From: a virus
Lineage: Duplodnaviria; Heunggongvirae; Uroviricota; Caudoviricetes
IMG/VR virus record: IMGVR_UViG_3300035034_002381
Location: 1 to 64,000 of that record
Direction: 5' to 3' (one strand)
Length of the DNA: 64,000 nt
Shown here: piece by piece, positions 1 to 64,000 of the stretch
Layout: the number at the start of each line of letters is the position of its first letter
How positions within the stretch are numbered: the stretch's first letter is position 1
Notes under the pieces: model-generated
The model's database searches: none
What the model saw: the letters and a program-made list of their open reading frames with translations, nothing else
Told to the model about the DNA's origin: nothing
Made by a program: the position numbers and the translations under genes

Positions 1-192
1 AAAAACTTTACAAAAAGTAAAACTTTTTATAAAAATCTGTGTATACTTAAAACTTAAACAAATAATTTCGATGCAACAATCAATTTACATACAAAACTTT
101 TTCAACACTATTTTTAGTGTCCATGGGATTTATGTGGAAAAAGAAGAGGATTGGAGTTAACAAATATACAAGATATTTTAACATAAGAAAAA

Positions 193-225
193 TCCCTTCT
201 ATTAATTTAGAAGGGATTTTTCTAT
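193..225 (+). terminator. Rho-independent terminator-like hairpin (aaaatcccttct...agaagggatttt plus T-run) just before the first tRNA cluster
   Basis: Perfect inverted repeat followed by TTTTCTATTT; read directly. Confidence 0.55.
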
Positions 226-228
226 TTG

Positions 229-302
229 GGGCCTTTAGCTCAGTTGGTCAGAGCAGTGCGCTCATAACGCAAAGGTCACTGGTTCGAGCCCAGTATGGCC
301 CA
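229..302 (+). tRNA. tRNA with CAT anticodon (Met, fMet or Ile2 type)
   Basis: Hand-folded cloverleaf: acceptor gggcctt/atggccc, D-arm tagctcagttggtcagagc, anticodon loop ctcataa, T-arm actggttcgagcccagt. Confidence 0.75.
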
Positions 303-351
303 CAACATATTCAGATAAGGTTCTGGGTTCGAATCCCAGTCTGAATACAGC

Positions 352-434
352 ACAAAGGCGAAACAGGTATTCGTAGCGGATTGTAACCCCGCTGTCTTTT
401 GACATTGTGGGTTCGAGTCCCACTTGTGCTACAA
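352..434 (+). tRNA. Class II (long variable arm) tRNA, anticodon GTA (Tyr)
   Basis: Acceptor agcacaa/ttgtgct, anticodon loop ttgtaac, variable-arm hairpin tgtc-tttt-gaca, T-arm gtgggttcgagtcccac; 83 nt. Confidence 0.65.
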
Positions 435-439
435 ATAGT

Positions 440-510
440 CATATAGCTCAATTGGTTGGAGCATCACGCTGATAACGTGAAGGTTATAGGTTCGAGTCCT
501 ATTATGACTA
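440..510 (+). tRNA. tRNA-Ile (GAT)
   Basis: Acceptor agtcata/tatgact, D-arm tagctcaattggttggagc, anticodon stem tcacg/cgtga with loop ctgataa, T-arm ataggttcgagtcctat. Confidence 0.75.
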
Positions 511-511
511 C

Positions 512-586
512 GACGCGGATAAGGCACAGGTAGTCTTGACAGTCTGTAAAACTGTTATGTTATGGGTTCGAGTCCCATGCGCGTCA
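512..586 (+). tRNA. Class I tRNA whose anticodon loop reads ctgtaaa (GTA, Tyr-like). It duplicates the anticodon of the 352-434 gene, so its identity is uncertain
   Basis: Acceptor gacgcgg/gcgcgtc, anticodon stem acagt/actgt, T-arm atgggttcgagtcccat. Confidence 0.5.
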
Positions 587-587
587 C

Positions 588-673
588 TGAAGTGTACCCG
601 AGCGGTTTGCAGGGACCAGACTGATATTCTGGGAGTATTTTACTCAACGTGGGTTCGAATCCCATCACTTCAA
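588..673 (+). tRNA. Class II tRNA (Ser/Leu-type body: 3-bp D-stem, long variable hairpin gagta-ttt-tactc). Its anticodon loop reads ctgatat, so the anticodon is uncertain
   Basis: Acceptor tgaagtg/cacttca, anticodon stem ccaga/tctgg, T-arm gtgggttcgaatcccat; 86 nt. Confidence 0.5.
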
Positions 674-680
674 CCATATC

Positions 681-752
681 GCGGGGTGCCTGGAGAGGTT
701 CCAGATCGGGCTCATAACTCGAATTAACGTGGGTTCGACTCCCACTCCCGCA
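681..752 (+). tRNA. tRNA with CAT anticodon (second Met/Ile2-type gene)
   Basis: Acceptor gcggggt/ctcccgc, D-arm ctggagaggttccag, anticodon loop ctcataa, T-arm gtgggttcgactcccac. Confidence 0.6.
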
Positions 753-755
753 ACT

Positions 756-828
756 AGGATAGTAGCTTAGTGGCAAAAGCACAACTTTTACATGGTTGAT
801 ATCGTGGGTTCGAGTCCCATCTATCCTA
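756..828 (+). tRNA. tRNA-Val (TAC)
   Basis: Acceptor aggatag/ctatcct, D-arm tagcttagtggcaaaagc, anticodon loop tttacat, T-arm gtgggttcgagtcccat. Confidence 0.75.
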
Positions 829-867
829 CAACATGGGGGAAGACAAAGGTAAATTTATTGAAGATTT

Positions 868-940
868 GGGGCTGTAGCAAAGTTGGTCTATGCGGTGGAT
901 TGAAGATCCATGGATGTCGGTTCGATCCCGACCGGTCTCA
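868..940 (+). tRNA. tRNA-Phe (GAA)
   Basis: Acceptor ggggctg/cggtctc (three G-U pairs), anticodon stem gtgga/tccat with loop ttgaaga, T-arm gtcggttcgatcccgac. Confidence 0.6.
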
Positions 941-1020
941 CAAGATTAAAAAATAGAAATCATGAAAAAAACATTAGATTATCTTTAAAACCTAAAGATA
1001 TGAGCAATGGCATTGAACAT

Positions 1021-1094
1021 GGTGTACATAGCTTAGTGGTAGAGCATCGTCTTGTGGTGGCGAGGGGCGTGAGTTCGAATCTCATTGTACACCC
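1021..1094 (+). tRNA. tRNA-His (GTG) with the extra 5' G(-1) pair
   Basis: 8-bp acceptor ggtgtaca/tgtacacc, anticodon loop ttgtggt, T-arm gtgagttcgaatctcat. Confidence 0.75.
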
Positions 1095-1200
1095 ACTTTG
1101 GTCATTTTTGAATTTTGGATAAAAATTGAAAATAACTAAAACTTTCTACATTTAGTATAATATAACCTTGGAAAATTAATAACTTAATCTAAACAAATCT

Positions 1201-2661
1201 ATGGTATTATTACAAATTATTGGAGTACTTGCAATTATTTTCGGTATTATTATGATGTTTTTACATCCTATTGCCAAACGAAAAGAACAGAAAATAATTG
1301 ACGAAAAACAAGCTGCCGAGGAGGCAAGAGAAAAAGGTCAATCATATAGACCTGATTTAAGATCATTAAGTAAACCTAACGCGTTTTCTTTATTATTTAC
1401 TAAAAGTAAATCCTGGTTAGTAATGGGATTAGGTTTAGTAGCAATACTAATTCAAGGATTATTCTTTTATAATCCTGCAGGGACTGCAACGGCAGTCCAA
1501 TATATTTGGGGTGGGGATGATCCTGTTACAACACAAGGGATCAAATTAAAATTGTATGGTAAAACGATACCCATCTCATTTGAGATAGCCATGCAGGATA
1601 TTATTGGTGAAAGCGAAGAATATGAAGAAGGAATTTATTATCGAAAAGGCCAACGAAGAGAATTTGCTGATGCGATTAAAGCAGATATTGCAGCATCTTT
1701 AATTGTTTCTGTTGATTACGCTAATGATTCTCTATTCTTGGATATGGCTGATAAAAATAGATCCGAGAAAAAATTGGTTTATGCTCGTATTTATCCAGTT
1801 TATGATCAAGCATTAAAGAATACTTGCAAGCTTATGGACGCCCAAGATTATATTTCCGGTGCATCCTCTCAGTTTGACTATTACTTGAAAGATCAAATGG
1901 AGAACGGTATGTATTTAACTGAGGAAGTTTATGAAGATGTTAAAACTATGCCTATGACTTTGGGTGACTCTCTATCAAGAACAGTTGCTGCGGGTGTGAT
2001 TAATGACGATAAACGTGAGAAGAAATATCGTATTCGTAAAGATCATAATGGTGAACCGATACGAGATGCATCTAACTCATTAAAGAGATATGGTTTAACT
2101 GTGCAACAAGCTGCTGTAACGAATATTGATTGGGAAGAATCCTTTGATGCTCGACTGCAACTACAAAAAGAACAAGTTGCACAAACTCAAATTGAGAAAC
2201 AAGAGGCGGAAAAGGAATACTATGCAACACAGAAAACTATTGCAAAGGGTGAAAGAGAAAAGGCTGAAGTGCGAGTAACATTGGAAAAGGCGCAGTTACA
2301 ACAAACGATTGCGGCGGAAACAAAAGCTAAATCTGCAAAATACAAAGAGCAGGAAGAGATTAATTTACTTGCTGCGGCTAAAAAGGAAGCTGAAAGAATT
2401 CGTGTGACTGCTGATGCTGATGCATATGAAATTATGAAAAAAGTTCAGGTAGGTATTACTCCCGAAACTGAGCTACAAATGAGATTGGATGCTGGAATTG
2501 CAGAAAAAGCGGCAATTGCTGGACCCACAGGTCTAAAACTACCTGATAATTTGACAATCATGACTATGCCAGGAAACGGAAAATCATCTGATGCTGGAAT
2601 TCTTGAATCAATTATCGGAGCCGAAATCTTAAAAGGTAACGGAAACATTAAAACAAAGTAA
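1201..2661 (+). CDS. SPFH / band-7 (flotillin-like) membrane protein
   Basis: N-terminal TM helix (LLQIIGVLAIIFGIIMMFL) and a C-terminal A/E/K-rich flotillin-type coiled coil (EKQEAEKEYYATQKTIAKGEREKAEVRVTLEKAQLQQTIAAETKAK...AKKEAERIRVTADADAYEIMKK). Confidence 0.6.
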   Translation: MVLLQIIGVLAIIFGIIMMFLHPIAKRKEQKIIDEKQAAEEAREKGQSYRPDLRSLSKPNAFSLLFTKSKSWLVMGLGLVAILIQGLFFYNPAGTATAVQYIWGGDDPVTTQGIKLKLYGKTIPISFEIAMQDIIGESEEYEEGIYYRKGQRREFADAIKADIAASLIVSVDYANDSLFLDMADKNRSEKKLVYARIYPVYDQALKNTCKLMDAQDYISGASSQFDYYLKDQMENGMYLTEEVYEDVKTMPMTLGDSLSRTVAAGVINDDKREKKYRIRKDHNGEPIRDASNSLKRYGLTVQQAAVTNIDWEESFDARLQLQKEQVAQTQIEKQEAEKEYYATQKTIAKGEREKAEVRVTLEKAQLQQTIAAETKAKSAKYKEQEEINLLAAAKKEAERIRVTADADAYEIMKKVQVGITPETELQMRLDAGIAEKAAIAGPTGLKLPDNLTIMTMPGNGKSSDAGILESIIGAEILKGNGNIKTK

Positions 2662-2714
2662 AACTTTTTACTGTAAAAGGTATATAAATAATCAAATAAC
2701 AAAAACAAACCAAA

Positions 2715-3176
2715 ATGGTAGATTTCAACACAATCACAGAGAAAAACGAATCTGAAGCAAAAGCAAAATTCAGAGAAAATGGTACCGGAGTTAAAATGGG
2801 AACATTTGCTTCTGGTGACGAAAGCAAATGGGAAGATCTAATTAACACAGGTCTTTTCAGTAATCAAGCTATCAAAAACAGAATGCTTGACGTTGCACGC
2901 AGAATTAACACTATGTGTAATGACGAACTTTTAGGTAATCTTGACGTGGCTTTTACTGTTACTGATGCTCGTGATAATAAGGTGGAATTTACCTACATGG
3001 ATATTTATACTTTTTTACGAGCGGCATACCGTTACAGAAGTGAAACTAAGAATTATAGAGAAATGAAAGCTAGAAAAGCTGAACTTGAAAAATTCACTGA
3101 AGAAACTAAGACCGTAAAAGAAAAACGTGCTGAGGCACTCAAGGAACTTAAAGAACTTGAAAAGTCTCTTGCATAA
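2715..3176 (+). CDS. Hypothetical protein with a coiled-coil C-terminus
   Basis: 153-aa ORF with an upstream TAAAACTTT...TATATAA promoter-like motif. Confidence 0.5.
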   Translation: MVDFNTITEKNESEAKAKFRENGTGVKMGTFASGDESKWEDLINTGLFSNQAIKNRMLDVARRINTMCNDELLGNLDVAFTVTDARDNKVEFTYMDIYTFLRAAYRYRSETKNYREMKARKAELEKFTEETKTVKEKRAEALKELKELEKSLA

Positions 3177-3360
3177 AAGTTTCTGTCTCTGGGAGACCTA
3201 ACACTGATGATGACAAGCGTCTTGAAAACCTATTTAATCCATAAACTTGGGAAGAAAATGAGAGTGAGTAACTCGAATGAATCGAATGTATGATTCAAAA
3301 GGTATTGGTAGGTTAATTCTTATCAATACCTCTAAAATTCTTCTTAGAATCCATAAAACT

Positions 3361-3425
3361 TAGCTCATTGGTTGGGCATTTGTATAAGAACAAAAGGAGC
3401 GGTTCAATTCCGTAGACTAGAAGAA
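3361..3425 (+). ncRNA. Degenerate tRNA-like element (D-arm-like tagctcattggttgggc, AT-rich anticodon-like hairpin, T-arm-like gcggttcaattccgt)
   Basis: Hand-folded. It lacks a clean acceptor stem and is preceded by a CTTAGAATCC motif. Confidence 0.3.
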
Positions 3426-3430
3426 TTTAA

Positions 3431-3560
3431 TTGCCGGGTTAGTGTAAGGGTCAACACACGTAAAGTAAACATAGTGAACTTTACGAATCACTTAGAATAA
3501 CTAACTATACAATCCATATGGAGGACGGATAACTGGTTCGAGTCCAGTGCCTGGCACAAA
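3431..3560 (+). ncRNA. tRNA-like module of about 130 nt and a candidate Y-RNA-like RNA. It has acceptor-like ends gccggg/cctggc and a D-arm-like gtgt-aagggtca-acac. A 7-bp stem cgtaaag/ctttacg with a 13-nt loop sits in the anticodon position. A 47-nt insert precedes the T-arm ctggttcgagtccag
   Basis: Hand-folded. It is too long for a tRNA and lies 1 kb upstream of the Ro60 ortholog on the same strand. Confidence 0.4.
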
Positions 3561-3584
3561 TTAAATTGCAGAGTGGTGTAGTGG

Positions 3585-3650
3585 CAGCACACGTAAACGC
3601 CGATTAGTGAAGCATTTACGTTACACTAAAAAATTGGCAAATCTCGTTCA
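3585..3650 (+). ncRNA. Second, related tRNA-like half-module (gcagagt, D-arm-like gtgt-agtggcag-cacac, 7-bp stem acgtaaa/tttacgt with a 17-nt loop). No T-arm follows
   Basis: Shares the D-arm and cgtaaa-stem architecture of the 3431-3560 module. Confidence 0.3.
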
Positions 3651-3789
3651 AAAGAAATTTTCAAATGTAACAACAGAAATTGAAGATGTTGATGAATGGG
3701 TATATTTATATGTAAGAATTTAAAACTTTTTTCAAACTAAAGAATATAAAGAACAATAATACCAATAAAAATTCGACTTAGAATACCTA

Positions 3790-3880
3790 AAACTAAAGTT
3801 TAAATTAGCTCATTGAGCATATTTTTTTTATAAATACGGTCTAGGTTAATCCCTAGAAATTCAAACGTTTAGTCGAATTT
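3790..3880 (+). ncRNA. Degenerate tRNA-like element (acceptor-like gtttaaat/attcaaac, D-arm-like tagctcattgagca, A/T-only anticodon-like hairpin, T-arm-like tctaggttaatccctaga)
   Basis: Hand-folded; preceded by a CTTAGAATACCTAAAAC motif. Confidence 0.3.
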
Positions 3881-3901
3881 TTATTGGTTTTTTAAAATAT
3901 T

Positions 3902-3974
3902 GCGGGGTGGACTGGAGTTGGATCCAGCTTGGTCTCATAAGCCAAATCACGGGAGTTCGAATCTCTCCCCCGCT
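3902..3974 (+). tRNA. tRNA with CAT anticodon (third Met/fMet/Ile2-type gene)
   Basis: Acceptor gcgggg/ccccgc, D-arm ctggagttggatccag, anticodon stem ttggt/gccaa with loop ctcataa, T-arm gggagttcgaatctctc. Confidence 0.65.
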
Positions 3975-4280
3975 ACTTGTTAATAGGCATTTTATCAGTA
4001 ACACTGGAAGTTTTGGCCGAATAAATTAAAAAGTAAAATGTGTGTTCGTGTGTTAGTAAAGAGCTGCACGAATTAAATTTAATAAGTTCTGACTAGTGGT
4101 TTCGGTTTAATAGGGAAAGATACTTACCACTGAAAAAACTAAAATGTATACCCTGTAGATTTTCAATATTTATCTAACTAAATATTGCGTGTTAGAAAGT
4201 TCTAGATTAACTGTGCACAGGTTATTTAGTTCTTATAAATTTTAGAATGCACTTAACAATGTAGCGTTAATCTAAAAAAT

Positions 4281-4353
4281 GCCTCGGTAACTCAGTTGGT
4301 TAGAGTATCTGCTCGACATGCAGAAAGCCACAGGTTCGAATCCTGTTCGGGGT
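4281..4353 (+). tRNA. tRNA-like gene with a G-U-rich acceptor (gcctcgg/tcggggt) and anticodon loop tcgacat (GAC, Val-like; position 33 is C). Its backbone is paralogous to the 10905-10978 gene
   Basis: Canonical D-arm actcagttggttagagt and T-arm acaggttcgaatcctgt. Confidence 0.5.
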
Positions 4354-4528
4354 ACTTATTCTACTTAGAATACTTAAACTTTATAAATTGGTTCGATTCC
4401 AATTTTTATTGGTCTTTTTCTGTCAATTAAGTATCAAATAAATTTTTAATATATTGATTGATTTGAATATATTAAACAACCTCTCTTAGAAAATCTAAGT
4501 TAGAGAAGTTAAATCATCAAAAACAAAA

Positions 4529-6472
4529 ATGATGTCTACAAAAACAAAATCTTTATCAAAAGAAAGAGTTGCCTCTGTTTCAGGAGATAAACCAAGACTC
4601 CCAAGAACTCTTGAAACTCTTCAAGGTTTAAGAACAGCTCAAGGATTATCTGACGCGCAAATTGCGAATATGTTAGATAACGCATTATCAGAAACTTCAA
4701 GTAACCATATTATATATGTTCTTGAAAGATTAATGTTACACATTGGTGATGTGAGTCGACAACACAATATGTTGAAAGAATTGGGAATTAATTCTAAATC
4801 TGGTGGCGCACAAGAACGTGGGGTATTCCGATCTATTTTACGATGGTGGGAAAAAACTTTGCCTGAATCATTTGCAGAAAATCTTCGAGTATTCGCTGAA
4901 TTCTCAGTTTTGGAAAACTTGATGTTTTATGAACTTAAAACTGAAAGAGCAACTGGAAAATTAATTGGAAAGGAAATTTTGTTTCCTATGCCAAGTAAAG
5001 TACATGAATTTCTAGCGAACGAAATTCACAAAAATAGAAATGTGAATCTTATTGCTAAGCATTTACCAAAATATGACACTGGTAAAAGTCGAACCACTAA
5101 GAAAACCATGCATATTAAAGACGGTAAGGATAGTTTCATGTGGAAACTTCCTGAAGGTAAAGCTTGGGTTAAATTAAATGGTGATCTAATCGAAGGAGAA
5201 TCTGTTAAGATTACTCAAGGTGATGTAGTTTCATATCCTCGTGATAAATCTTCACATGTTTTAGAAAAACAAAGATTCGTTAATTCTTGGATTTCTAGTT
5301 TCTGTAAAGTTATGGGATGGTCAATTACTGATTATAACAATTTCCGTAAACAACAAAACACACCGGAACAAAAATTCTCAAGTAAACGTGTTTTAAACAT
5401 GCCGAAATCAGATTTCTGGAAAATGCTTGATGGTTTGACTTCTGGTCAAAGATACAGAGTTTCTAGAATGTTAGATTTCAATGCGGAAAAGTGGGGAGAA
5501 TTACCGAAATGGTATGATTTGTGGGAAGGTAACCAAGAAAAAGTAGCCGATAAACTTCGACAAGCTGCAGCTGATGGTGATACTGAAGCAACAGAAAAAT
5601 TGAAGAAAGAATTCAAGGTTAAATCTACTGGAAAAAACACTGTTGATTTATTGAAAGATATGTTAACAGGTAATCATGACGATAGATTCATTAACAACAC
5701 TTATCAATCTATGATTGAGAATATGGATATTGTTGCGAATGTTTTTCCAGTAATTGATGGTTCCGCATCTATGGATTGCCAAATTGGTGGAGGATGGAGT
5801 CCTCGAAGTTCTCGAAGTTCTACGGATAGACAACTTTCAAATAGAGCTGTCGCATATGCTATGGCAATTGCATTTTCTACTAGAAACCCAGTACCAGGAT
5901 TCCGTAACACGTTCGGATGGTTCTCCAGAAACTTTCACATTGTTGGAAAATCTAAGTATGTGAACAATGCACCTAATCAATACGTTGATTCTGGAAGTTA
6001 TACTAAAAAGGTTAATGAGTTCAATGTTTTATCTGAAACTAATACTTTCACTGAAAACTACTCAAACTTGAGAAAATCTGATCCAGGAGAAATATCATCT
6101 ACAAATATGGGTTCTGTGATTACTCACTTCACAAATTTAGTAGAAACTGGTAAATTTCATGTTGAGGATCTTCCATCTGCGTTACTTTTTATCACAGATA
6201 ATGAAAACAACACAGGAATTAGTCCGAAGGAAGCGTTGGCAATAGCTAACAAAATTGGATGGTCTCCATTGGTTATTTTCTGGGGGTTAACTAAAGTTCC
6301 AAGCAACATGATGAATCAGTATAAGGGAATTCCTAACTGCTTACTTGTTGGAGGATTTAATGAATCAGTACTTTCACAAGTACTTAGGGGTATTAAATCT
6401 GGTTCAGTTGATCCAGAGGATGAAATCTGGAGTATTGTCGAAAATAAAAGATATGCAGTAATTACTGAGTAA
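4529..6472 (+). CDS. rsr: Ro60 (Rsr) ortholog: an N-terminal helical TROVE-like region plus a C-terminal von Willebrand factor A domain with a MIDAS motif
   Basis: MIDAS DGSASM (human Ro60 has DVSASM), followed by NRAVAYAMAIAFSTRN (Ro60 ASTVAAAMCMVVTRTE). Then LLFITDNENNTG (Ro60 FIVFTDNETFAG) and NCLLVGGFNESVLSQVLRGI (Ro60 MLDMCGFDTGALDVIRNF). The 647-aa size is about 400 aa of helical domain plus about 240 aa of vWA. Confidence 0.75.
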   Translation: MMSTKTKSLSKERVASVSGDKPRLPRTLETLQGLRTAQGLSDAQIANMLDNALSETSSNHIIYVLERLMLHIGDVSRQHNMLKELGINSKSGGAQERGVFRSILRWWEKTLPESFAENLRVFAEFSVLENLMFYELKTERATGKLIGKEILFPMPSKVHEFLANEIHKNRNVNLIAKHLPKYDTGKSRTTKKTMHIKDGKDSFMWKLPEGKAWVKLNGDLIEGESVKITQGDVVSYPRDKSSHVLEKQRFVNSWISSFCKVMGWSITDYNNFRKQQNTPEQKFSSKRVLNMPKSDFWKMLDGLTSGQRYRVSRMLDFNAEKWGELPKWYDLWEGNQEKVADKLRQAAADGDTEATEKLKKEFKVKSTGKNTVDLLKDMLTGNHDDRFINNTYQSMIENMDIVANVFPVIDGSASMDCQIGGGWSPRSSRSSTDRQLSNRAVAYAMAIAFSTRNPVPGFRNTFGWFSRNFHIVGKSKYVNNAPNQYVDSGSYTKKVNEFNVLSETNTFTENYSNLRKSDPGEISSTNMGSVITHFTNLVETGKFHVEDLPSALLFITDNENNTGISPKEALAIANKIGWSPLVIFWGLTKVPSNMMNQYKGIPNCLLVGGFNESVLSQVLRGIKSGSVDPEDEIWSIVENKRYAVITE

Positions 6473-6491
6473 TCTTAATTTTCAAATTACT

Positions 6492-6527
6492 AAGGAGAGG
6501 CATTTTTGCCTCTCCTTTTTTTATGTT
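6492..6527 (+). terminator. Rho-independent terminator (aaggagaggca-ttttt-gcctctcctt plus TTTTTTT)
   Basis: Perfect 11-bp stem followed by a T-run, immediately after the Ro60 ORF. Confidence 0.8.
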
Positions 6528-6576
6528 TAAAACTATATCAATCTTAGATATATAATACAAATAAATTAAATTAAAT

Positions 6577-7140
6577 ATGAAAAATGTAAAAAACTTTCGT
6601 GAGTTTCTGAACGAGAATCGAGTCGAAAAGAGATTAGCTAGTCTGGACGCAGAATATACTATTGACAAAAAGTTGTGTAAACAATTAATGGATGTGGGAG
6701 AGCAAATAGATTATATATACAATAATTTAGATTTGCCACACTCTGACTTTGCCACTTCTAATTTTATACCACCCGAAATTGAAAACGATGATAAAACAGC
6801 GAGTGATTGGGTAGAATCTGAGAAGGCTCTTATAAGAAGTGAACTAAAATCTAAAGAATCTGAATATAAAAAAATTCTTAGAAAAATACAATCTAAACAT
6901 TCGTATATTAATGATGTAATTGAATATCTTAATCAAACTAATTTAGGTTTTACTTTAGAAAATACATTTATTGATAAAATAAACAGAAGAAATGATATCA
7001 TAAATACTGTTGTAATAAAAAGTTGGTATGGGTATGCTAAAGCTTCAAGAAAAGAATTAGAAAGATATAAAATAACACCTGAGCAACTTGCAGGTACTAT
7101 ATTATCAATGCGAGCAGTCGCTGATGAACTAACATATTAG
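6577..7140 (+). CDS. Hypothetical protein, member of the MKN-K-F-EF N-terminal paralog family
   Basis: N-terminus MKNVKNFREFLNE; promoter-like motif TTTAAAACTATATCAATCTTAGATATATAA upstream. Confidence 0.5.
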   Translation: MKNVKNFREFLNENRVEKRLASLDAEYTIDKKLCKQLMDVGEQIDYIYNNLDLPHSDFATSNFIPPEIENDDKTASDWVESEKALIRSELKSKESEYKKILRKIQSKHSYINDVIEYLNQTNLGFTLENTFIDKINRRNDIINTVVIKSWYGYAKASRKELERYKITPEQLAGTILSMRAVADELTY

Positions 7141-7224
7141 TAATAAAGTACTAAGTGATATTTGTAAACAATTAAAAAATAAGAATATCGAATGTGGCTT
7201 TGATGATGCATTCGACCCTAGTTA

Positions 7225-7425
7225 ATGGAAAGTTTTAAAAGTATACTCGAATCTAAAGATTCTGATAAACTCGCAAAAGAGATCAATAATGCAATCATTA
7301 AAATTGATGATTCTATGTCATACAAAGATTTTGCAGCTGCAGTTATCAAAATAATGAAAGAAGAATACGGAGAACACCTATATACAGAATTCTTAGGAAT
7401 TTTACAAAAAAATCTAAAGAAATGA
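7225..7425 (+). CDS. Small hypothetical protein, paralog of the 47731-47925 ORF
   Basis: N-terminus MESFKSILESKDSDKL versus MKSFKKVLENKEADKL. Confidence 0.4.
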   Translation: MESFKSILESKDSDKLAKEINNAIIKIDDSMSYKDFAAAVIKIMKEEYGEHLYTEFLGILQKNLKK

Positions 7426-7601
7426 AGACTTTTAAAGAATTTATAAACGAATCGGAATATATGGTGGTGAATGGAAAGAAAACGCCGAGATAACAGCTAG
7501 ACAATTATCTTCTGGGTTGGTTATTAGCATTGAACCTACAAAAATAAAAGTATTAGTTAGTACATCATCAGAACTAGATATCGATGTTTTAATGTCTAAC
7601 A

Positions 7602-7790
7602 ATGATAAAATTGAATATAGAAGTTATAGACGACTCGCCGTATACAAAACCAGGATCTACACAAAGTTTTATTAGAATAAAACTGAATGGAAAAACTATA
7701 TATGAAGATAAAGGAGCTAATTATGCCGACGCACCAAGTGACGAGATTATTAGAGCTTATGAAGAGGTGTATAAAATTAGATCCAAATAG
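7602..7790 (+). CDS. Small hypothetical protein
   Basis: 62-aa ORF from the six-frame track. Confidence 0.3.
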   Translation: MIKLNIEVIDDSPYTKPGSTQSFIRIKLNGKTIYEDKGANYADAPSDEIIRAYEEVYKIRSK

Positions 7791-8028
7791 GGAATACGTT
7801 TGCTTCTATACACAATAATTCAAAATATAAGACTTGAAAATGAAAAGATTTTTTAGAGTTGCTAGTATTACATCATTAATTGTTCTGTGTCTATTCACAT
7901 TTTTAATGCACGCGTTTCCATGGGAATGGTCAACTGATATTAGATTATATTGCATATTCACAATGGTTTCTTCATCGATTGTCGCGTATTTCGTAAGCCG
8001 TTAATAAAATTTAACATATAGATAACAG

Positions 8029-8058
8029 TGGGACTTTTATAGTCCCACTTTTTTTGTT
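8029..8058 (+). terminator. Rho-independent terminator (agtgggact-tttat-agtcccact plus TTTTTTT)
   Basis: Perfect 9-bp hairpin plus T-run. Confidence 0.75.
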
Positions 8059-8273
8059 TATATTTATACTGAATTTAAAAACTCAAAATAAATGTCAAGA
8101 GAAAATATGGATTATATGGGCGATGCAGTCTACGCAGAATACACGGGATGGTCAATTGATTTACGAGTCAATGATCATCGGAATCCTGTCGCTGTCGTTT
8201 TAGAAGAACTAGTCTTACAAAATTTAGTCGATTTTGCTAGACGAAAAGGTCTTAAAATCAAATAAATTATGAA

Positions 8274-8636
8274 ATGAAAGTAATTTATTCTGCAGTTTTT
8301 GTTGATAAGTCTACCCTTATAAAAAAATTTAAACCGGTATTTGATAACATTCATGCTCATCACATGACTATTGAATTTAGACCAGAATCAACAGATAATC
8401 TGGATATTGACAAAAATTACAAATTGAAAATTATCGGTAGATTAATTACAGACAAAGTTGATGTTCTTCTTGTTGATGATGGAGGCATCAGTAAAAATGA
8501 ATTCCCACACATTACAATTTCTATAGCTGATGGTGTTAGGCCTTTCGAAAGTAATACCGAAATCAAAAATAATTATTCCAAAATAACTAAACTTCGTGGA
8601 GAAATAACAGGCAAAATCGGAGTTTTCACCGCATAA
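8274..8636 (+). CDS. Small 2H phosphoesterase superfamily protein (LigT / 2',3'-cyclic phosphodiesterase or Acb1-like)
   Basis: Two H-x-T-x motifs, HHMTIEF and PHITISI, about 70 residues apart in a 120-aa protein. Confidence 0.5.
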   Translation: MKVIYSAVFVDKSTLIKKFKPVFDNIHAHHMTIEFRPESTDNLDIDKNYKLKIIGRLITDKVDVLLVDDGGISKNEFPHITISIADGVRPFESNTEIKNNYSKITKLRGEITGKIGVFTA

Positions 8637-8645
8637 ATCTTAACT

Positions 8646-8870
8646 ATGAAAAAGGTAACATTTCTAATTTTAATATTGTTCAACATTAATTTATGGGCAC
8701 AAGAACAACCAGATACAGTTTATGTTCTGAAAAGTTTTACAGTCAAAGGTGTGAGAGCTGATCCTAAAACACCGATCACACAAAAAACAATAGACAAGAA
8801 ATTTATTGAACGCAATTATTTTGGTCAAGAAATTCCTATTCTTTTAAATACCACACCATCAATAAATTAG
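8646..8870 (+). CDS. Small secreted protein
   Basis: Signal peptide MKKVTFLILILFNINLWAQ. Confidence 0.45.
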   Translation: MKKVTFLILILFNINLWAQEQPDTVYVLKSFTVKGVRADPKTPITQKTIDKKFIERNYFGQEIPILLNTTPSIN

Positions 8871-9116
8871 GTATGGAAAAATCTCAAGACTTTGAACCAA
8901 CCGAACCAGAAGAAATGTATTAAAATAATTGAAAATAACTCTTCCAGATTAAAACTTTTTGATTACTTTTGTATATATACTGTATATTTAAACAAACAAT
9001 AATGAAAACACAAATCAACATAACTACCAGTTATTCTTTAAGAAGCTTATGTACGTCGCTGAGACTATATGAGACAGGGTATCTATGTTGATCAAACATA
9101 TTTTTGATTACAAACT

Positions 9117-9150
9117 AAACCCTGTCTATTTAATTAGACAGGGTTTTTTT
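9117..9150 (+). terminator. Rho-independent terminator (aaccctgtcta-tttaatt-agacagggtt plus TTTTTTT)
   Basis: Hairpin plus T-run preceding the third tRNA cluster. Confidence 0.75.
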
Positions 9151-9155
9151 ATTTG

Positions 9156-9245
9156 GAAGATAAAGCAGCTGCATTGGAGCGGCGACTAGCCTTGAAAACT
9201 AGGTCTCGGAGAAATCTGGGTGGGGTTCGAGTCCTCTGTCTTCCT
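9156..9245 (+). tRNA. Class II tRNA-Ser (TGA)
   Basis: Acceptor ggaagat/gtcttcc, anticodon loop cttgaaa, long variable arm, T-loop ttcgagt; 90 nt. Confidence 0.55.
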
Positions 9246-9276
9246 CAAAGTTTTAGTTCATTGACATATTAATATT

Positions 9277-9362
9277 AGAGGATGCGGTAATGGTGGTTAT
9301 TACAGTATCTTGGAAAGGTACCGATCGTTTATTCGGTCAGGGTTCGACTCCCTCATCCTCTG
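9277..9362 (+). tRNA. Class II tRNA-Ser (GGA)
   Basis: Acceptor agaggatg/catcctct, anticodon stem gtatc/ggtac with loop ttggaaa, variable arm ccgatcgtttattcggtc, T-arm agggttcgactccct. Confidence 0.65.
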
Positions 9363-9493
9363 CTATGTTCTTCTTAGAATAACTAATTTATGTAAATGTG
9401 AGTTCGAATCTCATCAAATGCTTTTAGCATCTGTAGCCAAATGGTTAGGCAATATACTTGAAATATATAACAAACGATTAGAAGAACAACATG

Positions 9494-9566
9494 CTTCCAT
9501 AGTATAAAGGTTCATTATTCCTGTTTTGTAATCAGGCGATATCGGTTCGATTCCGATTGGGAGCTC
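9494..9566 (+). tRNA. tRNA-Thr (TGT)
   Basis: Acceptor gcttcca/tgggagc, anticodon loop tttgtaa, T-arm atcggttcgattccgat. Confidence 0.6.
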
Positions 9567-9714
9567 AATGAATATGATGTTTATTTAGATCCTAAAAATG
9601 ATTATCTTATTGGTATAGATAGTAAAAAAATTGAAAAGGTCGAAGAATTGTATAATGTGCGTAATAATAGACAAGGATAATTTATCTTGGAATGATATTC
9701 AAAATAAAATAAAT

Positions 9715-9795
9715 GTTTCAGTGGTGGAATGGTAGACACGTCGGTCTTAGGAACCGATGCCGAAAGGCGTGAGAGTTCGAGTCTCTCCTGGAATA
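9715..9795 (+). tRNA. Class II tRNA-Leu (TAG), canonical architecture
   Basis: D-arm gtg-gaatggtaga-cac, anticodon stem tcggt/accga with loop cttagga, variable arm gccgaaaggc, T-arm gagagttcgagtctctc. Confidence 0.65.
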
Positions 9796-9796
9796 C

Positions 9797-9876
9797 ACTC
9801 TGGTGGATTAGGTAAATTGGTACAGCTAAACGGCTTAGACCCGTATCCCTTCTGGGTTCGAATCCCAGTCAGAGTA
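9797..9876 (+). tRNA. Atypical 80-nt tRNA-like gene, family member 1. The anticodon-like hairpin is acgg-cttagac-ccgt (TAG). There is no variable arm, and a 7-nt insertion separates the acceptor from the 3-bp D-stem
   Basis: Acceptor actctgg/tcagagt, conserved block tggattaggtaaattggtacagctaa, T-arm ctgggttcgaatcccag. Confidence 0.5.
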
Positions 9877-9881
9877 CAAAT

Positions 9882-9961
9882 GCTCCTGTGGTTTATGTAA
9901 ATTGGCACAGCTAAGCGGCTTAAACCCGCAACCTTTATGGGTTCGAGTCCCATCAGGAGTA
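9882..9961 (+). tRNA. Atypical 80-nt tRNA-like gene, family member 2; anticodon-like hairpin gcgg-cttaaac-ccgc (TAA)
   Basis: Acceptor gctcctg/caggagt, conserved block tggtttatgtaaattggcacagctaa, T-arm atgggttcgagtcccat. Confidence 0.5.
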
Positions 9962-10056
9962 CAAAAGTTTATCAACGTCTTGAGTCAAGTTGGATGATGA
10001 CAAAAAGGCTAACGGCAGAAGTGAATCCATCGCACTGTGTTACATAAACTTTATCT

Positions 10057-10129
10057 GGCCAGGATTCTCAATTGGACGGGACTCTGTCTTCTAAACAGAT
10101 GTTTGTGGGTTCGAATCCCATCTTGGTCT
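10057..10129 (+). tRNA. tRNA-Arg (TCT)
   Basis: Acceptor ggccagg/cttggtc, anticodon stem tctgt/acaga with loop cttctaa, T-arm gtgggttcgaatcccat. Confidence 0.6.
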
Positions 10130-10135
10130 CTAAAC

Positions 10136-10209
10136 GCAGGTATACCTAAGTGGTTTAAAGGAGCGGATTGCAAACCCGTTATTCATTGGTTCGAATCCAA
10201 TTACCTGCT
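10136..10209 (+). tRNA. tRNA-Cys (GCA)
   Basis: Perfect acceptor gcaggta/tacctgc, anticodon loop ttgcaaa, T-arm attggttcgaatccaat. Confidence 0.7.
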
Positions 10210-10214
10210 CACTT

Positions 10215-10297
10215 GGAAGGTAACTTGATGGTGATAGAGGTAGTTTGCTAAACTACTGGCCGTTTACTCGGTCGAGGTTCGATTCCTCTGCCTTCCG
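10215..10297 (+). tRNA. Class II tRNA-Ser (GCT)
   Basis: Acceptor ggaaggt/gccttcc, anticodon stem gtagt/actac with loop ttgctaa, variable arm ggccgtttactcggtc, T-arm gaggttcgattcctc. Confidence 0.7.
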
Positions 10298-10301
10298 CTA
10301 T

Positions 10302-10379
10302 GCTCCTGTGGATTATGTAAAAGCACAGCTAACACCTTGAGGAGGTGATCCTTTGTGGGTTCGAGTCCCGCCAGGAGTA
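10302..10379 (+). tRNA. Atypical tRNA-like gene, family member 3; anticodon-like hairpin cacc-ttgagga-ggtg (GAG)
   Basis: Acceptor gctcctg/caggagt, conserved block tggattatgtaaaagcacagctaa, T-arm gtgggttcgagtcccgc. Confidence 0.5.
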
Positions 10380-10404
10380 CAAAGAAGCAAAGAGTTAGTT
10401 AGGT

Positions 10405-10479
10405 TAGACTGGCTTGTTATGTGGTGAAATTGGTAAACGCGAGCGCTTTGGTGCTTAGTAACCTTAACACTTCTTATTT
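10405..10479 (+). ncRNA. Partial tRNA-like element: a Leu-type D-arm gtg-gtgaaattggtaaac-gc plus a hairpin, with no T-arm. It abuts the next tRNA
   Basis: Shares its D-arm sequence with the 10788-10899 element. Confidence 0.3.
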
Positions 10480-10553
10480 GCTGAGTTAGTATAGTCGGTT
10501 TATTACGATACCCTGGTACGGTATTAACACCAGTTCGATTCTGGTACTCAGCT
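10480..10553 (+). tRNA. tRNA-Thr (GGT)
   Basis: Perfect acceptor gctgagt/actcagc, anticodon stem atacc/ggtat with loop ctggtac, T-arm accagttcgattctggt. Confidence 0.7.
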
Positions 10554-10565
10554 CATGAAAAATAT

Positions 10566-10645
10566 GCCTCTGTGGATTATGTAAATTGGCACAGCTAACG
10601 GTTTCAAACTCCGATCTTTTATGGGTTCGAATCCCATCAGAGGCA
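10566..10645 (+). tRNA. Atypical tRNA-like gene, family member 4; anticodon-like hairpin cgg(t)-ttcaaac-(t)ccg (CAA)
   Basis: Perfect acceptor gcctctg/cagaggc, conserved block tggattatgtaaattggcacagctaa, T-arm atgggttcgaatcccat. Confidence 0.5.
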
Positions 10646-10661
10646 CAAGTAGGAGAAATTT

Positions 10662-10746
10662 AGTCCAGTGGCGAAACAGGTATACGCACAAGATTTAAGC
10701 TCTTGCTTCCATTGAGGAATTGCGGGTTCGATTCCCGCCTGGATTA
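10662..10746 (+). tRNA. Class II tRNA-Leu (TAA), canonical architecture
   Basis: Acceptor agtccag/ctggatt, D-arm gcg-aaacaggtata-cgc, anticodon stem caaga/tcttg with loop tttaagc, variable arm ttccattgaggaa, T-arm gcgggttcgattcccgc. Confidence 0.65.
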
Positions 10747-10787
10747 CTAAGTTAGTACGGGTTCGATCCCCGTCTTGGCTACTAAAT

Positions 10788-10899
10788 TTGACCGTGGTGA
10801 AATTGGTAAACACACCCTTAAATCAGGGAGTATGAGAATATGTACTTGAAGCTGACGCAGAACATCATACATATGTAGGTTCGAATCCTATCGGTCGAA
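10788..10899 (+). ncRNA. 112-nt tRNA-like RNA with a roughly 45-nt extra stem-loop (atatgta...tacatat) inserted before the T-arm
   Basis: Acceptor ttgaccg/cggtcga, Leu-type D-arm gtg-aaattggtaaa-cac, anticodon-like ccc-ttaaatca-ggg, T-arm gtaggttcgaatcctat. Confidence 0.4.
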
Positions 10900-10904
10900 C
10901 AAAT

Positions 10905-10978
<74 letters not shown>

Positions 10979-11325
10979 CTATCTAAAACTTTATTCAATT
11001 TCCATAATATAATGTGTAACTAAACTTTATAGAAATGGAAAAAATACTAATGTCTGAAATTTTGACTTATGACAACTTCGACGACGGTTTACCTGAAGAA
11101 TATGAATTTGTCGATTCTGAACAAACATATTTTGATGGTGAAAAAGGCTTTGTTAATATCGAAGCTATTATCAGAAGAGAATCAGACTCACAATTTTTAA
11201 AGTAAAATACACCGATTATGGAAAAGGTGAAAATGATCTTATGGAAAGTGTGGGCGAACCTGTAACTCAAAAATCCAAAACAATTTTCTACTATGTAACT
11301 CAAAAATCCAAAACAATTTTCTACT

Positions 11326-11598
11326 ATGAATAGTATGACCTTTTTATTAGGCATTACGTATGTTATCGGATACTTTTTAAGTATCATAATCCTAAAAAGA
11401 TTTCACCATATTTTGGATATTCCAGATTATAATTCATATCCAAAATATAATGAATATTCAAGCAATGCACAAGCATACACAATGTGGTCAATTGTATGGC
11501 CGTTATTTTGGGTCTTAAAAATCATAGTTCTTCTTTTCGAAAAACTTATTAATTTAACTAAATATATACTAAATGGAAACTCAAGCTCAAGAAAGTAA
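11326..11598 (+). CDS. Small membrane protein with two hydrophobic segments
   Basis: LLGITYVIGYFLSIIIL and MWSIVWPLFWVLKIIVLLF. Confidence 0.4.
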   Translation: MNSMTFLLGITYVIGYFLSIIILKRFHHILDIPDYNSYPKYNEYSSNAQAYTMWSIVWPLFWVLKIIVLLFEKLINLTKYILNGNSSSRK

Positions 11599-12508
11599 TA
11601 GAATAATCAAAGAAATTCATTCTTCTTTTTATTCAATGGATCAAGAAACTGATACATATCTTCAACGCCAAATTCAAGCTGCGTATGACGAATCTATCAA
11701 AGGCTCTTTAGAGAAGACTATCAAAAAATATGGTTTTAATAATGCCAAAAACTCTGACATTTTTGATAAAGCATTACTTGAAAGTCGGGAAGAATTAAAT
11801 GATGTCTTAAACGAATGTTCAGTGACATATCCAGGTAAAAAGTTTATTACTGATGAACAAATAGCACAGCTTTGTATCAAATATAATTTATTACTAACAA
11901 CACCAGATAGATTTATTGGTGAAATACCAGAACGTAATATCCAAGAGTTGAACGACTTTAATCCAAAAGGTAGCGAAAAAAAGGCGTTTTTTGATCCCAA
12001 AGTTTTTTATAAATTATATAACTTTATAAGAGAATATGAAGAGAAGCATTATTATATGAATAAAAATCTAAAAAAATCTATTGCAATGATTTATCGATCA
12101 TTTATGAATCATAGTAACATGGATTCAATACTTTTTCCAGATAATAATAAATATATTGTTCATGGTGTCAATGAAGATAAATCAATCACCACAACTGAAT
12201 TAGGTATTCAAACAGCAAAGAAAATATCTGAAGAATTATCTAAGAAAGAAAGAAATTCTGTACCTATTTTACCGTTGTTTTCACAAACTATGATAGCAGC
12301 GACATCTGATTTACTTGATATTCCTAAACTAGGATTGATCAAGAATAAAAGAAATGAACTTGTTTTAGGTCTTAATTCAAAACAATTTAAAGAAAATTTT
12401 CTACCTGATCCAATTGTACTACATAAAGTAAAACGTGGTGCTATTATTATAACTGCTTGGGGCTTGGAATCTCAAGATGAACTAGTATTCAATCCTATTA
12501 TTAATTGA
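11573..12508 (+). CDS. Hypothetical protein
   Basis: 311-aa ORF. Confidence 0.45.
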   Translation: METQAQESNRIIKEIHSSFYSMDQETDTYLQRQIQAAYDESIKGSLEKTIKKYGFNNAKNSDIFDKALLESREELNDVLNECSVTYPGKKFITDEQIAQLCIKYNLLLTTPDRFIGEIPERNIQELNDFNPKGSEKKAFFDPKVFYKLYNFIREYEEKHYYMNKNLKKSIAMIYRSFMNHSNMDSILFPDNNKYIVHGVNEDKSITTTELGIQTAKKISEELSKKERNSVPILPLFSQTMIAATSDLLDIPKLGLIKNKRNELVLGLNSKQFKENFLPDPIVLHKVKRGAIIITAWGLESQDELVFNPIIN

Positions 12509-12512
12509 TAAT

Positions 12513-12695
12513 ATGGAATATACGTGTATAAAGGTAGTAACTATTACAGAAGGTAATTTACCCCCTAGGATAGTAGTTGAATTGAAATCTGGAAATATTA
12601 AAATCGAAATAGAAATAAATGAAGACTTTGAAAAGGTCCCTGAAGATCTATTGAAACTTAAACCGGGCGAAACGTATTCGCTTTTAATAAATTAA
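12513..12695 (+). CDS. Small hypothetical protein
   Basis: 60-aa ORF. Confidence 0.3.
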   Translation: MEYTCIKVVTITEGNLPPRIVVELKSGNIKIEIEINEDFEKVPEDLLKLKPGETYSLLIN

Positions 12696-12712
12696 TAAAA
12701 ACAAAACCCCTT

Positions 12713-14710
12713 ATGAAAAAACTATTACTATTATTAATGCTATTTTCTTCTGTGAATTTATTTTCACAAGAAAATTATTTGATCCTTGATACCATTGGTA
12801 TGGATCAATACGAAAAACAAATTTTTGAGGAAAAAGTAAATTCCCCAGAATCTAACGAAGAGATTTCATGTTTAACCTTATTTGCTGGATCCAGACATGA
12901 ATTTAATTCAAAGTTAAAATCAATTAACGAATCAAAAAGCAATGTTGATATTAACGAAACTATTAGAATTCCCGTTGTTTATCATATTATGCACATTACC
13001 AAATTTGGTCTTGGTGGAGTTCCTTTCGAATCAGGACTAATTAGCAAACAACAAGTGTGGTCTGCTTTGGATGATCATATTAAAGGATTCCAAGCATATG
13101 TTGGGACTCGTCAAGAAACGGGATATGATACTAATATAGAATTTTATTTAGCAAACCTGGATGAAGAAGGAAATTTATTTGACGGTGTTATTTATTATGA
13201 TATGGACACAGTCCCCTGGGTAACTACTGAGGAAAGAGAACAATTTTTTAATTTCGGAATGTTTGGTATTGGACTTGATGATTTCTTAATCAAAAATAAC
13301 ATTTCATTAGACCCTGATAGATATCTAAATGTTTACATTACTCCAGAGATTTCTGGTAATGATGGAGGTAATGGGATCCAAGGATATGCATTTTTTCCAG
13401 GTGGTACTCAAGCACTTTGGGGACAAACAAATTTATCAAATATAGTAGGATTACCTTCAGTAAACTATTATGATGCTGATTTTGATGGTATAATGGACGA
13501 AGGAGTGGGGCCTTTACTTAAACCCAGTGCTCAAGAAAATGATACCCATCCACACGAAACCGGACATAATTTCCGTCTTTATCATACATTCCAAGGACAA
13601 AGTTGTGCAATTGAAGGTAATTGTGATACCCAAGGAGATGGAATCTGTGATACGGAGCCAACCCCACGTAATACCCAATGTAATTATAATGGGTGTCCGA
13701 CTCCTACCCCCGTTTCTAATAAGAATTATATGTCATATTCAGAATGCAGGTTTGAATTTACCGAAGACCAAAACCATGAAATGCGATCTTCTTTCACTGA
13801 AGATCTACCATTACTTGTTAGCAGTATTGATTCGGGATTATGTTATATTCCAAGACAAACCCAAGTTGAAATGATCATCCCACAATCAAACGATATAACA
13901 GGATGTCCCGATTCTCCTTTCCTTTCTTTTACTGTAAGAAACCTAGGTCCTGAAGTTGATTCAACAGGAATCCCGGTTATGTTAACAAATCTTGTTATAG
14001 CTTATGGAAATGATTTGTCTAACGTTGACACGTTTGAATTTAATTTAAATTTAGGTCCTTTCCAATATGATGATTTAGTTTTACCTTCTGTAGATAATCA
14101 AAGTTCAAATAGAAAGATCAAATTACTTTCTGTTAACGGATTTCCGGTAGAAGATTCAAGCACTCTTTCTACTAATCTTCCAGTAGGACCTAATGAATTA
14201 ATTGTAGTTTGCCAACCAAACTGTTCATCAATACAAGATAATTATTGGAAAGTTACAAATTTAAATACTGGAACTATTGCATTCCAAAGTGAATATTATC
14301 CTGTTAATTATTCAGGACCTCCTATCGAAACAAGGATCTGTTTACCTGGAGGCAATTATCAATTTTCATTAATTGATGAATCTGAAAATGGTTGGAATGG
14401 TACTTTTTGTAATCCCGATTTTTTCGATGAACCATTTATGGAAGTTTATTACAATGGATCCTTATGTCAATCTATACAAGGTGATGAATTTAATAGTTCT
14501 GAGTGGTCATTTACAAATTGTAACACTAGTACTCAGGGACTGATTGAAAATGAAGAAGAACCTGTTTTAGAATATGAGTACTATACTCAACAAATGGAAA
14601 GAGTAGAATTTGAAGATATTGTTACAAACCAATTCTTTATAATTTATACTTATGAAAAATCTGAAAGTTCTAGAGAGTTGATCGATAGAGATTGGATCAT
14701 AAAACAGTAA
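12713..14710 (+). CDS. Secreted zinc metalloprotease, peptidase family M43 (pappalysin / ulilysin / cytophagalysin-like metzincin)
   Basis: Signal peptide MKKLLLLLMLFSSVNLFSQ. Extended zinc motif HETGHNFRLYHTFQG (HExxHxxxxxH, family M43) followed by the Cys-rich CDTQGDGICDTEPTP (the ulilysin GDxxxDTP signature). Confidence 0.75.
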   Translation: MKKLLLLLMLFSSVNLFSQENYLILDTIGMDQYEKQIFEEKVNSPESNEEISCLTLFAGSRHEFNSKLKSINESKSNVDINETIRIPVVYHIMHITKFGLGGVPFESGLISKQQVWSALDDHIKGFQAYVGTRQETGYDTNIEFYLANLDEEGNLFDGVIYYDMDTVPWVTTEEREQFFNFGMFGIGLDDFLIKNNISLDPDRYLNVYITPEISGNDGGNGIQGYAFFPGGTQALWGQTNLSNIVGLPSVNYYDADFDGIMDEGVGPLLKPSAQENDTHPHETGHNFRLYHTFQGQSCAIEGNCDTQGDGICDTEPTPRNTQCNYNGCPTPTPVSNKNYMSYSECRFEFTEDQNHEMRSSFTEDLPLLVSSIDSGLCYIPRQTQVEMIIPQSNDITGCPDSPFLSFTVRNLGPEVDSTGIPVMLTNLVIAYGNDLSNVDTFEFNLNLGPFQYDDLVLPSVDNQSSNRKIKLLSVNGFPVEDSSTLSTNLPVGPNELIVVCQPNCSSIQDNYWKVTNLNTGTIAFQSEYYPVNYSGPPIETRICLPGGNYQFSLIDESENGWNGTFCNPDFFDEPFMEVYYNGSLCQSIQGDEFNSSEWSFTNCNTSTQGLIENEEEPVLEYEYYTQQMERVEFEDIVTNQFFIIYTYEKSESSRELIDRDWIIKQ

Positions 14711-15599
14711 ACAAACAATGTGGGTGTATAGAAATGTACACTCACATTCTAACTAAATTTTTATGTAGCAGATGATGAAGTAGCTAAGAATCAAAAATTA
14801 CGAAAATGGCTTGTGTTACCCAAATGGTAAACTGACTTTTCGGGGATTTCTTAAATCAAAAATAAAACATGGAAAAAGTAAGAATCGTTCAAGATGAAAG
14901 TAGTCATTGGTACATAATCCCTAATAAAAAATTGGAAGATTTTTATGAAGATTCTGTAAACATTGAAATGTGTGATAATGGGAATTTTGATAGAAAATGG
15001 GCGCAATATGCTACAGGCGGCAGCCCTAATAATATTCAATTATATGCAAATTTAGAAGTTTATTTTTCTATGTGAATTATTTTGATTATATTTAAACAAA
15101 TAAAATTGGTATGGAAAGAAATGAATTTTTAGAACTTGATGGTTTAGCAGCAGAAACTGAAACACATGAATGGTTTTGGGACAAAAGTTCTACACTACTT
15201 GCTCACAAAAAATCTATAACTTCTAACGGTAGAGAAGACGATTCACTCGACGTTAAATGTATGGTTTGTAGGAATAAAGAAACTGGTGAGTATGACAGAG
15301 TTGTATTAAACAACAAAAACGAACCTATTTATGATACTAAAAGTTTAGAAAGTCTAGGTTTTTGGATTGATAAACATAAAGTAATTAAAAGATACCAAGA
15401 TCATGACAAAATTTCAAAGTAATTCAATAGGAACTGTAATGATACCCGACGGTACGTATTTAGGTACAGTCACTGGTTTTAGAGTTAAACTTAAAAGAGG
15501 CGGAACGATTTTAGAGTTTGAAGTCAAAGACAATAGTAATCAAAGTAATCTTCCTGTTAATATCATAGTTAATGGTATGCGGGCAAAAGTAATACAAAC

Positions 15600-16139
15600 A
15601 TGAAAAACTGGAGATCAGTTGCTGATAAAGGTACAAAATTTGATTTAGTTGAATATACCAAAAAATTTCTTGGTGATTATAATCATAGCGATGTACATAT
15701 TTATGTAGGTTGCGATAGTCAAAATATTCGCAAGTCAAAATGGACTGGTTATGTTACTTGTGTAGCATTTCATATAGGTACAATTGACGGCGATGAATTT
15801 TATGGTAGAGGTGTTCACTTGATTTTTCAAACTGAAAAGTACAAAAAAATCAATGATAACTGGACTCGACTTTGGAAAGAAGTTGAAAAATCTATGGAAG
15901 CAGCAGAAACTTTAAGACAAGCTGGTATTTTAATTCACCAAGTAGATCTTGATTTTAACCAGGATGAACTTCATGATTCTAATAGACTAGTTTCGGCAGG
16001 TGTTGGATTATTTGTGGGTTTAGGTTATAAAGTTGCATCAAAACCTGATGAATTAATTGCATCCCGAGCGGCTGATCATATTATTCATCATACTTCTTGG
16101 AAGAATGTAAAAAGTCTAAATGTAAAAAGTCTAAACTAA
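15600..16139 (+). CDS. Hypothetical protein, possibly an RNase H-like fold
   Basis: VHIYVGCDSQ ... KEVEKSMEAAETL ... HQVDLD ... DHIIHH loosely parallels the RNase HI TDGSC / ELMAA / STDS / H..D order; this is weak. Confidence 0.25.
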   Translation: MKNWRSVADKGTKFDLVEYTKKFLGDYNHSDVHIYVGCDSQNIRKSKWTGYVTCVAFHIGTIDGDEFYGRGVHLIFQTEKYKKINDNWTRLWKEVEKSMEAAETLRQAGILIHQVDLDFNQDELHDSNRLVSAGVGLFVGLGYKVASKPDELIASRAADHIIHHTSWKNVKSLNVKSLN

Positions 16140-16355
16140 TGGAGGAAAGAGATATTCGCATTTACATTTATGATCCAGGAAGTTTGAAAAAATTCCACCA
16201 AATCATAAACACAAACATAAAAGTATTGAGTCTGCAGAAGAACTAATAAAAAGGCTACAAGAAAACCCTAAATTTAGATTTGACAGGAGACAATTTGTGA
16301 TTACGGAATACACTGGAGTTTACCAATCATCAATAATCAAAATCATAAATCCTTT

Positions 16356-16688
16356 ATGAAAAAATGGGATGATATAAGAAACTCGATGTCTGGAAATTCA
16401 GATATTATAGAAGTTTGGAAGAAAGTTGTAGATAAACACCAAAATGAAGAAATTGAGTGGATTGAAAACCTTAGAAAACAAGGTTATAAAGCATCTCATC
16501 CTAATGACGGTTGGGTAGACAGAGAAAATAACAAAATACATCTGGTTTATCCACAATTCAACGATGGAATTGGTGTGAATGATAAACTAATGATTGGTAG
16601 TCCAAACAGTGATAATAATCGACCTGTGCGAATAACCGGCATTGATGAATTTGCAATGACATATTATTTATTTGAAGACTTAGAATAA
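16356..16688 (+). CDS. Hypothetical protein
   Basis: 110-aa ORF followed by terminator 16716-16750. Confidence 0.4.
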   Translation: MKKWDDIRNSMSGNSDIIEVWKKVVDKHQNEEIEWIENLRKQGYKASHPNDGWVDRENNKIHLVYPQFNDGIGVNDKLMIGSPNSDNNRPVRITGIDEFAMTYYLFEDLE

Positions 16689-16715
16689 CCATAACATATT
16701 ATCCTTTTCTTAATG

Positions 16716-16750
16716 ACCAAGATTCTAAGAATCTTGGTCATTTTTTATGA
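16716..16750 (+). terminator. Rho-independent terminator (aatgaccaagattc-taa-gaatcttggtcatt plus TTTTTT)
   Basis: Perfect 14-bp hairpin plus T-run. Confidence 0.8.
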
Positions 16751-17058
16751 GAAAAATCTATATATATAAACTAATAATATGTATGGACACAGAATCACAT
16801 AGCTCGTTTAGCGAATCTTTACAAGATAGAAATTACTATCTAGTCAAAGATTACTTACATGAACTAGGATTTTTGCCCTCACAATATTATATTAAAGATT
16901 ATCAGAATTCAATTGAAGTTGATTTTGATGATAATCAAGCCGTCTTTTATATTATAGAAGATATCAAAAAGACAAAATACATAGAGCATTTTGATGTTGA
17001 TTATAAAAAGCCGGCGAATTCAAGAAGACATACTGCAGTGTTTAATTTCACTCAGTAA
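16747..17058 (+). CDS. Hypothetical protein
   Basis: 103-aa ORF. Confidence 0.35.
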   Translation: MRKIYIYKLIICMDTESHSSFSESLQDRNYYLVKDYLHELGFLPSQYYIKDYQNSIEVDFDDNQAVFYIIEDIKKTKYIEHFDVDYKKPANSRRHTAVFNFTQ

Positions 17059-17119
17059 AAAATGAGAATAAAAAAAATCATTTTATCCTTGATATATAAA
17101 AAAACAAATATAGAAAAAG

Positions 17120-19195
17120 ATGAACAAAGATTCTAATGTATTATTAATACTTGAAAGATCTTCATCAAATCTAGATGTTAACAAGGAATCGGGTGATTAT
17201 ATTCTCGAAGGTATTTTTGCTCAATTTGGAGTTGAAAACAATAACAAAAGGATTTATGAGGAAAAAGAGTATTTACCACATCTCGAATACTTAAAAAAGA
17301 AAATTTCAGAAAATCGATTGATGGGAGAACTTGATCACCCAGAAAAATTTGAAATTGCTTTAGACAAAGTATCTCACGTAATTGAGAATATTGAATATGA
17401 TCAAGCAAAACGCCAGATTAAAGGGCGTGTACGTATTTTAGATACGCCATCCGGAAAAATCGCAAAGAGTCTAATCGACTCTAATATTCCTATTAGTATT
17501 TCATCACGAGCTGCTGGTTCTGTGAGTGAAAATAAAACTGTTTCTATTAAGAGAATTTTTACTTATGATTTAGTTGCTGATCCAGGTTTTGAAGATGCAC
17601 AATTATCAAGAATAAATGAATCATTTGGTTTAGACAACGAAAATAATCTACAAATTTTTGATGCTTCTAGATGGGACAACAATTTTTCGTTTGATGAAAA
17701 AGAAAAAGAAAAGCCTGTTGAGGCAATAAAAGAAAATAAAGAAAATACTACAGATATGAAAGAATTTGTGACAATTGAAAGCATGGAACGCTATTCATTA
17801 ATGGTCAAAGAAGAAATTGCTAAAATCAATACACGATTAGAAACTCTGAATGAGAGTAATGCTAATTCTGATGAAACAGCAGAACTTAGAAAAACCGTTG
17901 ATAATTTAGTAGGGTATGTTAATGAAATGGCTACCGAAATTAATCAAAACAGAGAATACATGTCATATACTGCTGAAATGCTTGACGAAAGTATTTCTTG
18001 GTCAGAAAATGAGATCGGTAATCAAGTTACTAAATTAATTGAATATACTGAATCTGAATTGGCTGTTCATCTTGATGGTTTAATTGAACACAATAACTAT
18101 CTTGCAGAAAAATTAAACACGACTATTGGATACGTTAATGAAGAATTGGCTCCAATTTTAGATGAGTCTATTAATCACAATGATTATTTAGTTGAACAAA
18201 TTGCTAATAACCGAAAATATACTGAGTATCTTGCTGAAAATGCTGTAGACTCAACAAATTTTGATTCGTTAGTAGAATATACTGAACATGTATATGAAAA
18301 TGCTGCTGGAAAATTTGAAGGTAAAATTAATGAATCTGCAACTGCTGAGGATGTAATTAAAAAACATAAACTTAAAACACATCACGATGTTGCTAAGTTT
18401 ATAGGAGATTTTTATGATTTACCAGATACAATTAAAGGATCTACCGATAAATTCACATTTAAAGACGTTGAGGACAACGTAATTAAAGTTGATGGTAAAG
18501 CAGGAACAGTAGACGGTAAAAAATTATCTCTGGCGGGATTGGTTGATCTTATGTCAGGTGGTGATTTTGATCTTCTTATTGAAAATCAAGCTAATAAAAT
18601 TAACGAAAATAAAAACGTATCAACAGATATTGAAAATCGATACATGAGTATCAATGAAAAAATTGACGCGGCTCTTGAGCAGATCAAGAAAACAAAGACT
18701 GAAGAAATCACAGAGTCTAAACGTCATCCTTTCACCAAACTACTCAACGAAAGTAATAGAGCTGCTTTCACTGAGTTAGGAAAAACCGAAAAAGAAAAGG
18801 TTTCAAAAGCTCTAAATGAAAACGGTATTTTAAGTACTGTAAAACTTAACGAAAAATTCACTTCATTGTTAGAAGGTAATTTCGAAATTGTTGAAGAGCC
18901 TAAATGGTTATCTGAAGCACCAGACAAGTATAAAGCTATTTTTGAAAGTTTGAATGAGGAAACTCAGGATAAACTTAGAGCTCAAGCTTCATGGTACGAA
19001 GGTAAACTTAAATCTCCTTATCAAATCGAAAATTTCTGGGCAACTAGAGGACTGAACGAAGACGTTGAGTTGAAGAATCTGAAAGACGATGCTGATGTAA
19101 AACTTATTAAAGAAAGTAATGATAGATCTAAAGATCTGGGTTATTCTTCTGATCGAGTTGCTGCAATTAAACAAGGTCTGAAAAGATTCAAATAA
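17120..19195 (+). CDS. Probable prohead protease fused to a scaffolding-type coiled-coil domain
   Basis: Sits immediately upstream of the major capsid gene. The N-terminal roughly 200 aa contain EGIFAQFGVENNNKRIYEEKEY...GELDHPE (T4 gp21 / S77-like). The rest is an acidic, heptad-rich segment typical of scaffold proteins. Confidence 0.5.
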   Translation: MNKDSNVLLILERSSSNLDVNKESGDYILEGIFAQFGVENNNKRIYEEKEYLPHLEYLKKKISENRLMGELDHPEKFEIALDKVSHVIENIEYDQAKRQIKGRVRILDTPSGKIAKSLIDSNIPISISSRAAGSVSENKTVSIKRIFTYDLVADPGFEDAQLSRINESFGLDNENNLQIFDASRWDNNFSFDEKEKEKPVEAIKENKENTTDMKEFVTIESMERYSLMVKEEIAKINTRLETLNESNANSDETAELRKTVDNLVGYVNEMATEINQNREYMSYTAEMLDESISWSENEIGNQVTKLIEYTESELAVHLDGLIEHNNYLAEKLNTTIGYVNEELAPILDESINHNDYLVEQIANNRKYTEYLAENAVDSTNFDSLVEYTEHVYENAAGKFEGKINESATAEDVIKKHKLKTHHDVAKFIGDFYDLPDTIKGSTDKFTFKDVEDNVIKVDGKAGTVDGKKLSLAGLVDLMSGGDFDLLIENQANKINENKNVSTDIENRYMSINEKIDAALEQIKKTKTEEITESKRHPFTKLLNESNRAAFTELGKTEKEKVSKALNENGILSTVKLNEKFTSLLEGNFEIVEEPKWLSEAPDKYKAIFESLNEETQDKLRAQASWYEGKLKSPYQIENFWATRGLNEDVELKNLKDDADVKLIKESNDRSKDLGYSSDRVAAIKQGLKRFK

Positions 19196-19213
19196 AAAAT
19201 AATTTCATAATAA

Positions 19214-21007
19214 ATGAAACTTTTAAACGAACAAAAGATCTATGATGAGTGGGCTCCTATGCTAGAGGAGGAAACTTCAATCAAAGATTCTTCAAAATTG
19301 GGATGGATGACTAAATATTGTCACTACCATTCATTAAATGAAGCATTCACTGCACCTGCAGCTGGATTGCTTAACACGCCAGGTATGGGTAATGTAACTC
19401 CTGCTGGAGCTGCTGCCGGTGGTGCTAATGCATTCTACGGAAGTACTACTACTGGTTCAGGAGATAAATTCCCTTCATTATTGCCACTATCTATTCAGGT
19501 AGCTGCAAGAACTGTAGGATTTGATATCGTTCCTGTTATTCCTATGAACGGACCTTCGGGGGTTCTTACATACATGGATTATGTCTATGCTGGTGGAAAA
19601 GGAGCATTCGGAGCACCTCCAGGTGCTGCAGGTGCTGCAAACCCAGGTCTTAACGCTTACGCTGACAAGCCGTTAGTATTCAAAATCCAACTTGTTGGAG
19701 ATGAGAAAACTGCTTTCGATGCTGCTGCTGCGGGTGATGAATTCTTATTTGCTTCTGGTGCACTTGCTGCAACTGGAAACACACTACGTGTTGCTAAAAT
19801 CGGTCCTTCTAGAATCGACGGTCACTCTATTTTTAGAGTAATTGGAGAATCTGGTGATGCTGATGCGACTGGCGGTGCAGCTGCTGCTGTAGCGACAACT
19901 CTTACATCGCCACAATCTATCACATTGGCTTCTGTATTTACAGGAACTGCTGCGATGATTACTGCGGCTGGTGCTTTAGTTGATGCTGCTGATTCAGTAG
20001 TTAATCGTCCAGAACTTGTTAAAGCTCTTGAAGATCACGTTCAAGGTTTTGCTGGTGCAGGTCCAAACGATGATGAAGCATGGTCAGGAAATGCGACTGA
20101 TGGTACTGTATCTTACGAACCAATGCGAAGAGGTGTAGGTGAAGAGCAGTACTTCAGAACTATGGGACTTCAAGCTTTCACGAAATTCATTGAAGCTGAA
20201 ACTTTCCAAGTTGCTGCTAATGTTACTACAGAACAAATTCAAGATTTACAACGTCAGTATGGAATCGATGTGATTGCAATGATCGAGAACTCATTAGTAA
20301 ATGATATCTCTCAATCTATTAACAAGCACATTCTTTCTAGAGCTTTCGCTCTTGGATGGGGTGCAAACCTTACATTCAGAGATGTTGAAGGTGCAAACCT
20401 TAACCTTGAATTGGTAAACACTGGAACTGGTGTTACTGCAACTCCTGCTTACATTGATAAGACTGGAGTAGGTACTGCATCTGTATATCCTGCTTTCCAA
20501 GAATTTGCTGGAGCTGCTGCTGCTGCATCATTGGAAAACCAAGCAACATTCCAACGAAGAGTATATTCTAAAGTACTTGCTGCTGGAAACGTTGTTACTC
20601 AAAGAGGACGTAGAGGACCTGCAAACTTCATTGTTACTAACCTTCAGTTAGCGACAGCGTTGCAAGATTCTGCACAATTCTCTTGGGCACCAATGGCAAA
20701 CACCATTAACCAAAACAACGGTTCGCTTTACCCAGTGGGTACTGTAGCCGGAATGACTGTTTATGTAGATCCTAACATGGGATTCTCTGATAACAGAATT
20801 CTTGTTGGACGTAAAGGTGCTGATGAAGAACCAGGACTTAAATTCATGCCTTACTTAATGGCTGAATCAATCCAAACAATTGCTGAAGGTACAATGGCTC
20901 CGAAAGTTGCCGTAAAATCACGTTATGCTTTAGTTGAAGCTGGACACCACCCAGAAACAATGTACTTTACTATTGCAGTAAATGTACCTGTAGGTGGATT
21001 AGTATAA
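19214..21007 (+). CDS. Major capsid protein
   Basis: 597-aa Ala/Gly-rich protein directly after the protease/scaffold gene, followed by a strong terminator, with codon usage typical of highly expressed virion genes. Confidence 0.6.
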   Translation: MKLLNEQKIYDEWAPMLEEETSIKDSSKLGWMTKYCHYHSLNEAFTAPAAGLLNTPGMGNVTPAGAAAGGANAFYGSTTTGSGDKFPSLLPLSIQVAARTVGFDIVPVIPMNGPSGVLTYMDYVYAGGKGAFGAPPGAAGAANPGLNAYADKPLVFKIQLVGDEKTAFDAAAAGDEFLFASGALAATGNTLRVAKIGPSRIDGHSIFRVIGESGDADATGGAAAAVATTLTSPQSITLASVFTGTAAMITAAGALVDAADSVVNRPELVKALEDHVQGFAGAGPNDDEAWSGNATDGTVSYEPMRRGVGEEQYFRTMGLQAFTKFIEAETFQVAANVTTEQIQDLQRQYGIDVIAMIENSLVNDISQSINKHILSRAFALGWGANLTFRDVEGANLNLELVNTGTGVTATPAYIDKTGVGTASVYPAFQEFAGAAAAASLENQATFQRRVYSKVLAAGNVVTQRGRRGPANFIVTNLQLATALQDSAQFSWAPMANTINQNNGSLYPVGTVAGMTVYVDPNMGFSDNRILVGRKGADEEPGLKFMPYLMAESIQTIAEGTMAPKVAVKSRYALVEAGHHPETMYFTIAVNVPVGGLV

Positions 21008-21035
21008 GAAATATCTTAAACTATATAAATACCGA

Positions 21036-21068
21036 GAGGGGATCGAAAGATTCCCTCTTTTTTTTTGC
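21036..21068 (+). terminator. Rho-independent terminator (gagagggg-atcgaaagat-tccctct plus T9)
   Basis: Hairpin plus TTTTTTTTT after the capsid gene. Confidence 0.7.
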
Positions 21069-21116
21069 ATAAAACTTTATTCAATATTGTATATATAATA
21101 TACAATTATTAGAGCC

Positions 21117-22802
21117 ATGAACACTTCAGTCAAAGATATTATAAAAAACGTAAAATCCACCAAAGGTTTAGCAGTAAAAATATCAAATTCAGAAAGTCTA
21201 AATAAAGAACTTTTAGAATTAACCAAATACCTACCAACAGACTCTAGTATATCTGAGCGCATTTATAATATCTTAAATAATATTGATGTACAAAGTCTTT
21301 GTATTTGTGGTGACACATTACCATTCATTAAAATTTCCAAAGGTTACAAAACTTCGTGTGGTAATAAAGAATGTAAGTCGCGAACACGGAGTAATATTAA
21401 TAAAGAATCCAGTAAGAAAATAGACTGGGGCGAATCGATCAATAAACAACAAAAAACCAATTTACAAAAATACGGTTATGTTTCTAATCTTGCATCACCT
21501 AAAGAACGAGAAAAACATAAAGTTATTCTTAAAGAATTGACTGGATATGAACACCCATTACAGAATCCTGAATCTAAAAAGAAAAGACATAACACTTGTA
21601 TAAAAAATCATGGTACATTAAATTTCATCCATTCAAATAAATCAATACAAACGTTACAAGCAAAATATAATACCACTGCCACTAATTGTGCTCAAATACC
21701 CGAAATTCAAGATAGATCTGCCAAAACCCAATCTATAAATGCTGATAAAGCTTTATATCAAAAAATTGATAAAATAAATAAAACTATAATAGATCTTAAT
21801 AAAACAAATGCTAATATTGAGTGTGTGGGTTGTGGTCGTATTATGAATATACATCGGCAAGCACTCAATTATTATATTCGAAATTCTATTGACAATTGTT
21901 GGTCTTGCAACCCTGATTTTTCACCATTTGCCAGTAACAAAGAAAAGATGATTGTTACATGGCTCACTGATATAGGTATCACAAATATTGACACAAATCG
22001 CCGGAGATTTGGTGGTAAAGAAATAGATATTTTCTTAAATGATTATAACCTAGGAATTGAATTCAATGGCACATATTGGCATAGTGAATTACACAAAGAA
22101 AAAAATTACCATTTAAATAAAAAAACATATATTGAGAACTTGGGTTTCAAGTTGATTAATGTTTGGGAAGATGATTGGGAAGATGATATAAAACGTAATA
22201 TAATTCAAAGCAGAATTAAAAATTTAATAAACCTAAATCACCGCAAAATATATGGGCGTAAATGTCAGATAGTTCAAATATCTAACAAAGAAGCTAAAGA
22301 ATTTTATACCAATAATCATATTCAAGGTCATGCTATATCAGAAATTAACTACGCATTAGTATATGATAATGAAATTGTTTCAGTCATGAGCTTTTCTAGT
22401 AAAAATAGATTTTTCATTAAGAAAAATAGGGATAATGAAATAGAGTTGACTAGATTTGCAAATTTGATAGGTGTAAGTGTTTTAGGTGGTTTCTCTAAAC
22501 TATTCAAACATTTTTTGAAAAATAATGACCATGATACCATTATTTCATTTGCAGAATTTGATTGGACTGATGAGACTAATAATGTTTATCTTATGAATGG
22601 TTTTAAATTTTTAGGGAATTCTGGACCATCGTATTCATGGGTTGTTAATGGAAAACGGTTTTCTAGATTTAACTTTTCTAAGCAAAAATTAATCAAAGAA
22701 GGTTATGATAAGAATAAAACAGAAGTCGAAATAATGCACGAAAGAAAATATTATCGAGCTTGGAATAGTGGTAACTTAAAATTTATTTATAATAAATTAT
22801 AA
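21117..22802 (+). CDS. Free-standing homing-endonuclease-like protein: two Cys4 zinc fingers, a Vsr/DUF559-type (PD-(D/E)xK-like) nuclease core and a C-terminal putative DNA-binding region
   Basis: CICGDT...CGNKEC and CVGCGR...CWSCNP zinc fingers. The core IDIFLNDYNLGIEFNGTYWHSELH resembles the Vsr FVDGCFWHGH motif. The gene is inserted between the capsid gene and a recoded copy of the capsid gene 3' end. Confidence 0.55.
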   Translation: MNTSVKDIIKNVKSTKGLAVKISNSESLNKELLELTKYLPTDSSISERIYNILNNIDVQSLCICGDTLPFIKISKGYKTSCGNKECKSRTRSNINKESSKKIDWGESINKQQKTNLQKYGYVSNLASPKEREKHKVILKELTGYEHPLQNPESKKKRHNTCIKNHGTLNFIHSNKSIQTLQAKYNTTATNCAQIPEIQDRSAKTQSINADKALYQKIDKINKTIIDLNKTNANIECVGCGRIMNIHRQALNYYIRNSIDNCWSCNPDFSPFASNKEKMIVTWLTDIGITNIDTNRRRFGGKEIDIFLNDYNLGIEFNGTYWHSELHKEKNYHLNKKTYIENLGFKLINVWEDDWEDDIKRNIIQSRIKNLINLNHRKIYGRKCQIVQISNKEAKEFYTNNHIQGHAISEINYALVYDNEIVSVMSFSSKNRFFIKKNRDNEIELTRFANLIGVSVLGGFSKLFKHFLKNNDHDTIISFAEFDWTDETNNVYLMNGFKFLGNSGPSYSWVVNGKRFSRFNFSKQKLIKEGYDKNKTEVEIMHERKYYRAWNSGNLKFIYNKL

Positions 22803-22821
22803 TATATACAACATATATACT

Positions 22822-22852
22822 TGTTGAGGCGGGTCACCACCCAGAAACAATG
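22822..22852 (+). repeat. 31-bp copy of the capsid gene 3' coding sequence (20935-20965) with 3 substitutions, all synonymous third-codon positions
   Basis: gttgaagctggacaccacccagaaacaatgt versus gttgaggcgggtcaccacccagaaacaatgt. Confidence 0.8.
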
Positions 22853-22857
22853 TTCCC

Positions 22858-22895
22858 TCTTTTTATGTTTAAAACTTATATTAATCTTAGATATA
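22858..22895 (+). promoter_or_regulatory. Copy of the terminator-tail/promoter element also found at 6518-6550 (tttttatgtttaaaac(t)tatat(c/t)aatcttagatatataa)
   Basis: Near-identical 38-bp sequence in two places, each followed by an MK(N/T)..F.EF-type ORF. Confidence 0.6.
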
Positions 22896-23235
22896 TAAAC
22901 TACATATAATCAAATAATATGAAGACATTTAATGAATACGAACAAATCAATGAATCTGGTAATTAAAACTGCACAAAAAATTCAAATAGATCTTAAGAAA
23001 TTTCTTGAAGATGTAGTAATACCAGCATCTAATGGATATGTTAGAAATGAAGGTGATGCAGCTTTATTGTTATACGATATACTTGCACAAAAATATGATA
23101 TTACAACATAGACGCTATGAATGACGACGAAAAAATATAGTTTAAGTTCCAAATTATAGATTTAGTTAAGAAAAATCCCAACAATGAAAAACTGGGTGAA
23201 AAGATTAGATCTTTTACTAAAAATATGATATAAAG

Positions 23236-23484
23236 ATGAAAAACATAAAAGATTTTGGTGAGTTTAAATTAAATGAAAAAAGAAATGAGGCACTGAAAAA
23301 GGTTAAAACATCTTCGACTGTGCTAGATAATTTTGTTATGGATGTATTAAAAACTCAAAAGCTTTATCAAAACGAAATTCCTAAGCTACTTGCTAATGAT
23401 AAAGAATTAATAACTGAATTCAAAGAAGGTCGACAAGCATTTAATGATCTTCGAATATTAAATGATATGCTTGCAAAGAAATAA
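23236..23484 (+). CDS. Small hypothetical protein, MKN-K-F-EF family
   Basis: N-terminus MKNIKDFGEF. Confidence 0.4.
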   Translation: MKNIKDFGEFKLNEKRNEALKKVKTSSTVLDNFVMDVLKTQKLYQNEIPKLLANDKELITEFKEGRQAFNDLRILNDMLAKK

Positions 23485-23492
23485 ATAATACA

Positions 23493-23702
23493 ATGAAAAA
23501 CTTAAAAACATTTGAACAGTTTGTAACTGATAAGCTAATGGAAGGTGCAATGTCTGATATACATCTTATGGCTAAAAATTCTAAAACTATAGAAAATTTT
23601 ATAAAAGCTTTTTATAAAAAATACGATAATAAAGTCAAGAAGGGAAAAAGCACTGATGAATGGATAATCAGTCTATATAATGATATGGAATCAAAAACAT
23701 AA
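23493..23702 (+). CDS. Small hypothetical protein, MKN-K-F-EF family
   Basis: N-terminus MKNLKTFEQF. Confidence 0.4.
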   Translation: MKNLKTFEQFVTDKLMEGAMSDIHLMAKNSKTIENFIKAFYKKYDNKVKKGKSTDEWIISLYNDMESKT

Positions 23703-23711
23703 ATACCACTA

Positions 23712-24743
23712 ATGAAAAATTTAAAAACATTTGAACAATTTGAACTAGAAAATCTTAATGAGAAAGTGGGTTATAATCAAATTTCACACAAAAATAAAAG
23801 TTTTGTAGTTTATAATCATAAAGGAATTGAAGATTTATCTAAAAAATATAAAATTGTCAACCTAAAGAATTCTGTAGGACCTGATATAGAATTTCCTGCA
23901 ATAGCAGAATTAGATAATAATAAACCTTTTATTAGAAACATCTATAGACATGAGCTTGATAAATTAGAAAAAGGAATCTTTTTCGAATCCCATAATTTAG
24001 ACAAAGATGCTAAACTTTTTGAATCTGGAGCGATAACTAAAATTTTGACAGATGCAGGATTTATCAGTTTTGAAGACTCTGATGAATATGATTATGATAT
24101 AGGAATAGGTGGAGTAATTAACACTGTTGATCCAGGTATAGCTAAAGATATAGCAGATGAATTAAATGATAATGGTATATCTGCGAAAGCAAAAAGAGAT
24201 ACTGTAATTGTTGAATCTGTGAATGAGGGAATTTACGCTGATAAACTCGCAAAAGGATTATGGGATGGTGACATGGATTTTTCCGATTTAAGTAAAAGTG
24301 AACAAGACTTAATCGACAAGTTCGTCAAAAGAAATCTTGGTATCTTTAAAGACGAAAGATTTGAGATTCCCTTTCCTGATGAAGCTGCTGACACTGGAGA
24401 GTTTTGGGATGAAATTCAAAAAGATAAAGATTACTCAAAATTTGCAAAGGCTGTTAAAAAAGCAAGTTTGGGTGAAATTGAGTTTGTGAACGAATCTATT
24501 AATCAGATTCCTGGAGAAATACAATTTAATGTTGAACCACATACGTTTCTTAAAGATCCTAGAGAACTAGACAAAGCAGTAGCTGAAGTTGATAAATATT
24601 TAGCGGGCGGTAAAGAAAACATTGGCGGATTTATGATAGATCGATATTTAAAAGATTCTTTTGATCTTGATGCGTTTATTGACTCTGTGCATTTACATTA
24701 CCCTAGACCAATGATTCCTGAAATTCAATCCAAGAATCTATGA
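23712..24743 (+). CDS. Hypothetical acidic protein, MKN-K-F-EF family
   Basis: N-terminus MKNLKTFEQF, identical to the preceding ORF for 10 aa. Confidence 0.45.
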   Translation: MKNLKTFEQFELENLNEKVGYNQISHKNKSFVVYNHKGIEDLSKKYKIVNLKNSVGPDIEFPAIAELDNNKPFIRNIYRHELDKLEKGIFFESHNLDKDAKLFESGAITKILTDAGFISFEDSDEYDYDIGIGGVINTVDPGIAKDIADELNDNGISAKAKRDTVIVESVNEGIYADKLAKGLWDGDMDFSDLSKSEQDLIDKFVKRNLGIFKDERFEIPFPDEAADTGEFWDEIQKDKDYSKFAKAVKKASLGEIEFVNESINQIPGEIQFNVEPHTFLKDPRELDKAVAEVDKYLAGGKENIGGFMIDRYLKDSFDLDAFIDSVHLHYPRPMIPEIQSKNL

Positions 24744-24937
24744 ATGAAGCTAGTCATAAAAATGATTTTCTTGATTTTTTCCGAGTTCCTGATTCTAAAA
24801 GGTTAAAATTTGCAATTTATAAATTTGATGGTAATGACGATATGGATGATTTATTTGATGATCTTAAACCTTATGCATCGACAGTTGATGAGGTTAGAAA
24901 CTATTATGAAATAGCAACAAAAACACGCGATAATTAA
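24740..24937 (+). CDS. Small hypothetical protein
   Basis: ATGA overlap with the upstream gene. Confidence 0.35.
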   Translation: MNEASHKNDFLDFFRVPDSKRLKFAIYKFDGNDDMDDLFDDLKPYASTVDEVRNYYEIATKTRDN

Positions 24938-25806
24938 TGAACTTTAAAACATATTCACATCTGAAGGAAATTCTTCATGAAAGTGAAAATTATCAAGAAG
25001 TAATACATGAAGCTTTTGAATGGATTGAGGATGATTCTATTTTTGAGGCATACGCGTGGGCTTTTATTAAAAGCCCTGTTAAAGTGACTAAAATGTTTAC
25101 TAATCAAAATAAGCTTACAAAATCTTTAATTAGTCAGGCTGTTATTGATATTGATCTACAGAATCGTAAAGAAGCTGCTAAAAAAATATCTGACCCACAG
25201 AAAGCCAAAAACCAGAGAGAAAAACTCCAACAAGCTCATGACATAAAGAAAAAGGGTTTATCCGATAAAATCAGTGGTATAAAACAAAGAATTGATGATT
25301 TAGCTGGTAGTGATTCTAAACTTCAAGAATTGGCTTCAAATTTAAAAACTAAATCTGGATTAGCTGCTGCAGAGAAATTAATTAAGGCAGCTGATGGGGC
25401 AGAACAGAAAGAATTACAAATTAAGATTAGAAAAAGTAAAGAAAAACTTTCGAGACAAGAAAACATTTTTAAAGAATATGAGTCTAATCTTTCTACTGAG
25501 GATAAAGCTAAAGGTCAAGAACAAGCTAAAACTGCTAAATCTGAAGACGATGGAAAATCTGATTCTACTAAAAAGGATGCAGAGTCTTCTATTGAGGAAA
25601 AAATCGAGGCGGAAAAGGATGCAATTAACGATTTAGTTAGAGAATTTAATGGGAAGAAAAAGAAAATTGCAGAAGCTAGAAAAAGATCGCATATTACACA
25701 AGCAAAATTTGATGAGTTAATGAAAAATCTCATGAAAGAAGGTCACCAAGAAAAAATTGATGTTCATAAAAAGAACATTATAGATTTAAAAAAGAATAGC
25801 AAATAA
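24937..25806 (+). CDS. Lys/Glu-rich coiled-coil protein
   Basis: 289-aa low-complexity K/E/A-rich sequence. Confidence 0.4.
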   Translation: MNFKTYSHLKEILHESENYQEVIHEAFEWIEDDSIFEAYAWAFIKSPVKVTKMFTNQNKLTKSLISQAVIDIDLQNRKEAAKKISDPQKAKNQREKLQQAHDIKKKGLSDKISGIKQRIDDLAGSDSKLQELASNLKTKSGLAAAEKLIKAADGAEQKELQIKIRKSKEKLSRQENIFKEYESNLSTEDKAKGQEQAKTAKSEDDGKSDSTKKDAESSIEEKIEAEKDAINDLVREFNGKKKKIAEARKRSHITQAKFDELMKNLMKEGHQEKIDVHKKNIIDLKKNSK

Positions 25807-26081
25807 TGAAAAAGGCAAGAACATTTACAGAATTTAATGAGTCTATATCAAACGAAGAAGAACTAAATGAAGCAGTCGATGTATTTATCGCAATTGCTGA
25901 AGCTTTAGACGTAAGTTTAGATGTCGCAAAAATGATAGTAGCTTTGGCAGGAGTCACCGGAACAGTAACTTTCGCAGCAGCAATGACAAAAATCCAAGAT
26001 GTATTGGCAAAGAAAAATCCTAAATTATCTAAGAAATTAGGTGATATTACAAAAGGAGCAAATAACGCGAGAACACAATAG
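25806..26081 (+). CDS. Small hypothetical protein
   Basis: N-terminus MKKARTFTEFNE (MK..F.EF family-like). Confidence 0.35.
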   Translation: MKKARTFTEFNESISNEEELNEAVDVFIAIAEALDVSLDVAKMIVALAGVTGTVTFAAAMTKIQDVLAKKNPKLSKKLGDITKGANNARTQ

Positions 26082-26085
26082 AAAT

Positions 26086-26505
26086 ATGGATGATATTAGC
26101 AATGGAGGTGGAATTCTCCAAAAAACAAAGATACTTACAGTAACAAATAAGATTGGTTATGCCAAGAATTCTGAGGGTGTGACTTCTGTATTTGCTAATA
26201 CTGATATTGGAGCAGGCGATCTTATCGAGGTTGCGACCCTTCTAGAAGTTTCAGATATGGTGATGACAAATAGAGAAATTGCTGATCATGTTTTTACAGT
26301 AAATCCAGAAAGTAAACAATATGCGATCGGTTTAGGATTTGCTTGTTTATATCAACATAACGATAAACCTAACGCCGAGTGGAATATACCTAGCGATAAA
26401 AAGGAAATCAGATTTACTGCTAAAGACGACATAAAAAAATCTGAAGAAATCACAATTTCATACGGAAAGAATTATTTCCTAAGTAGAGAAAAGAAAGAGG
26501 AATAA
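26086..26505 (+). CDS. SET-domain protein (putative protein lysine methyltransferase)
   Basis: GFACLYQHNDKPNAEWN matches the RFINHSCxPN motif, and EEITISYGKNYF matches ELTFDYG. Compact at about 140 aa, like viral vSET. The start was moved to the ATG at 26086 to avoid overlap with the upstream ORF. Confidence 0.6.
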   Translation: MDDISNGGGILQKTKILTVTNKIGYAKNSEGVTSVFANTDIGAGDLIEVATLLEVSDMVMTNREIADHVFTVNPESKQYAIGLGFACLYQHNDKPNAEWNIPSDKKEIRFTAKDDIKKSEEITISYGKNYFLSREKKEE

Positions 26506-26562
26506 ATTTTGGAATAAGCTAAAACATTTGAGGCTTTCATGAATATAAACTAAAAGATATTC

Positions 26563-26973
26563 ATGAAAGCCTTTACTTATGTTATAGATATTGATGACAC
26601 TATCAATATTACCGATAGAGATGAAAATAATATAGGACTGTATTCTCAGTCTCGGCCGATACTTAAAGTTATCAATAAAATTCGAAGACTTAAAAAAGAA
26701 GGCCACAAAATCATACTTTTTACTGCTAGAGGTATGCGTACATTTAATAATGATGTCAAAAAAATCGAAGATTTTCATAGAGAAACACTCGTTAAATGGT
26801 TAAATGACCATGAAGTCCCTTATGACGAACTACAGTTCGGTAAACCATGGGGCCCCCATGTAATATATGTCGATGATCGTGCTGTTACTATTAACCAATT
26901 TGTTTTGGGTGGTCCCGAAAATCACAGAAGTTATACACACATTAACAAAACAGTTATAAATGATGAATTATAA
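26563..26973 (+). CDS. HAD-superfamily phosphatase
   Basis: Motif I VIDIDDTI (DxDxT), motif II ILFTARG, motif IV GKPWGPHVIYVDDRA. Confidence 0.6.
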   Translation: MKAFTYVIDIDDTINITDRDENNIGLYSQSRPILKVINKIRRLKKEGHKIILFTARGMRTFNNDVKKIEDFHRETLVKWLNDHEVPYDELQFGKPWGPHVIYVDDRAVTINQFVLGGPENHRSYTHINKTVINDEL

Positions 26974-28660
26974 AGTAATTATTCCCGCGGCAGGGAAGGC
27001 ATCAAGACTCAAGCCTTTATCTTCTTCAATGTCAAAATCAATGGTGCCAGTAAATGGTAAACCAATAATTTCATATATTCTTGATCAACTGTTTGAACTA
27101 GGAAATCCATTTCAAATAGTTATTGTTGAAAATGAGCTCGGTGATATTCAAGATTTTGTTAAAAACGCATATCCAAATTATTATGAAGAATCCCGTATTC
27201 TTTTTGCAACTCAAAAAGAAAGGTTAGGTCCTTTGCATGCTATTGAAATTGGTGCAAATAGGTTTCCGGAAAATGATAACATGCCAATTATGGTTTGGCT
27301 CGGAGATACAATCTGTTTGGAAATGGGTGAGTTGCCAGTTAATGAATCTTTATTAATTACATCGCCTGTCGCCGATTATAAAAGATGGTGTTTAGTAGAT
27401 AACGAGAATGTCTTCTATGATAAACCAGATAACAAACCAAGCACTAACCAAGCTTTAATAGGTATATATTATTTCCATGATTTTAAGGCCTTCTACGAGG
27501 CCCTAGATAAGGGAATGCAAGCTCCTATGATTAAAGATGAACATCAAATATCGGCTTTATTAGAAGCATATAAAAAACAACATATATTCAAAATCAGAAA
27601 AACTGATGAATGGTTTGATTGTGGTGAGTTACATACATTTTATGAATCTAAAGCAAGACTTCTTGGAAGATCTGCCAGGTCATTTAATAGTCTAGAAGTA
27701 AATACATTCCATAACACAATTACTAAATCTTCATTAACATTCGAAGGTAAACTGAAAATTGAGAATGAAAAAAATTGGTATTTAGGTTTACCTGAGAATA
27801 TTCAGATTCTCACACCTAGAGTATTAAAATCAAATTCAGGTACGCTAGTTATGTCGCAAGAACCTGGAACACCTCTTAATGAAATGTGGCTTTATGAGGA
27901 TTTGACTGATGATACATGGAAAAGAATAATTGATAAAACGTTACTTATACACAATAAAATTTTCTATCAATCTAGATATATTCCTAAATCTTCTAAATTA
28001 GATAGATTTGCTGCAAGAAAGGAAATGTATCTGACTAAAAATATTGACAGATTGACAGAAATTTCATTCCTGCCTTTTGCACAGAAAAATATAAAAATGA
28101 TTCGAGATTTTGTGCGGGTTACTGGTGAATTATTAATTGAAGATGAAGGTCGTTGGTCGCCACATTTTCATGGAGATTCTCACATGGGTAATATTTTATT
28201 TGAACCTTTACAGGGAAGTATGAAATTTTTGGATCCACGTGGAAAGTTTGGAAATATCGTAGGCATTGAGGGCGATATGTATTATGATATGGCTAAAATT
28301 GCGCAAGATTTTCTTTTACGCTATCCTGAAATTTTATCTGGTCATTATCATTTTAGTGGAGATAATTTTGACCAGCTTGAATTTTATAGAAATGACGAGA
28401 GATCTAAAACTATGCTAAAACATTTCAGAAAAAGAATTGGTGAATATGGTTATATTCCTAATCTTGTTTTAATGTTAGCAACTGTGCTTATCATAACTTG
28501 TATACCTTTTCATAAAGACGATCCAGAAAGACAAAAAGCATTTTGGTATATGGCAGTAAATGTTATTAAAGAAAGAGGGTGGAATATCCAACTCGAAGAT
28601 CATCTCAAAAAACAAAAATTACAATTATCAGACAAGATACATAATCTATACAACTTATAA
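26960..28660 (+). CDS. Bifunctional nucleotidyltransferase / APH-fold kinase (LicC-LicA-like). It would activate a phospho-alcohol or sugar-1-phosphate as an NDP derivative
   Basis: N-terminus KVIIPAAGKASRLKP...VPVNGKPIISYILDQL (sugar-phosphate nucleotidyltransferase G-x-G-T-R-L-like motif). C-terminus HFHGDSHMGNILF and FLDPRG (Brenner kinase motif of choline/aminoglycoside kinases). Confidence 0.6.
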   Translation: MMNYKVIIPAAGKASRLKPLSSSMSKSMVPVNGKPIISYILDQLFELGNPFQIVIVENELGDIQDFVKNAYPNYYEESRILFATQKERLGPLHAIEIGANRFPENDNMPIMVWLGDTICLEMGELPVNESLLITSPVADYKRWCLVDNENVFYDKPDNKPSTNQALIGIYYFHDFKAFYEALDKGMQAPMIKDEHQISALLEAYKKQHIFKIRKTDEWFDCGELHTFYESKARLLGRSARSFNSLEVNTFHNTITKSSLTFEGKLKIENEKNWYLGLPENIQILTPRVLKSNSGTLVMSQEPGTPLNEMWLYEDLTDDTWKRIIDKTLLIHNKIFYQSRYIPKSSKLDRFAARKEMYLTKNIDRLTEISFLPFAQKNIKMIRDFVRVTGELLIEDEGRWSPHFHGDSHMGNILFEPLQGSMKFLDPRGKFGNIVGIEGDMYYDMAKIAQDFLLRYPEILSGHYHFSGDNFDQLEFYRNDERSKTMLKHFRKRIGEYGYIPNLVLMLATVLIITCIPFHKDDPERQKAFWYMAVNVIKERGWNIQLEDHLKKQKLQLSDKIHNLYNL

Positions 28661-28670
28661 AAAACATACT

Positions 28671-28949
28671 ATGAGCAAAGATTTAGAAAAAGCTAGTGAG
28701 ACACTAGAAGAAACATTGACAGATATCCAAAAGGTGGCAGCTGCTAATTTTTATGATATTGTACAAATTAGTTTAGCCGATAAAGAAGGTAAAGTAGTTG
28801 GTAAAGCTTCTATGAAATATGAAGATATTTTAGCAATGACTAAGATGCATACACAAGATTCTTCACACGTTGTAGGAATGTTATTTCATGCAGTCGAATC
28901 AGAAACTCGTAACAAATTACGAGAAGAAAAAGAAAATGAAGCCAAATGA
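28671..28949 (+). CDS. Hypothetical protein
   Basis: Start moved to the internal ATG (MSKDLEKASE) to avoid a 100-nt overlap with the upstream gene. Confidence 0.35.
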   Translation: MSKDLEKASETLEETLTDIQKVAAANFYDIVQISLADKEGKVVGKASMKYEDILAMTKMHTQDSSHVVGMLFHAVESETRNKLREEKENEAK

Positions 28950-29134
28950 TTTTTAAAGTAAGAGTAGAAGAAAAGAGCATAGAAGATGTTATAGAACTTA
29001 TTGAAACAGGAGAAGGGAAAAAAGGTCTCCAATTTGATCTATATAATGAAAAACCATATTTTTCACATGTAGAAATTTTCGTTAATACTGATGATTTCTA
29101 CACATTAAAGGATTATTTAAATGAACAAACCTAA
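28946..29134 (+). CDS. Small hypothetical protein
   Basis: 62-aa ORF. Confidence 0.3.
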   Translation: MIFKVRVEEKSIEDVIELIETGEGKKGLQFDLYNEKPYFSHVEIFVNTDDFYTLKDYLNEQT

Positions 29135-31064
29135 GACTATATGTCTTGTTATGATTGTAAAAAATGAGGCAAAAAATTTACCTCGTTGTTTTTCTACGAT
29201 CAAACATATTATTGATTATTGGGTAATTGTTGATACTGGTTCAACTGATAACACACAGGAAGTTATACAGAAAGAGTTAGCCGATATTCCTGGTGTATTA
29301 ATGGAAAGACCGTGGGTCAATTTTGGTCATAATAGATCCGAATCTTTGGCTTTTGCTAAAAACAGAGCAGATTATCTTTTGCTTTGTGATGCTGATGAAC
29401 AAATTATACCTACACACAATTTTGACAAATCTGAGTTGACTCTTGATCAATATCATTTAAGATATAATGGGAGCTTAGATTATATGGTTCCTTATCTTAT
29501 TAAGTCTAATTTGGCTTGGAGATTTGTAGGAGTTACCCATGAATTTTTGACAGCAAGTGACACAAAATCTTCAGGTGAGATTAAAAGCCTTTCAATTAAA
29601 GATTGGGGAGATGGTGGAGCAAAATCTGATAAATTTGAAAGAGACATTAAATTGCTCGAACAAGGTTTGATTGATGAACCGAAGAATGTTAGGTATATGT
29701 TTTATCTAGCAAATTCTTATAAGAATACTAAGGATTTTGATAACGCAATCAAATGGTATAAAAAACGTATCGATGCAGGGGGTTGGATAGAAGAAGTTAC
29801 ATGTTCATATGAATATATGGGAGGATGTTATCAGCAGAAAAATGACCACGGGAATGCGATTAAAACATGGATAGATGGTTATGAATTTAATCCTTCTCGT
29901 GCTGAGTGTTTATATGAGGCAGGTAAATTACTTCGTGAAGAAAATAAGAATAGAATAGCTTACGAATTTTTACAAAAGGCTAAAGAAATTCCATATCCTA
30001 CTAACGATAGATTATTTATCAAAAGAGATGTTTATGAATATTTGATAGATTATGAACTGACTATTTGTGCATATTATGTTAAACCAGAATATGATATGAC
30101 CGAGACATTTAAAAGGCTAATCTTTTGGCCAAGTCATTTACAACAAAACATTATACAAAATTTTAAGTTTTGGGCTAAAGATTTGAATACACTTATAGGT
30201 CAAGAGGAAAGTATGATCTTGGCTAAAGATTTGATTAGTAATGATTTGGTTGAGGGTTTTACACCTAGTTCCCCATCAATTCTTTTTCATAAAAATCGCA
30301 AGTACATAAATGTGCGCCAAGTATCATATAAAATTGACGAAAATGGTAAGTATTTAGATCGTGCAAGTGGAGGTCATTGTAAACATGTGAATACAATTAA
30401 CACAATGTATTGGACTGATGGACCCTCATATGACACGGAAAATTTTAAACCCAATGATATTTCTACTAAACATGTGAATGGTATTGAAGATCTAAAACTA
30501 TATACACACAATGGAGTAATCAAATACACTGGGACAAAATGGTTGGATTATAACAAAATTTCTATAGTTATTGGTGAGTATACTAAAGAAGGTCTAGATA
30601 ATTATGCTATTCTAGAGTCTCCAGAAGGAAGGAATGTTGAAAAAAATTGGGTACCGTTTGGATTAGATAATGAAGAACTTTTTGTATATGATTGGAATCC
30701 AATAAAAATTGGAAGAATCAAAAATAATAAACTAGTAATCAAAAATTTAAAAACTAGTTTTCCTAACTTGCGTGGATCAGCTCCTGGTAAACTTATTGGA
30801 GATCATATCTATTTTTTATGTCATTTTGTAGAATATTCTACACCAAGAATTTACTATCATATCTTCATTAAAATGCATAAAGATAATTGGGAAAAAATCG
30901 AGATTTCTAAACCGTTTGTTTTTGAAAAACCACAAATAGAATATTCAGTAGGATTTGATTATAATATTAAGACTGATGATATACATATTGCATATAGTGT
31001 AAATGATTCGAATGCAAGAATCAAATCTTATTCACAAACACAATTTCAAAAACTTTTTACTTAA
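29121..31064 (+). CDS. Family 2 glycosyltransferase with a central TPR-like region
   Basis: N-terminal GT2 signature ICLVMIVKNEAKNLPRC...VIVDTGSTDNT; TPR-like YLANSYKNTKDFDNAIKWYKKRI. Confidence 0.65.
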   Translation: MNKPKTICLVMIVKNEAKNLPRCFSTIKHIIDYWVIVDTGSTDNTQEVIQKELADIPGVLMERPWVNFGHNRSESLAFAKNRADYLLLCDADEQIIPTHNFDKSELTLDQYHLRYNGSLDYMVPYLIKSNLAWRFVGVTHEFLTASDTKSSGEIKSLSIKDWGDGGAKSDKFERDIKLLEQGLIDEPKNVRYMFYLANSYKNTKDFDNAIKWYKKRIDAGGWIEEVTCSYEYMGGCYQQKNDHGNAIKTWIDGYEFNPSRAECLYEAGKLLREENKNRIAYEFLQKAKEIPYPTNDRLFIKRDVYEYLIDYELTICAYYVKPEYDMTETFKRLIFWPSHLQQNIIQNFKFWAKDLNTLIGQEESMILAKDLISNDLVEGFTPSSPSILFHKNRKYINVRQVSYKIDENGKYLDRASGGHCKHVNTINTMYWTDGPSYDTENFKPNDISTKHVNGIEDLKLYTHNGVIKYTGTKWLDYNKISIVIGEYTKEGLDNYAILESPEGRNVEKNWVPFGLDNEELFVYDWNPIKIGRIKNNKLVIKNLKTSFPNLRGSAPGKLIGDHIYFLCHFVEYSTPRIYYHIFIKMHKDNWEKIEISKPFVFEKPQIEYSVGFDYNIKTDDIHIAYSVNDSNARIKSYSQTQFQKLFT

Positions 31065-32362
31065 TGTACATTATAAAAAACAATAAACTTGAATCTACTG
31101 ATAATATCGATTTATTTTTTAATGAGATAAATGTTGGACAACATATTGCTAAATATGGATATTTCGAAAGTGACCTTATTAATTGGTTAAAGCTTACATA
31201 TAAAAATAATGATAAAATCTTTTTAGATTTAGGAGCGCACATAGGTTCATATTCAATAGAATTAGCAGAAAATTTTCATTCAGTTCATTCATTTGAACCT
31301 AATCCAACAGTCTATAATCATTTATGTGCTAATGTTGCATTAAAGAGATTATCAAATAGGGTATTTCCACACAGAGTTGCATTATCGGATAATAAATCTA
31401 AACAGCCATATTATGAGAGATCCAAAGATGGTGGAGGTAATGGAATTGAAGTTGTAAGAGAGAACGATAAGCACTCATTCTTTGTAGAATCTAAATGTTT
31501 AGATGATTATTCTTTCGATAAAGAAATCGGTTTGATTAAAATTGATATCGAAGGTCATGAGTATAAAGCTATTTTGGGTGCATATGAAACTTTGAAAAAC
31601 TCATATTTCCCACCTATAATTTTCGAATCTTGGGCGCAAAATACACACCCAGAATATTCACAAGAAATACTTTTAGAAATTCGTGATAAAACATTTGATG
31701 TATTAAAGGATTATGGATACACTGTTAAATCCATAAGTGGATATAATGAAATGTTTATTGCTGTTCAAGAGCGTGAAAAATCTCAAGAAGATATTATTGT
31801 TGAAGGTCTTTTGACAGATAAGTTAGACGTATGGCTTAACTCACCTGGAGGGACTCGAAGCAATTATATAGCCGATGTTCTAGAAAAAAGTAATTTAAGA
31901 GTGAGAAACGAATCCTGGTATAAGTATGGTTGTCATTGGACTTCTCCTTTATTTGAAAGGGAATTTAAAACTACAAGATTGTTTTGCTACACTAGCGATA
32001 TCGGACTCGCATTGACAAGTCAGTTAAATGCCAATACTATTGATAAACTGAATTTTGCAGATTTTTATAATGAACCATGGGATTTATATCGATGGATACA
32101 AAATATTAAAAAACAAGTGATTAACTGGTCGGATCCTGGCGTATTCTTTTTAAATACCGACTATTTAAATGATAAAGATATTCAGTCTGAATTTAAAACT
32201 CTTACTGGAGATAGTTTAGACATATCAGATTTCAGACTTGACCGTAAATCTAAAAAATTACATCCTGCATTAATACAATACATGGATGAGATTAATGAGA
32301 TTAATGAGTTATTAGCAAAATTACCTAATGCCGGTTTTGGCGGAGAAGTTGATGAAGGTTAA
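31064..32362 (+). CDS. FkbM-family methyltransferase with a C-terminal extension
   Basis: FLDLGAHIGSYSIELAE matches the FkbM D-x-G-A-x-x-G motif. Confidence 0.55.
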   Translation: MYIIKNNKLESTDNIDLFFNEINVGQHIAKYGYFESDLINWLKLTYKNNDKIFLDLGAHIGSYSIELAENFHSVHSFEPNPTVYNHLCANVALKRLSNRVFPHRVALSDNKSKQPYYERSKDGGGNGIEVVRENDKHSFFVESKCLDDYSFDKEIGLIKIDIEGHEYKAILGAYETLKNSYFPPIIFESWAQNTHPEYSQEILLEIRDKTFDVLKDYGYTVKSISGYNEMFIAVQEREKSQEDIIVEGLLTDKLDVWLNSPGGTRSNYIADVLEKSNLRVRNESWYKYGCHWTSPLFEREFKTTRLFCYTSDIGLALTSQLNANTIDKLNFADFYNEPWDLYRWIQNIKKQVINWSDPGVFFLNTDYLNDKDIQSEFKTLTGDSLDISDFRLDRKSKKLHPALIQYMDEINEINELLAKLPNAGFGGEVDEG

Positions 32363-32816
32363 AAATATGAAATTAGAAATTGATTTTAGTTTGAGCGATT
32401 TAAAAAATAATTGGAAACCAAAAATTAAGATTTGGTTATCATGGGAGTACTAAAGGTGATAAGATAGAATTTGAAATGTATTTTGATGAATATCACAGTG
32501 AATGGACTTCTTTTAAAGATAAAGCGTTTAAAGGATTTGTTCTTAAAAAAATAGATAGAATATTAGACGAAAATTGTTAAAAGTCAAATATTTTGATTAT
32601 ATTTATCCTAAATTAATAACAATGGAATATAAATATAATGAGCTGGAAAAACTTCTTATTCTTATGGGTAAAAAATATCCAAATGACCATGATCTTGGCA
32701 ATCAAGCGCGTAAACTTATTCAAAAGATCAAAGAAAAATAAATTCAATCCAATAGCTGATTGGAGGCCGTTAACTGAGGAAGAATTAAAGTCAAATCTTT
32801 TTAAACCACCCTTTTA

Positions 32817-33455
32817 ATGAACATATTTGTTCTTGACGAAAATGTCAAAAAATGTGCCGAATATCATTGTGATAAACATGTTGTCAAAATGATTACTGAG
32901 CATAATCAAATTTTGGGTTCGATTTCTTATTTACGTAGAGGTATTTCTAAAAAATCGGAAATAACTGATGAATTTATTCAACAACATTTCCAAAATTTTC
33001 CTAGAAAAAAATTAGCAATTGATATGGATTCATTACCCATTGCTGATCATTCGCCACTTATCAAAAAATTATGGAATTTTGTAAAACCCGCAGAATTGTC
33101 TTGGCCGTACGGTATTGGTTATAAAAATCATCCATGTACACAATGGGCTAATGCGTCTAAAGAAAATTATGATTGGCTATGCTCACTCAATCTTGAATTG
33201 TGTAAAGAATATACTAAACGATATAATCGTCGACATGCTGGTGAGGATATTACTCAATGGTATATTGAAAACGCACCATATCTACCGAATTCTGGCATGA
33301 CTCCATTTGTTTTAGCTATGCCTGATGATTGTAAATCTGATGATCCAGTTGAATCTTATCGAATTTACTACATTTATCATAAATATAAATTTGCCAAATG
33401 GAAAACAAAAGTTCCAAATTGGTATATAAACGTTATAAAACATCAAGAAATATGA
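32817..33455 (+). CDS. Hypothetical protein
   Basis: 212-aa ORF with a conserved-looking N-terminus MNIFVLDENVKKCAEYHCDKHVVKM; no family assigned. Confidence 0.4.
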   Translation: MNIFVLDENVKKCAEYHCDKHVVKMITEHNQILGSISYLRRGISKKSEITDEFIQQHFQNFPRKKLAIDMDSLPIADHSPLIKKLWNFVKPAELSWPYGIGYKNHPCTQWANASKENYDWLCSLNLELCKEYTKRYNRRHAGEDITQWYIENAPYLPNSGMTPFVLAMPDDCKSDDPVESYRIYYIYHKYKFAKWKTKVPNWYINVIKHQEI

Positions 33456-34009
33456 CAATCAAACACAGAATAACTGATTCTGAAAATACCCATGTTATGC
33501 TCGACATAGAAACTTTGGGTACTGGTGCTAATGCAATCATTTTACAGATTGCAATGGTCAAATTTGGTCTTAACGATCAAAATGGTGAAACAATGAAAAC
33601 TATAGTTAATGTTTTTCCTTGTATCAAAGAACAACATGATGAAGGTAGAACAATGACTTTCGATACAGTTAACTGGTGGCTTGGTCCAGATCATGTGAGC
33701 ATATTAGCAAATCTGCGGAAACAGGAAACATCCAATTTGGTAGATGTTAGATCTCAAATAGCTAAGCACATGGAAGAATTTAGGAAATCGGGAGTTCATC
33801 TGTGGGCAAGGTCACCCAAATTTGACATCAAGATTTTAGAAGATTTTTTAGGAACAGATGTGCCAGAACATTCCCGAAGGCACCAAAGAGATGTTAGAGA
33901 ATATGAATTTATTTCGGGCGATCGCCCAGGTGCATCCCATGATGCAGAAGATGATTGTATTCAACAAATTATATTAGTCACTAATGTTATTCAAAGACTT
34001 TTTATATGA
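33452..34009 (+). CDS. DnaQ-like (DEDDh) 3'-5' exonuclease
   Basis: Exo I motif MLDIETLG, Exo III motif HDAEDD; ATGA start/stop overlap with the upstream gene. Confidence 0.6.
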   Translation: MTIKHRITDSENTHVMLDIETLGTGANAIILQIAMVKFGLNDQNGETMKTIVNVFPCIKEQHDEGRTMTFDTVNWWLGPDHVSILANLRKQETSNLVDVRSQIAKHMEEFRKSGVHLWARSPKFDIKILEDFLGTDVPEHSRRHQRDVREYEFISGDRPGASHDAEDDCIQQIILVTNVIQRLFI

Positions 34010-34122
34010 TAACCTCGATAGTAGAAATTATTAAAGAATCTCTAATTGGTAAATCAGTTATAGTTGCCGAGTATTACCCGGATAACAATGAGGGAAATTA
34101 CAAATTCTAAAATAAAGTTAAC

Positions 34123-35022
34123 ATGATATCAGAAGAAAAATTTCCCGATGGACAAATTAATTTTAAAGCAAATACAGAGGACATCAAAAGTCTTTTAACA
34201 CCACCATACATTTTATCAAATGATAATGCGATAAATTTTACAATTGATCTAAGTAACTGGGATAAATTTCAAACTTTGTTGGCAGCCAATGCAAAATTTA
34301 GACAAACGCACAAACAAATTAATTTACATATAGGTTATCTTTTTGGTTCAAGAAGTGACCGTAAATTTGAACATGACGGAATTAACTATTTTCGTGATGT
34401 AATTGCTAAAACAATCAATGATCAAAATTTCAACAAAGTTACTGTATTTGATCCACACTCACTTGCAGTAGAAAATGCAATTAATAATTGTGAGAGTATT
34501 CATCCGTTCCCACAAATCAATCACCATTTTTTAAATATGGTTGGAAATTTAGATTTATCTGAATATGAAATTGTTATAGCGTCTCCAGACCTTGGGGCAT
34601 ACAAAAAAGTCTTTGGAATTTTTGCTAAATTTTCCGAAAAATATCCAAACATACATTTTAATTTTATTTCCGCAAATAAAATTCGTAGTCTGTCTGGTGA
34701 TATTTCTATGGTTTTAAATCCACCATATAAAGAATTTGACAAATCAAAAAAACGAATTCTATATTTAATTGATGATATTTGTGATGGCGGGAGGACCTTT
34801 ATAGAATTTGCTAAACTTCTTAACGAAGATTTTGAGAAAAAGTATCTATATGTATCACATGGAATATTTTCTAAAGGTCTTGATCCATTATTAGAACATT
34901 TCGATAAAATTTTTACTACAAACAGTATTTCGAATACTTATATCAAATATCTAACAAACGATAATACCATTCTAAATTCTAACATTCTTTTTACCACATT
35001 TATTTCGCAACGCAATGAATAA
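34123..35022 (+). CDS. Ribose-phosphate pyrophosphokinase (PRPP synthetase)-like enzyme, or alternatively an Adps-type ADP-ribose pyrophosphokinase
   Basis: PRTase-type loop YLIDDICDGGRTF at the position of the Prs DDMIDTGGT, in a 299-aa protein. Confidence 0.55.
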   Translation: MISEEKFPDGQINFKANTEDIKSLLTPPYILSNDNAINFTIDLSNWDKFQTLLAANAKFRQTHKQINLHIGYLFGSRSDRKFEHDGINYFRDVIAKTINDQNFNKVTVFDPHSLAVENAINNCESIHPFPQINHHFLNMVGNLDLSEYEIVIASPDLGAYKKVFGIFAKFSEKYPNIHFNFISANKIRSLSGDISMVLNPPYKEFDKSKKRILYLIDDICDGGRTFIEFAKLLNEDFEKKYLYVSHGIFSKGLDPLLEHFDKIFTTNSISNTYIKYLTNDNTILNSNILFTTFISQRNE

Positions 35023-35989
35023 AAAAGCAACAATTCTTCTTGGACTGCCATTAGCAGGCAAGTCGACTTATATAGGAAACAGAATAGAATATGGTGATTG
35101 GTCAGACACAGGATTAGTTTTAGTATCTGCAGATGATCTTAAAGAAAATCATGAAGATTATGATCCCGACCATGCGTATAAAATTCATGAGTGGTCAGTT
35201 AAAGAGGCCGAAAGGCAAATGAAAGAATACTCAGAATTTGGATCAAAACACATTATCATGGACGGTGGTGGCATTAACAATTCATATACTCGTAGAATTA
35301 TGTCTGATCTACGTTTAAAAGGTTATGAAATTGAACTTATACATATTAAAACGCCGCTCCAAGTTTGTCTTCTTAGAAATGAGAAGCGGGTCCGCAAAGT
35401 TCCAGTGCATGATATTGTAACAAAGGCAGCTCGAGAACGTAAACAATATGAGATACTTAAAGATGTTGTAGATAGTGTTACTATAGTTCCATATTTCACA
35501 AACAAACATATTTTTATAGATATGGATGGAGTTATTGCGGGACAGTCTGTCTTGCCAGAATTTGAAGGAAAAATAGATTTTGTTAATAGCGAAATTTTTA
35601 CTATTTTACCACCTGTTCATCAAGTTATTGATAAACTTAATAGTCTTGATTCTGAAAAACATACACTTTATATTTTATCAGCAACACCGAATTCATATTC
35701 GTATACTGAAAAACATGATTGGTTAGATAAACATTTTAACATACCAAGAGAACGCAGATTTTTTGTAAATGCTGGAAAGCATAAAGCAGAAATGTTAGAA
35801 AATCTAAGAATAAAACTCAAAACTGATAAACGTGATGTCACTCTGATTGAAGATACGCACTCGACACTTAAAGATGTTAGAGACCTTAGAATGAATCCAA
35901 TACATGTATCTGAATTTTTATCAAATGATTTTTTGCGAGATGAAGAATTATATGACTATAAATATTACGAAAACCCAAATAATAAATAA
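35015..35989 (+). CDS. Two-domain P-loop kinase plus HAD phosphatase (T4 Pnkp-like polynucleotide 5'-kinase/3'-phosphatase architecture)
   Basis: Walker A GLPLAGKST at the N-terminus; DxDG motif IFIDMDGVIAG at about residue 168, as in T4 Pnkp. Confidence 0.5.
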   Translation: MNKKATILLGLPLAGKSTYIGNRIEYGDWSDTGLVLVSADDLKENHEDYDPDHAYKIHEWSVKEAERQMKEYSEFGSKHIIMDGGGINNSYTRRIMSDLRLKGYEIELIHIKTPLQVCLLRNEKRVRKVPVHDIVTKAARERKQYEILKDVVDSVTIVPYFTNKHIFIDMDGVIAGQSVLPEFEGKIDFVNSEIFTILPPVHQVIDKLNSLDSEKHTLYILSATPNSYSYTEKHDWLDKHFNIPRERRFFVNAGKHKAEMLENLRIKLKTDKRDVTLIEDTHSTLKDVRDLRMNPIHVSEFLSNDFLRDEELYDYKYYENPNNK

Positions 35990-35995
35990 AAAGAT

Positions 35996-37714
35996 ATGAG
36001 AAAAATGAACGCTTTCTTAGCAACCGATGGTTATAAAACAGGCCATCACATAATGTATCCTGAAGGAACTATTGAGGTATATGATAATTTAACACCCCGC
36101 AGTTTTAAATACGCAATCAACAATGTCGAGTATGTTATTGCTGTGGGTCAAAAAATGGCAGTCACAGAAATCAACGATATGTTTAACGAAACATTTTTTA
36201 GACATGAAGATGTTGAAAGACTTGCCTTTCATTTATTTAGACAAGGATTACCTGAACAAAAAGCTAAAGAAACCGCAAGAAATAAAATTAAAGCCGAAGT
36301 ATGTAGTGAAATCAAAAAGGAGTTTTCGTTATATCTAGATATGAAATATGATGTTTCGCATATTGAAAGACTTTGGGATTTAGGATATCTTCCTGTAAAA
36401 ATAAAAGCTTTACCAGAAGGTGTAAAGGTCCCAATAAAGGTTCCTGTACTTACAATTGTAAATACTTTGCCAGATTTTTTCTGGTTACCTAATTTCTTGG
36501 AGACTATTATTTCTAATTTGTTATGGAAACCTATGACATCTGCAACTATTGCGTACGAGTTCAAGAAAACTTTGACTAAATGGGCAATGAAAACTGATAG
36601 CAAAAATGTTTCTATTGTAGAATTTCAGGCACATGATTTTTCAATGCGAGGAATGGATTCTATTTATGCTGCTGCTTCATCAGGTTTAGGTCATGCATCA
36701 TCATTCCTTGGAAGTGATACAATACCAGTAATTCATGCAGCAAGATATTATTATGGTGATCAAGGTCCTATTATACATTCTGTAAATGCTACAGAACACA
36801 GTGTCATGTGTGCTGGAGAAAAAGATAGTGAAATTGAAACATTCAGACGATTATTGCGTCTTTTCCCGACAGGAATCTTATCAGTAGTTTCTGATACTTG
36901 GGATTTATGGAAAGTGATAGTAAAATATCTTCCTGAATTAAAGGACGAAATTCTAAAAAGAGCAGGAAAACTGGTTATTAGACCTGACTCTGGAAATCCT
37001 GTTGATATTATTTGTGGTTTTGATCATAATAGATTTGATACACACGAAGAAGCAGAAAAATATTATAGAACTTATGGAATAAAAGATCCAAAATACTATG
37101 TAAAAAACGAATTCTTTACTGTAATTTCACATTCAGGCAACAATTTTAAATATGCAGATTTAGAAGAGACTCCTGCTGATAAAGGAGTCGTGCAATTATT
37201 ATGGGAAATCTTTGGAGGGCAAATAAATGAAGATGGATTCAAAGTTTTAAATGAACACATTGGCGCAATTTATGGTGATAGTATTAATTTCGAAAGAGCA
37301 AATCAGATTTGTGAGAGACTAGCCAGCAAAGGATTTGCGACTACAAACGTTGTACTTGGAATAGGATCCTTCACATATCAGTATAACACTCGTGATAACC
37401 ATGGATTTGCCGTTAAAGCTACTCATATAACTATTCAACATCCTGATGGAAAAATGGAAGAAAGAGACATATTCAAAGACCCACTAACATCGGTAGGTAC
37501 AAATAAAACTAGTGCTAAAGGATTTATTCAAGTACTTAAAGAAAATGGAGAGTATATTATGAGAGATCAGGTTAGTAGAGAACAAGAAGAAAATTCTTTA
37601 CTTACAATGATTTATTTAGATGGTAAAGTTCTTTCCGAAGACACACTCAAAAGTATTCGTAGAAATGTGAATAACGAATTGGCTGTTGAATTAGGATTAT
37701 ATGAAGTAGCATAA
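35996..37714 (+). CDS. nadV: Nicotinamide phosphoribosyltransferase (NadV / NAMPT) family enzyme
   Basis: N-terminus NAFLATDGYKTGHHIMYPEGT matches the NAMPT-family TDSYK start; 572 aa. Confidence 0.65.
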   Translation: MRKMNAFLATDGYKTGHHIMYPEGTIEVYDNLTPRSFKYAINNVEYVIAVGQKMAVTEINDMFNETFFRHEDVERLAFHLFRQGLPEQKAKETARNKIKAEVCSEIKKEFSLYLDMKYDVSHIERLWDLGYLPVKIKALPEGVKVPIKVPVLTIVNTLPDFFWLPNFLETIISNLLWKPMTSATIAYEFKKTLTKWAMKTDSKNVSIVEFQAHDFSMRGMDSIYAAASSGLGHASSFLGSDTIPVIHAARYYYGDQGPIIHSVNATEHSVMCAGEKDSEIETFRRLLRLFPTGILSVVSDTWDLWKVIVKYLPELKDEILKRAGKLVIRPDSGNPVDIICGFDHNRFDTHEEAEKYYRTYGIKDPKYYVKNEFFTVISHSGNNFKYADLEETPADKGVVQLLWEIFGGQINEDGFKVLNEHIGAIYGDSINFERANQICERLASKGFATTNVVLGIGSFTYQYNTRDNHGFAVKATHITIQHPDGKMEERDIFKDPLTSVGTNKTSAKGFIQVLKENGEYIMRDQVSREQEENSLLTMIYLDGKVLSEDTLKSIRRNVNNELAVELGLYEVA

Positions 37715-37790
37715 TGGAACAAGTTACATAATTTTCTAAAATAAACTGATTCTATTAAAACTTTTCAAGTCTAGATTAATATAAAATATA

Positions 37791-39107
37791 ATGAAAAGAT
37801 CTGGTATTAAAGTAGCGGTATTTCCCATGGGTTCAATTATCCGATTTAGGAAAGATGGAATCAAAAGATCGTTTGGTCGTTTAGAATATTATAATTTGAT
37901 TTGGGCGTTGGCCAGAAATCCAAGTATTTCGGAAATTTGGCTTTTACAAGTTTCTGATTGGGAACAATTGACTGATGATGAAAAAATTGATTTTGATCCT
38001 AGAAAAGTTATTCGTAACATTTATGCGGAATTTAAAGTAGACAAACCTAATAGTAAAAAACAAGAATCTTACGCTGATCTTTGGAACAAAATTTCTCATC
38101 TTAAGCAACCTGATTTTGCAATTGTATTTTCTACACAAGGTCTTACTAGAATTTCTATACCAAATATTATACCTAAAGTAAAAAATCCTGAAGAAAAAGC
38201 TAAATGTTTAGAAATGACAATACGCTATTGTTCTTCACAAATGTATTATCTAAACAATTCAGAAATTCCATATTTTTTGGTAGTTAATGATGGCAGATTT
38301 TTGTATACTAATACACATACAAAATATCTGGATATGTTTAATTTACCCAAAGAAATCATGGGATTTTACAAAAATGATGATTATATACTTCATCATTATG
38401 ATAAAATGCCGGATGATGGTGGCAAAATGACTACTGATGTTGTTAAGTTATCATACAGTAAAATGATTTGGCTTAATAATATCAGTGAAAAAATCATAGA
38501 CCCTGCCAACATAGAGAAAACTGAAAAGTTTTCTATTGTAGCTATGCAGGCAGCTTATGGTAAAGATAAACATGATCCTAGATATTCTATTCTAAAGGAG
38601 TGGTTTTTAGACGTAGATGGAAATGAAGATGTTTCGATTTATGGTAAATGGGGAGAATCTTATGTTAAAGATTATCAACATTTTAAAGGCTTAAAGCCAC
38701 ATACTGAAATTGATGAAATTTTCAAGAAAACTAGGTACACATTATTGATTCCAACAGAACCTTTATGGGTAACTACGAAAATATGTGAGATGTTGAAATT
38801 GGGTGTTGTCCCGTTTTTGCATCCTAGTTATGATGAAAAAAATCTATCATTTGGAGAGGATTCATTTTTTAGAGTAAAAAATCCGGAAGATTTAAAAAAG
38901 AAGATTTCATTTTTAGAAAAAAATCCAGATAAAAGAATCAAGCTCATACAAAAGGCTCAAGAAAAATATATGGAAGGTGTCACAAACGGAACTTGTGTCG
39001 TCGACGCAATTAATCCATATCTTCAACGGGCTAATATTGATGTAGAATTGCAACATGGATTTAGTGATGAACTAATTCGTAAGCGCAAAGTTAAAAAATT
39101 ATTTTAA
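37791..39107 (+). CDS. Putative GT-B glycosyltransferase with resemblance to phage DNA beta-glucosyltransferase
   Basis: N-terminal KVAVFPMGSIIRF and C-terminal PLWVTTKICEMLKLGVVPFL pattern-match T4 BGT (MKIAIINMGNNVINF ... LRVWETMASDAVMLID) only loosely; recalled from memory. Confidence 0.3.
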   Translation: MKRSGIKVAVFPMGSIIRFRKDGIKRSFGRLEYYNLIWALARNPSISEIWLLQVSDWEQLTDDEKIDFDPRKVIRNIYAEFKVDKPNSKKQESYADLWNKISHLKQPDFAIVFSTQGLTRISIPNIIPKVKNPEEKAKCLEMTIRYCSSQMYYLNNSEIPYFLVVNDGRFLYTNTHTKYLDMFNLPKEIMGFYKNDDYILHHYDKMPDDGGKMTTDVVKLSYSKMIWLNNISEKIIDPANIEKTEKFSIVAMQAAYGKDKHDPRYSILKEWFLDVDGNEDVSIYGKWGESYVKDYQHFKGLKPHTEIDEIFKKTRYTLLIPTEPLWVTTKICEMLKLGVVPFLHPSYDEKNLSFGEDSFFRVKNPEDLKKKISFLEKNPDKRIKLIQKAQEKYMEGVTNGTCVVDAINPYLQRANIDVELQHGFSDELIRKRKVKKLF

Positions 39108-39110
39108 ATT

Positions 39111-40319
39111 ATGAAGAATAAATTTTCTAAGGATGGACATTGGAGATTCGGTACTATAGTTCCATTAATCGGGGGAATGACCATATCCAACCAACAAGCA
39201 ACCGGAGATAATCCGGACTTTTTAATATCTTATCCAGCGTTTGCAGGCAATGATTCTCATTGTGTTAATCATTTTAAAGATACCCCATATTATGTAGTCG
39301 ACCCAGAAACTAATGAATTACCTGAAGACGATACTTTTCAAAATGTAGATTTTGTGTCTGCAGTGTGCCCATGTGCAGGACTTTCTATGTTAAATACTTC
39401 TAAGAAAAGAGGATCTGATGCAGAAATGAATAATTGGATGTATAAATCTGCAGAATTAGTTTTAGAACAAATTAAACCCAAAGTTTTTTGGGGGGAGAAT
39501 GCACCAGGTCTATATACAAAATCTGGTGAAGGTGTAGTCAAAAAATTGAGAGAAATTGCTGAAAAGAATGGTTATGTACTTTCATTAGTCAAAACTAATA
39601 CCTTTTTACATGGTATACCACAACATAGAACTAGAACTTTTTACTTTTTTTGGCAAGGTAAACATGCGCCAATACTGAATTATACCGAGCGGGATGCACC
39701 AACTCTTAAAGAATATCTAGATCAAATTCCTGAAAATGCTTCTATGCAAGATGAAAAATTCGGCTTAGAAAGTATGAATAGTCTTTGGTTTAAATTCTTA
39801 AAAGATCAAAACATAAAAATTTCAGATGTACAAAAAAGTACGTGTAAATCAATTATGGATTATTGTGTAGCCGAAAAATTGATGCCGAAAATGGTTGATT
39901 GGGGTGAAGAAAATGGATATGATAAAATGGTCAGGACTGCTAAGCATATTCTACATAAACAATCTATGGGTAAAGGTTGGTGGGACGCTACACCATTAGT
40001 ACCAACAGATACTATTAATGCGCTGATTAGTAAGAATGCTGGAATTGTCCACCCGAACGGAGAAAGACCAATTAATACCCGAGAAGCTTTATGGTTAATG
40101 GGATTACCACATGATTTTACTATGGTCGATTATGACAATAGAAAAAATAGCAATCACATTTGCCAAAACGTACCGGTAACCACTGCAAAAGACTGGACAT
40201 TCGAAGTGATGAAATTTATCAATAAAGATATTGAAAAAATTGCAACGCCGTTTCTAAAACAAAACAATATCAAACAAAGAATAGATTTACAAGAAAATAA
40301 ATCCAAAGCACTTTTTTAA
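39111..40319 (+). CDS. DNA (cytosine-5)-methyltransferase
   Basis: Motif I PLIGGM, motif IV CPCAGLS (PC...S), motif VI GENAPGL (ENV-type), motif VIII PQHRTRTFYF (QxRxR). Confidence 0.7.
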   Translation: MKNKFSKDGHWRFGTIVPLIGGMTISNQQATGDNPDFLISYPAFAGNDSHCVNHFKDTPYYVVDPETNELPEDDTFQNVDFVSAVCPCAGLSMLNTSKKRGSDAEMNNWMYKSAELVLEQIKPKVFWGENAPGLYTKSGEGVVKKLREIAEKNGYVLSLVKTNTFLHGIPQHRTRTFYFFWQGKHAPILNYTERDAPTLKEYLDQIPENASMQDEKFGLESMNSLWFKFLKDQNIKISDVQKSTCKSIMDYCVAEKLMPKMVDWGEENGYDKMVRTAKHILHKQSMGKGWWDATPLVPTDTINALISKNAGIVHPNGERPINTREALWLMGLPHDFTMVDYDNRKNSNHICQNVPVTTAKDWTFEVMKFINKDIEKIATPFLKQNNIKQRIDLQENKSKALF

Positions 40320-40321
40320 AT

Positions 40322-41761
40322 ATGAAACCTTTATTTGTAATAGAAGACGAAATACAAAATAAGTCTAATATATTCGAACTAATTAATCCACAAAAATTAG
40401 ATCCGAATAAAAAGACTATATTAATAATCACATACAAAAATTTTGCTGGTGATTTTGACTATATTTATGGATTTAATCACAAGATTATTGAATTATTAAA
40501 AGATCAATATAATATTGTATTTGCTGGAAAGGAAATTAAAAAGAATGTCATCGATATAGATAATTTCTATTTAATTGATATGAAAGGTTATACGAGTTTA
40601 AATCAGAATAGATTTAAGCGCAAAAAAGAAGATCCTAACAGTAACCAAATTAACAGAAATATTTTATGGGAAGAATTTGAATCTGCGTTCGGTGATTTAG
40701 AAATTGATTTAATTTTTTATGCGACACCAGAGTATGCGATTTTACCTCATGGTAAATCTTATCATAAAGATTTCAAAGAAATACAAAACGAAATTCATGA
40801 TTATGTAGGCGCAGATACTAAAAAGATTCAGCGTATTAACGAAATTATGTACGATATCTATGAAAATTATGATACCCATGCATCTATTTTAATGTTTTCT
40901 GCCTGGCATAAAAATGTCATGATGAACTTGCCGGTTTTTCTAAAAGAAAGAAATTCGTTTAAAGTCATTGCATTTTCTATTGATCCTGCAAATACTTATC
41001 GATATTTGGAACACCATGGAATAGAATGTACCAATTTTTATTTTGAAGAAGATAAACGTGGTACTCGCAATTTCGAAAAATTTCCAATAGCACATCTTCA
41101 ACATTTAATTTTTGAAAACAACGAAAATCCTACAGAAAAATATAGTTTAGAAAAAACTACAGATTTTTTCTTTATGGGAACGATTATTCAAGAAAAGGGA
41201 AGTAGAATGCAGATGTGGTATGAATTTTTATCAGATTTAAAATTAGACGATAAATCTAATTTTTGGATCCCAATTAAACATAATGGAATTTACCGAACTA
41301 AAAAACAAGAAACTAGTGGTCATACCAAAAAGGGTTTACAGATTATTGATGAAAAATTCACAGACATTAAAAATGCTATCATAAATCATCCCAATTTTTC
41401 TGGACATTTATTACCATCAGAAGTCAAAAAACATATTGTAGCTTATAAATATTCATTAGTATTGCGATGTGTTTCTATTTATGATAGTCTAAATTTTAGA
41501 CCTATTTATTATGTTTATTTAAACATTCTTCCATTTTTAGATCATATGTATGATCCAGATTATTTACAGATTCCTAAGAAATTTCAAGACAAATTAGCAG
41601 TATCTAATTCACGAGATATCGAGGATAGAATCAAATATTATAATCAAAATCCAAAAGAAAGAATTCAGTTATTAAAAGAAATGAGAGAGTTTTTTGAAAT
41701 AGACGAGTTTTTAGAAGATTGGAAAAACATAACACTAAAACATATAGATCATGCTAAATAA
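40322..41761 (+). CDS. Hypothetical protein
   Basis: 479-aa ORF; no family assigned. Confidence 0.4.
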   Translation: MKPLFVIEDEIQNKSNIFELINPQKLDPNKKTILIITYKNFAGDFDYIYGFNHKIIELLKDQYNIVFAGKEIKKNVIDIDNFYLIDMKGYTSLNQNRFKRKKEDPNSNQINRNILWEEFESAFGDLEIDLIFYATPEYAILPHGKSYHKDFKEIQNEIHDYVGADTKKIQRINEIMYDIYENYDTHASILMFSAWHKNVMMNLPVFLKERNSFKVIAFSIDPANTYRYLEHHGIECTNFYFEEDKRGTRNFEKFPIAHLQHLIFENNENPTEKYSLEKTTDFFFMGTIIQEKGSRMQMWYEFLSDLKLDDKSNFWIPIKHNGIYRTKKQETSGHTKKGLQIIDEKFTDIKNAIINHPNFSGHLLPSEVKKHIVAYKYSLVLRCVSIYDSLNFRPIYYVYLNILPFLDHMYDPDYLQIPKKFQDKLAVSNSRDIEDRIKYYNQNPKERIQLLKEMREFFEIDEFLEDWKNITLKHIDHAK

Positions 41762-42398
41762 GATATTTAAAAGTTTGAGTAATTCTGAAAATGAAGCATT
41801 ATGTGTACAAAGAACTAATCTTTTATTCGAAGCATTAGATATTATAGAAAAACATAATGGGAAAGCTTGGTTAGATTGTGGTACTTTGTTAGGTGCGTAT
41901 AGAGATGGTGAATATATTCCATGGGACGTCGATGTAGATTTAGGAATTAATATCGAGGATGTTACTGAGGAAATGCTAAATGATTTCAGAGATAAATATA
42001 ATATACGACACGATAATGGAAACTTAGATCAATACAAATTTTGCTCATTTTATAAGAGAGATGAAAATGGTGATAATTACAAATTTAGAAGATGTAATTT
42101 ATGGATTGATTTACATATGTACTATCCAAATTATGATGGTACAAGAACTATGACAATTACTACAGGAAAAATTAGAGCACCTAAAAAAATCTTTCCAGCA
42201 CCTGCTGAATGTATCGAGAATTTAGAACAAATTGAATGGCAAGGTAGAAAAGTAAATATTCCTAGTAAAACTGTAAAATATTTAGAACAATGGTATGGAT
42301 ATGATTGGGACGTACCTAACGATAAATGGAAAATGTCTCCGAGTTGGTACGATAATCCAACAAATGACAAAATTATTCAAGGTAAAACCCTCTTTTAA
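41751..42398 (+). CDS. licD: LicD-family phosphotransferase (transfers phosphocholine, ribitol phosphate or similar from a CDP/NDP donor)
   Basis: AWLDCGTLLGAYRDGEYIPWDVDVDLGI matches the LicD DxGTLLG...PWDDDxD motif. Confidence 0.65.
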   Translation: MLNKIFKSLSNSENEALCVQRTNLLFEALDIIEKHNGKAWLDCGTLLGAYRDGEYIPWDVDVDLGINIEDVTEEMLNDFRDKYNIRHDNGNLDQYKFCSFYKRDENGDNYKFRRCNLWIDLHMYYPNYDGTRTMTITTGKIRAPKKIFPAPAECIENLEQIEWQGRKVNIPSKTVKYLEQWYGYDWDVPNDKWKMSPSWYDNPTNDKIIQGKTLF

Positions 42399-42416
42399 AC
42401 AAAATAAACAAAACAA

Positions 42417-43178
42417 ATGCATATATTAAATGAATATTTTGACAAGATTTATATTACCAACCTCGACTCGGCCAAAGATAGATATGAAAGATTATCTAAA
42501 GAACTGGATTCATTTGGCGTTGTTTATGAAAGATTCAAAGCATTGACTCCAGATGATGCAAGAAAGGTATTTGCTGAAAAAGGCCTAAAGATTCCTAAAA
42601 GTAATAGTGGAGCTCTTGGTTGCGCAACTTCACATTATATATGCTGTCAACAGGCTGCGAAAAATGGACTTAAAAGAATTTTGATTCTTGAAGATGATGC
42701 AAGAATAACCGATATAGATTTTAATCAAGAGACTCAAAATTTAGTTGAACAAATAAGAAAAACCGACTGGTTTTATCTAAAGCTTGGTTATAATATCACT
42801 AACCAGATGTTAGACGAAAATTTTGAGTTTCATAGAGTTTCAGAAAATTTGTTTAATCTTTCAAAAAGTTCTATGACCACCGCTATAGCTTTCAATATCG
42901 AAAAAATCGTAGAGGATGAGAATGCTTCCACAGTTTTTATTTCTGATCACGCATTAGAAAATAGTAAATTGAATATTCATATTGACCATAGATTGTTTAT
43001 GATGTGTAACGAATTCGGAATTCTACAATGCCATTATTATCCAGCAATATTTACTCAGACTGATGGGTATTCATACATAGGAAAAGAAGAAAGGAAATTC
43101 TCTAATATTGATAAAAGAACAAACAGAATATTCAAAGAGCATATACAATCTTCTAGCTCAACAAAAAAATTATTTTAA
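42417..43178 (+). CDS. Family 25 glycosyltransferase (LPS-biosynthesis-type)
   Basis: N-terminus FDKIYITNLDSAKDRYERL matches the GT25 start (IxVINLxxSxxR). Confidence 0.5.
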   Translation: MHILNEYFDKIYITNLDSAKDRYERLSKELDSFGVVYERFKALTPDDARKVFAEKGLKIPKSNSGALGCATSHYICCQQAAKNGLKRILILEDDARITDIDFNQETQNLVEQIRKTDWFYLKLGYNITNQMLDENFEFHRVSENLFNLSKSSMTTAIAFNIEKIVEDENASTVFISDHALENSKLNIHIDHRLFMMCNEFGILQCHYYPAIFTQTDGYSYIGKEERKFSNIDKRTNRIFKEHIQSSSSTKKLF

Positions 43179-43196
43179 ACAAAGAAAATAGAAAAT

Positions 43197-43976
43197 ATGG
43201 AATTTTTAAATATACTACAATCGGAATTACAATCGGGATTTATTTACATACCTAATAGAGGCAATGCTGGGGATGTTGTCATTCAACAATCTACTATTAA
43301 ATTTTTTGAAAAAAATAATCTAAACTTCGAATTAGGAAAAAACACTACAACTTATGTTGGGGAAAATCTAGTTTATGGTGGGGGTGGAAATTTGATTGGA
43401 AAATACCAACCGGCTAAAAAATTCATAAAATTAAATGCGGAAAAAAATCATATAATGATATTACCGCATACAATTAAGAACAGCGAAAAGTCTTTAAATA
43501 TGCTGAATAAGGATTCTATTGTTTTTTGCAGAGAAAGAATATCTCATGAATATGTTAGTAAATTTATTGAAAAATGTTATTTACATAAAGATATGGCTTT
43601 TCATCTAGATTTAGAATCTTATAAAAAGGAATCTAAATATGAAGTAGGAAATATATTTAGAATGGATGTCGAATCTTCTAATAACGTTAAAAAAATTCCA
43701 TCTAATAATGTGGATATATCCAGTGTTTTTAATCGTAGAAATCAGCATACAAATTTAGAAGTAGCTCAAGCTGTATTTGATGATTTTGTTAATTATATAG
43801 CAGATTTCGAAATTGTAAACACAGATAGATTACATATTGCAATTATTGCTGCAATATTGGGAAAAAATGTTAATCTTTATCCTAACTCATATTATAAAAA
43901 TAAAGCCGTATATGACTATACATTATCGTTAGAATATCCCAACGTCAATTTTATCGATGAAGTAAAATATAGATGA
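43197..43976 (+). CDS. Polysaccharide pyruvyl transferase-like protein
   Basis: YIPNRGNAGDVVIQQ matches the GNxGDxxI motif of the CsaB/WcaK family. Confidence 0.4.
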   Translation: MEFLNILQSELQSGFIYIPNRGNAGDVVIQQSTIKFFEKNNLNFELGKNTTTYVGENLVYGGGGNLIGKYQPAKKFIKLNAEKNHIMILPHTIKNSEKSLNMLNKDSIVFCRERISHEYVSKFIEKCYLHKDMAFHLDLESYKKESKYEVGNIFRMDVESSNNVKKIPSNNVDISSVFNRRNQHTNLEVAQAVFDDFVNYIADFEIVNTDRLHIAIIAAILGKNVNLYPNSYYKNKAVYDYTLSLEYPNVNFIDEVKYR

Positions 43977-44030
43977 TGCATTTTAAAACTTTTTATTAAT
44001 GTATTAATATAAACTTTAATATACTTTTTT

Positions 44031-44603
44031 ATGAAAACAATTATTATTGAAGGATGTGATAGAGTAGGAAAAGATACAGTTTGTAATGGAATAAAACTGA
44101 CTGCGGACTGTTTACTTTATCGACATTGGCTTAAACCTAAAGGTCAAACTAATGATGAAAGAGTTAATTATCAAAAGACAACATTTAAAAAGGAATTTGA
44201 TTTACGTAAATCTTTTTTGGATGATTGGTATCTTAATGATAATGATAAAAATTCTGATTTAATTCTTTGGAACAGAAGTCATATTGGAGAATATGTTTAT
44301 GGAAAACTATATCGAGACTATGATCCAAATTGGATTTATAATCTGGAAAATCTTTATAATTTTTCTGATAATAACATTTATTTGGTAATGTTATATGCAG
44401 ATCCAGATTTTTTGTGTGAGAATGATGATGGACATTCATTCAGTTCTGATATTGAAGGTAAAACGCAAGAAATCAATTTATTCCACGAAGCAGTGGATAA
44501 AAGTCTAATACCAAATAAAATAAAAATAAAAGTAAATGACGGAAAACGTTACCGAGACAGAAAAGAAATTAGAAAAGAAATTTTTGATCGAATCTTCAAT
44601 TAA
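44031..44603 (+). CDS. P-loop (deoxy)nucleoside monophosphate kinase-like protein
   Basis: Walker A IIIEGCDRVGKDT, comparable to T4 gp1 SGVKRSGKDT and Tmk IEGxxGxGKxT. Confidence 0.5.
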   Translation: MKTIIIEGCDRVGKDTVCNGIKLTADCLLYRHWLKPKGQTNDERVNYQKTTFKKEFDLRKSFLDDWYLNDNDKNSDLILWNRSHIGEYVYGKLYRDYDPNWIYNLENLYNFSDNNIYLVMLYADPDFLCENDDGHSFSSDIEGKTQEINLFHEAVDKSLIPNKIKIKVNDGKRYRDRKEIRKEIFDRIFN

Positions 44604-45468
44604 TCAAAGATTCCAAGAACTTATTGAGCAGATTGAGATATCTGCAGAAATGAATGGTACAGTTAATCCACGAGATTTACTGGTTAAAGAATCACTACTT
44701 ACAGGATTTTCTATTGATCCAAGATATCCATGTATAGATTTCGAAGCAAGAAAATTCAACTATAAATATTTTGCTGCTGAGGTTGCATGGTATTTATTAA
44801 AAGATAATACAACAGAATTTATTTCTAAGTTTTCCAATTTCTGGAATAATATTACAAATCCAGATGGAACTATTAATTCTAATTATGGAAAAATTCTATT
44901 AACACAAATAAACAATACTATCACACCAATAGCATGGGTAGTAAATTCTTTAAGAAAAGATAAAAATTCTAGACAAGCAATTGCATATATTGGAAGTAAG
45001 GATTTTCAATATGAAGGAAATAAAGATTTTGTGTGTACTCAATATATTTTGTTTTTTATTCGAAACGATGAACTTCATATGAAAGTTCAAATGAGATCAA
45101 ACGATATTTTTTATGGATTATCTTATGATGCTCCTTGGTTTTCGTTAGTTCATCAAAATACATTTCTTGAACTAAAAGAATTATATCCAGAATTAAAAAT
45201 TGGAAAGTATTTTCATTTTTCTGATAACTCACATTTTTATCAAAGACATTTTAGTAAAGCTCAAGAAGTCTTACAAGAAGAGGTTAAGCTTGGTCCTAAA
45301 ATTGTTCTTGAGAAACCTTTATGGAGAACTTATGAAAATGGTAATTGCGTTATTACTGAAACGGCTAGTAATTATATAGATTTTTTCAATAAAAATTTAG
45401 GTGATTTATCCGAGTATAAAAACGAACAATTTAAAGAAGTTCTCAAAAAAATCGTAAAAATTAACTAA
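44536..45468 (+). CDS. Thymidylate synthase-family pyrimidine C5-transferase with a cytosine-type specificity residue; putative dCMP hydroxymethylase or methylase
   Basis: CTQYILFF matches the ThyA catalytic CHxxxQFY. QMRSNDIFYGLSYDAPWFSLV matches ThyA [21 protein letters not shown], with Asp at the ThyA Asn177 position. GKYFHFSDNSHFYQRH matches GDFVWTGGDTHLYSNH. The start codon is uncertain. Confidence 0.65.
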   Translation: MTENVTETEKKLEKKFLIESSINQRFQELIEQIEISAEMNGTVNPRDLLVKESLLTGFSIDPRYPCIDFEARKFNYKYFAAEVAWYLLKDNTTEFISKFSNFWNNITNPDGTINSNYGKILLTQINNTITPIAWVVNSLRKDKNSRQAIAYIGSKDFQYEGNKDFVCTQYILFFIRNDELHMKVQMRSNDIFYGLSYDAPWFSLVHQNTFLELKELYPELKIGKYFHFSDNSHFYQRHFSKAQEVLQEEVKLGPKIVLEKPLWRTYENGNCVITETASNYIDFFNKNLGDLSEYKNEQFKEVLKKIVKIN

Positions 45469-45532
45469 ACAAAAATTTTATAGTACCAATATTTTTTATT
45501 ATATTTGTACTGTAATTAAAAACAACACATAC

Positions 45533-46681
45533 ATGAATAATCAAAAAACAATCCAGGCGATTGAGGATAAATTCTCCGCCGCAATTGAACCGCTGAAAAA
45601 GCAAACTGTTCGTAAAGAAATTAATTTTAGAGACATTGAAATCAATGATTCTAAATTATATTTTCAAGATACACCACTTTCAAAAATTGCACAAAGAAAA
45701 ATTTTGAATGAGTTGCAAGTCAAAAGTGGATTTATCAATTATTCTGAAAAATTGGAAGATCGTGACTGGGAAATGATTTCTAAAAAACTTAAAGATGCAC
45801 AAGGTGATCGGGTTGTTTATGGAAATTTTGAAACCGACTCAGAAAACAAAGAAATTATCCAAAACGTTTTTGGTAAAAAACAAGACAAACCTGCTGCCGA
45901 TCCTGGAGATTATGATTTTTTCATAAACTCAATTACAGAGTCTTTAGGAAAATCTGAAATTGAATATGATTTGGGATCATTTAATTTTGATCAATACCGA
46001 AGAATTTTTGATTTATCCCTGCTAAACAGAGAATCAAGTATTGATATCTTTAAGGATGGAAAAGATATTTGGGATGGCGGTCATTCATTCACATTCAATA
46101 CTTCACAATTTTCTACTTCACCATTTTTCGAAAGATTGGTTTGTACTAATGGAATGAGAAGTCGCCAAAACATGTTTAGCTCTTCAATTAACCAAAGTAA
46201 ATTCAATGTTAAGAAAATATCCAGATTGATTGAAAAAAATATTTTGGATGGTACGGAATCTTTGAATGAAGCAATCATGATTCAAGCTAATCACTTGATC
46301 AAAAACAACATCTCAATTAATGAATTTGATATTTTCCGCAAGAAATTCATTACATCCGACGAAGAAAAACAACACCTTTTCGAAAAAATTCGTAATCAAT
46401 ATTTTGATGATAAGCCTTTCTATAAAGCTTATGGAGAAAATATTGCGGAAAAATCGAAAAAATGGAGATCAACCGCAAATTCAGGAATCAATGCATATCA
46501 ATTTTTTAATATGCTTACCTGGTTAGGTTCTCACCAAAAAGAAACTGGATTGTCTGACACAGTTTCTAGAGATATCCAACTAAGCGCCTCTAATCTGTTT
46601 TTCAAAGAAAATCTTGATTTGGAAGATGTGGCTGGAAATGTTAACGTGGATTATCCTGTTAATGATATTGCGTTCGCATAA
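45533..46681 (+). CDS. Hypothetical protein
   Basis: 382-aa ORF followed by terminator 46717-46750. Confidence 0.4.
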   Translation: MNNQKTIQAIEDKFSAAIEPLKKQTVRKEINFRDIEINDSKLYFQDTPLSKIAQRKILNELQVKSGFINYSEKLEDRDWEMISKKLKDAQGDRVVYGNFETDSENKEIIQNVFGKKQDKPAADPGDYDFFINSITESLGKSEIEYDLGSFNFDQYRRIFDLSLLNRESSIDIFKDGKDIWDGGHSFTFNTSQFSTSPFFERLVCTNGMRSRQNMFSSSINQSKFNVKKISRLIEKNILDGTESLNEAIMIQANHLIKNNISINEFDIFRKKFITSDEEKQHLFEKIRNQYFDDKPFYKAYGENIAEKSKKWRSTANSGINAYQFFNMLTWLGSHQKETGLSDTVSRDIQLSASNLFFKENLDLEDVAGNVNVDYPVNDIAFA

Positions 46682-46716
46682 GATTTTCTTTTCATAATTA
46701 ATCCATTCTGTGGATT

Positions 46717-46750
46717 AAAGCCCGAGCAAATTAATGCTCGGGCTTTTTTA
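46717..46750 (+). terminator. Rho-independent terminator (aagcccgagca-aatta-atgctcgggctt plus TTTTT)
   Basis: Hairpin plus T-run. Confidence 0.8.
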
Positions 46751-46796
46751 TGTTGTTTAAAAATTGATATATAATCTATAAAGAAAATAACATATA

Positions 46797-47360
46797 ATGA
46801 AAAATTTAAAATCTTACGAAAATTTTGAGAATCAACTTTTAGAAAATGGGTGGAGTGGTGAACATCTCGACGCAAATTTTAAACTTGATGGAAATGAAGT
46901 AATTGTGACTTTTGATAAAGCCATGACTTCAGCAGTCAAAAAAGTTCTTGCTGGAAAGAACGATCCTCTACTTGATACAGTAGAGGATGAGATCAGAATT
47001 CAATTAGGTAGAGAAATTGACTGGGATCAAGATGTTGAACCATCTAAATCAGGTATAGGAATGAGATTTGTGCTTGAACATATTCAACTTTTTGAAGGAA
47101 AAGCTTCGCCTGGTGGTGAAATAGAAATTAAAGAACTACAAGATTTGGTAGATGATTTACCTAAAACTGTAATTACACAAAACGCAGAGTACGACAGATT
47201 CGACAGAAATTTTAATTTTGAATTTACAATTAGTGGTGATAATTGGCAGATATATTATGACAAATTGGCCAAGTCACCATATTTATTAAATCTGGATAGT
47301 GGAACGGATAAAGAAATAGTTAATCCACTGGAATTACAAAAATTACTTAAATCATTTTAA
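46797..47360 (+). CDS. Hypothetical protein, MKN-K-F-EF family
   Basis: N-terminus MKNLKSYENFENQ. Confidence 0.45.
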   Translation: MKNLKSYENFENQLLENGWSGEHLDANFKLDGNEVIVTFDKAMTSAVKKVLAGKNDPLLDTVEDEIRIQLGREIDWDQDVEPSKSGIGMRFVLEHIQLFEGKASPGGEIEIKELQDLVDDLPKTVITQNAEYDRFDRNFNFEFTISGDNWQIYYDKLAKSPYLLNLDSGTDKEIVNPLELQKLLKSF

Positions 47361-47361
47361 A

Positions 47362-47640
47362 ATGGAAAATGTAGACATGGGATTATGGGCAGTGAATGTA
47401 ACTGTTTATCAAGAAGATTCAAAAGGCAAAGAAAAGGGTGTTAGACATCCTTATCTAGTAAATGCAGCAAGCGCAAAGCATGCGATTGAAATTGTTGAAG
47501 AAGATTATAAAGGTTCACCACAAAAATGGAAAATATCAGCAATTAAAAAATCTAATGTTGTTGATGTATTAAACTATTCTGGTGTACAGAACCTCACGAA
47601 AAATACACAGCTTGATACTAGTTTAATGTTAAATGATTAA
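47362..47640 (+). CDS. Small hypothetical protein
   Basis: 92-aa ORF. Confidence 0.35.
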   Translation: MENVDMGLWAVNVTVYQEDSKGKEKGVRHPYLVNAASAKHAIEIVEEDYKGSPQKWKISAIKKSNVVDVLNYSGVQNLTKNTQLDTSLMLND

Positions 47641-47730
47641 TATATATTATATTAACAAGTATAACTGAGGTCATTCTAGGCCATCTAGATTTAACACAGA
47701 AGGTCATAGATATAAAATTTAATACACAAA

Positions 47731-47925
47731 ATGAAAAGTTTCAAAAAAGTCTTAGAAAACAAAGAAGCTGATAAGCTATATACTTTAAAACTGGACTTGA
47801 TCAGTTGGTGGAAAGAAAATTCAAGTAAACCAAATGTTATAAAAAAGAGAAAAAACATTCAAGGTAAAATTGATCAAGTAGTAAAATTATTAGATGAAGT
47901 TGTAGATGAAACTTATGAAAAGTAA
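47731..47925 (+). CDS. Small hypothetical protein, paralog of the 7225-7425 ORF
   Basis: N-terminus MKSFKKVLENKEADKL. Confidence 0.4.
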   Translation: MKSFKKVLENKEADKLYTLKLDLISWWKENSSKPNVIKKRKNIQGKIDQVVKLLDEVVDETYEK

Positions 47926-47930
47926 ATTAA

Positions 47931-48263
47931 ATGGACACACAACAGTTTAACGAAATTGAAGAGATTAATCAGATTAAAGTTATTCCAAATGGTTGGCGAG
48001 AAGTTACAATTGAGTACGGAATTAAAAAGTATGGGACCAGTGCATCACTACTTTTTTGCTGGAGAGTAGAAAATACTAATTTAATTTTCGAGGCGCCATT
48101 AAATCAAGTTTATGAAGATTGTCAAGGTAAGTATGAAGAACATTTTATCAAAGTTTTGGAAGTCTTCTGGAAAGACTTCGTTGAGTGGAAATCACAAGGA
48201 TTCCCAAAACCCTGGATGCGAAAACACAAAGAGCAATTCGGAAAATACATATACACTTATTAA
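47931..48263 (+). CDS. Hypothetical protein
   Basis: 110-aa ORF. Confidence 0.4.
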   Translation: MDTQQFNEIEEINQIKVIPNGWREVTIEYGIKKYGTSASLLFCWRVENTNLIFEAPLNQVYEDCQGKYEEHFIKVLEVFWKDFVEWKSQGFPKPWMRKHKEQFGKYIYTY

Positions 48264-48273
48264 AATTAAACAA

Positions 48274-48876
48274 ATGCAAGGACAATTATACCAATGGCAA
48301 AAAGGTGAATACATTGAACAATATTCTAAAGCTATCGATGTAGAAGAAGAAGGCGAGATGTCATTTCTGATTTTTGAAGATGGTAGAAGAATTAACATCG
48401 AACTTATTGAAGAATTTCTTATACCAGTAAATTCAGAAGACGAAGGTTATATTATCAGAGAAGAAGTTATAGATGATTTAGTAGAAATGAAAGGTAAAGA
48501 CGGTGGGATATATACTGTTCCTGGACCAGATCATGGTAAGCGTCGGATCACGAAAAAACCTAAAACCAAACAAGCCAAACCCATCATCACATCGACACCT
48601 AAACAACAAATTAAAGAGGAACCTAAAAATCTTTATCCTAATGATCCTATAATAGCACTCTTAGAAAAATCAAAAAAGGTCACCAAACCTATTAATATAA
48701 CATTACGTTTAGATATTATTACACAAGGTACATACGATCTGATTATTGACAATTTTGAAGATAGTGAAGAAAGCATTGTTGAATATTTGATTTCTTCTAT
48801 CGATAAAAAGGAATTAGTGGAAAGTATAAAGGTTCAACTTAAAGGTTCGTATTCGAAAACACCAATCACAGTATGA
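48274..48876 (+). CDS. Hypothetical acidic protein
   Basis: Start set to the ATG (MQGQLYQWQ) after the upstream stop; the 48112 start on the track overlaps the previous gene. Confidence 0.4.
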   Translation: MQGQLYQWQKGEYIEQYSKAIDVEEEGEMSFLIFEDGRRINIELIEEFLIPVNSEDEGYIIREEVIDDLVEMKGKDGGIYTVPGPDHGKRRITKKPKTKQAKPIITSTPKQQIKEEPKNLYPNDPIIALLEKSKKVTKPINITLRLDIITQGTYDLIIDNFEDSEESIVEYLISSIDKKELVESIKVQLKGSYSKTPITV

Positions 48877-49403
48877 AAGATAAAAATTTAAAATATGAAT
48901 CGAAGAGATTTAACGTTGTTAAAAAACAGGGTAGAGTTAAAATAGATTATAAAAAAATGACAGTTGGCGTTTTACCATATACTATTAAAGATGGACTCCT
49001 AGACAAAATTGGTATTCTGCATGAATGGAATCCTACAAGACAAGATGATTTTTGTCACACGATAATCACTGGTACTGTAGACCCAGAAGATACTGATTAT
49101 CTTTTTGCGGCAAAAAGAGAATTACTTGAGGAAGGTGGCATTAAAGATACTAATGACGATAATTGGATATTTTTAGGTTCATTTTACGTTTCAAAAGGCA
49201 GTAATGAAATGTGTCACACCTTTGCAGTAGATGTTACAGATCTAGAAATTGGTGAAGCAGTAGGAGATGGTTCTGATGCTGAAGAAAAATCTGAATTTTC
49301 TTTAATGGATTCAGGAAATGCAATTACAATTACTAATGAAAGTTTAGTCTTAGCCTCATTTCTAAGACTGTTTGACTTCTTTTATCAAAAGAATAATGGG
49401 TAA
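48873..49403 (+). CDS. Nudix-like hydrolase
   Basis: LFAAKRELLEEGGI resembles the Nudix box REUxEExGU. Confidence 0.4.
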   Translation: MKDKNLKYESKRFNVVKKQGRVKIDYKKMTVGVLPYTIKDGLLDKIGILHEWNPTRQDDFCHTIITGTVDPEDTDYLFAAKRELLEEGGIKDTNDDNWIFLGSFYVSKGSNEMCHTFAVDVTDLEIGEAVGDGSDAEEKSEFSLMDSGNAITITNESLVLASFLRLFDFFYQKNNG

Positions 49404-49746
49404 TTATATCAATTCATATTTACATGAGAAATTGGATAATAAAATTCAATTAATACATGTTACCACACCTGAAATAGCTAAACAAATAAAAATTGAAGGT
49501 TTTATATCCAGGGGATATATAAATCATAAGTATTATTCAAATTTAGGAAATAACGGAATATATTTTTACGATAATAGAAGACAGGCACAATTTTATGCGG
49601 GACATTTAATGAGTAAAATTAATTCAAAAAAGTGGCACTTATATTTTGTGAAATATTGCGTGGATATACAATGCACAATAGTAAAATTGAAGATGGAATA
49701 TTTATCAAAACTGAAGATTTACCAAAAATTAAAATTAATGGTGTGA
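49372..49746 (+). CDS. Hypothetical protein
   Basis: 124-aa ORF. Confidence 0.3.
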   Translation: MTSFIKRIMGNYINSYLHEKLDNKIQLIHVTTPEIAKQIKIEGFISRGYINHKYYSNLGNNGIYFYDNRRQAQFYAGHLMSKINSKKWHLYFVKYCVDIQCTIVKLKMEYLSKLKIYQKLKLMV

Positions 49747-49796
49747 CCATAGAATCATATAGCGAAATTTATTGATACCAATTAAAACAAAATTAG

Positions 49797-50012
49797 ATGA
49801 ACAGAAAAGATCGTAGAAATGCAGAAAGAAGCATGGGTTTATTAAAAGAGAATAGTAAAAAATCTTGGAGTGCCAGAAAAGAAATCTATGACAGAAAACG
49901 TAAGATTGGTAAAAAAATTCATAATGAGAATGTAGAACGTATCCATAATCAACAATTAGAAGAAGAGGATAGAAAGTACACCCAGCGAATGATTGATAAT
50001 ACAGAAGTCTAA
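49797..50012 (+). CDS. Small basic hypothetical protein
   Basis: 71-aa ORF. Confidence 0.3.
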   Translation: MNRKDRRNAERSMGLLKENSKKSWSARKEIYDRKRKIGKKIHNENVERIHNQQLEEEDRKYTQRMIDNTEV

Positions 50013-50015
50013 AAT

Positions 50016-50456
50016 ATGCAACTTAAAGATAAAAAAATTTATGTAACAACATTAAAAAAATCTAAACTTAGAAATAAATTTCTAAACTTCAGATTTTACT
50101 ATTTCATATCAGTCCCAGATATTATCAAGGAGTTAGGTGAAGACCCAGAAAATCTTACTGATCGAGGTATTTTTCTAGTTAATAATAAGATTGTTGAAGA
50201 TATTCATAATTGTTTAAAAAGAAAAAAGTATATGGCCATCATATATTCGAATCCTGATTTAAATTATGAAGCAATTAAGAATCTACAAGAAAAATACGCT
50301 GAACATGAAAATATTCTCAGCATATCATTCTTAGATTATAAAAATAAACCAGAAAATGTGGATCTTTGGCAATTATTCGAAGAAGTCATATTCTTTCCAG
50401 AAATGACAAAGAAAAAAATCATTGAATGTAAATCTATTCAAATAGAAGATATATAA
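50016..50456 (+). CDS. Hypothetical protein
   Basis: 146-aa ORF. Confidence 0.35.
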   Translation: MQLKDKKIYVTTLKKSKLRNKFLNFRFYYFISVPDIIKELGEDPENLTDRGIFLVNNKIVEDIHNCLKRKKYMAIIYSNPDLNYEAIKNLQEKYAEHENILSISFLDYKNKPENVDLWQLFEEVIFFPEMTKKKIIECKSIQIEDI

Positions 50457-50462
50457 TTCATA

Positions 50463-51734
50463 ATGGCAATAAACTTTCCAATACCTACAGTCGTAGGACA
50501 GATTTATACAAGCGGTGCAAATTCATGGGAGTGGACAGGTCAAGCTTGGAAGGGACTTGGTACTGTTTTACCTGGACCTACAGGCCCTCCTGGGCCTAGC
50601 GAGTACATTCCGCCACCTAGAATTCCTACTATAGAATTAGGAGTTAGAAAGGCTATAAGAGAACTTGGTGAATTTGATAGCATTATGTACAGAATTCCTG
50701 AGATAGATTTTTATACAGAATTTCAAGCTTATAATCCTAAAATATTTCTATTCAGAAAAAACTTTAATAACAAGAGAAAATATGAAACAGATCCAAATGG
50801 TATAGGCACTACTATAAGAACTAATAGAAATGGATCATTCGGACGACCTAAACATATATTTGAATCTAGGAATCCAAATATTGTTAAACAGGCGGCAAAA
50901 AGATTTACTATTTTTGAATGTGATACTAATTTTACTCCATCTTGGGGCGATTCTTTTCCAGAACAAATCCAATTAGTCAATAGTGATTTTACAACGGCAG
51001 TAAATGTTGATGAATGGTTGGTTGATGGTGGAGTACTTGTTACAGGCACTGGAATATTTGTTGATAATAAGGAGACTTTTGAAACACCCGCTATTTCATT
51101 ACCAGCGTACGTAGATAATAACTCTAGAACTAAATTTTCTATACCTATAAAATTTTCAAGTATTCAAGATACAATTGAAATTATAGTTGAAGATGCAAAT
51201 TCTAACGAGATTTCTAGATATCAGATAGTTGAAGTGTTACTAGATACCTTTTATATACCGCTGTTTAATACTGGTGTGAATAATCCTGCCTTTGATATGT
51301 CAGAAATTAAGATTTATCTTAACGCTGATGGTGGATCTTTTGTAATTGAAAAGATTGGTCAACATCCTGATTTTCAAATAGGTAATGTTCCAGATACAAA
51401 TATGTATCAATGGAAAGATATGTTATTATTACCTGAACTAATTCCGTCCGATGCGTTCACTGTATCTAATCCAACATATAATTCAGGAGAACCCTCAAAC
51501 ACACAATTTTTCGATTCAAGCAAAATTGTGTGTGATTGGTATACTAGAGATCCTGGAGTTAGATGGTTATCTACATCAAGTAATGGTTCAAAACAATTTT
51601 TTAAATTTGCGATCGGAATAGAATATCAAAACAAATTATATTATGGACCAAAATCACCAGAGACTCTAGTATGTGAGTATAAAAGAGCTGACGGAATTGA
51701 TGATAATGCTCCTATAGCATTAAATATAAAATAA
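50463..51734 (+). CDS. Tail fiber or baseplate protein with an N-terminal collagen-like segment
   Basis: GLGTVLPGPTGPPGPS near the N-terminus; first gene of the tail/baseplate block. Confidence 0.4.
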   Translation: MAINFPIPTVVGQIYTSGANSWEWTGQAWKGLGTVLPGPTGPPGPSEYIPPPRIPTIELGVRKAIRELGEFDSIMYRIPEIDFYTEFQAYNPKIFLFRKNFNNKRKYETDPNGIGTTIRTNRNGSFGRPKHIFESRNPNIVKQAAKRFTIFECDTNFTPSWGDSFPEQIQLVNSDFTTAVNVDEWLVDGGVLVTGTGIFVDNKETFETPAISLPAYVDNNSRTKFSIPIKFSSIQDTIEIIVEDANSNEISRYQIVEVLLDTFYIPLFNTGVNNPAFDMSEIKIYLNADGGSFVIEKIGQHPDFQIGNVPDTNMYQWKDMLLLPELIPSDAFTVSNPTYNSGEPSNTQFFDSSKIVCDWYTRDPGVRWLSTSSNGSKQFFKFAIGIEYQNKLYYGPKSPETLVCEYKRADGIDDNAPIALNIK

Positions 51735-52052
51735 GAAATTAAAAATATTGGGTGGTTATTATATAGAACAAAAATATTGACCTATTACTATACGAAGCAA
51801 AACTTATTGGTTCGTTATTATACCGCCCAAAACTATTGAATAGTGTCTGTCACTTAAAGACACTTCCAAAATTGGGAAGCTTGAACCGAGTTAATTCTTT
51901 TTTTCCTCGAGAAAATTTCTTTTTAGAAAATTTTAGTCTTTCTTTCTTTTCTTTGCCAGGTTCCATACCCGAACTAAAGGAAGTATCATGTTTTTCTTCT
52001 GGCATATGATTTATGATTAATTTAAGATATATATCTTAAATACACAGATTTA

Positions 52053-53924
52053 ATGGCAAACCCAAATTTTTCAGCCACCAGAAATATAACTAATGAGGTC
52101 GACCTTAATTCTCAAGAAGCACAAAATACTCTTGATAATTCTTCTGACCCAAGTGCACCAAGTTCACTTAATGAATCCAGATTAACCAATGATTCAAATA
52201 TTGGTAAAGGTGGTCCATATTCAAATCCAGGTAGAGCAAGTGGCGGGTGGCCTAATTTCAGAAGACCAGGCGAAGAGCCCGACGATATTGCAGCAATTGG
52301 TGCCGACAGTCTTATCGGAATGCCCTTTCCCGATGATGAAGGTGGTAACGGCTATACCATAACTGCGTTAAAAAGAGGACCAGATTCTACAGGAAACTTG
52401 AACGGTTTCGCCGATCCAAGAACATTTATTGATCGACCAGGTGAACAACCTTGGTATAATACTGATGGTGTAAATGCCAGAGAACCATTAACATCCGAAA
52501 TTATTAAATGGGCTCAAAACGGCCAAGGCAGTAGTGAAGGTGGCGGTCGGAACAAAAGGCCATATAAATACACTGATTTTGTTTTCGCGAAATATTGGAA
52601 CAAAATTCCAAATAACTATATGATGACTTTACGTAGGTTTCCATATCCTGTATTTGATAATTTGCAATTTCCTGGAGAGAATGGTGGTGAAGATGTATCT
52701 CCACAAAAATACTACGCGCCTATAGCACAGGCTATAACTTATATGGGAGATGAAACTGAAAACAAACTTTCGAATATAGTTTCGTTTGATGCGGGATTAC
52801 CTCATAGCGAATTAAAGGCGGAAGTCCATGAGATAACTGGTCAAAATCCAGGGGCTGGGTCTGGTCCAGGAGGCGGATTAGCTAGGGTTTTAGGAATACT
52901 TTCTGGTGAAGCAAATGCACAGACAATCATTCGAAATGGAGAAGCAGTAGATCCTTATACAAATGGACCATATATGAATAGAGTACAAGGTCCATTAAAT
53001 AGAATAGATTCAGTTAATCGAAGAGATCCAGGCCTAACGTTTGATCAAAAATTTGAATTAAAGTTTCATTATGTAGCTAGACCGATTGGTGGATCTAATA
53101 CCAAGGCAGTAATGTTAGATATATTGGCTAATTTACTTACGTTAACATATGCTGAAGCCTCATTTTGGGGAGGATCACATAGATTTACAGGCGGAAGGCC
53201 TGCTTATCCGTTTTTAGGTGGTGCTGCTGGAACAAACGCTTTATTCCAAGGTGATATGGGCGGGTTTTATGATGCACTAACAAATCAAATTGCTGACGCG
53301 GGAGCAAATATTTCCAGTATATTCGATTCATTATTGTCTGGAGATCCAATCGAAGGTCTTAAAAATTTAGCTGCTGGTGGTGCCAAATTAGGAATTTCTG
53401 CTCTAATGGCAGGTAAAAGGCCGATGGCTTGGCAATTACCTGCTTTACTTACGGGTAATCCAGTGGGAGAATGGCATCTGACTGTGGGTAATCCATTAAA
53501 TCCAATTATGGAAATTGGTAATTTGGTATGTACAAATATTAAAATAGAGTTTGGTGATGAGATGGGTCCTGATGACTTTCCACTTGAAATGACCGCTACA
53601 ATTTCACTTGATCATGGAATGCCTAGAGATAAAGCTTCGATTGAATCTATGTTTAACCGCGGAGGTGGGAAAATTTATTATGTACCGGATGAATACCAGT
53701 TTGGTACTGGGAAAAATAGTCTTAATGGTACTTCTGTGGATGCGGCCTCATCTCGAGATGCTACAGAACAAGGACAAACTGTTCATCAACGAACTTCTTC
53801 ACAGAGAAATGTAGAAGAAATCGATAGATTAATTACTAACGGAAAAAGAGATGTATCAGCAGTCTCTAAAAATTTATTAGAAACAGCCAAAATGGTTACT
53901 GGTTATGGGACTAATCAAGTCTAA
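52053..53924 (+). CDS. Virion structural protein (tail/baseplate module)
   Basis: 623-aa Gly/Pro/Asn-rich protein in the structural block. Confidence 0.35.
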   Translation: MANPNFSATRNITNEVDLNSQEAQNTLDNSSDPSAPSSLNESRLTNDSNIGKGGPYSNPGRASGGWPNFRRPGEEPDDIAAIGADSLIGMPFPDDEGGNGYTITALKRGPDSTGNLNGFADPRTFIDRPGEQPWYNTDGVNAREPLTSEIIKWAQNGQGSSEGGGRNKRPYKYTDFVFAKYWNKIPNNYMMTLRRFPYPVFDNLQFPGENGGEDVSPQKYYAPIAQAITYMGDETENKLSNIVSFDAGLPHSELKAEVHEITGQNPGAGSGPGGGLARVLGILSGEANAQTIIRNGEAVDPYTNGPYMNRVQGPLNRIDSVNRRDPGLTFDQKFELKFHYVARPIGGSNTKAVMLDILANLLTLTYAEASFWGGSHRFTGGRPAYPFLGGAAGTNALFQGDMGGFYDALTNQIADAGANISSIFDSLLSGDPIEGLKNLAAGGAKLGISALMAGKRPMAWQLPALLTGNPVGEWHLTVGNPLNPIMEIGNLVCTNIKIEFGDEMGPDDFPLEMTATISLDHGMPRDKASIESMFNRGGGKIYYVPDEYQFGTGKNSLNGTSVDAASSRDATEQGQTVHQRTSSQRNVEEIDRLITNGKRDVSAVSKNLLETAKMVTGYGTNQV

Positions 53925-54637
53925 TGAAATTAGAAAAAACTATAGATAATAAGAGGGTTTTTGAAAAACCTAATGGCGATCAAGTAATTGATTTGACTCA
54001 ACAAAATTATAATCCGGCGAATTTTACAAAAATCATAGATTATATCATAGTAAGTCAAGATTTGGCTATGCGCCCGGATTTAATTTCTATTGCAGCTTAT
54101 CGAGATATATCCGCGACTGATCTTATAATGAAACAGAATGCCATATCTAATCCTTTTTCGATTGATGAAGGTGAAATAATTTTTATTCAAGAAAGGAGAG
54201 AAATAAATCGCCAGTTTAAAGATGTTGGTCGAATAGCAGATAAAAATAGAGTACGTACACAATATATTGATTCTGATAAAGCACCTGGAATCGATGACAA
54301 TTTAGAAAAATTCAATATTAGACAAAAACCTAAACCTGGCATCAATAAACCAGTAGCTTTACCACCTAATTTTGCTAATTTTGGAGATGAAGAAATTAAA
54401 TTTAGAGGTGGAAAAGTCGTATTTGGAGAAGATATTACAGACAATAAAGAAGTTTGTGAGGAAGAAACATTATCAAAATCAGAGTTTTTGAAAAGACTTT
54501 CCAAAAATAGAATGACGAATACAAATAGAAGATCGATTGAGACTGCACAATCAACTTTTAGAACAGATCAGAACAATATTGATAACCCACCAAATAATGG
54601 AAATTTTAGAAATGGTGGTACTGAAGGAGGTAGATAA
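53924..54637 (+). CDS. Virion structural protein, hypothetical
   Basis: ATGA-coupled to the upstream gene. Confidence 0.3.
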   Translation: MKLEKTIDNKRVFEKPNGDQVIDLTQQNYNPANFTKIIDYIIVSQDLAMRPDLISIAAYRDISATDLIMKQNAISNPFSIDEGEIIFIQERREINRQFKDVGRIADKNRVRTQYIDSDKAPGIDDNLEKFNIRQKPKPGINKPVALPPNFANFGDEEIKFRGGKVVFGEDITDNKEVCEEETLSKSEFLKRLSKNRMTNTNRRSIETAQSTFRTDQNNIDNPPNNGNFRNGGTEGGR

Positions 54638-56094
54638 TGGCACAAGAAGAAAAAAGTATAATACGTTCATTATTAGAACCAACAATTGCTTTAGATGAAC
54701 TTTCATTTGCGGATGTCGAAGAAGGTACAAATTCGGGTAATTTTAGAGGAGATAAAGTCCAAAAAACAATAGGTAATTTATTTCCTATGATAGTTATTAA
54801 CGACTATATTATTTCTGAGGAAGAGCTTGAAAGAATGACAATCGACACTACTGGATTTATTCCATTAATTACGATAAAAATGGTTTTGTCTCAAACGTCA
54901 ACATTTGTATCCAAAGCAATGCCCAAAGATGGTGATTTAATGAATGTCTTTGTACGAGCAAGATCAAACGAATTTAAACCTATACGCAATGATTATCTAA
55001 TCACAAACGTTTCAACATCTAAAAGTGTAACTCCTGACGGACATGGAATGTCTATTATTATAGGAGGCGAATTATTTATACCCAATTTATATGATGAAAG
55101 AATAGTTGCTAAGAATGGTTCTTCGTATGAGGCTATAAAAGAAATTGCGCAAGACTTAGGTTTAGGATTTGCGTCAAACGAATCTTTTACAGCTGACGAA
55201 CAAACATGGTTATGTGGTAACAATTCATATTATAATTTTATCCATCATATTACAGATTCTTCTTGGAAAAATGAAAATTCTTTTTTCCAATGCTTTATTG
55301 ATATCTATTATCATTTAAATTTTGTGAATGTGAACAATCAATTCAGTGATCAAGTTAGAATAGATGACGCGCTGGTCGATACGTTATTTTCACAAGATAC
55401 ATTAGAAGGAGAAGAAATAGCATTGACTATTGACCGTAAAGTATTCACAAATATTACTGATAAACAGGGAACACCCATGTGGATTAAGAAATATGCTATG
55501 ATTAACCAATCATCTGATTTGGCCAAAAAATATGGTTATAAAATGCATTGTGAGTTTTTTGAACAAAATACATTAGAGAAATGGGATATTTTTTCAGAAC
55601 CATTAATTGTAGAAAGTTCAGAAAATAACAAAATTCTATTAAAAGGTAGACCTAATGAGGATTTTTATAAAACTCAGATTAAAAAGAGATGGGCAGGTCT
55701 GCAATATTCATTACCCGAACATAATGTACATGATAAATATTTGTATGCACAAATTAATAATCTTATGAACAATACTGAGCTGAAAAAATTACAGCTCAAA
55801 ATTGAAGTACCTAGAGCAAATTTCAATATTTATCGGGGAGAGCGGGTGCCTTGTGTACTTATTTCAGTTGGTGATCCTAGGAAAACTCCGTATTTACAAG
55901 GAGAACAAGAATTGTCCGAAGGCGGAGATTTGTCATCACCGACTGCACCTGTTCTTGATAAATTTTTAAGCGGATACTATATGATTCAGGGTATGGTATT
56001 TTCTTACAAAACAAGAAATCCTGATTTACCGGAAGATCGAGCATTTTTCTCGGAGGATATTATACTTTCTAGAAGGGTTTGGCCTGTACCGTGA
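54637..56094 (+). CDS. Virion structural protein, hypothetical
   Basis: ATGA-coupled; 485 aa. Confidence 0.3.
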   Translation: MAQEEKSIIRSLLEPTIALDELSFADVEEGTNSGNFRGDKVQKTIGNLFPMIVINDYIISEEELERMTIDTTGFIPLITIKMVLSQTSTFVSKAMPKDGDLMNVFVRARSNEFKPIRNDYLITNVSTSKSVTPDGHGMSIIIGGELFIPNLYDERIVAKNGSSYEAIKEIAQDLGLGFASNESFTADEQTWLCGNNSYYNFIHHITDSSWKNENSFFQCFIDIYYHLNFVNVNNQFSDQVRIDDALVDTLFSQDTLEGEEIALTIDRKVFTNITDKQGTPMWIKKYAMINQSSDLAKKYGYKMHCEFFEQNTLEKWDIFSEPLIVESSENNKILLKGRPNEDFYKTQIKKRWAGLQYSLPEHNVHDKYLYAQINNLMNNTELKKLQLKIEVPRANFNIYRGERVPCVLISVGDPRKTPYLQGEQELSEGGDLSSPTAPVLDKFLSGYYMIQGMVFSYKTRNPDLPEDRAFFSEDIILSRRVWPVP

Positions 56095-56104
56095 TATATA
56101 ACTT

Positions 56105-59023
56105 ATGTCAGCAAATACTAAATATCTAAAAAGAAAGCATGTTTCTAAATTTTTGCAATCTGCACAATTTTTAGGAAAAAGAGGTGTCCTACATAATGAT
56201 TATGACGAACCTACATACGTTGGGTTCTGGGTAGAATTTGATTTTGTTGGCCCTTCATTAGATGATCCTGCGCTGATTAATTATAATCGGATGCCTAATG
56301 GACTTTTAGGTACTGAAAATGGTACATATTCGGCTGAAAAATATCTTAGAAGCATCAACGAGGATCGTAAGGCTGATATGATTAATGCGTTTAATAAACT
56401 TCTTCGAGATATTTCTAAAGAAACTCCGGATGCAATAGCATCAATATCGGGTTTGGATTCTCTGTATAAATTAGATCCGACAAAAAGTTGGAGAGCATCA
56501 GAAGCTGAAATTACATTGAATTTTGAAGAATCTATAGATAATCGCATCAACGCACTGTTTGATCTTTATCGCCAGGGTGCATTCGATGCGTCATTTATGC
56601 GTTGGGCATTACCGGATATTCATAGGTTTTTTAAAATGAATATTTATGTTACAGAGTTTAGAGCTTTCCATGTACCAAGAGGTAATAACGAAAGAGCAAC
56701 ACTAGAAGAAAATGAAGACTTTATAGATATAGGAGATCAAAATAGATCAGGTAAAAGTTTTTTGAATCAACAAGTTGATGGATACAAAACACAATTCAAT
56801 AATATCAGTGATTCAATTAATGAAAGAACTGCTACAGGACCTGATGGTAAAAGTCGTCTAGCAAGTGAAGTGAGTTCAGGATCATTTTTCAGTGCACAAA
56901 CGTCTGATGATATTTCAACTAACGATTATTTTTTGAAGGTTCTCGATAAGAATCTCACGATATTAAAATTTGAACTTGGTGACTGTGAAATTGTTTTACC
57001 TGAACTTGCACCTTCGTGGACACAAGAAATATCAAATCAAATTCATGGAGAATCTTTAACAGCAGCAATGAAGATAAAAATTGGTAATATTTGTGAGGTT
57101 AATGAATATTCAGCTTTAGGTGCTAGCTTATTTCAAGGTTTAGATAATTTAAGTGATTACGTTTTATCCTGTAAATTCAAAACACAGAAAACTGATATTG
57201 ATAAATATTTCGAAATTTTAGGTGATAGTTCTAAATCTACTGCGGACAGTGTCTATTCTGACGTTAATTATCCTTATGGTAAAGGACATTTAACAAACAG
57301 TGATAATGAAATTTTTAAAGGCATAGGCGAAAGATTGTTAGAAAATTCATTTACATTATTAGAATCTACTATACAAAATGCAGTGAGTGAAGAAGTTAAT
57401 GGTGTGTTTTTAGGAAATGTTTATAATTTTTCTGCTGCAAGTGCATTCAGAAGCTTATCAGCTGATCCAAGAGCAATTGGTGCATCACTTTCACAGATTA
57501 TTAATAACGCAAATGGGTCTGAGAATGGTGGAGAAATTCTAAACAACATTAACCTAGAAATCACAAGGGCACCAGACTTAATCAAAAATAATCCTAAACT
57601 TGAATTAAATTTTTCAGAAACTAGAGATCAGAATCCTGGAAGCGCAGATATTGAATCTGTTGACCCACAGGAACAAGACCCGGGAAATTCTGGCTTGACA
57701 CAAGTCGAAATTAATGAGTCTTCACCAGGTAACATTGGATTATTAAGCACACCCACCAATCCAGGTAATCCAGGATCAATAGATTTAAGAATACCAGAAA
57801 AAGCTCAGGCAAATCAAGAAAATGTAGATTTAAATTCTCCAGATTCTCCACAAGCCTCTCCACAAAACGCAGATCTAAATTTTACAGAGCCTCAGAATCA
57901 GAGTACAGGAAATATAGAATTAACACAAGTACCAAACTCTGAAGCTGACACGGGTAACATCGGATTATCCGATGTTCCAGTAAATGACATAAGTGAGCTT
58001 GGAAATCAAGATCTAAACTTTAGAGAGACTACAGACGAAAATCCAGGTAATGTTGATTTAGACGAAATTAGTATATCAGAAGGAAATTTAAGTAATGTTG
58101 GTTTAGACATTAATGAAGTGCAATCAGATACAGAAGATAATGTTGATTTAAATTATCCACCAATAAATGATGCTGATCAAAATAATGTACAACTCACACA
58201 AGTCGAGTCCTCTAATGATCAACCTAATAATGTTGGAATAGATTTTTCTGAATCTACTGATACAAATTTAGATAATCTCGAATTGAATTATCCATCAAAA
58301 TCTACAACCAAAGAAGAAAACGTGGGTTTAGATAATGTAGAAATAAAATCAGACAGACCTACAAATGTTGGTTTGGAAATTGATGAAAACATTAATGAAA
58401 CTGACAAAAACGTAGATCTCAATTATGTTAATAACAAATCTAGTGTTGACGAAAATATCAATTTATCTGAGGTCGAATTAAAATCAAAAAGACCACAATC
58501 TGTTGATTTAAAATTTAATACTAATCCTGAAGCTGAAAATGATAACGTAGACTTAGATTATCCTAAGAAGATTAATAAGGAAAATGAACCAGTTGAAAAT
58601 ATTTCATTATCCGAAGTTAATGATCCTAAAAATACTGTAAATAACGTTGACATTAATTATATAGAACAAAAGAAAAAGGAAAGACCTACAAAAATAGAAA
58701 TAGATGGTGATTATCTTAGAAAGGAAGCGCTAGGTAAAATTGAATTAAAAGGACAAGAATCAACAGGAAAAATTGACACGAAAGTAAATGTCAGTTATCC
58801 ACAAAAAGATAAGAATGAGCCTGGCAATTCCGGTATTGAATATGAATACACAACCGAGAAGGATGTTATAGGAAATACACAAGAAGAATCACCAGAAAAT
58901 GAGACTAATTTAGATAACAAAAACGCAGGTTTAAAATATAGAGATCATAAAACTTTTCCAAAAGAAGGAACAGAAATTCAGTCAACAAAACCTATTAAAA
59001 AGCCTAAGCGCAAAAACGAATAA
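56105..59023 (+). CDS. Large tail/baseplate protein (tape-measure or hub-associated) whose C-terminal half is a degenerate roughly 20-22-aa tandem repeat
   Basis: At least 15 repeats of the pattern xNVDLNYPxxxxxxxxNVGLDxxE between residues 500 and 900; sits immediately upstream of the gp5-like spike. Confidence 0.4.
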   Translation: MSANTKYLKRKHVSKFLQSAQFLGKRGVLHNDYDEPTYVGFWVEFDFVGPSLDDPALINYNRMPNGLLGTENGTYSAEKYLRSINEDRKADMINAFNKLLRDISKETPDAIASISGLDSLYKLDPTKSWRASEAEITLNFEESIDNRINALFDLYRQGAFDASFMRWALPDIHRFFKMNIYVTEFRAFHVPRGNNERATLEENEDFIDIGDQNRSGKSFLNQQVDGYKTQFNNISDSINERTATGPDGKSRLASEVSSGSFFSAQTSDDISTNDYFLKVLDKNLTILKFELGDCEIVLPELAPSWTQEISNQIHGESLTAAMKIKIGNICEVNEYSALGASLFQGLDNLSDYVLSCKFKTQKTDIDKYFEILGDSSKSTADSVYSDVNYPYGKGHLTNSDNEIFKGIGERLLENSFTLLESTIQNAVSEEVNGVFLGNVYNFSAASAFRSLSADPRAIGASLSQIINNANGSENGGEILNNINLEITRAPDLIKNNPKLELNFSETRDQNPGSADIESVDPQEQDPGNSGLTQVEINESSPGNIGLLSTPTNPGNPGSIDLRIPEKAQANQENVDLNSPDSPQASPQNADLNFTEPQNQSTGNIELTQVPNSEADTGNIGLSDVPVNDISELGNQDLNFRETTDENPGNVDLDEISISEGNLSNVGLDINEVQSDTEDNVDLNYPPINDADQNNVQLTQVESSNDQPNNVGIDFSESTDTNLDNLELNYPSKSTTKEENVGLDNVEIKSDRPTNVGLEIDENINETDKNVDLNYVNNKSSVDENINLSEVELKSKRPQSVDLKFNTNPEAENDNVDLDYPKKINKENEPVENISLSEVNDPKNTVNNVDINYIEQKKKERPTKIEIDGDYLRKEALGKIELKGQESTGKIDTKVNVSYPQKDKNEPGNSGIEYEYTTEKDVIGNTQEESPENETNLDNKNAGLKYRDHKTFPKEGTEIQSTKPIKKPKRKNE

Positions 59024-59025
59024 AT

Positions 59026-59817
59026 ATGAGTACTAAAAACCAAGAAAAAAGATTATTATCCCAAGATCTTAAAGAGAAAAATTGGATTGGTGAAGTAGTA
59101 GAAAACGATGATCCCGAAATAGAATTCAGATGTAAAATAAAAGTCTTTGGACTATTTGATGATTTAGAAACAGATTCTATTCCCTGGGCATTTCCTGCTA
59201 ATCAAGGAATTTTTGCGTCTGAAGCGGGTGGTGCAGGTAGTGGTTCAGTTCCAAAAATCGGTACTTTACTCAAGGTGACTTTTGAAAATGGAGATATATA
59301 TTCTCCTATGTATCATGCAATACAAAATATTAACCCAGCACTTAAAGAAGAGATTAGAGATGATTATCTTGGATCACATGTGATTGCATATGATGAAGAT
59401 GCAGATTTAAAGATTTTATACCAACCTGATACCGGAATAAAAATCCATCTCAGAGATTCCCATGTTACAATTAATCCTGATGAAAGCATTACAATAGAAC
59501 ATAGGGATTCTTTAAGTATCATAGAACTTGTAGGCGATACAGTGAATGTAGTTACACAGAATAGAATAGAAATGACAGCAGATACGGATATTATTGCGAC
59601 TGCACCACAAGCTACTATTAATGGTACACAAAGAACTACGTTAGGTCCATTAGGTAATTTTGGTGCAGTAGGTTCTGAACCTTTATGGGCATTTCTAAAA
59701 AGTTTAGCAGCCGTAGTTGATGCTAAATGGCCTCCAACACCAGGTATTAATGCTGCAGCTGCAGCGGCAGGAGAAGTAGCAAGTACATCACTCAACAATA
59801 AAGTCTCAGTTCCGTAA
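59026..59817 (+). CDS. Baseplate central spike protein (gp5 / VgrG-type N-terminal OB-fold domain; no lysozyme domain)
   Basis: NWIGEVVENDDPEIEFRCKIKVFGLFDD...IPWAFP parallels the T4 gp5 N-terminus (FVGVVEDVMDPELRGRVRVRVHGLHD...LPWA). Confidence 0.5.
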   Translation: MSTKNQEKRLLSQDLKEKNWIGEVVENDDPEIEFRCKIKVFGLFDDLETDSIPWAFPANQGIFASEAGGAGSGSVPKIGTLLKVTFENGDIYSPMYHAIQNINPALKEEIRDDYLGSHVIAYDEDADLKILYQPDTGIKIHLRDSHVTINPDESITIEHRDSLSIIELVGDTVNVVTQNRIEMTADTDIIATAPQATINGTQRTTLGPLGNFGAVGSEPLWAFLKSLAAVVDAKWPPTPGINAAAAAAGEVASTSLNNKVSVP

Positions 59818-59827
59818 AAAATAAAAA

Positions 59828-62587
59828 ATGTCATTAGAACAAGCAACTTCAGAACTCAACAGATTATTAAACACTATACCAAATAGATCGGAAGAGATTC
59901 AAAATTTTATTGAGTTACAAAAAGAATCTTTCAGAAACATTGATGGTGAATTATTTCCTAAGACAGGATTTGAAGAATTATCTTCCGCTGAGTTATTAAA
60001 TATTATAGATCAAACTTATCCTGGGTTCAAAGAAAACTTTCAAGAAATATTCGATACAATTGTACCTGTCACAATTAACGAATTTGACTCTGATGTCTAT
60101 AGCGAAAAGGAAATTCTTGAAGTAATTGAAGATTGGAAGAAAGAATGTGCTATTAGATCGTTAGGTCAAGAAAATTTTTCTAAAGAAGAGATTATAGACT
60201 CTGTTAAAGAGTGTCGGCAACAAGTAGAAAATCCTATCATTCCGTTCACAAGACAAGAAATTATTAAGGCTGCATGTGAAAAAATTATAGAAGAATCGGA
60301 AGTAAATCCAGAAGCAGTCATTCCAGGAAACCCCGATATTGAAGATGTTATTGGTGTCGACACAATAGAACCTGAACTAGGAGTCCAAGAATTAGACAAT
60401 TTACTAGAAGCAATCAAGGATCCGACTGATGTGATAATTATCGGAAATACTTTAGACACAATCCTAGAAATTTTAGTAAAAGTTGGTGATCAAATCTCAT
60501 GTGCCACACCGTTATTTAGAACAGAATCTGGAATAATACCCGGAGGATTTGACTCAGGAGTTGTAAAAGAAATATTTGTGACTGTCGGAGATTCAATACA
60601 AAACACAGAATTAATTCACATAAATGTTCTTTCAAAAAGTAAGTTAGAAAAATCTTTTGCTGAATCTAAAGAACAGATATCAGAAATTCAACAAGCTGTG
60701 GCTCTAAAGGAACAACAATATCAAGCTGAAAAGAAATGGTATTTTTTAAGATTAGAAGAAGCTTGGTTATCAGGTCGCTATGAATCATATGAATATTATT
60801 TTTCTGGTTTTACTGAAGCATTACAAAGAAGAGATACAGAAAATCAAAGATTACAGGATTTAACACAAGAAATTACTGATATCGAAGATCAAATCAATAC
60901 ATTATTTCAGGGTTATGAAACTACATTTGGAACTGGATCATTACCATTAGCAACAAGACAAAATTTAAGAAGTTTAATAGATCTTAGAAATGTTATTTAT
61001 ATTCAGATTCAGGGTGCCGTTTCCATTATAAACCAAGCGAATGGTGAAATCTTACAATTAAGAAATGAACAATACATTTTTGCTGCTACTGAGGCTGATA
61101 TTAATGCGGAAATCACGTCCGAAACTTCTATTATTGACGATTCTATTTTTTCTGTAGATATTCAAGGTAATCCAGCACCGAATGGAAATTTTATTGTTAA
61201 TCCAATTTTTGATGGTGGTACCCAAGTTCAATTCTTTATTCCTTCACAAGAAACAGTGAATGCGTATCCATCATCAAGAACTTTGGCAAAAGGAGTTCAA
61301 CAAAGAATCGAAGAATTCACAAATGAATTAGGAATCAATAATACTATTTCTAGATATATGGACGATGACGATTATTCGTTTAGTTATAATTTATCGTTTA
61401 CACGATTCCCTATAGATATTGATGGAGATGACGATGACGCATGGATCGAAGCTGAAATTATATCTAGAGATAATAGGCGAGATAGATTGTCGGGACCCTT
61501 TCATAATTTACGAGTAGGATTTTATTTGTTTGTTACAGAATCTAGTGATACATTAAAATCTACACCAGCATGGAATATTGAAGTTAAGGAAAAGGAAAAC
61601 TTATTAAGACTAAATATTGATAGTGCTATTAATAATGCTGAAAATAGAATTCGAGATTATTCTAAACAATATGGCCACATTGCTATAAAACTTCAGGACG
61701 CGTTTTTAGAAATACCTGGCACTAGTACTTTAGATTCATTTAGAATTTCTCTAGAAAATAAAGGGGCTGAACGACAAGCAGCCGAAGAATTAGTCTCAAC
61801 TATTAGAGGTGGATTAGAATCAGCAGAAGAAAAAATTCAACAATTAGAAGAAACTCTGAATTCAATAGATAATAAGACTTGCGAATATTATAAGATTTAT
61901 TCCACAGAACTCAGAAATGATATTAATTTTAAATTATGTATTTGGCCACAAGCTACATCTTTAAACGGTAATGGTGGTAGTGAAAATGGAGTACCATTAG
62001 TAAATGAGGAAATTAATTATAGATCTAATCCAAGATCATTAGAAGAATCTCCACCAATAACTGATCTAGAATGGTGGAAAAAATTCTGTAATTTAGCAAC
62101 AATATTTAATTTAGTACCCATTTATTGGCCTATTGGATTATTAATTCCTAATCCTAGTGGTATACTCAAAATTCCTTTACCAGTTATTTGGAGACCTATA
62201 TTTGTATTACAGACTCCATTAGCATTGATTGTAATTGGAATTGCACAAGCCGGAGTATTACCTGGACCATTTGTTTTTGTACTAAATCCTAATGCGTTTA
62301 GTTTGGGGCCAGTAAGTTTAAATTCTTGTTGGTTTACTGGTGCAGTCAGACCATTCAAAAAAATTAAAAATAAACCAGGATCTCAAATTTTACCTATTGC
62401 ACCAATTATACAAATAGGATTGAACAAAATTGACATAAATCCGAGTGCTACTTCTTTGATTCCATTTATTAAGGATGATCTGCCACCATACGAAAGACTT
62501 TCTTTAAATAACATTCTATTTTTGTTATTCTTGAATAGTTGGTGTAGTGCTGGCAAGAAAAGCCAAGGATTTTTTACTAACCCCTAA
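59828..62587 (+). CDS. Large baseplate/tail structural protein with a hydrophobic Pro/Gly-rich C-terminal region
   Basis: 919 aa; C-terminus LIPNPSGILKIPLPVIWRPIFVLQTPLALIVIGIAQAGVLPGPFVFVLNPNAF. Confidence 0.3.
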   Translation: MSLEQATSELNRLLNTIPNRSEEIQNFIELQKESFRNIDGELFPKTGFEELSSAELLNIIDQTYPGFKENFQEIFDTIVPVTINEFDSDVYSEKEILEVIEDWKKECAIRSLGQENFSKEEIIDSVKECRQQVENPIIPFTRQEIIKAACEKIIEESEVNPEAVIPGNPDIEDVIGVDTIEPELGVQELDNLLEAIKDPTDVIIIGNTLDTILEILVKVGDQISCATPLFRTESGIIPGGFDSGVVKEIFVTVGDSIQNTELIHINVLSKSKLEKSFAESKEQISEIQQAVALKEQQYQAEKKWYFLRLEEAWLSGRYESYEYYFSGFTEALQRRDTENQRLQDLTQEITDIEDQINTLFQGYETTFGTGSLPLATRQNLRSLIDLRNVIYIQIQGAVSIINQANGEILQLRNEQYIFAATEADINAEITSETSIIDDSIFSVDIQGNPAPNGNFIVNPIFDGGTQVQFFIPSQETVNAYPSSRTLAKGVQQRIEEFTNELGINNTISRYMDDDDYSFSYNLSFTRFPIDIDGDDDDAWIEAEIISRDNRRDRLSGPFHNLRVGFYLFVTESSDTLKSTPAWNIEVKEKENLLRLNIDSAINNAENRIRDYSKQYGHIAIKLQDAFLEIPGTSTLDSFRISLENKGAERQAAEELVSTIRGGLESAEEKIQQLEETLNSIDNKTCEYYKIYSTELRNDINFKLCIWPQATSLNGNGGSENGVPLVNEEINYRSNPRSLEESPPITDLEWWKKFCNLATIFNLVPIYWPIGLLIPNPSGILKIPLPVIWRPIFVLQTPLALIVIGIAQAGVLPGPFVFVLNPNAFSLGPVSLNSCWFTGAVRPFKKIKNKPGSQILPIAPIIQIGLNKIDINPSATSLIPFIKDDLPPYERLSLNNILFLLFLNSWCSAGKKSQGFFTNP

Positions 62588-62634
62588 TTGATATATACTA
62601 AATAAACAATTATCAATTTTTTAAAAATAACAAA

Positions 62635-63840
62635 ATGAATAACATTACTGAACAAGGAGATCCAGATTTTGACTGGGCAACATATGAATCGGAAGATTTT
62701 AAAGGTTATAACAAGGATATCCAAAAAATCTATCCAGAGTCTAGAGTTTTATGTAGAAAAGACTATGCTTTAGATTTATACGAGTTAATGCTGGATTATC
62801 CAGTCAAAATTAAAGATGTCCAAGATGGAGATATAGTACAAATAACCTCTATTGAACCTGTCGAGGAATACACAGTATTAGTTACGACATATAATGGATT
62901 ATCTTTACGAGTAGATTTAACTAAAGAAAAAAGGTTCTGCGGGTTTTACGATTTAACACCCGAAGATTTATGGGAAGTTTTACAATCACCAGAAAATCAA
63001 ACAGAAATATTGGAGTCTGAACCAGTGTATATCGAAATTAAGAATACATCACAAGGGATAATTGGAAGCTTATCTAAAGCTCGAGATCATAAAGTTCAAC
63101 ATGATTTTCTTGAAGAAATTAAAAGCCCTTCTAGTGCATATCAAGCAAAGGTTGTTGGATTAAATAAGGGTGGATTTTTTGTAAAGGTTCAAGGTATTGA
63201 CGCATTTCTACCAGGTGGATTAGCTGCGGCAAATAAAATTACGAATTTTGAATCTTATTTAGGTAAAGAAATACCTGTAATGATTGAAGATTACTTGAAG
63301 GATAATGATACATTCATTGTTAGTAACAAAAAATATTTAGATCATATTTTACCAGGTAAAATTGCAAATTTATCCTTAGATAAGGAATATAAAGGTACAG
63401 TTACTGGTACTGCAAAGTTTGGTATTTTTATTGAATTTGATGAAATTTTTACTGGACTGATCCATGTTTCTAAAATGATTAAAGAAACCAAAGAACTTTT
63501 TAAGAACAGGGAAATTAAAGCAGGAGATGAAATGTATTTCTGGATCAAAGAAATCACTGATACTAACAAGATTATTTTGTCTGAAGAAAATCCTATGCTT
63601 AAAAAGATTGCGTTTGATCAATTCAAAGAAAGTAGTGTAGGAATGATTAAAGAAGGTAAAGTTATCTCAAACAAACCCTTTGGGACATTAGTCAAAATGG
63701 AAAAAGATATCATAGGATTAATTTCTAAAAAGGAATTAAAAACAAAAAATATTTTTCCTGAAGTAGGTGGAACTATTATGGTGACTGTGGATGATATCAA
63801 GAAAAATAAAATTTATCTTTCATTACCTAATGAAGCCTAA
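62635..63840 (+). CDS. rpsA: Ribosomal protein bS1 homolog (three to four S1 RNA-binding domains)
   Basis: Domain 2 VVGLNKGGFFVKVQGIDAFLPGGLAA matches E. coli S1 [26 protein letters not shown]. Domain 3 AKFGIFIEFDEIFTGLIHVSKM matches the S1 FGAFV...GLLHISE. Domain 1 has GDIVQITSIEPVEEYTVLV. Shorter (401 aa) than cellular S1. Confidence 0.7.
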   Translation: MNNITEQGDPDFDWATYESEDFKGYNKDIQKIYPESRVLCRKDYALDLYELMLDYPVKIKDVQDGDIVQITSIEPVEEYTVLVTTYNGLSLRVDLTKEKRFCGFYDLTPEDLWEVLQSPENQTEILESEPVYIEIKNTSQGIIGSLSKARDHKVQHDFLEEIKSPSSAYQAKVVGLNKGGFFVKVQGIDAFLPGGLAAANKITNFESYLGKEIPVMIEDYLKDNDTFIVSNKKYLDHILPGKIANLSLDKEYKGTVTGTAKFGIFIEFDEIFTGLIHVSKMIKETKELFKNREIKAGDEMYFWIKEITDTNKIILSEENPMLKKIAFDQFKESSVGMIKEGKVISNKPFGTLVKMEKDIIGLISKKELKTKNIFPEVGGTIMVTVDDIKKNKIYLSLPNEA

Positions 63841-64000
63841 ACATTATACACAGAATGAAATTTTAGAAGGTTCTAGAATAGGAATCGAGTTTGAGTTTTA
63901 TACCAAAATTTCACCAAATAAAGTAGGAAAAATGCTTTCTGAAAAATTAGGTAAAAACGTGGTAGTACCAAAATCTATTACCGAACTTGAGAAAAAAGAA

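Follow-up and report, generated by a model that had tools for sequence, protein, structure and literature searches.

A fixed-spacing two-part motif as a likely phage-specific promoter class in a Lak-related huge phage and its uncultured relatives

The DNA studied here, referred to as the window, is a stretch of 64,000 nucleotides (64 kb) whose source is a T4-type, Lak-related huge phage. Two classes of short sequence elements precede genes in it. Class A is a two-part motif, TAAAACTT-N15-ATATAA, with a spacer of fixed length. It is mostly found before tRNAs, nucleotide-metabolism, DNA-modification and homing-endonuclease-like genes, with NAD salvage also among the downstream functions, i.e., before non-structural genes of the T4-prereplicative type. 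Class B consists of a second box, GATATATAA, that lacks a -35 element and precedes the genes for the prohead protease and for baseplate/tail proteins. The class A sites and a related cluster of upstream halves are the following:

1137..1165, + strand: predicted class A promoter, exact motif, 36 nt 5' of the SPFH/Band7-like gene 1201-2661
2659..2687, + strand: predicted class A promoter, exact motif, 28 nt 5' of gene 2715-3176
3721..3749, + strand: predicted class A promoter, exact motif, before tRNA-Met (3901), tRNA-Val (4281) and gene 4529-6472
6528..6555, + strand: predicted variant class A promoter, TAAAACTA-N14-ATATAA, includes GATATATAA, 21 nt 5' of gene 6577-7140
8950..8978, + strand: predicted class A promoter, one mismatch (ATATAT in place of ATATAA), followed by a small ORF, terminator 9117-9146 and the tRNA array 9277-10979
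10984..11012, + strand: predicted class A promoter, exact motif, 4 nt after tRNA-Arg 10905-10979 and 23 nt 5' of ORF 11035
21070..21098, + strand: predicted class A promoter, exact motif, after the capsid-gene terminator 21034-21059 and before the homing-endonuclease-like gene 21117-22802
22870..22898, + strand: predicted class A promoter, exact motif, also has GATATATAA, before ORFs 22932-26505
26520..26548, + strand: predicted class A promoter, one mismatch (TAAAACAT), 14 nt 5' of the PNKP-phosphatase-like gene 26563
37756..37784, + strand: predicted class A promoter, exact motif, 6 nt 5' of the ATG of the glycosyltransferase-like gene 37791
43984..44012, + strand: predicted class A promoter, exact motif, 18 nt 5' of the thymidylate-kinase-like gene 44031, which is followed by thymidylate synthase (44536)
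2..99, + strand: cluster of four AAAACTT copies (2, 19, 49, 93) with no intact -10, which has decayed to GTATAC

The TAAAACTT-N15-ATATAA signal is real. Ten matches with at most one mismatch occur in the window against 0.33 expected in the shuffle control, none of 100 shuffles reached this number, and all ten lie on the + strand, which is the coding strand. In an unbiased k-mer test, TAAAACTT ranked first among the intergenic-enriched 8-mers, 11 of its 16 + strand copies being located in the intergenic DNA that makes up 9.6% of the sequence (p=1.8e-8). The observation made in a preliminary description of the window is confirmed, and the motif positions that it listed are all occupied by sites within about 20 nt. 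Its occurrence at 3722 is the exact site at 3721, the site placed at 6518 exists at 6528 but has the altered upstream half and the shorter spacer given above, and of its occurrence at 1-60 the upstream half is present but the -10 is not. The site at 26520 had been missed. The spacer, described as 15-18 nt, is fixed at 15: when spacings from 10 to 20 were scanned on the extended sequence, N15 yielded 13 matches, the other spacings 0-4 and the minus strand 0-1. The 5.2 kb that precede the window on its contig (L138) contain two more class A sites; one promoter there, at L138 3893, has a decayed duplicate in the AAAACTT copy at 18 of the window.

At class A sites, the distance from ATATAA to the start codon ranges from 6 to 36 nt, other sites lying ahead of tRNA arrays; site 3721 is an exception to this spacing and is located 152 nt 5' of a tRNA. 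Several sites directly follow terminator hairpins, with terminators immediately 5' of sites 6528 (6492-6517) and 21070. Some sites have spacer sequence in common, which points to partly duplicated cassettes, so that the sites are not fully independent of each other. The gap of 6 nt between site 37756 and the ATG suggests that the mRNA starting there may be near-leaderless; a DNA methyltransferase operon comes after the glycosyltransferase-like gene. At site 2659, the TAA doubles as the stop codon of gene 1201-2661. Extra tandem AAAACTT copies are seen 5' of some sites. A further TAAAACTT copy at 3354 sits within a tRNA-like element and was rejected as a promoter site.

The motif is conserved beyond this phage. 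Exact or one-mismatch class A sites are present in the MCP relatives L142 (71% identity) and L167 (72%), and site 26520 is conserved in strain variant L141. Among 60 baseplate-gene relatives, class A matches number 26 on the + strand vs. 2 on the - strand; ATATAA is intact in 13 of the 26, and about 12 of these 13 are positioned 13-26 nt 5' of an ATG, in front of at least four unrelated genes. Spacers vary in sequence in these relatives and always have a length of 15, and the consensus of the 26 sites reads tTAAAACTTttt...ATATAAaaTaaAA. A gp55-like gene (phrog_234, E about 1e-13) is preceded at 50-90 nt by AAACTT-N15-ATATAA in L391, L399 and L400 and by AAACTT-N16-TATAAT in L398 and L234, i.e., the two-part geometry stands ahead of this gene in at least five lineages in all. 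In L366/L367, a one-mismatch class A site is located ahead of the prohead protease gene. Neither motif class is evident in the capsid regions of Lak-A1 and LR756500.1, and megablast of window positions 1-24000 against GenBank phages gave no match. Exact-pattern scans of IMG/VR and bacterial genomes returned, among the matches listed, mostly single chance ones and say nothing about how the motif is distributed; L090 and L104 came up in these scans. With respect to strand, position, terminator-promoter modules, fixed spacing and the conservation of boxes but not spacers in diverged relatives, class A sites behave like promoters, as had been proposed initially.

One gene cassette differs between strain variants:

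21101..23673, + strand: 2.57-kb cassette, missing from L141, a strain variant with 99% identity

Besides the homing-endonuclease-like gene, the cassette carries promoter 22870, three small ORFs and a terminator, and its edges are formed by a 7-nt repeat, ATATAAT, that is the -10 box itself. In L141, site 21070 stands before a 343-aa gene (window 23712). This arrangement resembles the PeSL promoter/stem-loop cassettes of T4-type phages, in which hairpin-plus-promoter modules likewise flank variable ORFs, and here too the indel junction lies inside the promoter. PeSL promoters, however, are of the host sigma-70 early type, and recombination in the present case is backed by one strain comparison only.

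The class B boxes are distributed as follows:

17091..17099, + strand: class B box GATATATAA, 20 nt 5' of the prohead protease gene 17120
46766..46774, + strand: class B box, after terminator 46717-46746 and before gene 46797
50448..50456, + strand: class B box, 6 nt 5' of gene 50463
52026..52034, + strand: class B box (GATATATAT), before the conserved baseplate-region gene 52053-53924
56093..56101, + strand: class B box (start codon or box function uncertain), 3 nt 5' of gene 56105-59023
62590..62598, + strand: class B box (GATATATAC), before the S1-domain gene 62635

A box orthologous to that at 17091 is found in L141 and L167, and the GATATATAA box is conserved 3' of the capsid gene in relatives. 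Late promoters of T4-type phages have no -35 element. The GATATATAA boxes agree with T4 late promoters (TATAAATA, gp55/gp33/clamp) in architecture, an AT-rich box of about 8 bp at -10 without a -35 element, as well as in the class of genes that they precede, and gp55-like genes occur in the lineage. Class A shares the AT-rich -10 core but differs by its invariant -35 and by the mainly non-structural genes behind it. The T4-late analogue in this phage is the class B box, and the label "T4-late-like" originally attached to the two-part motif is not supported.

Which factor could read class A? Placing the -10 (TATAAn) at -12 to -7 puts the conserved 8-mer at -36 to -29, and AAACTT-N16-TATAA has the -35/-10 geometry of the sigma-70 family, with a fixed hexamer-to-hexamer distance in the range of 16-18 bp and a coding-strand position shortly 5' of genes. 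In the -35 half of the 26 sites, AAAAC is invariant and followed by a T-tract. The -35 of ECF promoters is made up of a G region, an AAC motif and a T-tract (PMC1540707). Class A (AAAACTTTt) has an A-tract with AAC and the T-rich stretch downstream, together with a short -10 at an invariant distance of about 16 bp, as in the E. coli sigma-E promoter GGAACTT-N16-TCAAA. On the other hand, it lacks the upstream G region, T and A occupying the positions 5' of AAC at the 26 sites, and its -10, ATATAA, is shared with the late-type box and unlike ECF -10 elements, which contain C/G. A sigma-28 promoter (TAAA-N15-GCCGATAA) was discarded because its register is 2 bp off.

Searches with Pfam, PHROGs and phmmer revealed no gene for a sigma, an activator or an RNA polymerase in the window or in 15 kb of flanking sequence, and neither a gp55 homologue nor a cognate ECF sigma in the 79 kb analysed for this phage. 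As a candidate regulator, the phrog_624 "DNA binding protein" (32817-33455) was set aside because it seems to be a piece of an RNase H/exonuclease gene. ECF-type sigmas with Sigma70_r2 and r4_2 above Pfam cut-offs are encoded by related huge phages. However, the retrieved relatives that carry them, L441-L520, contain zero AAACTT-N15-ATATAA sites and have another motif, GAAAT...ACTAGAA, 5' of the gp55-like gene, so that no cognate sigma is tied to class A. In L391 and L398, the genes next to the gp55-like one include no sigma. Within 134 kb of PTm1, no gene is annotated as a sigma, and its ORF168 is a sigma recognised by sequence alone. Group 2.2 jumbo phages (Lak, PTm1) have no RNA polymerase and encode minimal and complete sigmas as well as gp33 (PMC7824862), which agrees with the phage sigma (or activator) suggested in the preliminary description.

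That class A sites act as promoters, at which stage they do so and which factor recognises them are inferences from sequence. Most likely, class A represents phage-specific promoters common to a clade of uncultured giant Bacteroidota phages, and we propose with moderate confidence that TAAAACTT-N15-ATATAA is a pre-late (middle-type) class read by the host core polymerase with a phage two-domain sigma. The pre-late assignment is argued from the gene set behind class A and from its position before the gp55-like gene in relatives. In T4, the MotA box is centred near -30. A phage activator analogous to MotA might likewise bind around -30, on TAAAACTT, and leave recognition of the -10 to a host sigma or a remodelled one, an arrangement that we regard as possible, if doubtful. 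The conserved box lies where the MotA box does, the tRNAs, thymidylate synthase, PNK and glycosyl-/methyltransferases mirror the T4 early/middle set, class A would fall between host-dependent and gp55-dependent stages, and the tandem AAAACTT copies are as expected for a DNA-binding protein. Yet the upstream sequence is AAAACTT vs. TGCTTtA in T4, ATATAA is not host-like in that it differs from the Bacteroidota sigma-A -7 element TAnnTTTG, Pfam and PHROGs gave no match resembling MotA or the sigma-appropriating AsiA in the window, and the single strict spacing fits one protein touching both boxes at least equally well. It is unlikely that a gp55-like late sigma reads ATATAA everywhere, with TAAAACTT as an accessory enhancer lying upstream in promoters of the T4-late type. 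Such a scheme would accommodate the (W)ATATAA core common to both classes, the sites 6528 and 22870 that carry both motifs, the gp55-like genes of the lineage and the post-capsid position, where this phage has the two-part motif and closer relatives the -35-less box, an exchange indicating that one holoenzyme may read both classes. It meets a bootstrapping problem, since the two-part geometry precedes the gp55-like gene itself, and it is at variance with the mostly non-structural genes behind class A and the -35-less architecture of T4-type late promoters.

Ordinary early promoters for the housekeeping sigma of the host are a distinctly improbable explanation. A host signal would be kept across many diverged phages, as this motif is, and the -10 is close to TATAAT at three class A sites. 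The Bacteroidota sigma-A consensus is TTTG/TAnnTTTG, and cultured phages with a homologous baseplate protein, Sphingomonas phage PAU excepted, all have Bacteroidota hosts. The motif matches neither this consensus, as already stated in the preliminary description, nor TTGACA/TATAAT. None of the sites has the sigma-A elements (-33 TTTG, -7 TAnnTTTG), neither the + strand nor intergenic DNA shows an excess of TAnnTTTG, and consensus matches to TTGACA/TATAAT (N17) did not exceed the shuffle expectation in any of three 20-kb scans. Moreover, the cultured Flavobacteriia phages PTm1 and MaF61 lack class A, PTm1 having ATACATA-type boxes instead and MaF61 nothing comparable, and the scan of bacterial genomes, a weak test, gave scattered single matches among the matches listed. 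Hardly probable at all is that the sites, instead of being promoters, are repeats at which mobile gene cassettes recombine or home. The ATATAAT repeat bounding the cassette missing in L141 and the common spacer sequences would fit, but the boxes keep a strict orientation and start-codon distance, and in distant relatives they recur ahead of unrelated genes with spacers that are unrelated as well; a promoter could also serve as a junction, which would be the secondary role.

In the two-domain sigma model, a phage-encoded factor would bring the host core RNA polymerase to class A sites, one domain reading the -10 and another the -35. These sites would drive tRNA arrays, nucleotide metabolism, NAD salvage, DNA modification and mobile nucleases and, in relatives, would also switch on the gene for the gp55-like late sigma, which would next read the -35-less GATATATAA boxes before head and tail genes. 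Terminator-plus-promoter modules would delimit transcription units and also act as junctions for the gain and loss of cassettes. Bacillus phage SPO1 uses gp28 as middle and gp33/34 as late sigmas, each with its own -35/-10 consensus. A cascade in the present phages would be of this familiar type, in which the host core polymerase is redirected by one phage sigma after another, each with a two-part consensus of its own; the sequences and the host phylum are unrelated to those of SPO1, and the cascade here is inferred. A literature search on the class A motif and on Lak or Flavobacteria phage promoters returned nothing relevant, and no publication is known on the transcription programme of Lak-related and other giant Bacteroidota phages. 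Tentatively, and as a possibility rather than a probability, class A may represent an undescribed promoter class with an ECF-like -35 in a broad clade of uncultured Lak-related Bacteroidota huge phages, forming the middle tier of a three-step cascade (host sigma-A, phage two-domain sigma, gp55-like late sigma) whose promoter/terminator modules double as break-points for cassette exchange. Bacteroidota RNA polymerase is unusual in its housekeeping promoter. A consensus that holds clade-wide, with fixed spacing and paired with a distinct late box, would allow temporal gene classes to be computed for hundreds of uncultured huge-phage genomes, would permit the pairing of sigma factors and promoters via covariation and would point to orthogonal promoter/sigma parts for Bacteroidota.

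The two-part motif TAAAACTT-N15-ATATAA occurs in the window at eight exact and two one-mismatch sites (8950 and 26520), all on the + strand, and these ten sites with at most one mismatch, as opposed to 0.33 expected from shuffles, establish the motif of the preliminary description as real. The spacer of N15-18 proposed there was too loose, as a scan of 10-20 nt peaked solely at 15 (13 matches to the extended sequence vs. 0-4 at other lengths; 0-1 on the minus strand), with one variant:

6528, + strand, N14 variant of the two-part motif

In an unbiased 8-mer test of the window, TAAAACTT was the top intergenic-enriched word (p=1.8e-8), and ATATATAA and GATATATA were likewise enriched. The end of ATATAA lies 6-36 nt ahead of the next start codon, except at site 3721, 152 nt upstream of tRNA-Met 3901, and at site 8950, which precedes a small ORF and a terminator followed by the tRNA array 9277-10979. 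Strong terminators (hairpin plus T-run) lie directly 5' of sites 6528 and 21070, and a T-run also precedes site 22870. The upstream half alone recurs at the left window edge, apparently as a decayed duplicate of a site found intact 1.35 kb farther upstream. A terminator-like hairpin (188-222, AAAAATCCCTTCT...AGAAGGGATTTTT) stands directly 5' of the first tRNA of the array 229-1094. Behind the two-part sites lie:

SPFH protein
tRNA arrays
homing-endonuclease-like gene
PNK/phosphatase
glycosyltransferases and methyltransferases
NAD-salvage block
thymidylate-kinase-like gene and thymidylate synthase

This gene set is the T4 prereplicative repertoire.

The window has a G+C content of 32%, carries every credible ORF on the + strand and contains 21 tRNAs in three arrays (ARAGORN); near-identical contigs (ENA ERZ27315366, JGI 3300023049) extend it by 5.2 kb upstream and 10 kb downstream. 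Two of its genes are of T4 type:

17120-19195, + strand, prohead protease
19214-21007, + strand, major capsid protein

In GenBank, both match best to Prevotella Lak megaphages (~40% identity) and to LR756500.1, an uncultured phage of 462 kb. Since homologues of the baseplate-region protein 52053-53924 occur only in Lak, Tenacibaculum, Flavobacterium and Chryseobacterium phages and in Sphingomonas phage PAU, a Bacteroidota host is likely.

A second element, GATATATA, is present in 11 copies on the + and one on the - strand. Eight of the 11 lie at most 45 nt upstream of a start codon (binomial p ~1e-7 by our own arithmetic, such territory being taken as ~6% of the sequence), and six of these start-proximal sites lack an upstream TAAAACTT:

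17091, + strand, -35-less box before the prohead protease
46766, 50448, 52026, 56093 and 62590, + strand, -35-less boxes before tail/baseplate-module genes

The latter module is supported by a Phage_base_V match, by YQBQ-like, baseplate and sheath PHROGs and by a gp13-like neck protein just beyond the window; within it, behind a late-type box, 62635-63840 encodes a protein of 401 aa that has three S1 RNA-binding repeats. In capsid-gene relatives (51-83% identity) GATATATA(c/g/a)AATAAAA stands between a post-capsid terminator and the next gene, and orthologous -35-less boxes precede the protease. The T4-late-like label given to the two-part motif is not supported; the T4-late analogue is this separate -35-less box. 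A third upstream word, TATAT(T/A)T(A/G)TACTG, occurs at 8056-8070, 8972-8984 and 45494-45512; that at 45500 includes a -7 box matching the Bacteroidota form perfectly (TATATTTG), 33 nt ahead of gene 45533, and may be a host-type promoter.

The two-part motif is found, exact or with one mismatch, in capsid relatives of 71% (L142) and 72% (L167) identity. Among 60 loci collected via baseplate-protein alignment (31-46% identity, contigs up to 673 kb) it matches 26 times on the + strand vs. twice on the - strand, with the consensus tTAAAACTTttt...ATATAAaaTaaAA. ATATAA is intact in 13 of the 26; about 12 of these lie 13-26 nt upstream of an ATG in at least four unrelated gene families, and all have unrelated spacers of length 15. 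Neither motif is evident in the capsid regions of Lak-A1 and LR756500.1, in PTm1 or in MaF61. In Tenacibaculum phage PTm1 (1-34 kb), ATACATA-type boxes (e.g., ACATATACATATA, CATACATACTATAAAG) upstream of many structural genes are probably its own late-promoter variant.

The 99%-identical strain variant L141 lacks 21101-23673, comprising a homing-endonuclease-like gene, a terminator, promoter 22870 and three small ORFs. Because the junction is the repeat ATATAAT, i.e., the -10 box, a 343-aa gene there directly follows promoter 21070. This indel and the spacer sequence common to some two-part promoters suggest that the promoter/terminator modules also mark cassette boundaries, reminiscent of T4-type PeSLs. 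Further L141 indels (12764-15052, 18370-18598, 24260-24458) include one spanning an entire M43-peptidase gene and one of 228 bp within the prohead protease gene. The mobile homing-endonuclease-like gene (21117-22802, 561 aa, phrog_3339; weak sub-threshold Pfam match REase_MTES_1575), absent from L141, recurs elsewhere (L176 13646-15103 and 22189-23535, L177 21979-22965, also L162, L398 and L399): LR756500.1 and Lak-A1 have copies adjoining the capsid gene, and other relatives have them beside the gp55-like gene. Genes at 23493, 23712, 25806 and 46797, and on the flanking contigs L136 (6069) and L138 (~4160), share a conserved 5' end, N-terminus (MKNLKTFEQF...) and similar upstream leaders, as would be expected of paralogues or of recombination where genes begin. 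TRNA-like 85-nt repeats (9795-9879, 9880-9964, 10564-10648; also 3330-3600, 10381-10904) have GGTTCGA(A/G)TCC T-loops, long variable arms and anticodon loops CTTAGAC, CTTAAAC and TTTCAAA, but are called neither by ARAGORN nor by Rfam at gathering score; CTTAGAAT recurs near them.

No sigma factor, RNA polymerase or recognisable activator is encoded in 79 kb of this phage (window plus flanks). A 304-aa protein 1.2-2.1 kb past the window end (L136 6069-6983) matches phrog_3170 and, weakly, RNA polymerase ADP-ribosylase (phrog_832, E=1.4e-3); it might modify the host polymerase. A minimal sigma of gp55-like type (phrog_234, E ~1e-13, plus sub-threshold Sigma70_r2) occurs in relatives, where its gene usually stands ~3 kb ahead of those for the protease and capsid. 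This gene is preceded by AAACTT-N15-ATATAA in L391, L399 and L400 and by AAACTT-N16-TATAAT, of identical geometry, in L398 and L234; three exact matches in ~9 kb of gp55-upstream sequence are far above chance, estimated by us at ~1 per strand per Mb. In one sub-lineage (L361-L372, L374, L377, L015) the gene follows a terminator hairpin and then directly TTG(T/C)ATATAA, which has the -10 core of the two-part motif and no -35 element. Another group has a conserved tGAAAT-N17-ACTAGAA upstream of the gene and encodes an ECF-type sigma (Sigma70_r2 and r4_2 above Pfam cut-offs). ECF-type sigma genes of related huge phages (L378 1530, L379 2776, L382 78, L387 2375; also L441-L520; contigs up to 434 kb) lie ~7.5 kb upstream of the gp55-like gene, and AAACTT-N15-ATATAA is absent from the 80 loci retrieved with ECF sigma (L441-L520). 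In PTm1, ORF168 encodes a sigma with two domains (phrog_351). According to Iyer et al. (PMC7824862), group 2.2 jumbo phages (Lak, PTm1) have no RNA polymerase and carry minimal as well as complete sigmas together with gp33. For related aquatic phages, the moraphage paper (PMC12619734) counts a sigma as a core gene.

The geometry AAACTT-N16-TATAA is sigma-70-family-like. Group IV sigma -35 elements comprise an upstream G region, an AAC motif and a T-tract (Lane and Darst, PMC1540707); the -35 half shares the latter two, whereas the G region is missing and the -10 differs from the ECF type. The motif does not conform to TTGACA/TATAAT or, as noted in the preliminary description, to the Bacteroidota sigma-A consensus TTTG/TAnnTTTG. 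Of the earlier interpretation, a phage-specific promoter dependent on a phage factor can still be inferred; the T4-late type cannot. Since the two classes have the ATATAA core in common and occupy equivalent positions in different relatives, one holoenzyme may instead read both by mixing and matching elements, or an activator model may apply. The sigma-70-like geometry, the ECF-like -35 and the lack of fit to either consensus favour the reading that the two-part motif represents a class of pre-late promoters; a two-domain sigma encoded by the phage would recognise this class, which would feed into the gp55-like late class.

What the first reader, a model, noticed from the sequence alone, without database searches (positions are those of the whole stretch)
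3180..6530. Phage-encoded Ro60 (Rsr) ortholog sitting directly downstream of tRNA and tRNA-like (candidate Y-RNA-like) modules
The 647-aa ORF 4529-6472 keeps the Ro60 vWA/MIDAS signature almost motif-for-motif. DGSASM follows the hydrophobic strand, and the FITDNENNTG and VGGFNESV blocks match their Ro60 counterparts. A helical N-terminal domain of about 400 aa precedes it. The 1.3 kb upstream has no ORFs on either strand. It holds two true tRNAs plus several RNAs that look like tRNAs (acceptor, D-arm, T-arm GGTTCGA) but carry long extra stems in place of anticodon arms. The modules at 3431-3560 and 3585-3650 share 7-bp cgtaaa stems. In bacteria, Ro60 binds Y RNAs and YrlA-type RNAs. Those are tRNA mimics encoded next to rsr, and with PNPase or RNA ligases they form RNA degradation and repair machines. 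A lytic-looking phage carrying the rsr plus Y-RNA-like pair beside its own tRNA arsenal is unusual. It suggests the phage uses Ro60 for tRNA/rRNA quality control, or for decoy or repair functions during infection, possibly against anticodon nucleases.
Basis: partly seen in the sequence, partly recalled or inferred. Interest (0 to 1): 0.9.

Follow-up and report, generated by a model that had tools for sequence, protein, structure and literature searches.

The report
Ro60-like phage protein with tRNA-like RNAs
A huge uncultured phage encodes a distant structural cousin of the RNA-binding Ro60 ring, from the uncharacterised DUF2828 family, directly downstream of a new, conserved family of tRNA-shaped non-coding RNAs; this looks like a second, unrecognised version of the Ro60/Y-RNA partnership.

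Summary

The upstream tRNA-like modules are also real. Module 3433-3556 belongs to a covarying RNA family with an acceptor stem, D arm and T arm. The anticodon loop is replaced by a hairpin, an invariant UAGAAU and a second small hairpin. This RNA lies 1 kb or less upstream, on the same strand, in 20 of 25 assessable homolog loci, including loci without tRNA arrays. It also lies next to bona fide DUF2828 genes. A second unit type, a closing helix plus UAGAAU around a tRNA-like core, accompanies it.

Neither type matches Rfam YrlA or Y_RNA. Phage Ro60 plus Y-like RNA pairs are already published, so the concept is known. This protein family, the RNA family and their link appear new. RNA binding is inferred, not shown.

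The parts
2715..3176 (+). p153: conserved upstream neighbour gene (153 aa, small globular N-terminal part plus a long C-terminal helix), function unknown
3335..3428 (+). U1: closing helix AAAUUCUUCU/AGAAGAAUUU (10 bp plus 2) with UAGAAU (3345-3350), enclosing D-like, anticodon-like and T-like hairpins. It is a tRNA core without an acceptor stem.
   Evidence: Fold. The L008 ortholog (1336-1435) scores 37.9 bits on Rfam tRNA for model positions 9-63 only.
3433..3556 (+). Module A (A-type tRNA-like RNA). Features: acceptor stem 3433-3439 with 3549-3555; D stem 3442-3445 with 3454-3457; helix P 3473-3477 with 3488-3492; invariant UAGAAU 3493-3498; small hairpin 3513-3525; T arm 3532-3548; discriminator A3556 followed by CAA.
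   Evidence: CM R1 scores 122 bits. Family covariation is shown. There is no Rfam hit here at E<=10.
3568..3627 (+). Module B: truncated second copy of Module A (5' acceptor strand, D arm and 5' part of helix P only)
   Evidence: The full copy is present in L009 at 3722-3868. The window lacks 272 nt relative to L009.
3761..3888 (+). U4: 18-bp closing helix with UAGAAU (3779-3784) around a degenerate tRNA-like core, followed by a U run
   Evidence: Fold z-score -5.7. The L008 ortholog (1582-1702) encloses an intact tRNA-Gln(UUG) scoring 62.6 bits.
3901..3976 (+). tRNA with anticodon CAT and an atypical D arm
   Evidence: ARAGORN. Rfam tRNA 28.6 bits, just under the gathering score. A near-identical gene is present in L025 at 3625-3699.
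4281..4355 (+). tRNA-Val(GAC), canonical
   Evidence: ARAGORN and Rfam, 61.6 bits.
4364..4418 (+). U5: CUUAGAAU motif plus a lone T-arm-like hairpin (4385-4405), ending AUUUUUAUUGGUCUUUUU like U4
   Evidence: blastn finds similarity to L003, L004 and L005.
4481..4505 (+). Leader mini-unit: 5-bp helix CUCUCU/AGAGA closing a loop that starts UAGAAA, 24 nt before the ATG
   Evidence: Sequence. Nearly every homolog locus has the same kind of motif 11-146 nt before its start codon. In L032 and L033 the helix brackets the start codon.
4529..6472 (+). Ro60-like DUF2828-family protein: helical repeats, an S4-like insertion (about aa 187-240, nt 5087-5248) and a vWA/MIDAS domain (about aa 400-647)
9365..9483 (+). 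Tentative extra unit: closing helix GUUCUUCU/AGAAGAAC plus UAGAAU, enclosing a T arm, an acceptor-like hairpin, a D arm and an anticodon-like hairpin. This is the permuted, YrlA-like order.
   Evidence: Sequence. The Rfam YrlA match is local only, at 16 bits, and the MFE z-score is 0.33, so support is weak.

Best explanation
The locus p153 - [array of tRNA-derived non-coding RNAs] - ORF 4529-6472 is a conserved phage module.

Shown: the protein belongs to the uncharacterised DUF2828/DUF7788 family. Its predicted fold is the Ro60 type, a helical repeat domain plus a vWA domain with an intact MIDAS site. It also carries an extra S4-like RNA-binding insertion.

Shown: the RNAs are structured and under selection. 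They come in two types.
- A-type: a tRNA with acceptor, D and T arms, whose anticodon loop is replaced by hairpin P, an invariant UAGAAU, an A-rich spacer and a small hairpin. About half of the homologs encode CCA after the discriminator.
- U-type: a 6-18-bp closing helix formed by the two ends, then UAGAAU, around a tRNA core that lacks an acceptor stem or around a small hairpin.

Inferred: the protein binds these RNAs the way Ro60 binds Y RNAs, and the helix-plus-UAGAAU module is its recognition element. The tRNA-shaped part lets the particle be processed like a tRNA (RNase P, CCA addition) or engage tRNA-handling host factors. The same module in the gene's own leader gives feedback control or marks the cleavage point that releases the mRNA from the RNA array.

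Speculative: the biological role is surveillance, protection or processing of the phage's large tRNA and tRNA-like set during infection.
For: Protein:
- Foldseek's top nine hits are all Ro60.
- hhalign to Ro60/Rsr gives 86% probability over 230 columns, including the MIDAS motifs.
- hhalign to DUF2828/DUF7788 proteins gives 100% probability, E 1.5e-42, over the whole length.
- Six of 34 relatives hit the S4 domain, best E 5e-5. PHROG 850 'RNA-binding protein' hits at 8e-16.

RNA:
- 96% of cells are paired, against about 50% in slid controls. 19 of 24 pairs carry double changes, and 0 of 500 shuffles reach the observed values.
- RNAalifold on a plain MAFFT alignment already shows acceptor and D-stem covariation.

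Linkage:
- An A-type RNA lies 1 kb or less upstream, on the same strand, in 20 of 25 distinct assessable loci. These span 38-99% protein identity and include the clade with no canonical tRNAs upstream.
- The RNA is also found directly upstream of more distant relatives. L091 has a P0120-like gene, L114 has a P0205-like gene with true Pfam DUF2828+DUF7788 domains, and L080 is a further case.
- In L114 and L080 the invariant motif is ACAGCAA instead of UAGAAU, so the motif changes with the protein clade.
- 46 of 81 motifs have an exact 6-nt complement forming a closing helix, against 8.8% of control positions. There are 37 different helix sequences.
- The motif cluster is local: 5 copies in 1.15 kb where about 0.3 are expected.

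Precedent: Ro60 genes with adjacent tRNA-like Y RNAs occur in bacteria and phages (PMC4201824, PMC12135203).
Against: - No binding, expression or RNA-end data exist.
- The Ro60 similarity rests on a predicted model, with global TM-scores of only 0.35-0.47. A closed ring with a central cavity was not verified.
- Sequence similarity to Ro60 is limited to the vWA half.
- Up to nine motif-bearing units occur per locus (L003). Some enclose ordinary tRNAs, which fits a general processing signal at least as well as a protein-binding site.
- Distant DUF2828 genes in cultured phages (KP2025, CP81) sit in tRNA arrays without an obvious A-type RNA.
- One A-type-like RNA (L094) precedes an unrelated ORF.
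- In L076 the RNAs lie downstream of the gene.
Confidence: 0.5

Rival explanations
1. The helix-plus-UAGAAU modules are RNA-processing signals, or other cis signals, of a polycistronic tRNA and tRNA-like operon. They would work like the stems that bracket rRNAs for RNase III. The A-type and U-type RNAs are products of that operon with their own, unknown roles. The DUF2828 protein is merely co-transcribed and acts on something else, or acts as a processing cofactor rather than as a stable RNP partner.
For: - Closing helices bracket bona fide tRNAs in some units, for example L008 1582-1702 around tRNA-Gln and L001 5440-5555 around tRNA-Gly.
- There are many units per locus.
- One unit always lies between the RNA array and the start codon.
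- 3' arms are often followed by U-rich tracts.
- Distant DUF2828 genes in cultured phages sit inside ordinary tRNA arrays.
Against: - The canonical tRNA arrays of the same window (229-1094 and 9277-10979) lack the motif except for one unit.
- The RNAs stay with the gene in phages that have no tRNA array nearby.
- The motif switches together with the protein clade.
- The protein has a Ro60-like fold and an S4-like domain, both RNA-binding.
Confidence: 0.27
2. The A-type genes are functional tRNA genes interrupted by a novel intervening sequence of about 45-55 nt in the anticodon loop. This sequence is removed, possibly with help from the neighbouring protein, to give decoding tRNAs.
For: - Rfam's tRNA model scores homologs at 36-54 bits (gathering score 29), with a single insertion of about 45 nt in the anticodon loop.
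- L036 438-582 has a full 5-bp anticodon stem. It would give loop AUGAAGA (anticodon GAA) if the insert were removed.
- About half of the homologs encode CCA.
Against: - In most members only 2-3 Watson-Crick pairs of an anticodon stem remain (sequences).
- The candidate 'anticodon' differs between 99%-identical phages: ATATGGA in the window, ATTTGGA in L009.
- The freshwater clade lacks a D arm altogether.
- The insert is the most conserved part of the RNA, which is the opposite of typical introns. No splicing enzyme is evident.
- Window Module A gets no Rfam tRNA hit at E<=10.
Confidence: 0.08
3. One reading: a true Ro60 (Rsr/TROVE) ortholog with YrlA-type Y RNAs.
For: - The fold matches Ro60 best.
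- The MIDAS motifs align.
- A relative (L025 3729-3830) has a permuted T-acceptor-D element that scores 34.9 bits on Rfam YrlA.
- Window 9365-9483 has the same order.
Against: - There is no TROVE hit in 34 relatives.
- The family is DUF2828.
- YrlA and Y_RNA give no hit in 3100-4600 at E<=10.
- The L025 score is half the gathering score (69), and the 9365-9483 match is 16 bits.
- The dominant RNA type is not permuted.
Confidence: 0.05
4. The upstream modules are decaying tRNA pseudogenes and chance hairpins in an AT-rich spacer, with no function.
For: - Module B is a deletion remnant.
- The U4 core is degenerate in the window.
- Several folds have unremarkable z-scores.
Against: - Compensatory changes occur in all five helices across 17 sequences.
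- Position and strand are conserved across loci with 38-99% protein identity.
- The motif is invariant.
Confidence: 0.03

Closest known systems
Ro60/Rsr (TROVE) with Y RNAs, including bacterial and phage YrlA (Rfam RF02553) and Thermus phage phiLo Ro60 with Yrl1/Yrl2
   Same: - Protein with a helical repeat domain plus a vWA/MIDAS domain.
- The best structural matches are Ro60 proteins.
- The non-coding RNAs are encoded directly upstream on the same strand, often two or more per locus.
- The RNAs contain tRNA-like D and T arms.
- The U-type has a stem formed by the 5' and 3' ends, as Y RNAs do.
   Different: - No TROVE signature. The family is DUF2828/DUF7788, with an extra S4-like insertion and about 110 more residues.
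- The RNAs fail the YrlA and Y_RNA models.
- The A-type keeps the tRNA order, with the ends forming the acceptor stem.
- The conserved element is a helix plus UAGAAU, not the bulged Ro-binding helix or the CGAA motif.
- No PNPase link is known.
Deinococcus radiodurans Yrn1 (Y RNA with D and T arms in tRNA order)
   Same: According to PMC4201824, the order of the D and T arms relative to the 5' end in Yrn1 differs from YrlA, and so does the stem-loop between them (acceptor-stem versus anticodon-arm position). My reading of that is closing stem - D arm - anticodon-like stem-loop - T arm, which is the topology of U1 and of the L002 and L008 U-type units.
   Different: No sequence or covariance-model similarity was tested or found. 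U-type units carry UAGAAU next to the helix. Some enclose complete tRNAs.
DUF2828 (PF11443) / DUF7788 (PF25043) proteins
   Same: Full-length profile homology (probability 100%, E 1.5e-42), with the same MIDAS motifs. Phage members (L114, L080, KP2025, CP81) also sit next to tRNA or tRNA-like genes.
   Different: The Pfam models do not hit this protein directly. This clade has the S4-like insertion at about aa 188-240. No function is known for the family, so it offers no mechanism.
Phage T4 stable RNAs species 1 and 2 (rnaC, rnaD) in the tRNA cluster
   Same: Small stable RNAs of unknown function with partial tRNA-like features, encoded inside the tRNA array of a phage with a gp23-type capsid.
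   Different: The model R1 finds only a T-arm-sized 13.6-bit match in rnaC. No DUF2828 gene is annotated in the 8-kb T4 tRNA region examined.
Intron-containing and permuted tRNA genes
   Same: Rfam's tRNA model aligns many A-type homologs as tRNAs with one insertion in the anticodon loop. Two units (L025 3729-3830 and window 9365-9483) have the 3' half before the 5' half.
   Different: The anticodon stem is mostly reduced to 2-3 pairs and the anticodon is not conserved. The insert is the conserved part. No splicing or circularisation machinery was identified.

Membership tests
Ro60 / TROVE (Pfam PF05731) | Match to the TROVE domain model | tested here: not met
   No TROVE hit for the window protein at E<=1, nor for any of 34 relatives at E<=10.
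Ro60 / TROVE (Pfam PF05731) | C-terminal vWA domain with a MIDAS site (DxSxS...T...D) | tested here: met
   D410, S412, S414, T525 and D557 are invariant in 34 sequences. They align to the Ro60 MIDAS motifs. vWA-family hits occur in 8-10 of 34 relatives and vWA_Ro60 in 1 of 34.
Ro60 / TROVE (Pfam PF05731) | HEAT-like helical repeat ring joined to the vWA domain (overall fold) | tested here: inconclusive
Ro60 / TROVE (Pfam PF05731) | Profile-level sequence homology over the whole protein | tested here: not met
   hhalign gives 86% probability, E 4.7e-6, covering only residues 289-624 against Ro60 288-529. The N-terminal 280 residues are not matched.
Ro60 / TROVE (Pfam PF05731) | Binds Y RNA on the outer surface and misfolded RNA ends in the cavity | not testable with these tools
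   Needs biochemistry or a complex structure.
DUF2828 / DUF7788 | Homology to family members over both domains | tested here: met
   A profile search reaches proteins with Pfam DUF2828+DUF7788 at E 1e-15 to 1e-19. hhalign gives probability 100%, E 1.5e-42, over 445 columns. The Pfam models themselves do not reach this protein.
YrlA (Rfam RF02553) / Y_RNA (RF00019) | Covariance-model score at or above the gathering score | tested here: not met
   No hit in the window at the gathering score, nor in 3100-4600 at E<=10. Window 9397-9450 has a local 16-bit match. The relative L025 scores 34.9 bits against a gathering score of 69. Seven other loci give none at E<=0.1.
YrlA (Rfam RF02553) / Y_RNA (RF00019) | Permuted order T arm - acceptor-like stem-loop - D arm inside a stem formed by the RNA ends | tested here: not met
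   The A-type has the order acceptor-D-insert-T-acceptor. The U-type has closing stem-D-AC-T. Only L025 3729-3830 and window 9365-9483 show the permuted order.
YrlA (Rfam RF02553) / Y_RNA (RF00019) | Encoded next to the Ro60-type gene and contains tRNA-like D and T arms | tested here: met
   20 of 25 assessable loci have the RNA 1 kb or less upstream on the same strand. The D and T arms are conserved.
tRNA (Rfam RF00005) | Cloverleaf with a 5-bp anticodon stem and 7-nt loop, scoring above the gathering score | tested here: inconclusive
   Window Module A gets no hit at E<=10. Homologs score 36-54 bits (gathering score 29), but only with an insertion of about 45 nt in the anticodon loop. ARAGORN calls none of them. 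The anticodon stem is mostly 2-3 pairs.
S4 RNA-binding domain (Pfam PF01479) | Match to the S4 model in the inserted region | tested here: inconclusive
   Six of 34 relatives match, best E 5.4e-5. There is a weak profile hit to ribosomal protein S4 for residues 206-240, E 1.3. The window protein itself gives no hit.

The most novel reading that the evidence does not exclude
DUF2828/DUF7788 proteins are a second, unrecognised branch of Ro60-like RNA-binding proteins. In huge phages they form ribonucleoprotein particles with a new class of tRNA-derived RNAs, defined by a helix followed by UAGAAU (ACAGCAA in another clade). The protein also recognises the same module in its own mRNA leader. This would give DUF2828 its first function. 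It would also reveal a phage Ro/Y-like system dedicated to the phage's tRNA world.
Probability: 0.4. Interest if true: 0.8.

Novelty: new variant of a known kind. Interest (0 to 1): 0.72.

Why it matters
Ro60 and Y RNAs form a conserved but still poorly understood RNA-surveillance system. DUF2828 is a widespread family, found in phages, bacteria and plants, with no assigned function. If the linkage found here reflects a physical complex, it would connect the two. It would define a new structured RNA family with a short invariant recognition motif that can be mutated and swapped between clades. It would also offer a tractable system for asking why huge phages invest in tRNA mimics, for example for tRNA quality control, protection from anticodon nucleases or control of tRNA-array processing. 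Even under the rival reading, the closing-helix-plus-UAGAAU units would be a new kind of processing signal for phage tRNA operons.

Tried and rejected
- Direct Pfam and PDB sequence searches with the protein and with its family profile gave no Ro60 or TROVE hit.
- megablast of the region against cultured phages found nothing. tblastn found only 21-30% identical DUF2828 or 'RNA-binding' proteins in Klebsiella and Campylobacter phages.
- I considered a sigma-70 promoter reading of TAGAAT. The scan finds no promoter-like site at any + strand motif, and the total is no higher than in shuffles. The bases before the motif also covary with a distal partner, so they are transcribed.
- I tested T4 rnaC/rnaD as homologs. 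There is no meaningful match to model R1.
- The 'cgtaaagt/actttacg' stem was considered as the anticodon arm. It is not conserved outside the closest relatives. It is also sterically incompatible with the conserved helix P as a pseudoknot, because only 2 nt would have to span 8 bp.
- The AFDB fold library was unavailable.
- The 300 nt between the two tRNAs (3977-4280) showed no significant fold and no conserved element.
- Two closer relatives (P0005, P0006) could not be fetched as DNA.

Full report
**What is in the window.** The finding lies in a tRNA-rich part of a phage genome. The capsid protein (19214-21007) is gp23-like and most similar (about 40%) to Lak megaphages of Prevotella and to an uncultured 462-kb phage. 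Relatives of the ORF lie on contigs of up to 447 kb. ARAGORN finds 21 tRNAs in the first 11 kb. ORF 4529-6472 (647 aa) is preceded by 1.35 kb without any ORF longer than 47 aa. That stretch holds a borderline tRNA with anticodon CAT (3901-3976) and tRNA-Val(GAC) (4281-4355).

**The protein: sequence.** Pfam gives no TROVE, vWA or any other significant hit. PHROGs gives family 850 'RNA-binding protein' for residues 343-643 (8e-16). Ninety-five unannotated homologs of 38-99% identity exist, all from metagenomes. The MIDAS residues D410, S412, S414, T525 and D557 are invariant in an alignment of 34 of them. A full profile search finds 1493 relatives. The more distant ones, about 500 aa long, carry Pfam DUF2828 plus DUF7788. 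hhalign joins the family to those proteins over the whole length (probability 100%, E 1.5e-42, 445 columns). Residues about 188-240 of the window protein have no counterpart there and form an insertion. Six of 34 relatives hit the S4 RNA-binding domain in that region, best E 5e-5. A weak profile hit to ribosomal protein S4 also covers residues 206-240.

**The protein: structure.** The AlphaFold2 model has mean pLDDT 83 and pTM 0.76.
- In Foldseek its nine best PDB matches are all Ro60 proteins, at E 1e-5 to 3e-4.

To compare at profile level, I recalled the human Ro60 sequence and checked it against PDB entry 9nen; it differed at one position. hhalign of the family against human, frog and Deinococcus Ro60 gives 86% probability (E 4.7e-6). 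It covers only residues 289-624 against Ro60 288-529. The protein therefore has a Ro60-like architecture and belongs to DUF2828/DUF7788. It is not a Ro60 ortholog.

**The RNAs: A-type.** Region 3433-3556 folds as a tRNA-like molecule. nhmmer found related sequences upstream of the homologous gene in many fetched loci. RNAalifold on a plain MAFFT alignment of eight of them already showed compensatory changes in the acceptor and D stems. I built a covariance model, R1, with five helices. It scores 54-136 bits on elements of 135-165 nt upstream of the gene in the window, L002/L016, L008, L014/15, L017/18, L019, L021-L024, L032 and L036. Ordinary tRNAs score only 17-47 bits over spans of about 95 nt.

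On the 17-sequence model-fitted alignment:
- 96.2% of cells pair, against 43-55% when partners are slid.
- 19 of 24 pairs show changes on both sides.
- No shuffle out of 500 reaches the observed values for percent paired or for the covariation score.

The architecture runs as follows:
- a 7-bp acceptor stem formed by the two ends;
- a D arm;
- a conserved CGUAAA;
- hairpin P, which appears as AGUGA/UCACU, AGAAG/CUUCU, UGAAAG/CUUUCA or AGAGA/UCUCU;
- an invariant UAGAAU directly after hairpin P, then an A-rich spacer;
- a 3-bp hairpin with a 7-nt loop of variable sequence;
- a T arm GGUUCGAnUCC;
- a discriminator A, followed by CCA in roughly half the members and CAA in several others, the window included.

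A reduced form without a D arm lies 30-170 nt before the gene in a clade whose members come partly from freshwater samples (L004-L007, L026-L028). It also occurs in L003 and L001. In total, 20 of 25 distinct loci with enough upstream sequence have such an RNA within 1 kb, on the same strand. This includes the clade that has no canonical tRNA upstream.

Rfam's tRNA model hits several of these homologs at 36-54 bits, as tRNAs with an insertion of about 45 nt in the anticodon loop. It gives no hit on the window copy at E<=10, and Y_RNA and YrlA also give none there.

**The RNAs: U-type.** The motif C[U/A]UAGAA occurs five times in 3343-4491, where about 0.3 copies are expected. In 21 loci, 46 of 81 such motifs upstream of the gene have an exact complement of the preceding six bases 15-180 nt downstream. 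Only 8.8% of control positions do. Extended, these closing helices are 6-18 bp long and have 37 different sequences. All end ...CU|UAGAA on the 5' strand.

The helices enclose one of three things:
- a small hairpin;
- a tRNA core that lacks an acceptor stem, as in U1 (3335-3428), L002 5749-5849 and L014 1360-1459, where Rfam tRNA matches only model positions of about 5-66;
- sometimes a complete tRNA, as in L008 1582-1702.

U4 (3761-3888) has an 18-bp helix and a fold z-score of -5.7. As I read the description in PMC4201824, this closing stem-D-anticodon-T topology is the one given for Deinococcus Yrn1. A mini-unit with the same motif precedes the start codon in nearly every locus (window 4481-4505). 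In L032 and L033 the helix brackets the start codon.

**Reach of the linkage.** I scanned IMG/VR for CTTAGAAT, 30-60 nt, then GGTTCGANTCC. The scan returned 80 loci, of which 11 contain a family gene or p153. Model R1 finds:
- A-type RNAs directly upstream of a P0120-like gene (L091, two copies at 78 bits);
- A-type RNAs upstream of a P0205-like gene with genuine DUF2828+DUF7788 domains (L114);
- one upstream of a P0196-like gene (L080);
- in L076, RNAs that lie downstream of the gene.

In L114 and L080 the invariant motif after hairpin P is ACAGCAA. It recurs in the leaders of those genes, so the motif changes with the protein clade. Among the other 72 pattern loci only L094 has A-type-like RNAs without a recognisable family gene. 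There the RNA precedes an unrelated ORF of at least 513 aa with no Pfam match.

Even the only cultured-phage relatives sit inside or beside tRNA arrays. These are Klebsiella phage KP2025, annotated 'DUF2828 protein', and Campylobacter phage CP81, annotated 'RNA-binding protein', both at 21-23% identity. KP2025 has an ordinary tRNA-Arg, not an A-type RNA, 10 nt before the gene.

**Neighbours.** The 153-aa protein at 2715-3176 is a conserved upstream neighbour. It has no informative sequence or fold match. No RNA ligase, RtcB or PNPase gene was seen in the flanking 15 kb.

**Interpretation.** The shown facts are these:
- a DUF2828-family protein with a Ro60-like predicted fold and an intact MIDAS site;
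- two kinds of covarying tRNA-derived RNAs sharing a helix-plus-UAGAAU module;
- a tight and evolutionarily deep gene-RNA linkage.

The inferred step is that the protein binds these RNAs through that module, by analogy with Ro60 and Y RNA. The supports are the S4-like insertion, the co-variation of motif and protein clade, and the copy of the module in the gene's leader. The main rival is that the module is a processing signal of a tRNA and tRNA-like operon. This rival is not excluded and is partly compatible with the main reading, since the protein could be the factor that reads the signal. The intron-containing-tRNA reading fits one member (L036 438-582) but not the family. The pseudogene reading is refuted for the family, though it holds for Module B. 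Module B is the remnant of a second copy left by a 272-nt deletion relative to the 99%-identical contig L009.

**Novelty.** Ro60 genes with adjacent tRNA-like Y RNAs are established in bacteria and phages (PMC4201824, PMC12135203, PMC7824862). The idea of a phage Ro/Y pair is therefore not new. What I could not find in Rfam 15 or in the searchable literature are:
- the Ro60-like nature of DUF2828 proteins;
- the A-type and U-type RNA families with their UAGAAU module;
- the linkage between the two.

I rate this a new variant of a known kind and of high interest. Its central mechanistic claim, RNA binding, is still untested.

Noticed in passing
window 3568-3722 versus L009 3722-4155: The window lacks 272 nt that are present in a 99%-identical contig (Ga0307983_1000172). 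The deletion removes the 3' half of the second A-type RNA copy and the start of a small ORF of about 97 aa. This is strain-level gain or loss of tRNA-like RNA copies.
   Followed up: yes
window 3901-3976; L025 3625-3699; L008 1714-1786: A tRNA with anticodon CAT has an unusual long D stem (ACUGGAG..CUCCAG-like) and only borderline Rfam scores (28.6 and 37.3 bits). Its nucleotide sequence is nearly the same in the window and in L025, although their Ro60-like proteins share only about 50% identity. L008 instead has a standard-scoring tRNA-Met at the same position. Its identity (initiator, elongator or Ile2) was not determined.
   Followed up: partly
L025 3729-3830 and window 9365-9483: Two units have the 3' half of a tRNA (T arm plus 3' acceptor strand) before the 5' half (5' acceptor strand plus D arm). 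This is the permuted order typical of YrlA. L025 scores 34.9 bits on Rfam YrlA (gathering score 69). The window unit scores only 16 bits locally and has an unremarkable folding energy.
   Followed up: partly
L114 12620-13364 and L080 4633-4975: In the branch with genuine Pfam DUF2828+DUF7788 proteins, the invariant motif after the hairpin is ACAGCAA rather than UAGAAU. It is repeated in the leader of the gene.
   Followed up: partly
L094 303-467 and 5134-5279: A-type-like RNAs (47 and 57 bits) lie on a 172-kb viral contig. The second lies 60 nt before an ORF of at least 513 aa that matches neither the Ro60-like family, nor DUF2828, nor any Pfam model. It may be a different protein partner or a very divergent one.
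   Followed up: partly
L002 10009-10081, L016, L017: Relatives carry a tRNA with anticodon CUA (amber suppressor, called 'Pyl' by ARAGORN). The capsid is Lak-like, and Lak phages are reported to use an alternative genetic code (PMC8346664). Some relatives may therefore read TAG as sense, although the window's ORFs look intact under code 11.
   Followed up: no
L040 4449-4880 (Klebsiella phage KP2025, PP919962.1 140087-140518): The GenBank record annotates a 432-nt 'tRNA-Arg' that overlaps the start of the DUF2828 CDS. The sequence shows an ordinary tRNA-Arg(TCT) of about 75 nt with an encoded CCA, ending 10 nt before the ribosome-binding site. The long feature looks like an annotation artefact.
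   Followed up: partly
window 229-754: The first tRNA array reads Met, Tyr, Ile, Tyr, Ile, Met. This is a local duplication of tRNA genes with the same anticodons, and some copies are unusually long (84-89 nt).
   Followed up: no
window 1201-2661: A 486-aa SPFH/Band 7 domain protein (PHROG 11908) is encoded between two tRNA arrays. A 31%-identical homolog lies downstream of the Ro60-like gene in L003.
   Followed up: no
window 21117-22802: A 561-aa homing-endonuclease-like ORF (PHROG 3339, HNH or REase-type hits) lies immediately after the major capsid gene.
   Followed up: no

What the first reader, a model, noticed from the sequence alone, without database searches (positions are those of the whole stretch)
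3338..9392. Recurrent CTTAGAATA(N3-5)TAAAAC motif inside the tRNA regions
Five copies occur in the tRNA regions: 3341 cttcttagaatccataaaac, 3491 cacttagaataactaac, 3776 gacttagaatacctaaaac, 4363 tacttagaatacttaaac, 9368 tcttcttagaataactaattt. Each lies just upstream of a tRNA or tRNA-like element. This looks like a dedicated promoter or processing signal for the stable-RNA loci, distinct from the protein-gene motif.
Basis: seen in the sequence. Interest (0 to 1): 0.4.

Follow-up and report, generated by a model that had tools for sequence, protein, structure and literature searches.

The report
Ro60-linked tag on phage tRNA mimics
The repeated CTTAGAAT motif is real, but it is most likely not a tRNA promoter: it is a conserved tag on a stem that closes small tRNA-mimicking RNAs, including circularly permuted tRNA-like genes, encoded next to a divergent phage Ro60-type RNA-binding protein, so the locus looks like an unusual, expanded Y-RNA/Ro60 system.

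Summary
CTTAGAATNNNTAA occurs 5 times, all on the + strand, against 0.16 expected.

The motif is not a general tRNA signal. Only about 9 of 186 tRNAs in related phage loci have it upstream.

The bases just 5' of TAGAAT pair with a unit-specific partner that follows the cargo. This holds for 58 of 156 motif sites against 4% of control sites, with 41 different helix sequences. The motif therefore sits inside an RNA stem, as ..ACU[U]AG followed by an A-rich single strand.

The cargos are tRNA-like. They include normal-order units (window A, C), an insertion inside an otherwise intact tRNA-like gene (B), and circularly permuted complete tRNA-like genes (E, plus 7 relatives).

Best reading: these are Y-RNA-like tRNA mimics, and the motif takes the place of the known Ro60-binding GNCGAA/CGAA tag. 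This is a new variant of a known kind. Binding is inferred, not shown. A processing or splice-like role is not excluded. A promoter role is disfavoured.

The parts
3335..3428 (+). Unit A. Closing helix AAATTCTTCT (3335-3344) / AGAAGAATTT (3419-3428), motif at 3343-3350. The cargo is a normal-order tRNA-like domain: D-arm GCTC..GGGC, a 5-bp 'anticodon' stem with a 6-nt loop, and T-arm CGGTTCAATTCCG.
   Evidence: The 6-nt 'anticodon' loop is like that of D. radiodurans Yrn1 (PMC4201824).
3433..3556 (+). Unit B. A tRNA-like gene with an intact acceptor stem (GCCGGGT/GCCTGGC), D-arm and T-arm. It carries an inserted module: hairpin CGTAAAGT..ACTTTACG, AGTGA/TCACT pairing, the motif at 3491-3498, then an anticodon-arm-like hairpin.
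   Evidence: The same design is seen in L010, L008 and L037.
3578..3637 (+). Remnant F. This is the 5' part of a B-type interrupted tRNA-like gene. In the 99%-identical relative L010 it continues with CTTAGAATAACTAAAAAAG, a T-arm and the 3' acceptor strand. The window has a deletion between two CTAAAAAA repeats.
   Evidence: one search compared.
3761..3888 (+). Unit C. An 18-bp closing helix ACCAATAAAAATTCGACT (3761-3778) / AGTCGAATTTTTATTGGT (3871-3888), motif at 3777-3784. The cargo is a normal-order tRNA-like domain (D-arm GCTCATTGAGC, T-arm-like CTAGGTTAATCCCTAG).
   Evidence: MFE -34 kcal/mol, z = -5.0, 0 of 200 shuffles as good.
4356..4403 (+). Unit D. It directly follows tRNA-Val. It consists of TTATTCTACT, the motif at 4364-4371, and T-arm ATTGGTTCGATTCCAAT (4387-4403). 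The rest of a T-arm/acceptor minihelix unit is lost through a 39-nt deletion relative to L010.
   Evidence: Comparable minihelix units occur in L022 and L025.
4478..4510 (+). Mini-unit in the leader of the Ro60-like gene: AACCTCTCT / TAGAAAATCTAAGTT / AGAGAAGTT (9-bp helix with one mismatch), with the degenerate motif CTTAGAAA at 4485.
   Evidence: Analogous leader units enclose the start codon in L033 and L034.
4529..6472 (+). Gene for a 647-aa divergent Ro60/Rsr-like protein: a helical ring domain plus a C-terminal vWA domain with the MIDAS motif D410-G-S412-x-S414.
9366..9488 (+). Unit E, a circularly permuted complete tRNA-like gene. Order: closing strand TGTTCTTCT; motif 9373-9380; T-arm GTGAG TTCGAAT CTCAT; 3' acceptor strand CAAATGC; loop TTTTA; 5' acceptor strand GCATCTG; D-arm; anticodon arm ATATA CTTGAAA TATAT (UGA); closing strand AGAAGAACA.
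   Evidence: All five helices are intact. Compensatory changes are seen in 16 of the 22 pairs RNAalifold predicted (closing, T, D and anticodon helices) across 8 homologous units; the acceptor pairs, which MAFFT misaligned, co-vary by hand parsing. ARAGORN calls it tRNA-Ser(tga) once it is un-permuted in silico. The Rfam YrlA model touches the T-arm to D-arm part at only 16 bits.

Best explanation
The motif is an RNA-level element, not a DNA promoter. It marks the 5' strand of a stem formed by the two ends of a small-RNA unit: 5'-X..ACU[U]AG-AAUAAAAA..cargo..(U/C)U-AGU..X'-3'. X and X' are unit-specific and complementary, and one U is probably bulged.

The cargo is a tRNA mimic. It can be a normal-order tRNA-like domain, a T-arm/acceptor minihelix, a pair of D-arm-like and anticodon-arm-like hairpins, or a complete circularly permuted tRNA. 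The same module can also be closed by a loop and inserted into an otherwise intact tRNA-like gene.

These units cluster around, and always just upstream of, a gene for a divergent Ro60/Rsr-type protein. I therefore read them as Y-RNA-like RNAs. In this reading the motif is the counterpart of the Ro60-contacting GGUCCGA / GNCGAAN0-1G / CGAA tag on the 5' strand of known Y RNAs: the site where the phage Ro60-like ring docks, while the tRNA-like cargo engages tRNA-binding partners. A copy in the protein's own mRNA leader suggests autoregulation.

Shown: the motif, the stem covariation, the permuted tRNA folds, the Ro60 fold and the gene linkage. Inferred: that the protein binds the motif, and what the RNP does.
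For: Motif is real: 5 copies against 0.16 expected. In about 30 non-redundant related loci, CTTAGAA occurs 194 times on the + strand and 32 times on the - strand.

Stem: 58 of 156 motif sites have a partner of at least 8 bp (up to 2 G-U pairs allowed) within 200 nt downstream, for the bases that end in the motif's CT. Only 176 of 4317 control CT sites do (Fisher p = 2e-36). The helices use 41 different 8-mers. The base before X' is T in 54 of 58 units. The next base pairs with the motif's G in 41 of 58.

Permuted units: 8 units have closing, T, acceptor, D and anticodon helices all intact, with compensatory changes. All 8 are called tRNAs once un-permuted in silico.

Protein: Ro60 fold.

Linkage: the nearest motif lies 16-140 nt upstream of the gene in most of the roughly 25 non-redundant loci with enough upstream sequence (298 nt in L023; none in L038). 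Among 120 IMG/VR hits to the 14-mer CACTTAGAATAAAA, the only one with both the helix and a motif cluster lies on the contig that carries the Ro60-like gene.

Precedent: YrlA RNAs have the order T-arm, acceptor stem-loop, D-arm inside a terminal stem, carry a 5' GNCGAAN0-1G motif, and are encoded next to rsr, also in phages. Yrn1 has the other orientation, with a 6-nt 'anticodon' loop (PMC4201824). Thermus phage phiLo has two Y-like RNAs with a CGAA motif upstream of its Ro60 gene (PMC12135203).
Against: - No binding data exist.
- The motif (ACUUAGAAU) differs from GNCGAAN0-1G and shares only the GAA core.
- The Rfam YrlA model scores unit E at 16 bits against a gathering score of 69.
- Pfam does not detect a TROVE domain.
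- Unlike known Y RNAs, several cargos keep a canonical 7-nt anticodon loop. Some encode CCA after the discriminator (L001, L002, and the L022 minihelix), which hints at real tRNA-type end processing or function.
- L001 carries the motif and a permuted unit, but the 6.7 kb held shows no Ro60-like gene, and the rest of that contig was not seen.
- All other loci were chosen through the protein, so the linkage statistics are partly by construction.
Confidence: 0.55

Rival explanations
1. RNA processing or splice-like signal. The helix plus UAGAAU is recognised by an endonuclease, possibly working with a ligase. This would excise the module from interrupted tRNA genes and join the ends of permuted ones. 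It would work like the archaeal/algal bulge-helix-bulge (BHB) system, or like RNase III processing stems, and would yield functional one-piece or two-piece tRNAs.
For: The same module occurs in all three topologies that BHB motifs occupy in archaea and algae:
- around whole tRNA-like genes (window A, C; L008);
- inside tRNA genes with intact 7/7 acceptor stems, including the anticodon loop of L037 452-567, which still scores 54 bits as a tRNA, and D-loops in L008;
- at the ends of permuted genes.

L026 3711 and L037 452 look like the permuted and interrupted forms of one tRNA-Phe(GAA) design. CCA is encoded in some acceptor loops. RNA-repair-type genes are present: a 2H phosphoesterase-like ORF at 8274-8636, a kinase+phosphatase ORF at 35015-35989, and a Tpt1-like gene in L004 (weak hit).
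Against: No 3-4-3 bulge-helix-bulge geometry is seen; the bulge is one-sided. No splicing endonuclease or RNA ligase was identified in the window ORFs scanned. Removing the module would not leave clean canonical junctions in the cases inspected. Most units carry small non-tRNA cargos (29 of 58), for which splicing makes no sense.
Confidence: 0.2
2. Promoter. TAGAAT would serve as a -10-like element for the host RNA polymerase or a phage sigma factor, driving each small-RNA unit and the Ro60-like gene.
For: TAGAAT is one mismatch from TATAAT. The motif is strictly co-oriented with the genes. It lies 7-30 nt upstream of RNA 5' ends and sometimes of start codons (L033, L034, L008 9963). Several L008 units are followed by terminator-like hairpins. 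One relative encodes a sigma-70-family protein nearby (L006).
Against: The bases directly upstream of TAGAAT co-vary with a strand downstream of the cargo. That only makes sense if they are transcribed. No -35 partner is found at 16-18 nt. There is no conserved upstream block other than the co-varying helix. The motif sits inside genes with intact acceptor stems. 175 of 186 tRNAs lack it. Most protein genes in the window carry a different motif, TAAAACTT.
Confidence: 0.1
3. No function. The shared 14-mer is a relic of serial duplication of one tRNA-like segment in a decaying tRNA region.
For: The region holds tRNA fragments (303-348, 10748-10775). Units D and F in the window are deletion remnants.
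Against: The motif, its strand and its helix context are conserved in phages whose Ro60-like proteins are only 39-65% identical. The flanking helix sequences have diverged while staying complementary.
Confidence: 0.03

Closest known systems
Bacterial and phage Y RNAs of the YrlA type (Rfam RF02553), with Rsr/Ro60
   Same: They are encoded next to a Ro60-family gene on the same strand. The two RNA ends form a stem. A short conserved purine-rich tag ending in GAA sits on the 5' strand. The tRNA-like domain runs in the order T-arm, acceptor-like stem-loop, D-arm. In M. smegmatis YrlA the acceptor loop can be cut by RNase P and CCA is then added (PMC4201824).
   Different: The tag is ACU[U]AGAAU rather than GNCGAAN0-1G. 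The permuted units also keep a full anticodon arm with a 7-nt loop (UGA, UGU, UAA, GCA). There are up to 7 units per locus rather than 1-2. The RF02553 score is 16 bits against a gathering score of 69. The protein is not recognised by the Pfam TROVE model.
D. radiodurans Yrn1
   Same: It has a normal-order tRNA-like domain (D-like, 'anticodon' and T arms) inside a terminal Ro-binding stem, with a 5-bp 'anticodon' stem and a 6-nt loop. Window unit A matches this exactly (one search compared).
   Different: There is no sequence similarity. The motif differs. The phage units are shorter.
Thermus phage phiLo Ro60 with Yrl1/Yrl2
   Different: The phiLo RNAs carry CGAA in a stem-bulge-stem, and the paper describes no tRNA-like cargo. 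Here the cargos are tRNA mimics arranged in arrays.
Circularly permuted tRNA genes (Cyanidioschyzon merolae and other algae, Thermofilum) and permuted two-piece tmRNA genes (named from my own knowledge)
   Same: The 3' half (T-arm plus 3' acceptor strand) is encoded upstream of the 5' half. The two transcript ends pair. The acceptor ends must be freed by cleavage in the connecting loop.
   Different: No BHB motif and no splicing endonuclease were found here. The setting is a bacteriophage. Whether the products are ever joined or aminoacylated is unknown.

Membership tests
Y RNA (YrlA/Yrn1 type) | Encoded adjacent to a Ro60/Rsr gene | tested here: met
   A motif unit lies 45 nt upstream of ORF 4529-6472 and 16-140 nt upstream of its homologue in most of the roughly 25 non-redundant loci with enough upstream sequence. 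The ORF has a Ro60 fold.
Y RNA (YrlA/Yrn1 type) | 5' and 3' ends form a stem that carries the protein-binding tag on the 5' strand | tested here: met
   58 of 156 motif sites have a closing helix of at least 8 bp, against 4.1% of controls, with 41 distinct helix sequences. The window helices are 10, 18 and 9 bp long.
Y RNA (YrlA/Yrn1 type) | GNCGAAN0-1G / GGUCCGA-like Ro60-binding motif | tested here: not met
   The conserved tag is (A)CUUAGAA(U). It shares only the GAA core and the position.
Y RNA (YrlA/Yrn1 type) | tRNA-like domain with T-arm, acceptor-like stem-loop and D-arm (YrlA), or D / anticodon-like / T (Yrn1) | tested here: met
   Unit E and 7 relatives have the YrlA order. Units A and C have the Yrn1 order.
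Y RNA (YrlA/Yrn1 type) | Reaches the Rfam RF02553 gathering score | tested here: not met
   16 bits against 69 for 9397-9450. No hit on A-D at E <= 1.
Y RNA (YrlA/Yrn1 type) | Physically bound by the Ro60 protein | not testable with these tools
   Needs EMSA, RIP or a structure.
Ro60/TROVE protein (ORF 4529-6472) | Sequence match to the TROVE domain model | tested here: not met
   No Pfam family at E <= 0.01. Among 26 family members there are only weak vWA hits and one vWA_Ro60 hit at 0.0046. A PDB sequence search found nothing.
Ro60/TROVE protein (ORF 4529-6472) | Ro60 fold: helical-repeat ring plus vWA domain with MIDAS | tested here: met
Sigma-70-type promoter | -35 element 16-18 nt upstream of the -10-like hexamer | tested here: not met
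   None of the + strand motif copies in 3150-4600 is reported by the scan.
Sigma-70-type promoter | Upstream flank is not part of the transcript | tested here: not met
   The upstream flank co-varies with a downstream strand, which implies it is transcribed.
Sigma-70-type promoter | Transcription start 6-8 nt downstream | not testable with these tools
   Needs 5'-end mapping.
Permuted tRNA genes processed through BHB motifs | 3' half encoded upstream of the 5' half, with all arms intact | tested here: met
Permuted tRNA genes processed through BHB motifs | Bulge-helix-bulge (3-4-3) at the junction of leader and trailer | tested here: not met
   Only a one-sided bulge (1 or 3 nt) next to the closing helix is seen.
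Permuted tRNA genes processed through BHB motifs | Splicing endonuclease and ligase available | tested here: inconclusive
   None was found among about 35 window ORFs scanned. Small ORFs and the rest of the genome were not scanned.

The most novel reading that the evidence does not exclude
These phages carry genuinely functional split, permuted and interrupted tRNA genes. The helix plus UAGAAU module would then be a bacteriophage counterpart of the archaeal BHB motif. It would be recognised by a protein (possibly the Ro60-like ring, acting with phage RNA-repair enzymes) that cuts and joins, or clamps, tRNA halves. This would be the first protein-dependent tRNA splicing or permutation system in the bacterial virus world. 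A milder version: the array is a set of anticodon-loop decoys, presented on Ro60, against host anticodon nucleases.
Probability: 0.12. Interest if true: 0.9.

Novelty: new variant of a known kind. Interest (0 to 1): 0.6.

Why it matters
Ro60/Y-RNA particles are known from animals, some bacteria and a few phages, but their RNA partners are few and poorly understood. This work points to three things:
- A widespread family of large aquatic phages appears to carry a Ro60 relative too divergent for standard sequence models to recognise.
- That protein comes with arrays of tagged tRNA mimics, including complete circularly permuted tRNA-like genes. My two literature searches for permuted and split tRNAs in phages found no report of such genes.
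- The same tag is inserted into otherwise intact tRNA-like genes.

This offers a simple sequence handle (closing helix plus CUUAGAAU) for finding such RNAs. It also gives a testable protein-RNA pair, and a possible link between phage tRNA arsenals, RNA repair and defence against host tRNA-cleaving toxins.

Tried and rejected
- Rfam scan of 1-12000 at E <= 1: only tRNAs, plus chance YrlA hits over adjacent tRNA pairs; nothing on units A-D.
- INPHARED phage collection: no relative of the region or of the protein.
- A single-protein scan of IMG/VR found nothing. The profile scans did work.
- PDB sequence searches with the protein and with its family profile: nothing.
- Self-cleaving ribozyme cores (hammerhead, HDV-like/theta, twister), a kink-turn and an N4-type hairpin promoter were compared with the motif from memory and set aside. 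None matches the conserved bases or the long-range helix.
- TIR/MITE or attC-like DNA repeats were rejected because the inverted repeats differ from unit to unit while staying complementary.
- ARAGORN does not call the permuted units when the full closing helix is kept as a 'variable arm'. It calls all 8 after the helix is replaced by a 5-nt loop.
- The IMG/VR scan for CACTTAGAATAAAA returned mostly chance hits, for example inside coding sequence in L069.
- Literature searches for permuted or split tRNAs in phages found nothing relevant.
Full report
OBSERVATION. The window is an AT-rich (68% A+T), uncultured large phage with every long ORF but one on the + strand and more than 21 tRNA genes. 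The 8-mer alone is not enriched in the whole window (8 found, 4.9 expected). The shared 14-mer CTTAGAATNNNTAA is enriched: 5 found against 0.16 expected, and no shuffle reached 5. A sixth, degenerate copy sits at 4485. Six of the 19 + strand CTTAGAA sites fall in the 7% of the window that holds RNA genes (p = 0.002). In relatives that stretch is simply A-rich.

WHAT SURROUNDS EACH COPY. In every copy, the bases immediately 5' of TAGAAT form one strand of a helix.
- Unit A (3335-3428) and unit C (3761-3888). A 10-bp and an 18-bp helix close a normal-order tRNA-like domain. Unit C folds with z = -5.0.
- Unit B (3433-3556). This is a tRNA-like gene with a good acceptor stem, D-arm and T-arm. A module has been inserted into it: a hairpin, a short AGTGA/TCACT pairing, the motif, and then an anticodon-arm-like hairpin.
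- Unit D (4356-4403). It follows tRNA-Val and goes straight into a T-arm.
- Unit E (9366-9488). It lies between tRNA-Ser and tRNA-Thr and reads: closing strand, motif, T-arm, 3' acceptor strand, 5-nt loop, 5' acceptor strand, D-arm, anticodon arm (loop CUUGAAA), closing strand. That is a circularly permuted tRNA.

A 99%-identical relative (L010) shows that a further piece (F, 3578-3637) and unit D are deletion remnants of complete units.

COMPARATIVE EVIDENCE. The neighbouring ORF 4529-6472 (647 aa) has about 95 homologues at 38-99% identity in metagenomes. I fetched about 45 loci around them. They come from contigs of about 1-443 kb (the longer ones 40-443 kb), mostly aquatic.
- In 418 kb of non-redundant loci, CTTAGAA occurs 194 times on the gene strand and 32 times on the other strand.
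- 58 of 156 sites have a partner of at least 8 bp (up to 2 G-U pairs allowed) within 200 nt downstream for the bases ending in the motif's CT. Only 176 of 4317 control CT sites do (p = 2e-36).
- The 58 helices use 41 different 8-mers, so the pairing is kept while the sequence changes.
- The base before the 3' strand is T in 54 of 58 units. The one before that pairs with the motif's G in 41 of 58.
- Both observations fit ..ACU[U]AG paired with (U/C)U-AGU.., with one bulged U, followed by AAUAAAAA as single strand. A register with a 3-nt UAG bulge and AAU/AUU pairing is also possible.
- Cargo sizes fall into two groups, roughly 40-60 nt and roughly 90-112 nt. By class there are 29 small units (often a D-arm-like hairpin plus an anticodon-arm-like hairpin), 9 T-arm-first units, 11 normal-order units and 9 others.

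PERMUTED tRNA-LIKE GENES. Eight T-arm-first units from different phages (window E, L001, L002, L004, L006, L033, L037, L042) were compared.
- All have the closing, T, acceptor, D and anticodon helices intact.
- RNAalifold recovers four of the five helices, with compensatory changes in 16 of 22 pairs. The acceptor pairs also co-vary.
- An A.C or C.A mismatch sits at acceptor pair 5 in 5 of the 8 units.
- When the halves are rejoined in silico, ARAGORN calls all eight: Ser-UGA five times, plus Thr-UGU, Leu-UAA and Cys-GCA.
- Some units encode CCA right after the discriminator (L001, L002, and the L022 minihelix).
- In L026 the break point lies in the anticodon loop. L037 452-567 is the matching interrupted form of a tRNA-Phe-like gene.
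- L008 has six tRNA-like genes with intact acceptor pairing that carry the module, closed by a hairpin loop, in the D-loop or the anticodon/variable region.

COMPARISON WITH WHAT IS KNOWN. Bacterial and phage Y RNAs are encoded next to rsr. They carry a short GNCGAAN0-1G tag near the 5' end that resembles the Ro60-contacted GGUCCGA. They contain a tRNA-like domain in the order T-arm, acceptor stem-loop, D-arm. M. smegmatis YrlA is even cut by RNase P and receives CCA. D. radiodurans Yrn1 has the other orientation, with a 5-bp 'anticodon' stem and a 6-nt loop (PMC4201824). Thermus phage phiLo has two Y-like RNAs with a CGAA motif upstream of its Ro60 gene (PMC12135203). Window unit E matches the YrlA layout, and unit A matches the Yrn1 layout down to the 6-nt loop. 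The CUUAGAAU tag occupies the position of the Ro60-binding tag.

Membership is not complete. The motif differs. Rfam's YrlA model gives only 16 bits. The units here keep full anticodon arms, come in arrays, and also exist as insertions in tRNA-like genes. Hence the classification as a new variant of a known kind.

WHY NOT A PROMOTER.
- The flank upstream of TAGAAT co-varies with a downstream strand, so it must be in the RNA.
- There is no -35 partner.
- The motif lies inside genes with intact acceptor stems.
- 175 of 186 tRNAs in these loci lack it. Of the 11 that ARAGORN flags with a motif upstream, 8 have imperfect acceptor stems, against 26 of 175 for the rest (p = 6e-5). These look like mimics rather than working tRNAs.
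- Protein genes in the window carry another enriched motif, TAAAACTT (22 found, 9.6 expected).

A promoter role cannot be fully excluded without 5'-end mapping.

OTHER READINGS. A splice-like or processing role is the serious rival. The module occupies the same three topologies as archaeal BHB motifs: around genes, inside genes, and at the ends of permuted genes. Some acceptor loops encode CCA, and RNA-repair-type genes are present. Against it, no BHB geometry, endonuclease or ligase was found, and half of the units have small non-tRNA cargos. A pure duplication relic is contradicted by conservation across phages whose proteins share only 39-65% identity.

CAVEATS. All loci but L001 were selected through the protein, so linkage is partly by construction. 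An independent check supports it: of 120 IMG/VR hits to a 14-mer version of the motif, 4 had a closing helix (background rate), and the single one with both a helix and a motif cluster was on a contig with the Ro60-like gene. For L001, only 6.7 kb of a 51-kb contig was seen. Binding, processing and function are inferences.

Noticed in passing
window 303-348 and 10748-10775: Isolated tRNA pieces lie between complete tRNAs. One is a T-arm/acceptor minihelix (TATTCAGA..CTGGGTTCGAATCCCAG..TCTGAATA). The other is a T-arm plus 3' end that resembles tRNA-Arg(TCT). Neither carries the motif.
   Followed up: no
window 10788-10899: A 112-nt tRNA match (Rfam 35.7 bits) with an insertion of about 40 nt in the variable region. 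ARAGORN does not call it, and it has no CTTAGAAT motif.
   Followed up: no
window 18-62975 (22 sites), e.g. 1137, 8950, 10984: TAAAACTT is enriched (22 found, 9.6 expected). It sits upstream of protein genes, followed 11-14 nt later by TATAAT-like sequence.
   Followed up: partly
window 8274-8636, 33398-34009, 35015-35989: RNA-end-healing-type genes: a 2H phosphoesterase-like ORF (two HxT motifs; weak hit to the tRNA ligase CPD domain), an Rv2179c-like 3'-5' exoribonuclease, and a kinase (AAA_33/Zeta) plus NT5C-phosphatase fusion reminiscent of Pnkp. L004 2158-2610 has a weak Tpt1 (PF01885) hit.
   Followed up: partly
window 3578-3637 and 4403-4445 compared with L010 4748-5070 and 5840-5900: Relative to a 99%-identical contig, the window lacks about 290 nt between two CTAAAAAA repeats. 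This removes the motif, T-arm and 3' end of a tRNA-like gene, plus a small ORF. It also lacks 39 nt inside unit D. These are either real strain differences or assembly variants.
   Followed up: partly
L008 1475-1600, 2528-2655, 2985-3105, 3187-3310, 3514-3636, 4670-4810: Six tRNA-like genes in a 443-kb phage contig have perfectly complementary acceptor strands. Each carries a 45-75-nt insertion (a hairpin CTAGTTGG..CCAACT(T)AG followed by AAU and an A-rich stretch) in the D-loop or the anticodon/variable region. None is called by ARAGORN.
   Followed up: partly
L001 331-520: A tmRNA-like sequence (GGGCCGAAATGTTTCGACAGG.., with a reading frame ending ..ALA*) lies upstream of the motif-bearing units. 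ARAGORN does not call it. Nearby are odd tRNA-like genes with encoded GCCA ends and no normal D-arm (1043-1135, 1350-1442).
   Followed up: no
window 188-228: A strong terminator-like hairpin (AAAAATCCCTTC..GAAGGGATTTTT) ends only 5 nt before the first tRNA of the 229-1094 array. Either it is leaky, or it is a processing hairpin.
   Followed up: no
small units in L015 1137, L017 5525, L018 4222, L020 5493, L028 2176, L043 5124: A recurring unit with about 52-58 nt of cargo has a GC-rich D-arm-like hairpin plus an anticodon-arm-like hairpin. The 7-nt loops read UUU, GUU, UGU and CUU (Lys, Asn, Thr). Lys and Asn tRNAs are, from my own knowledge, targets of some anticodon nucleases.
   Followed up: no
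window 21117-22802: A large HNH/homing-endonuclease gene (phrog_3339, 7e-105) lies directly after the major head protein gene. The tRNA regions of relatives are studded with HNH, GIY-YIG and NUMOD3 genes.
   Followed up: no
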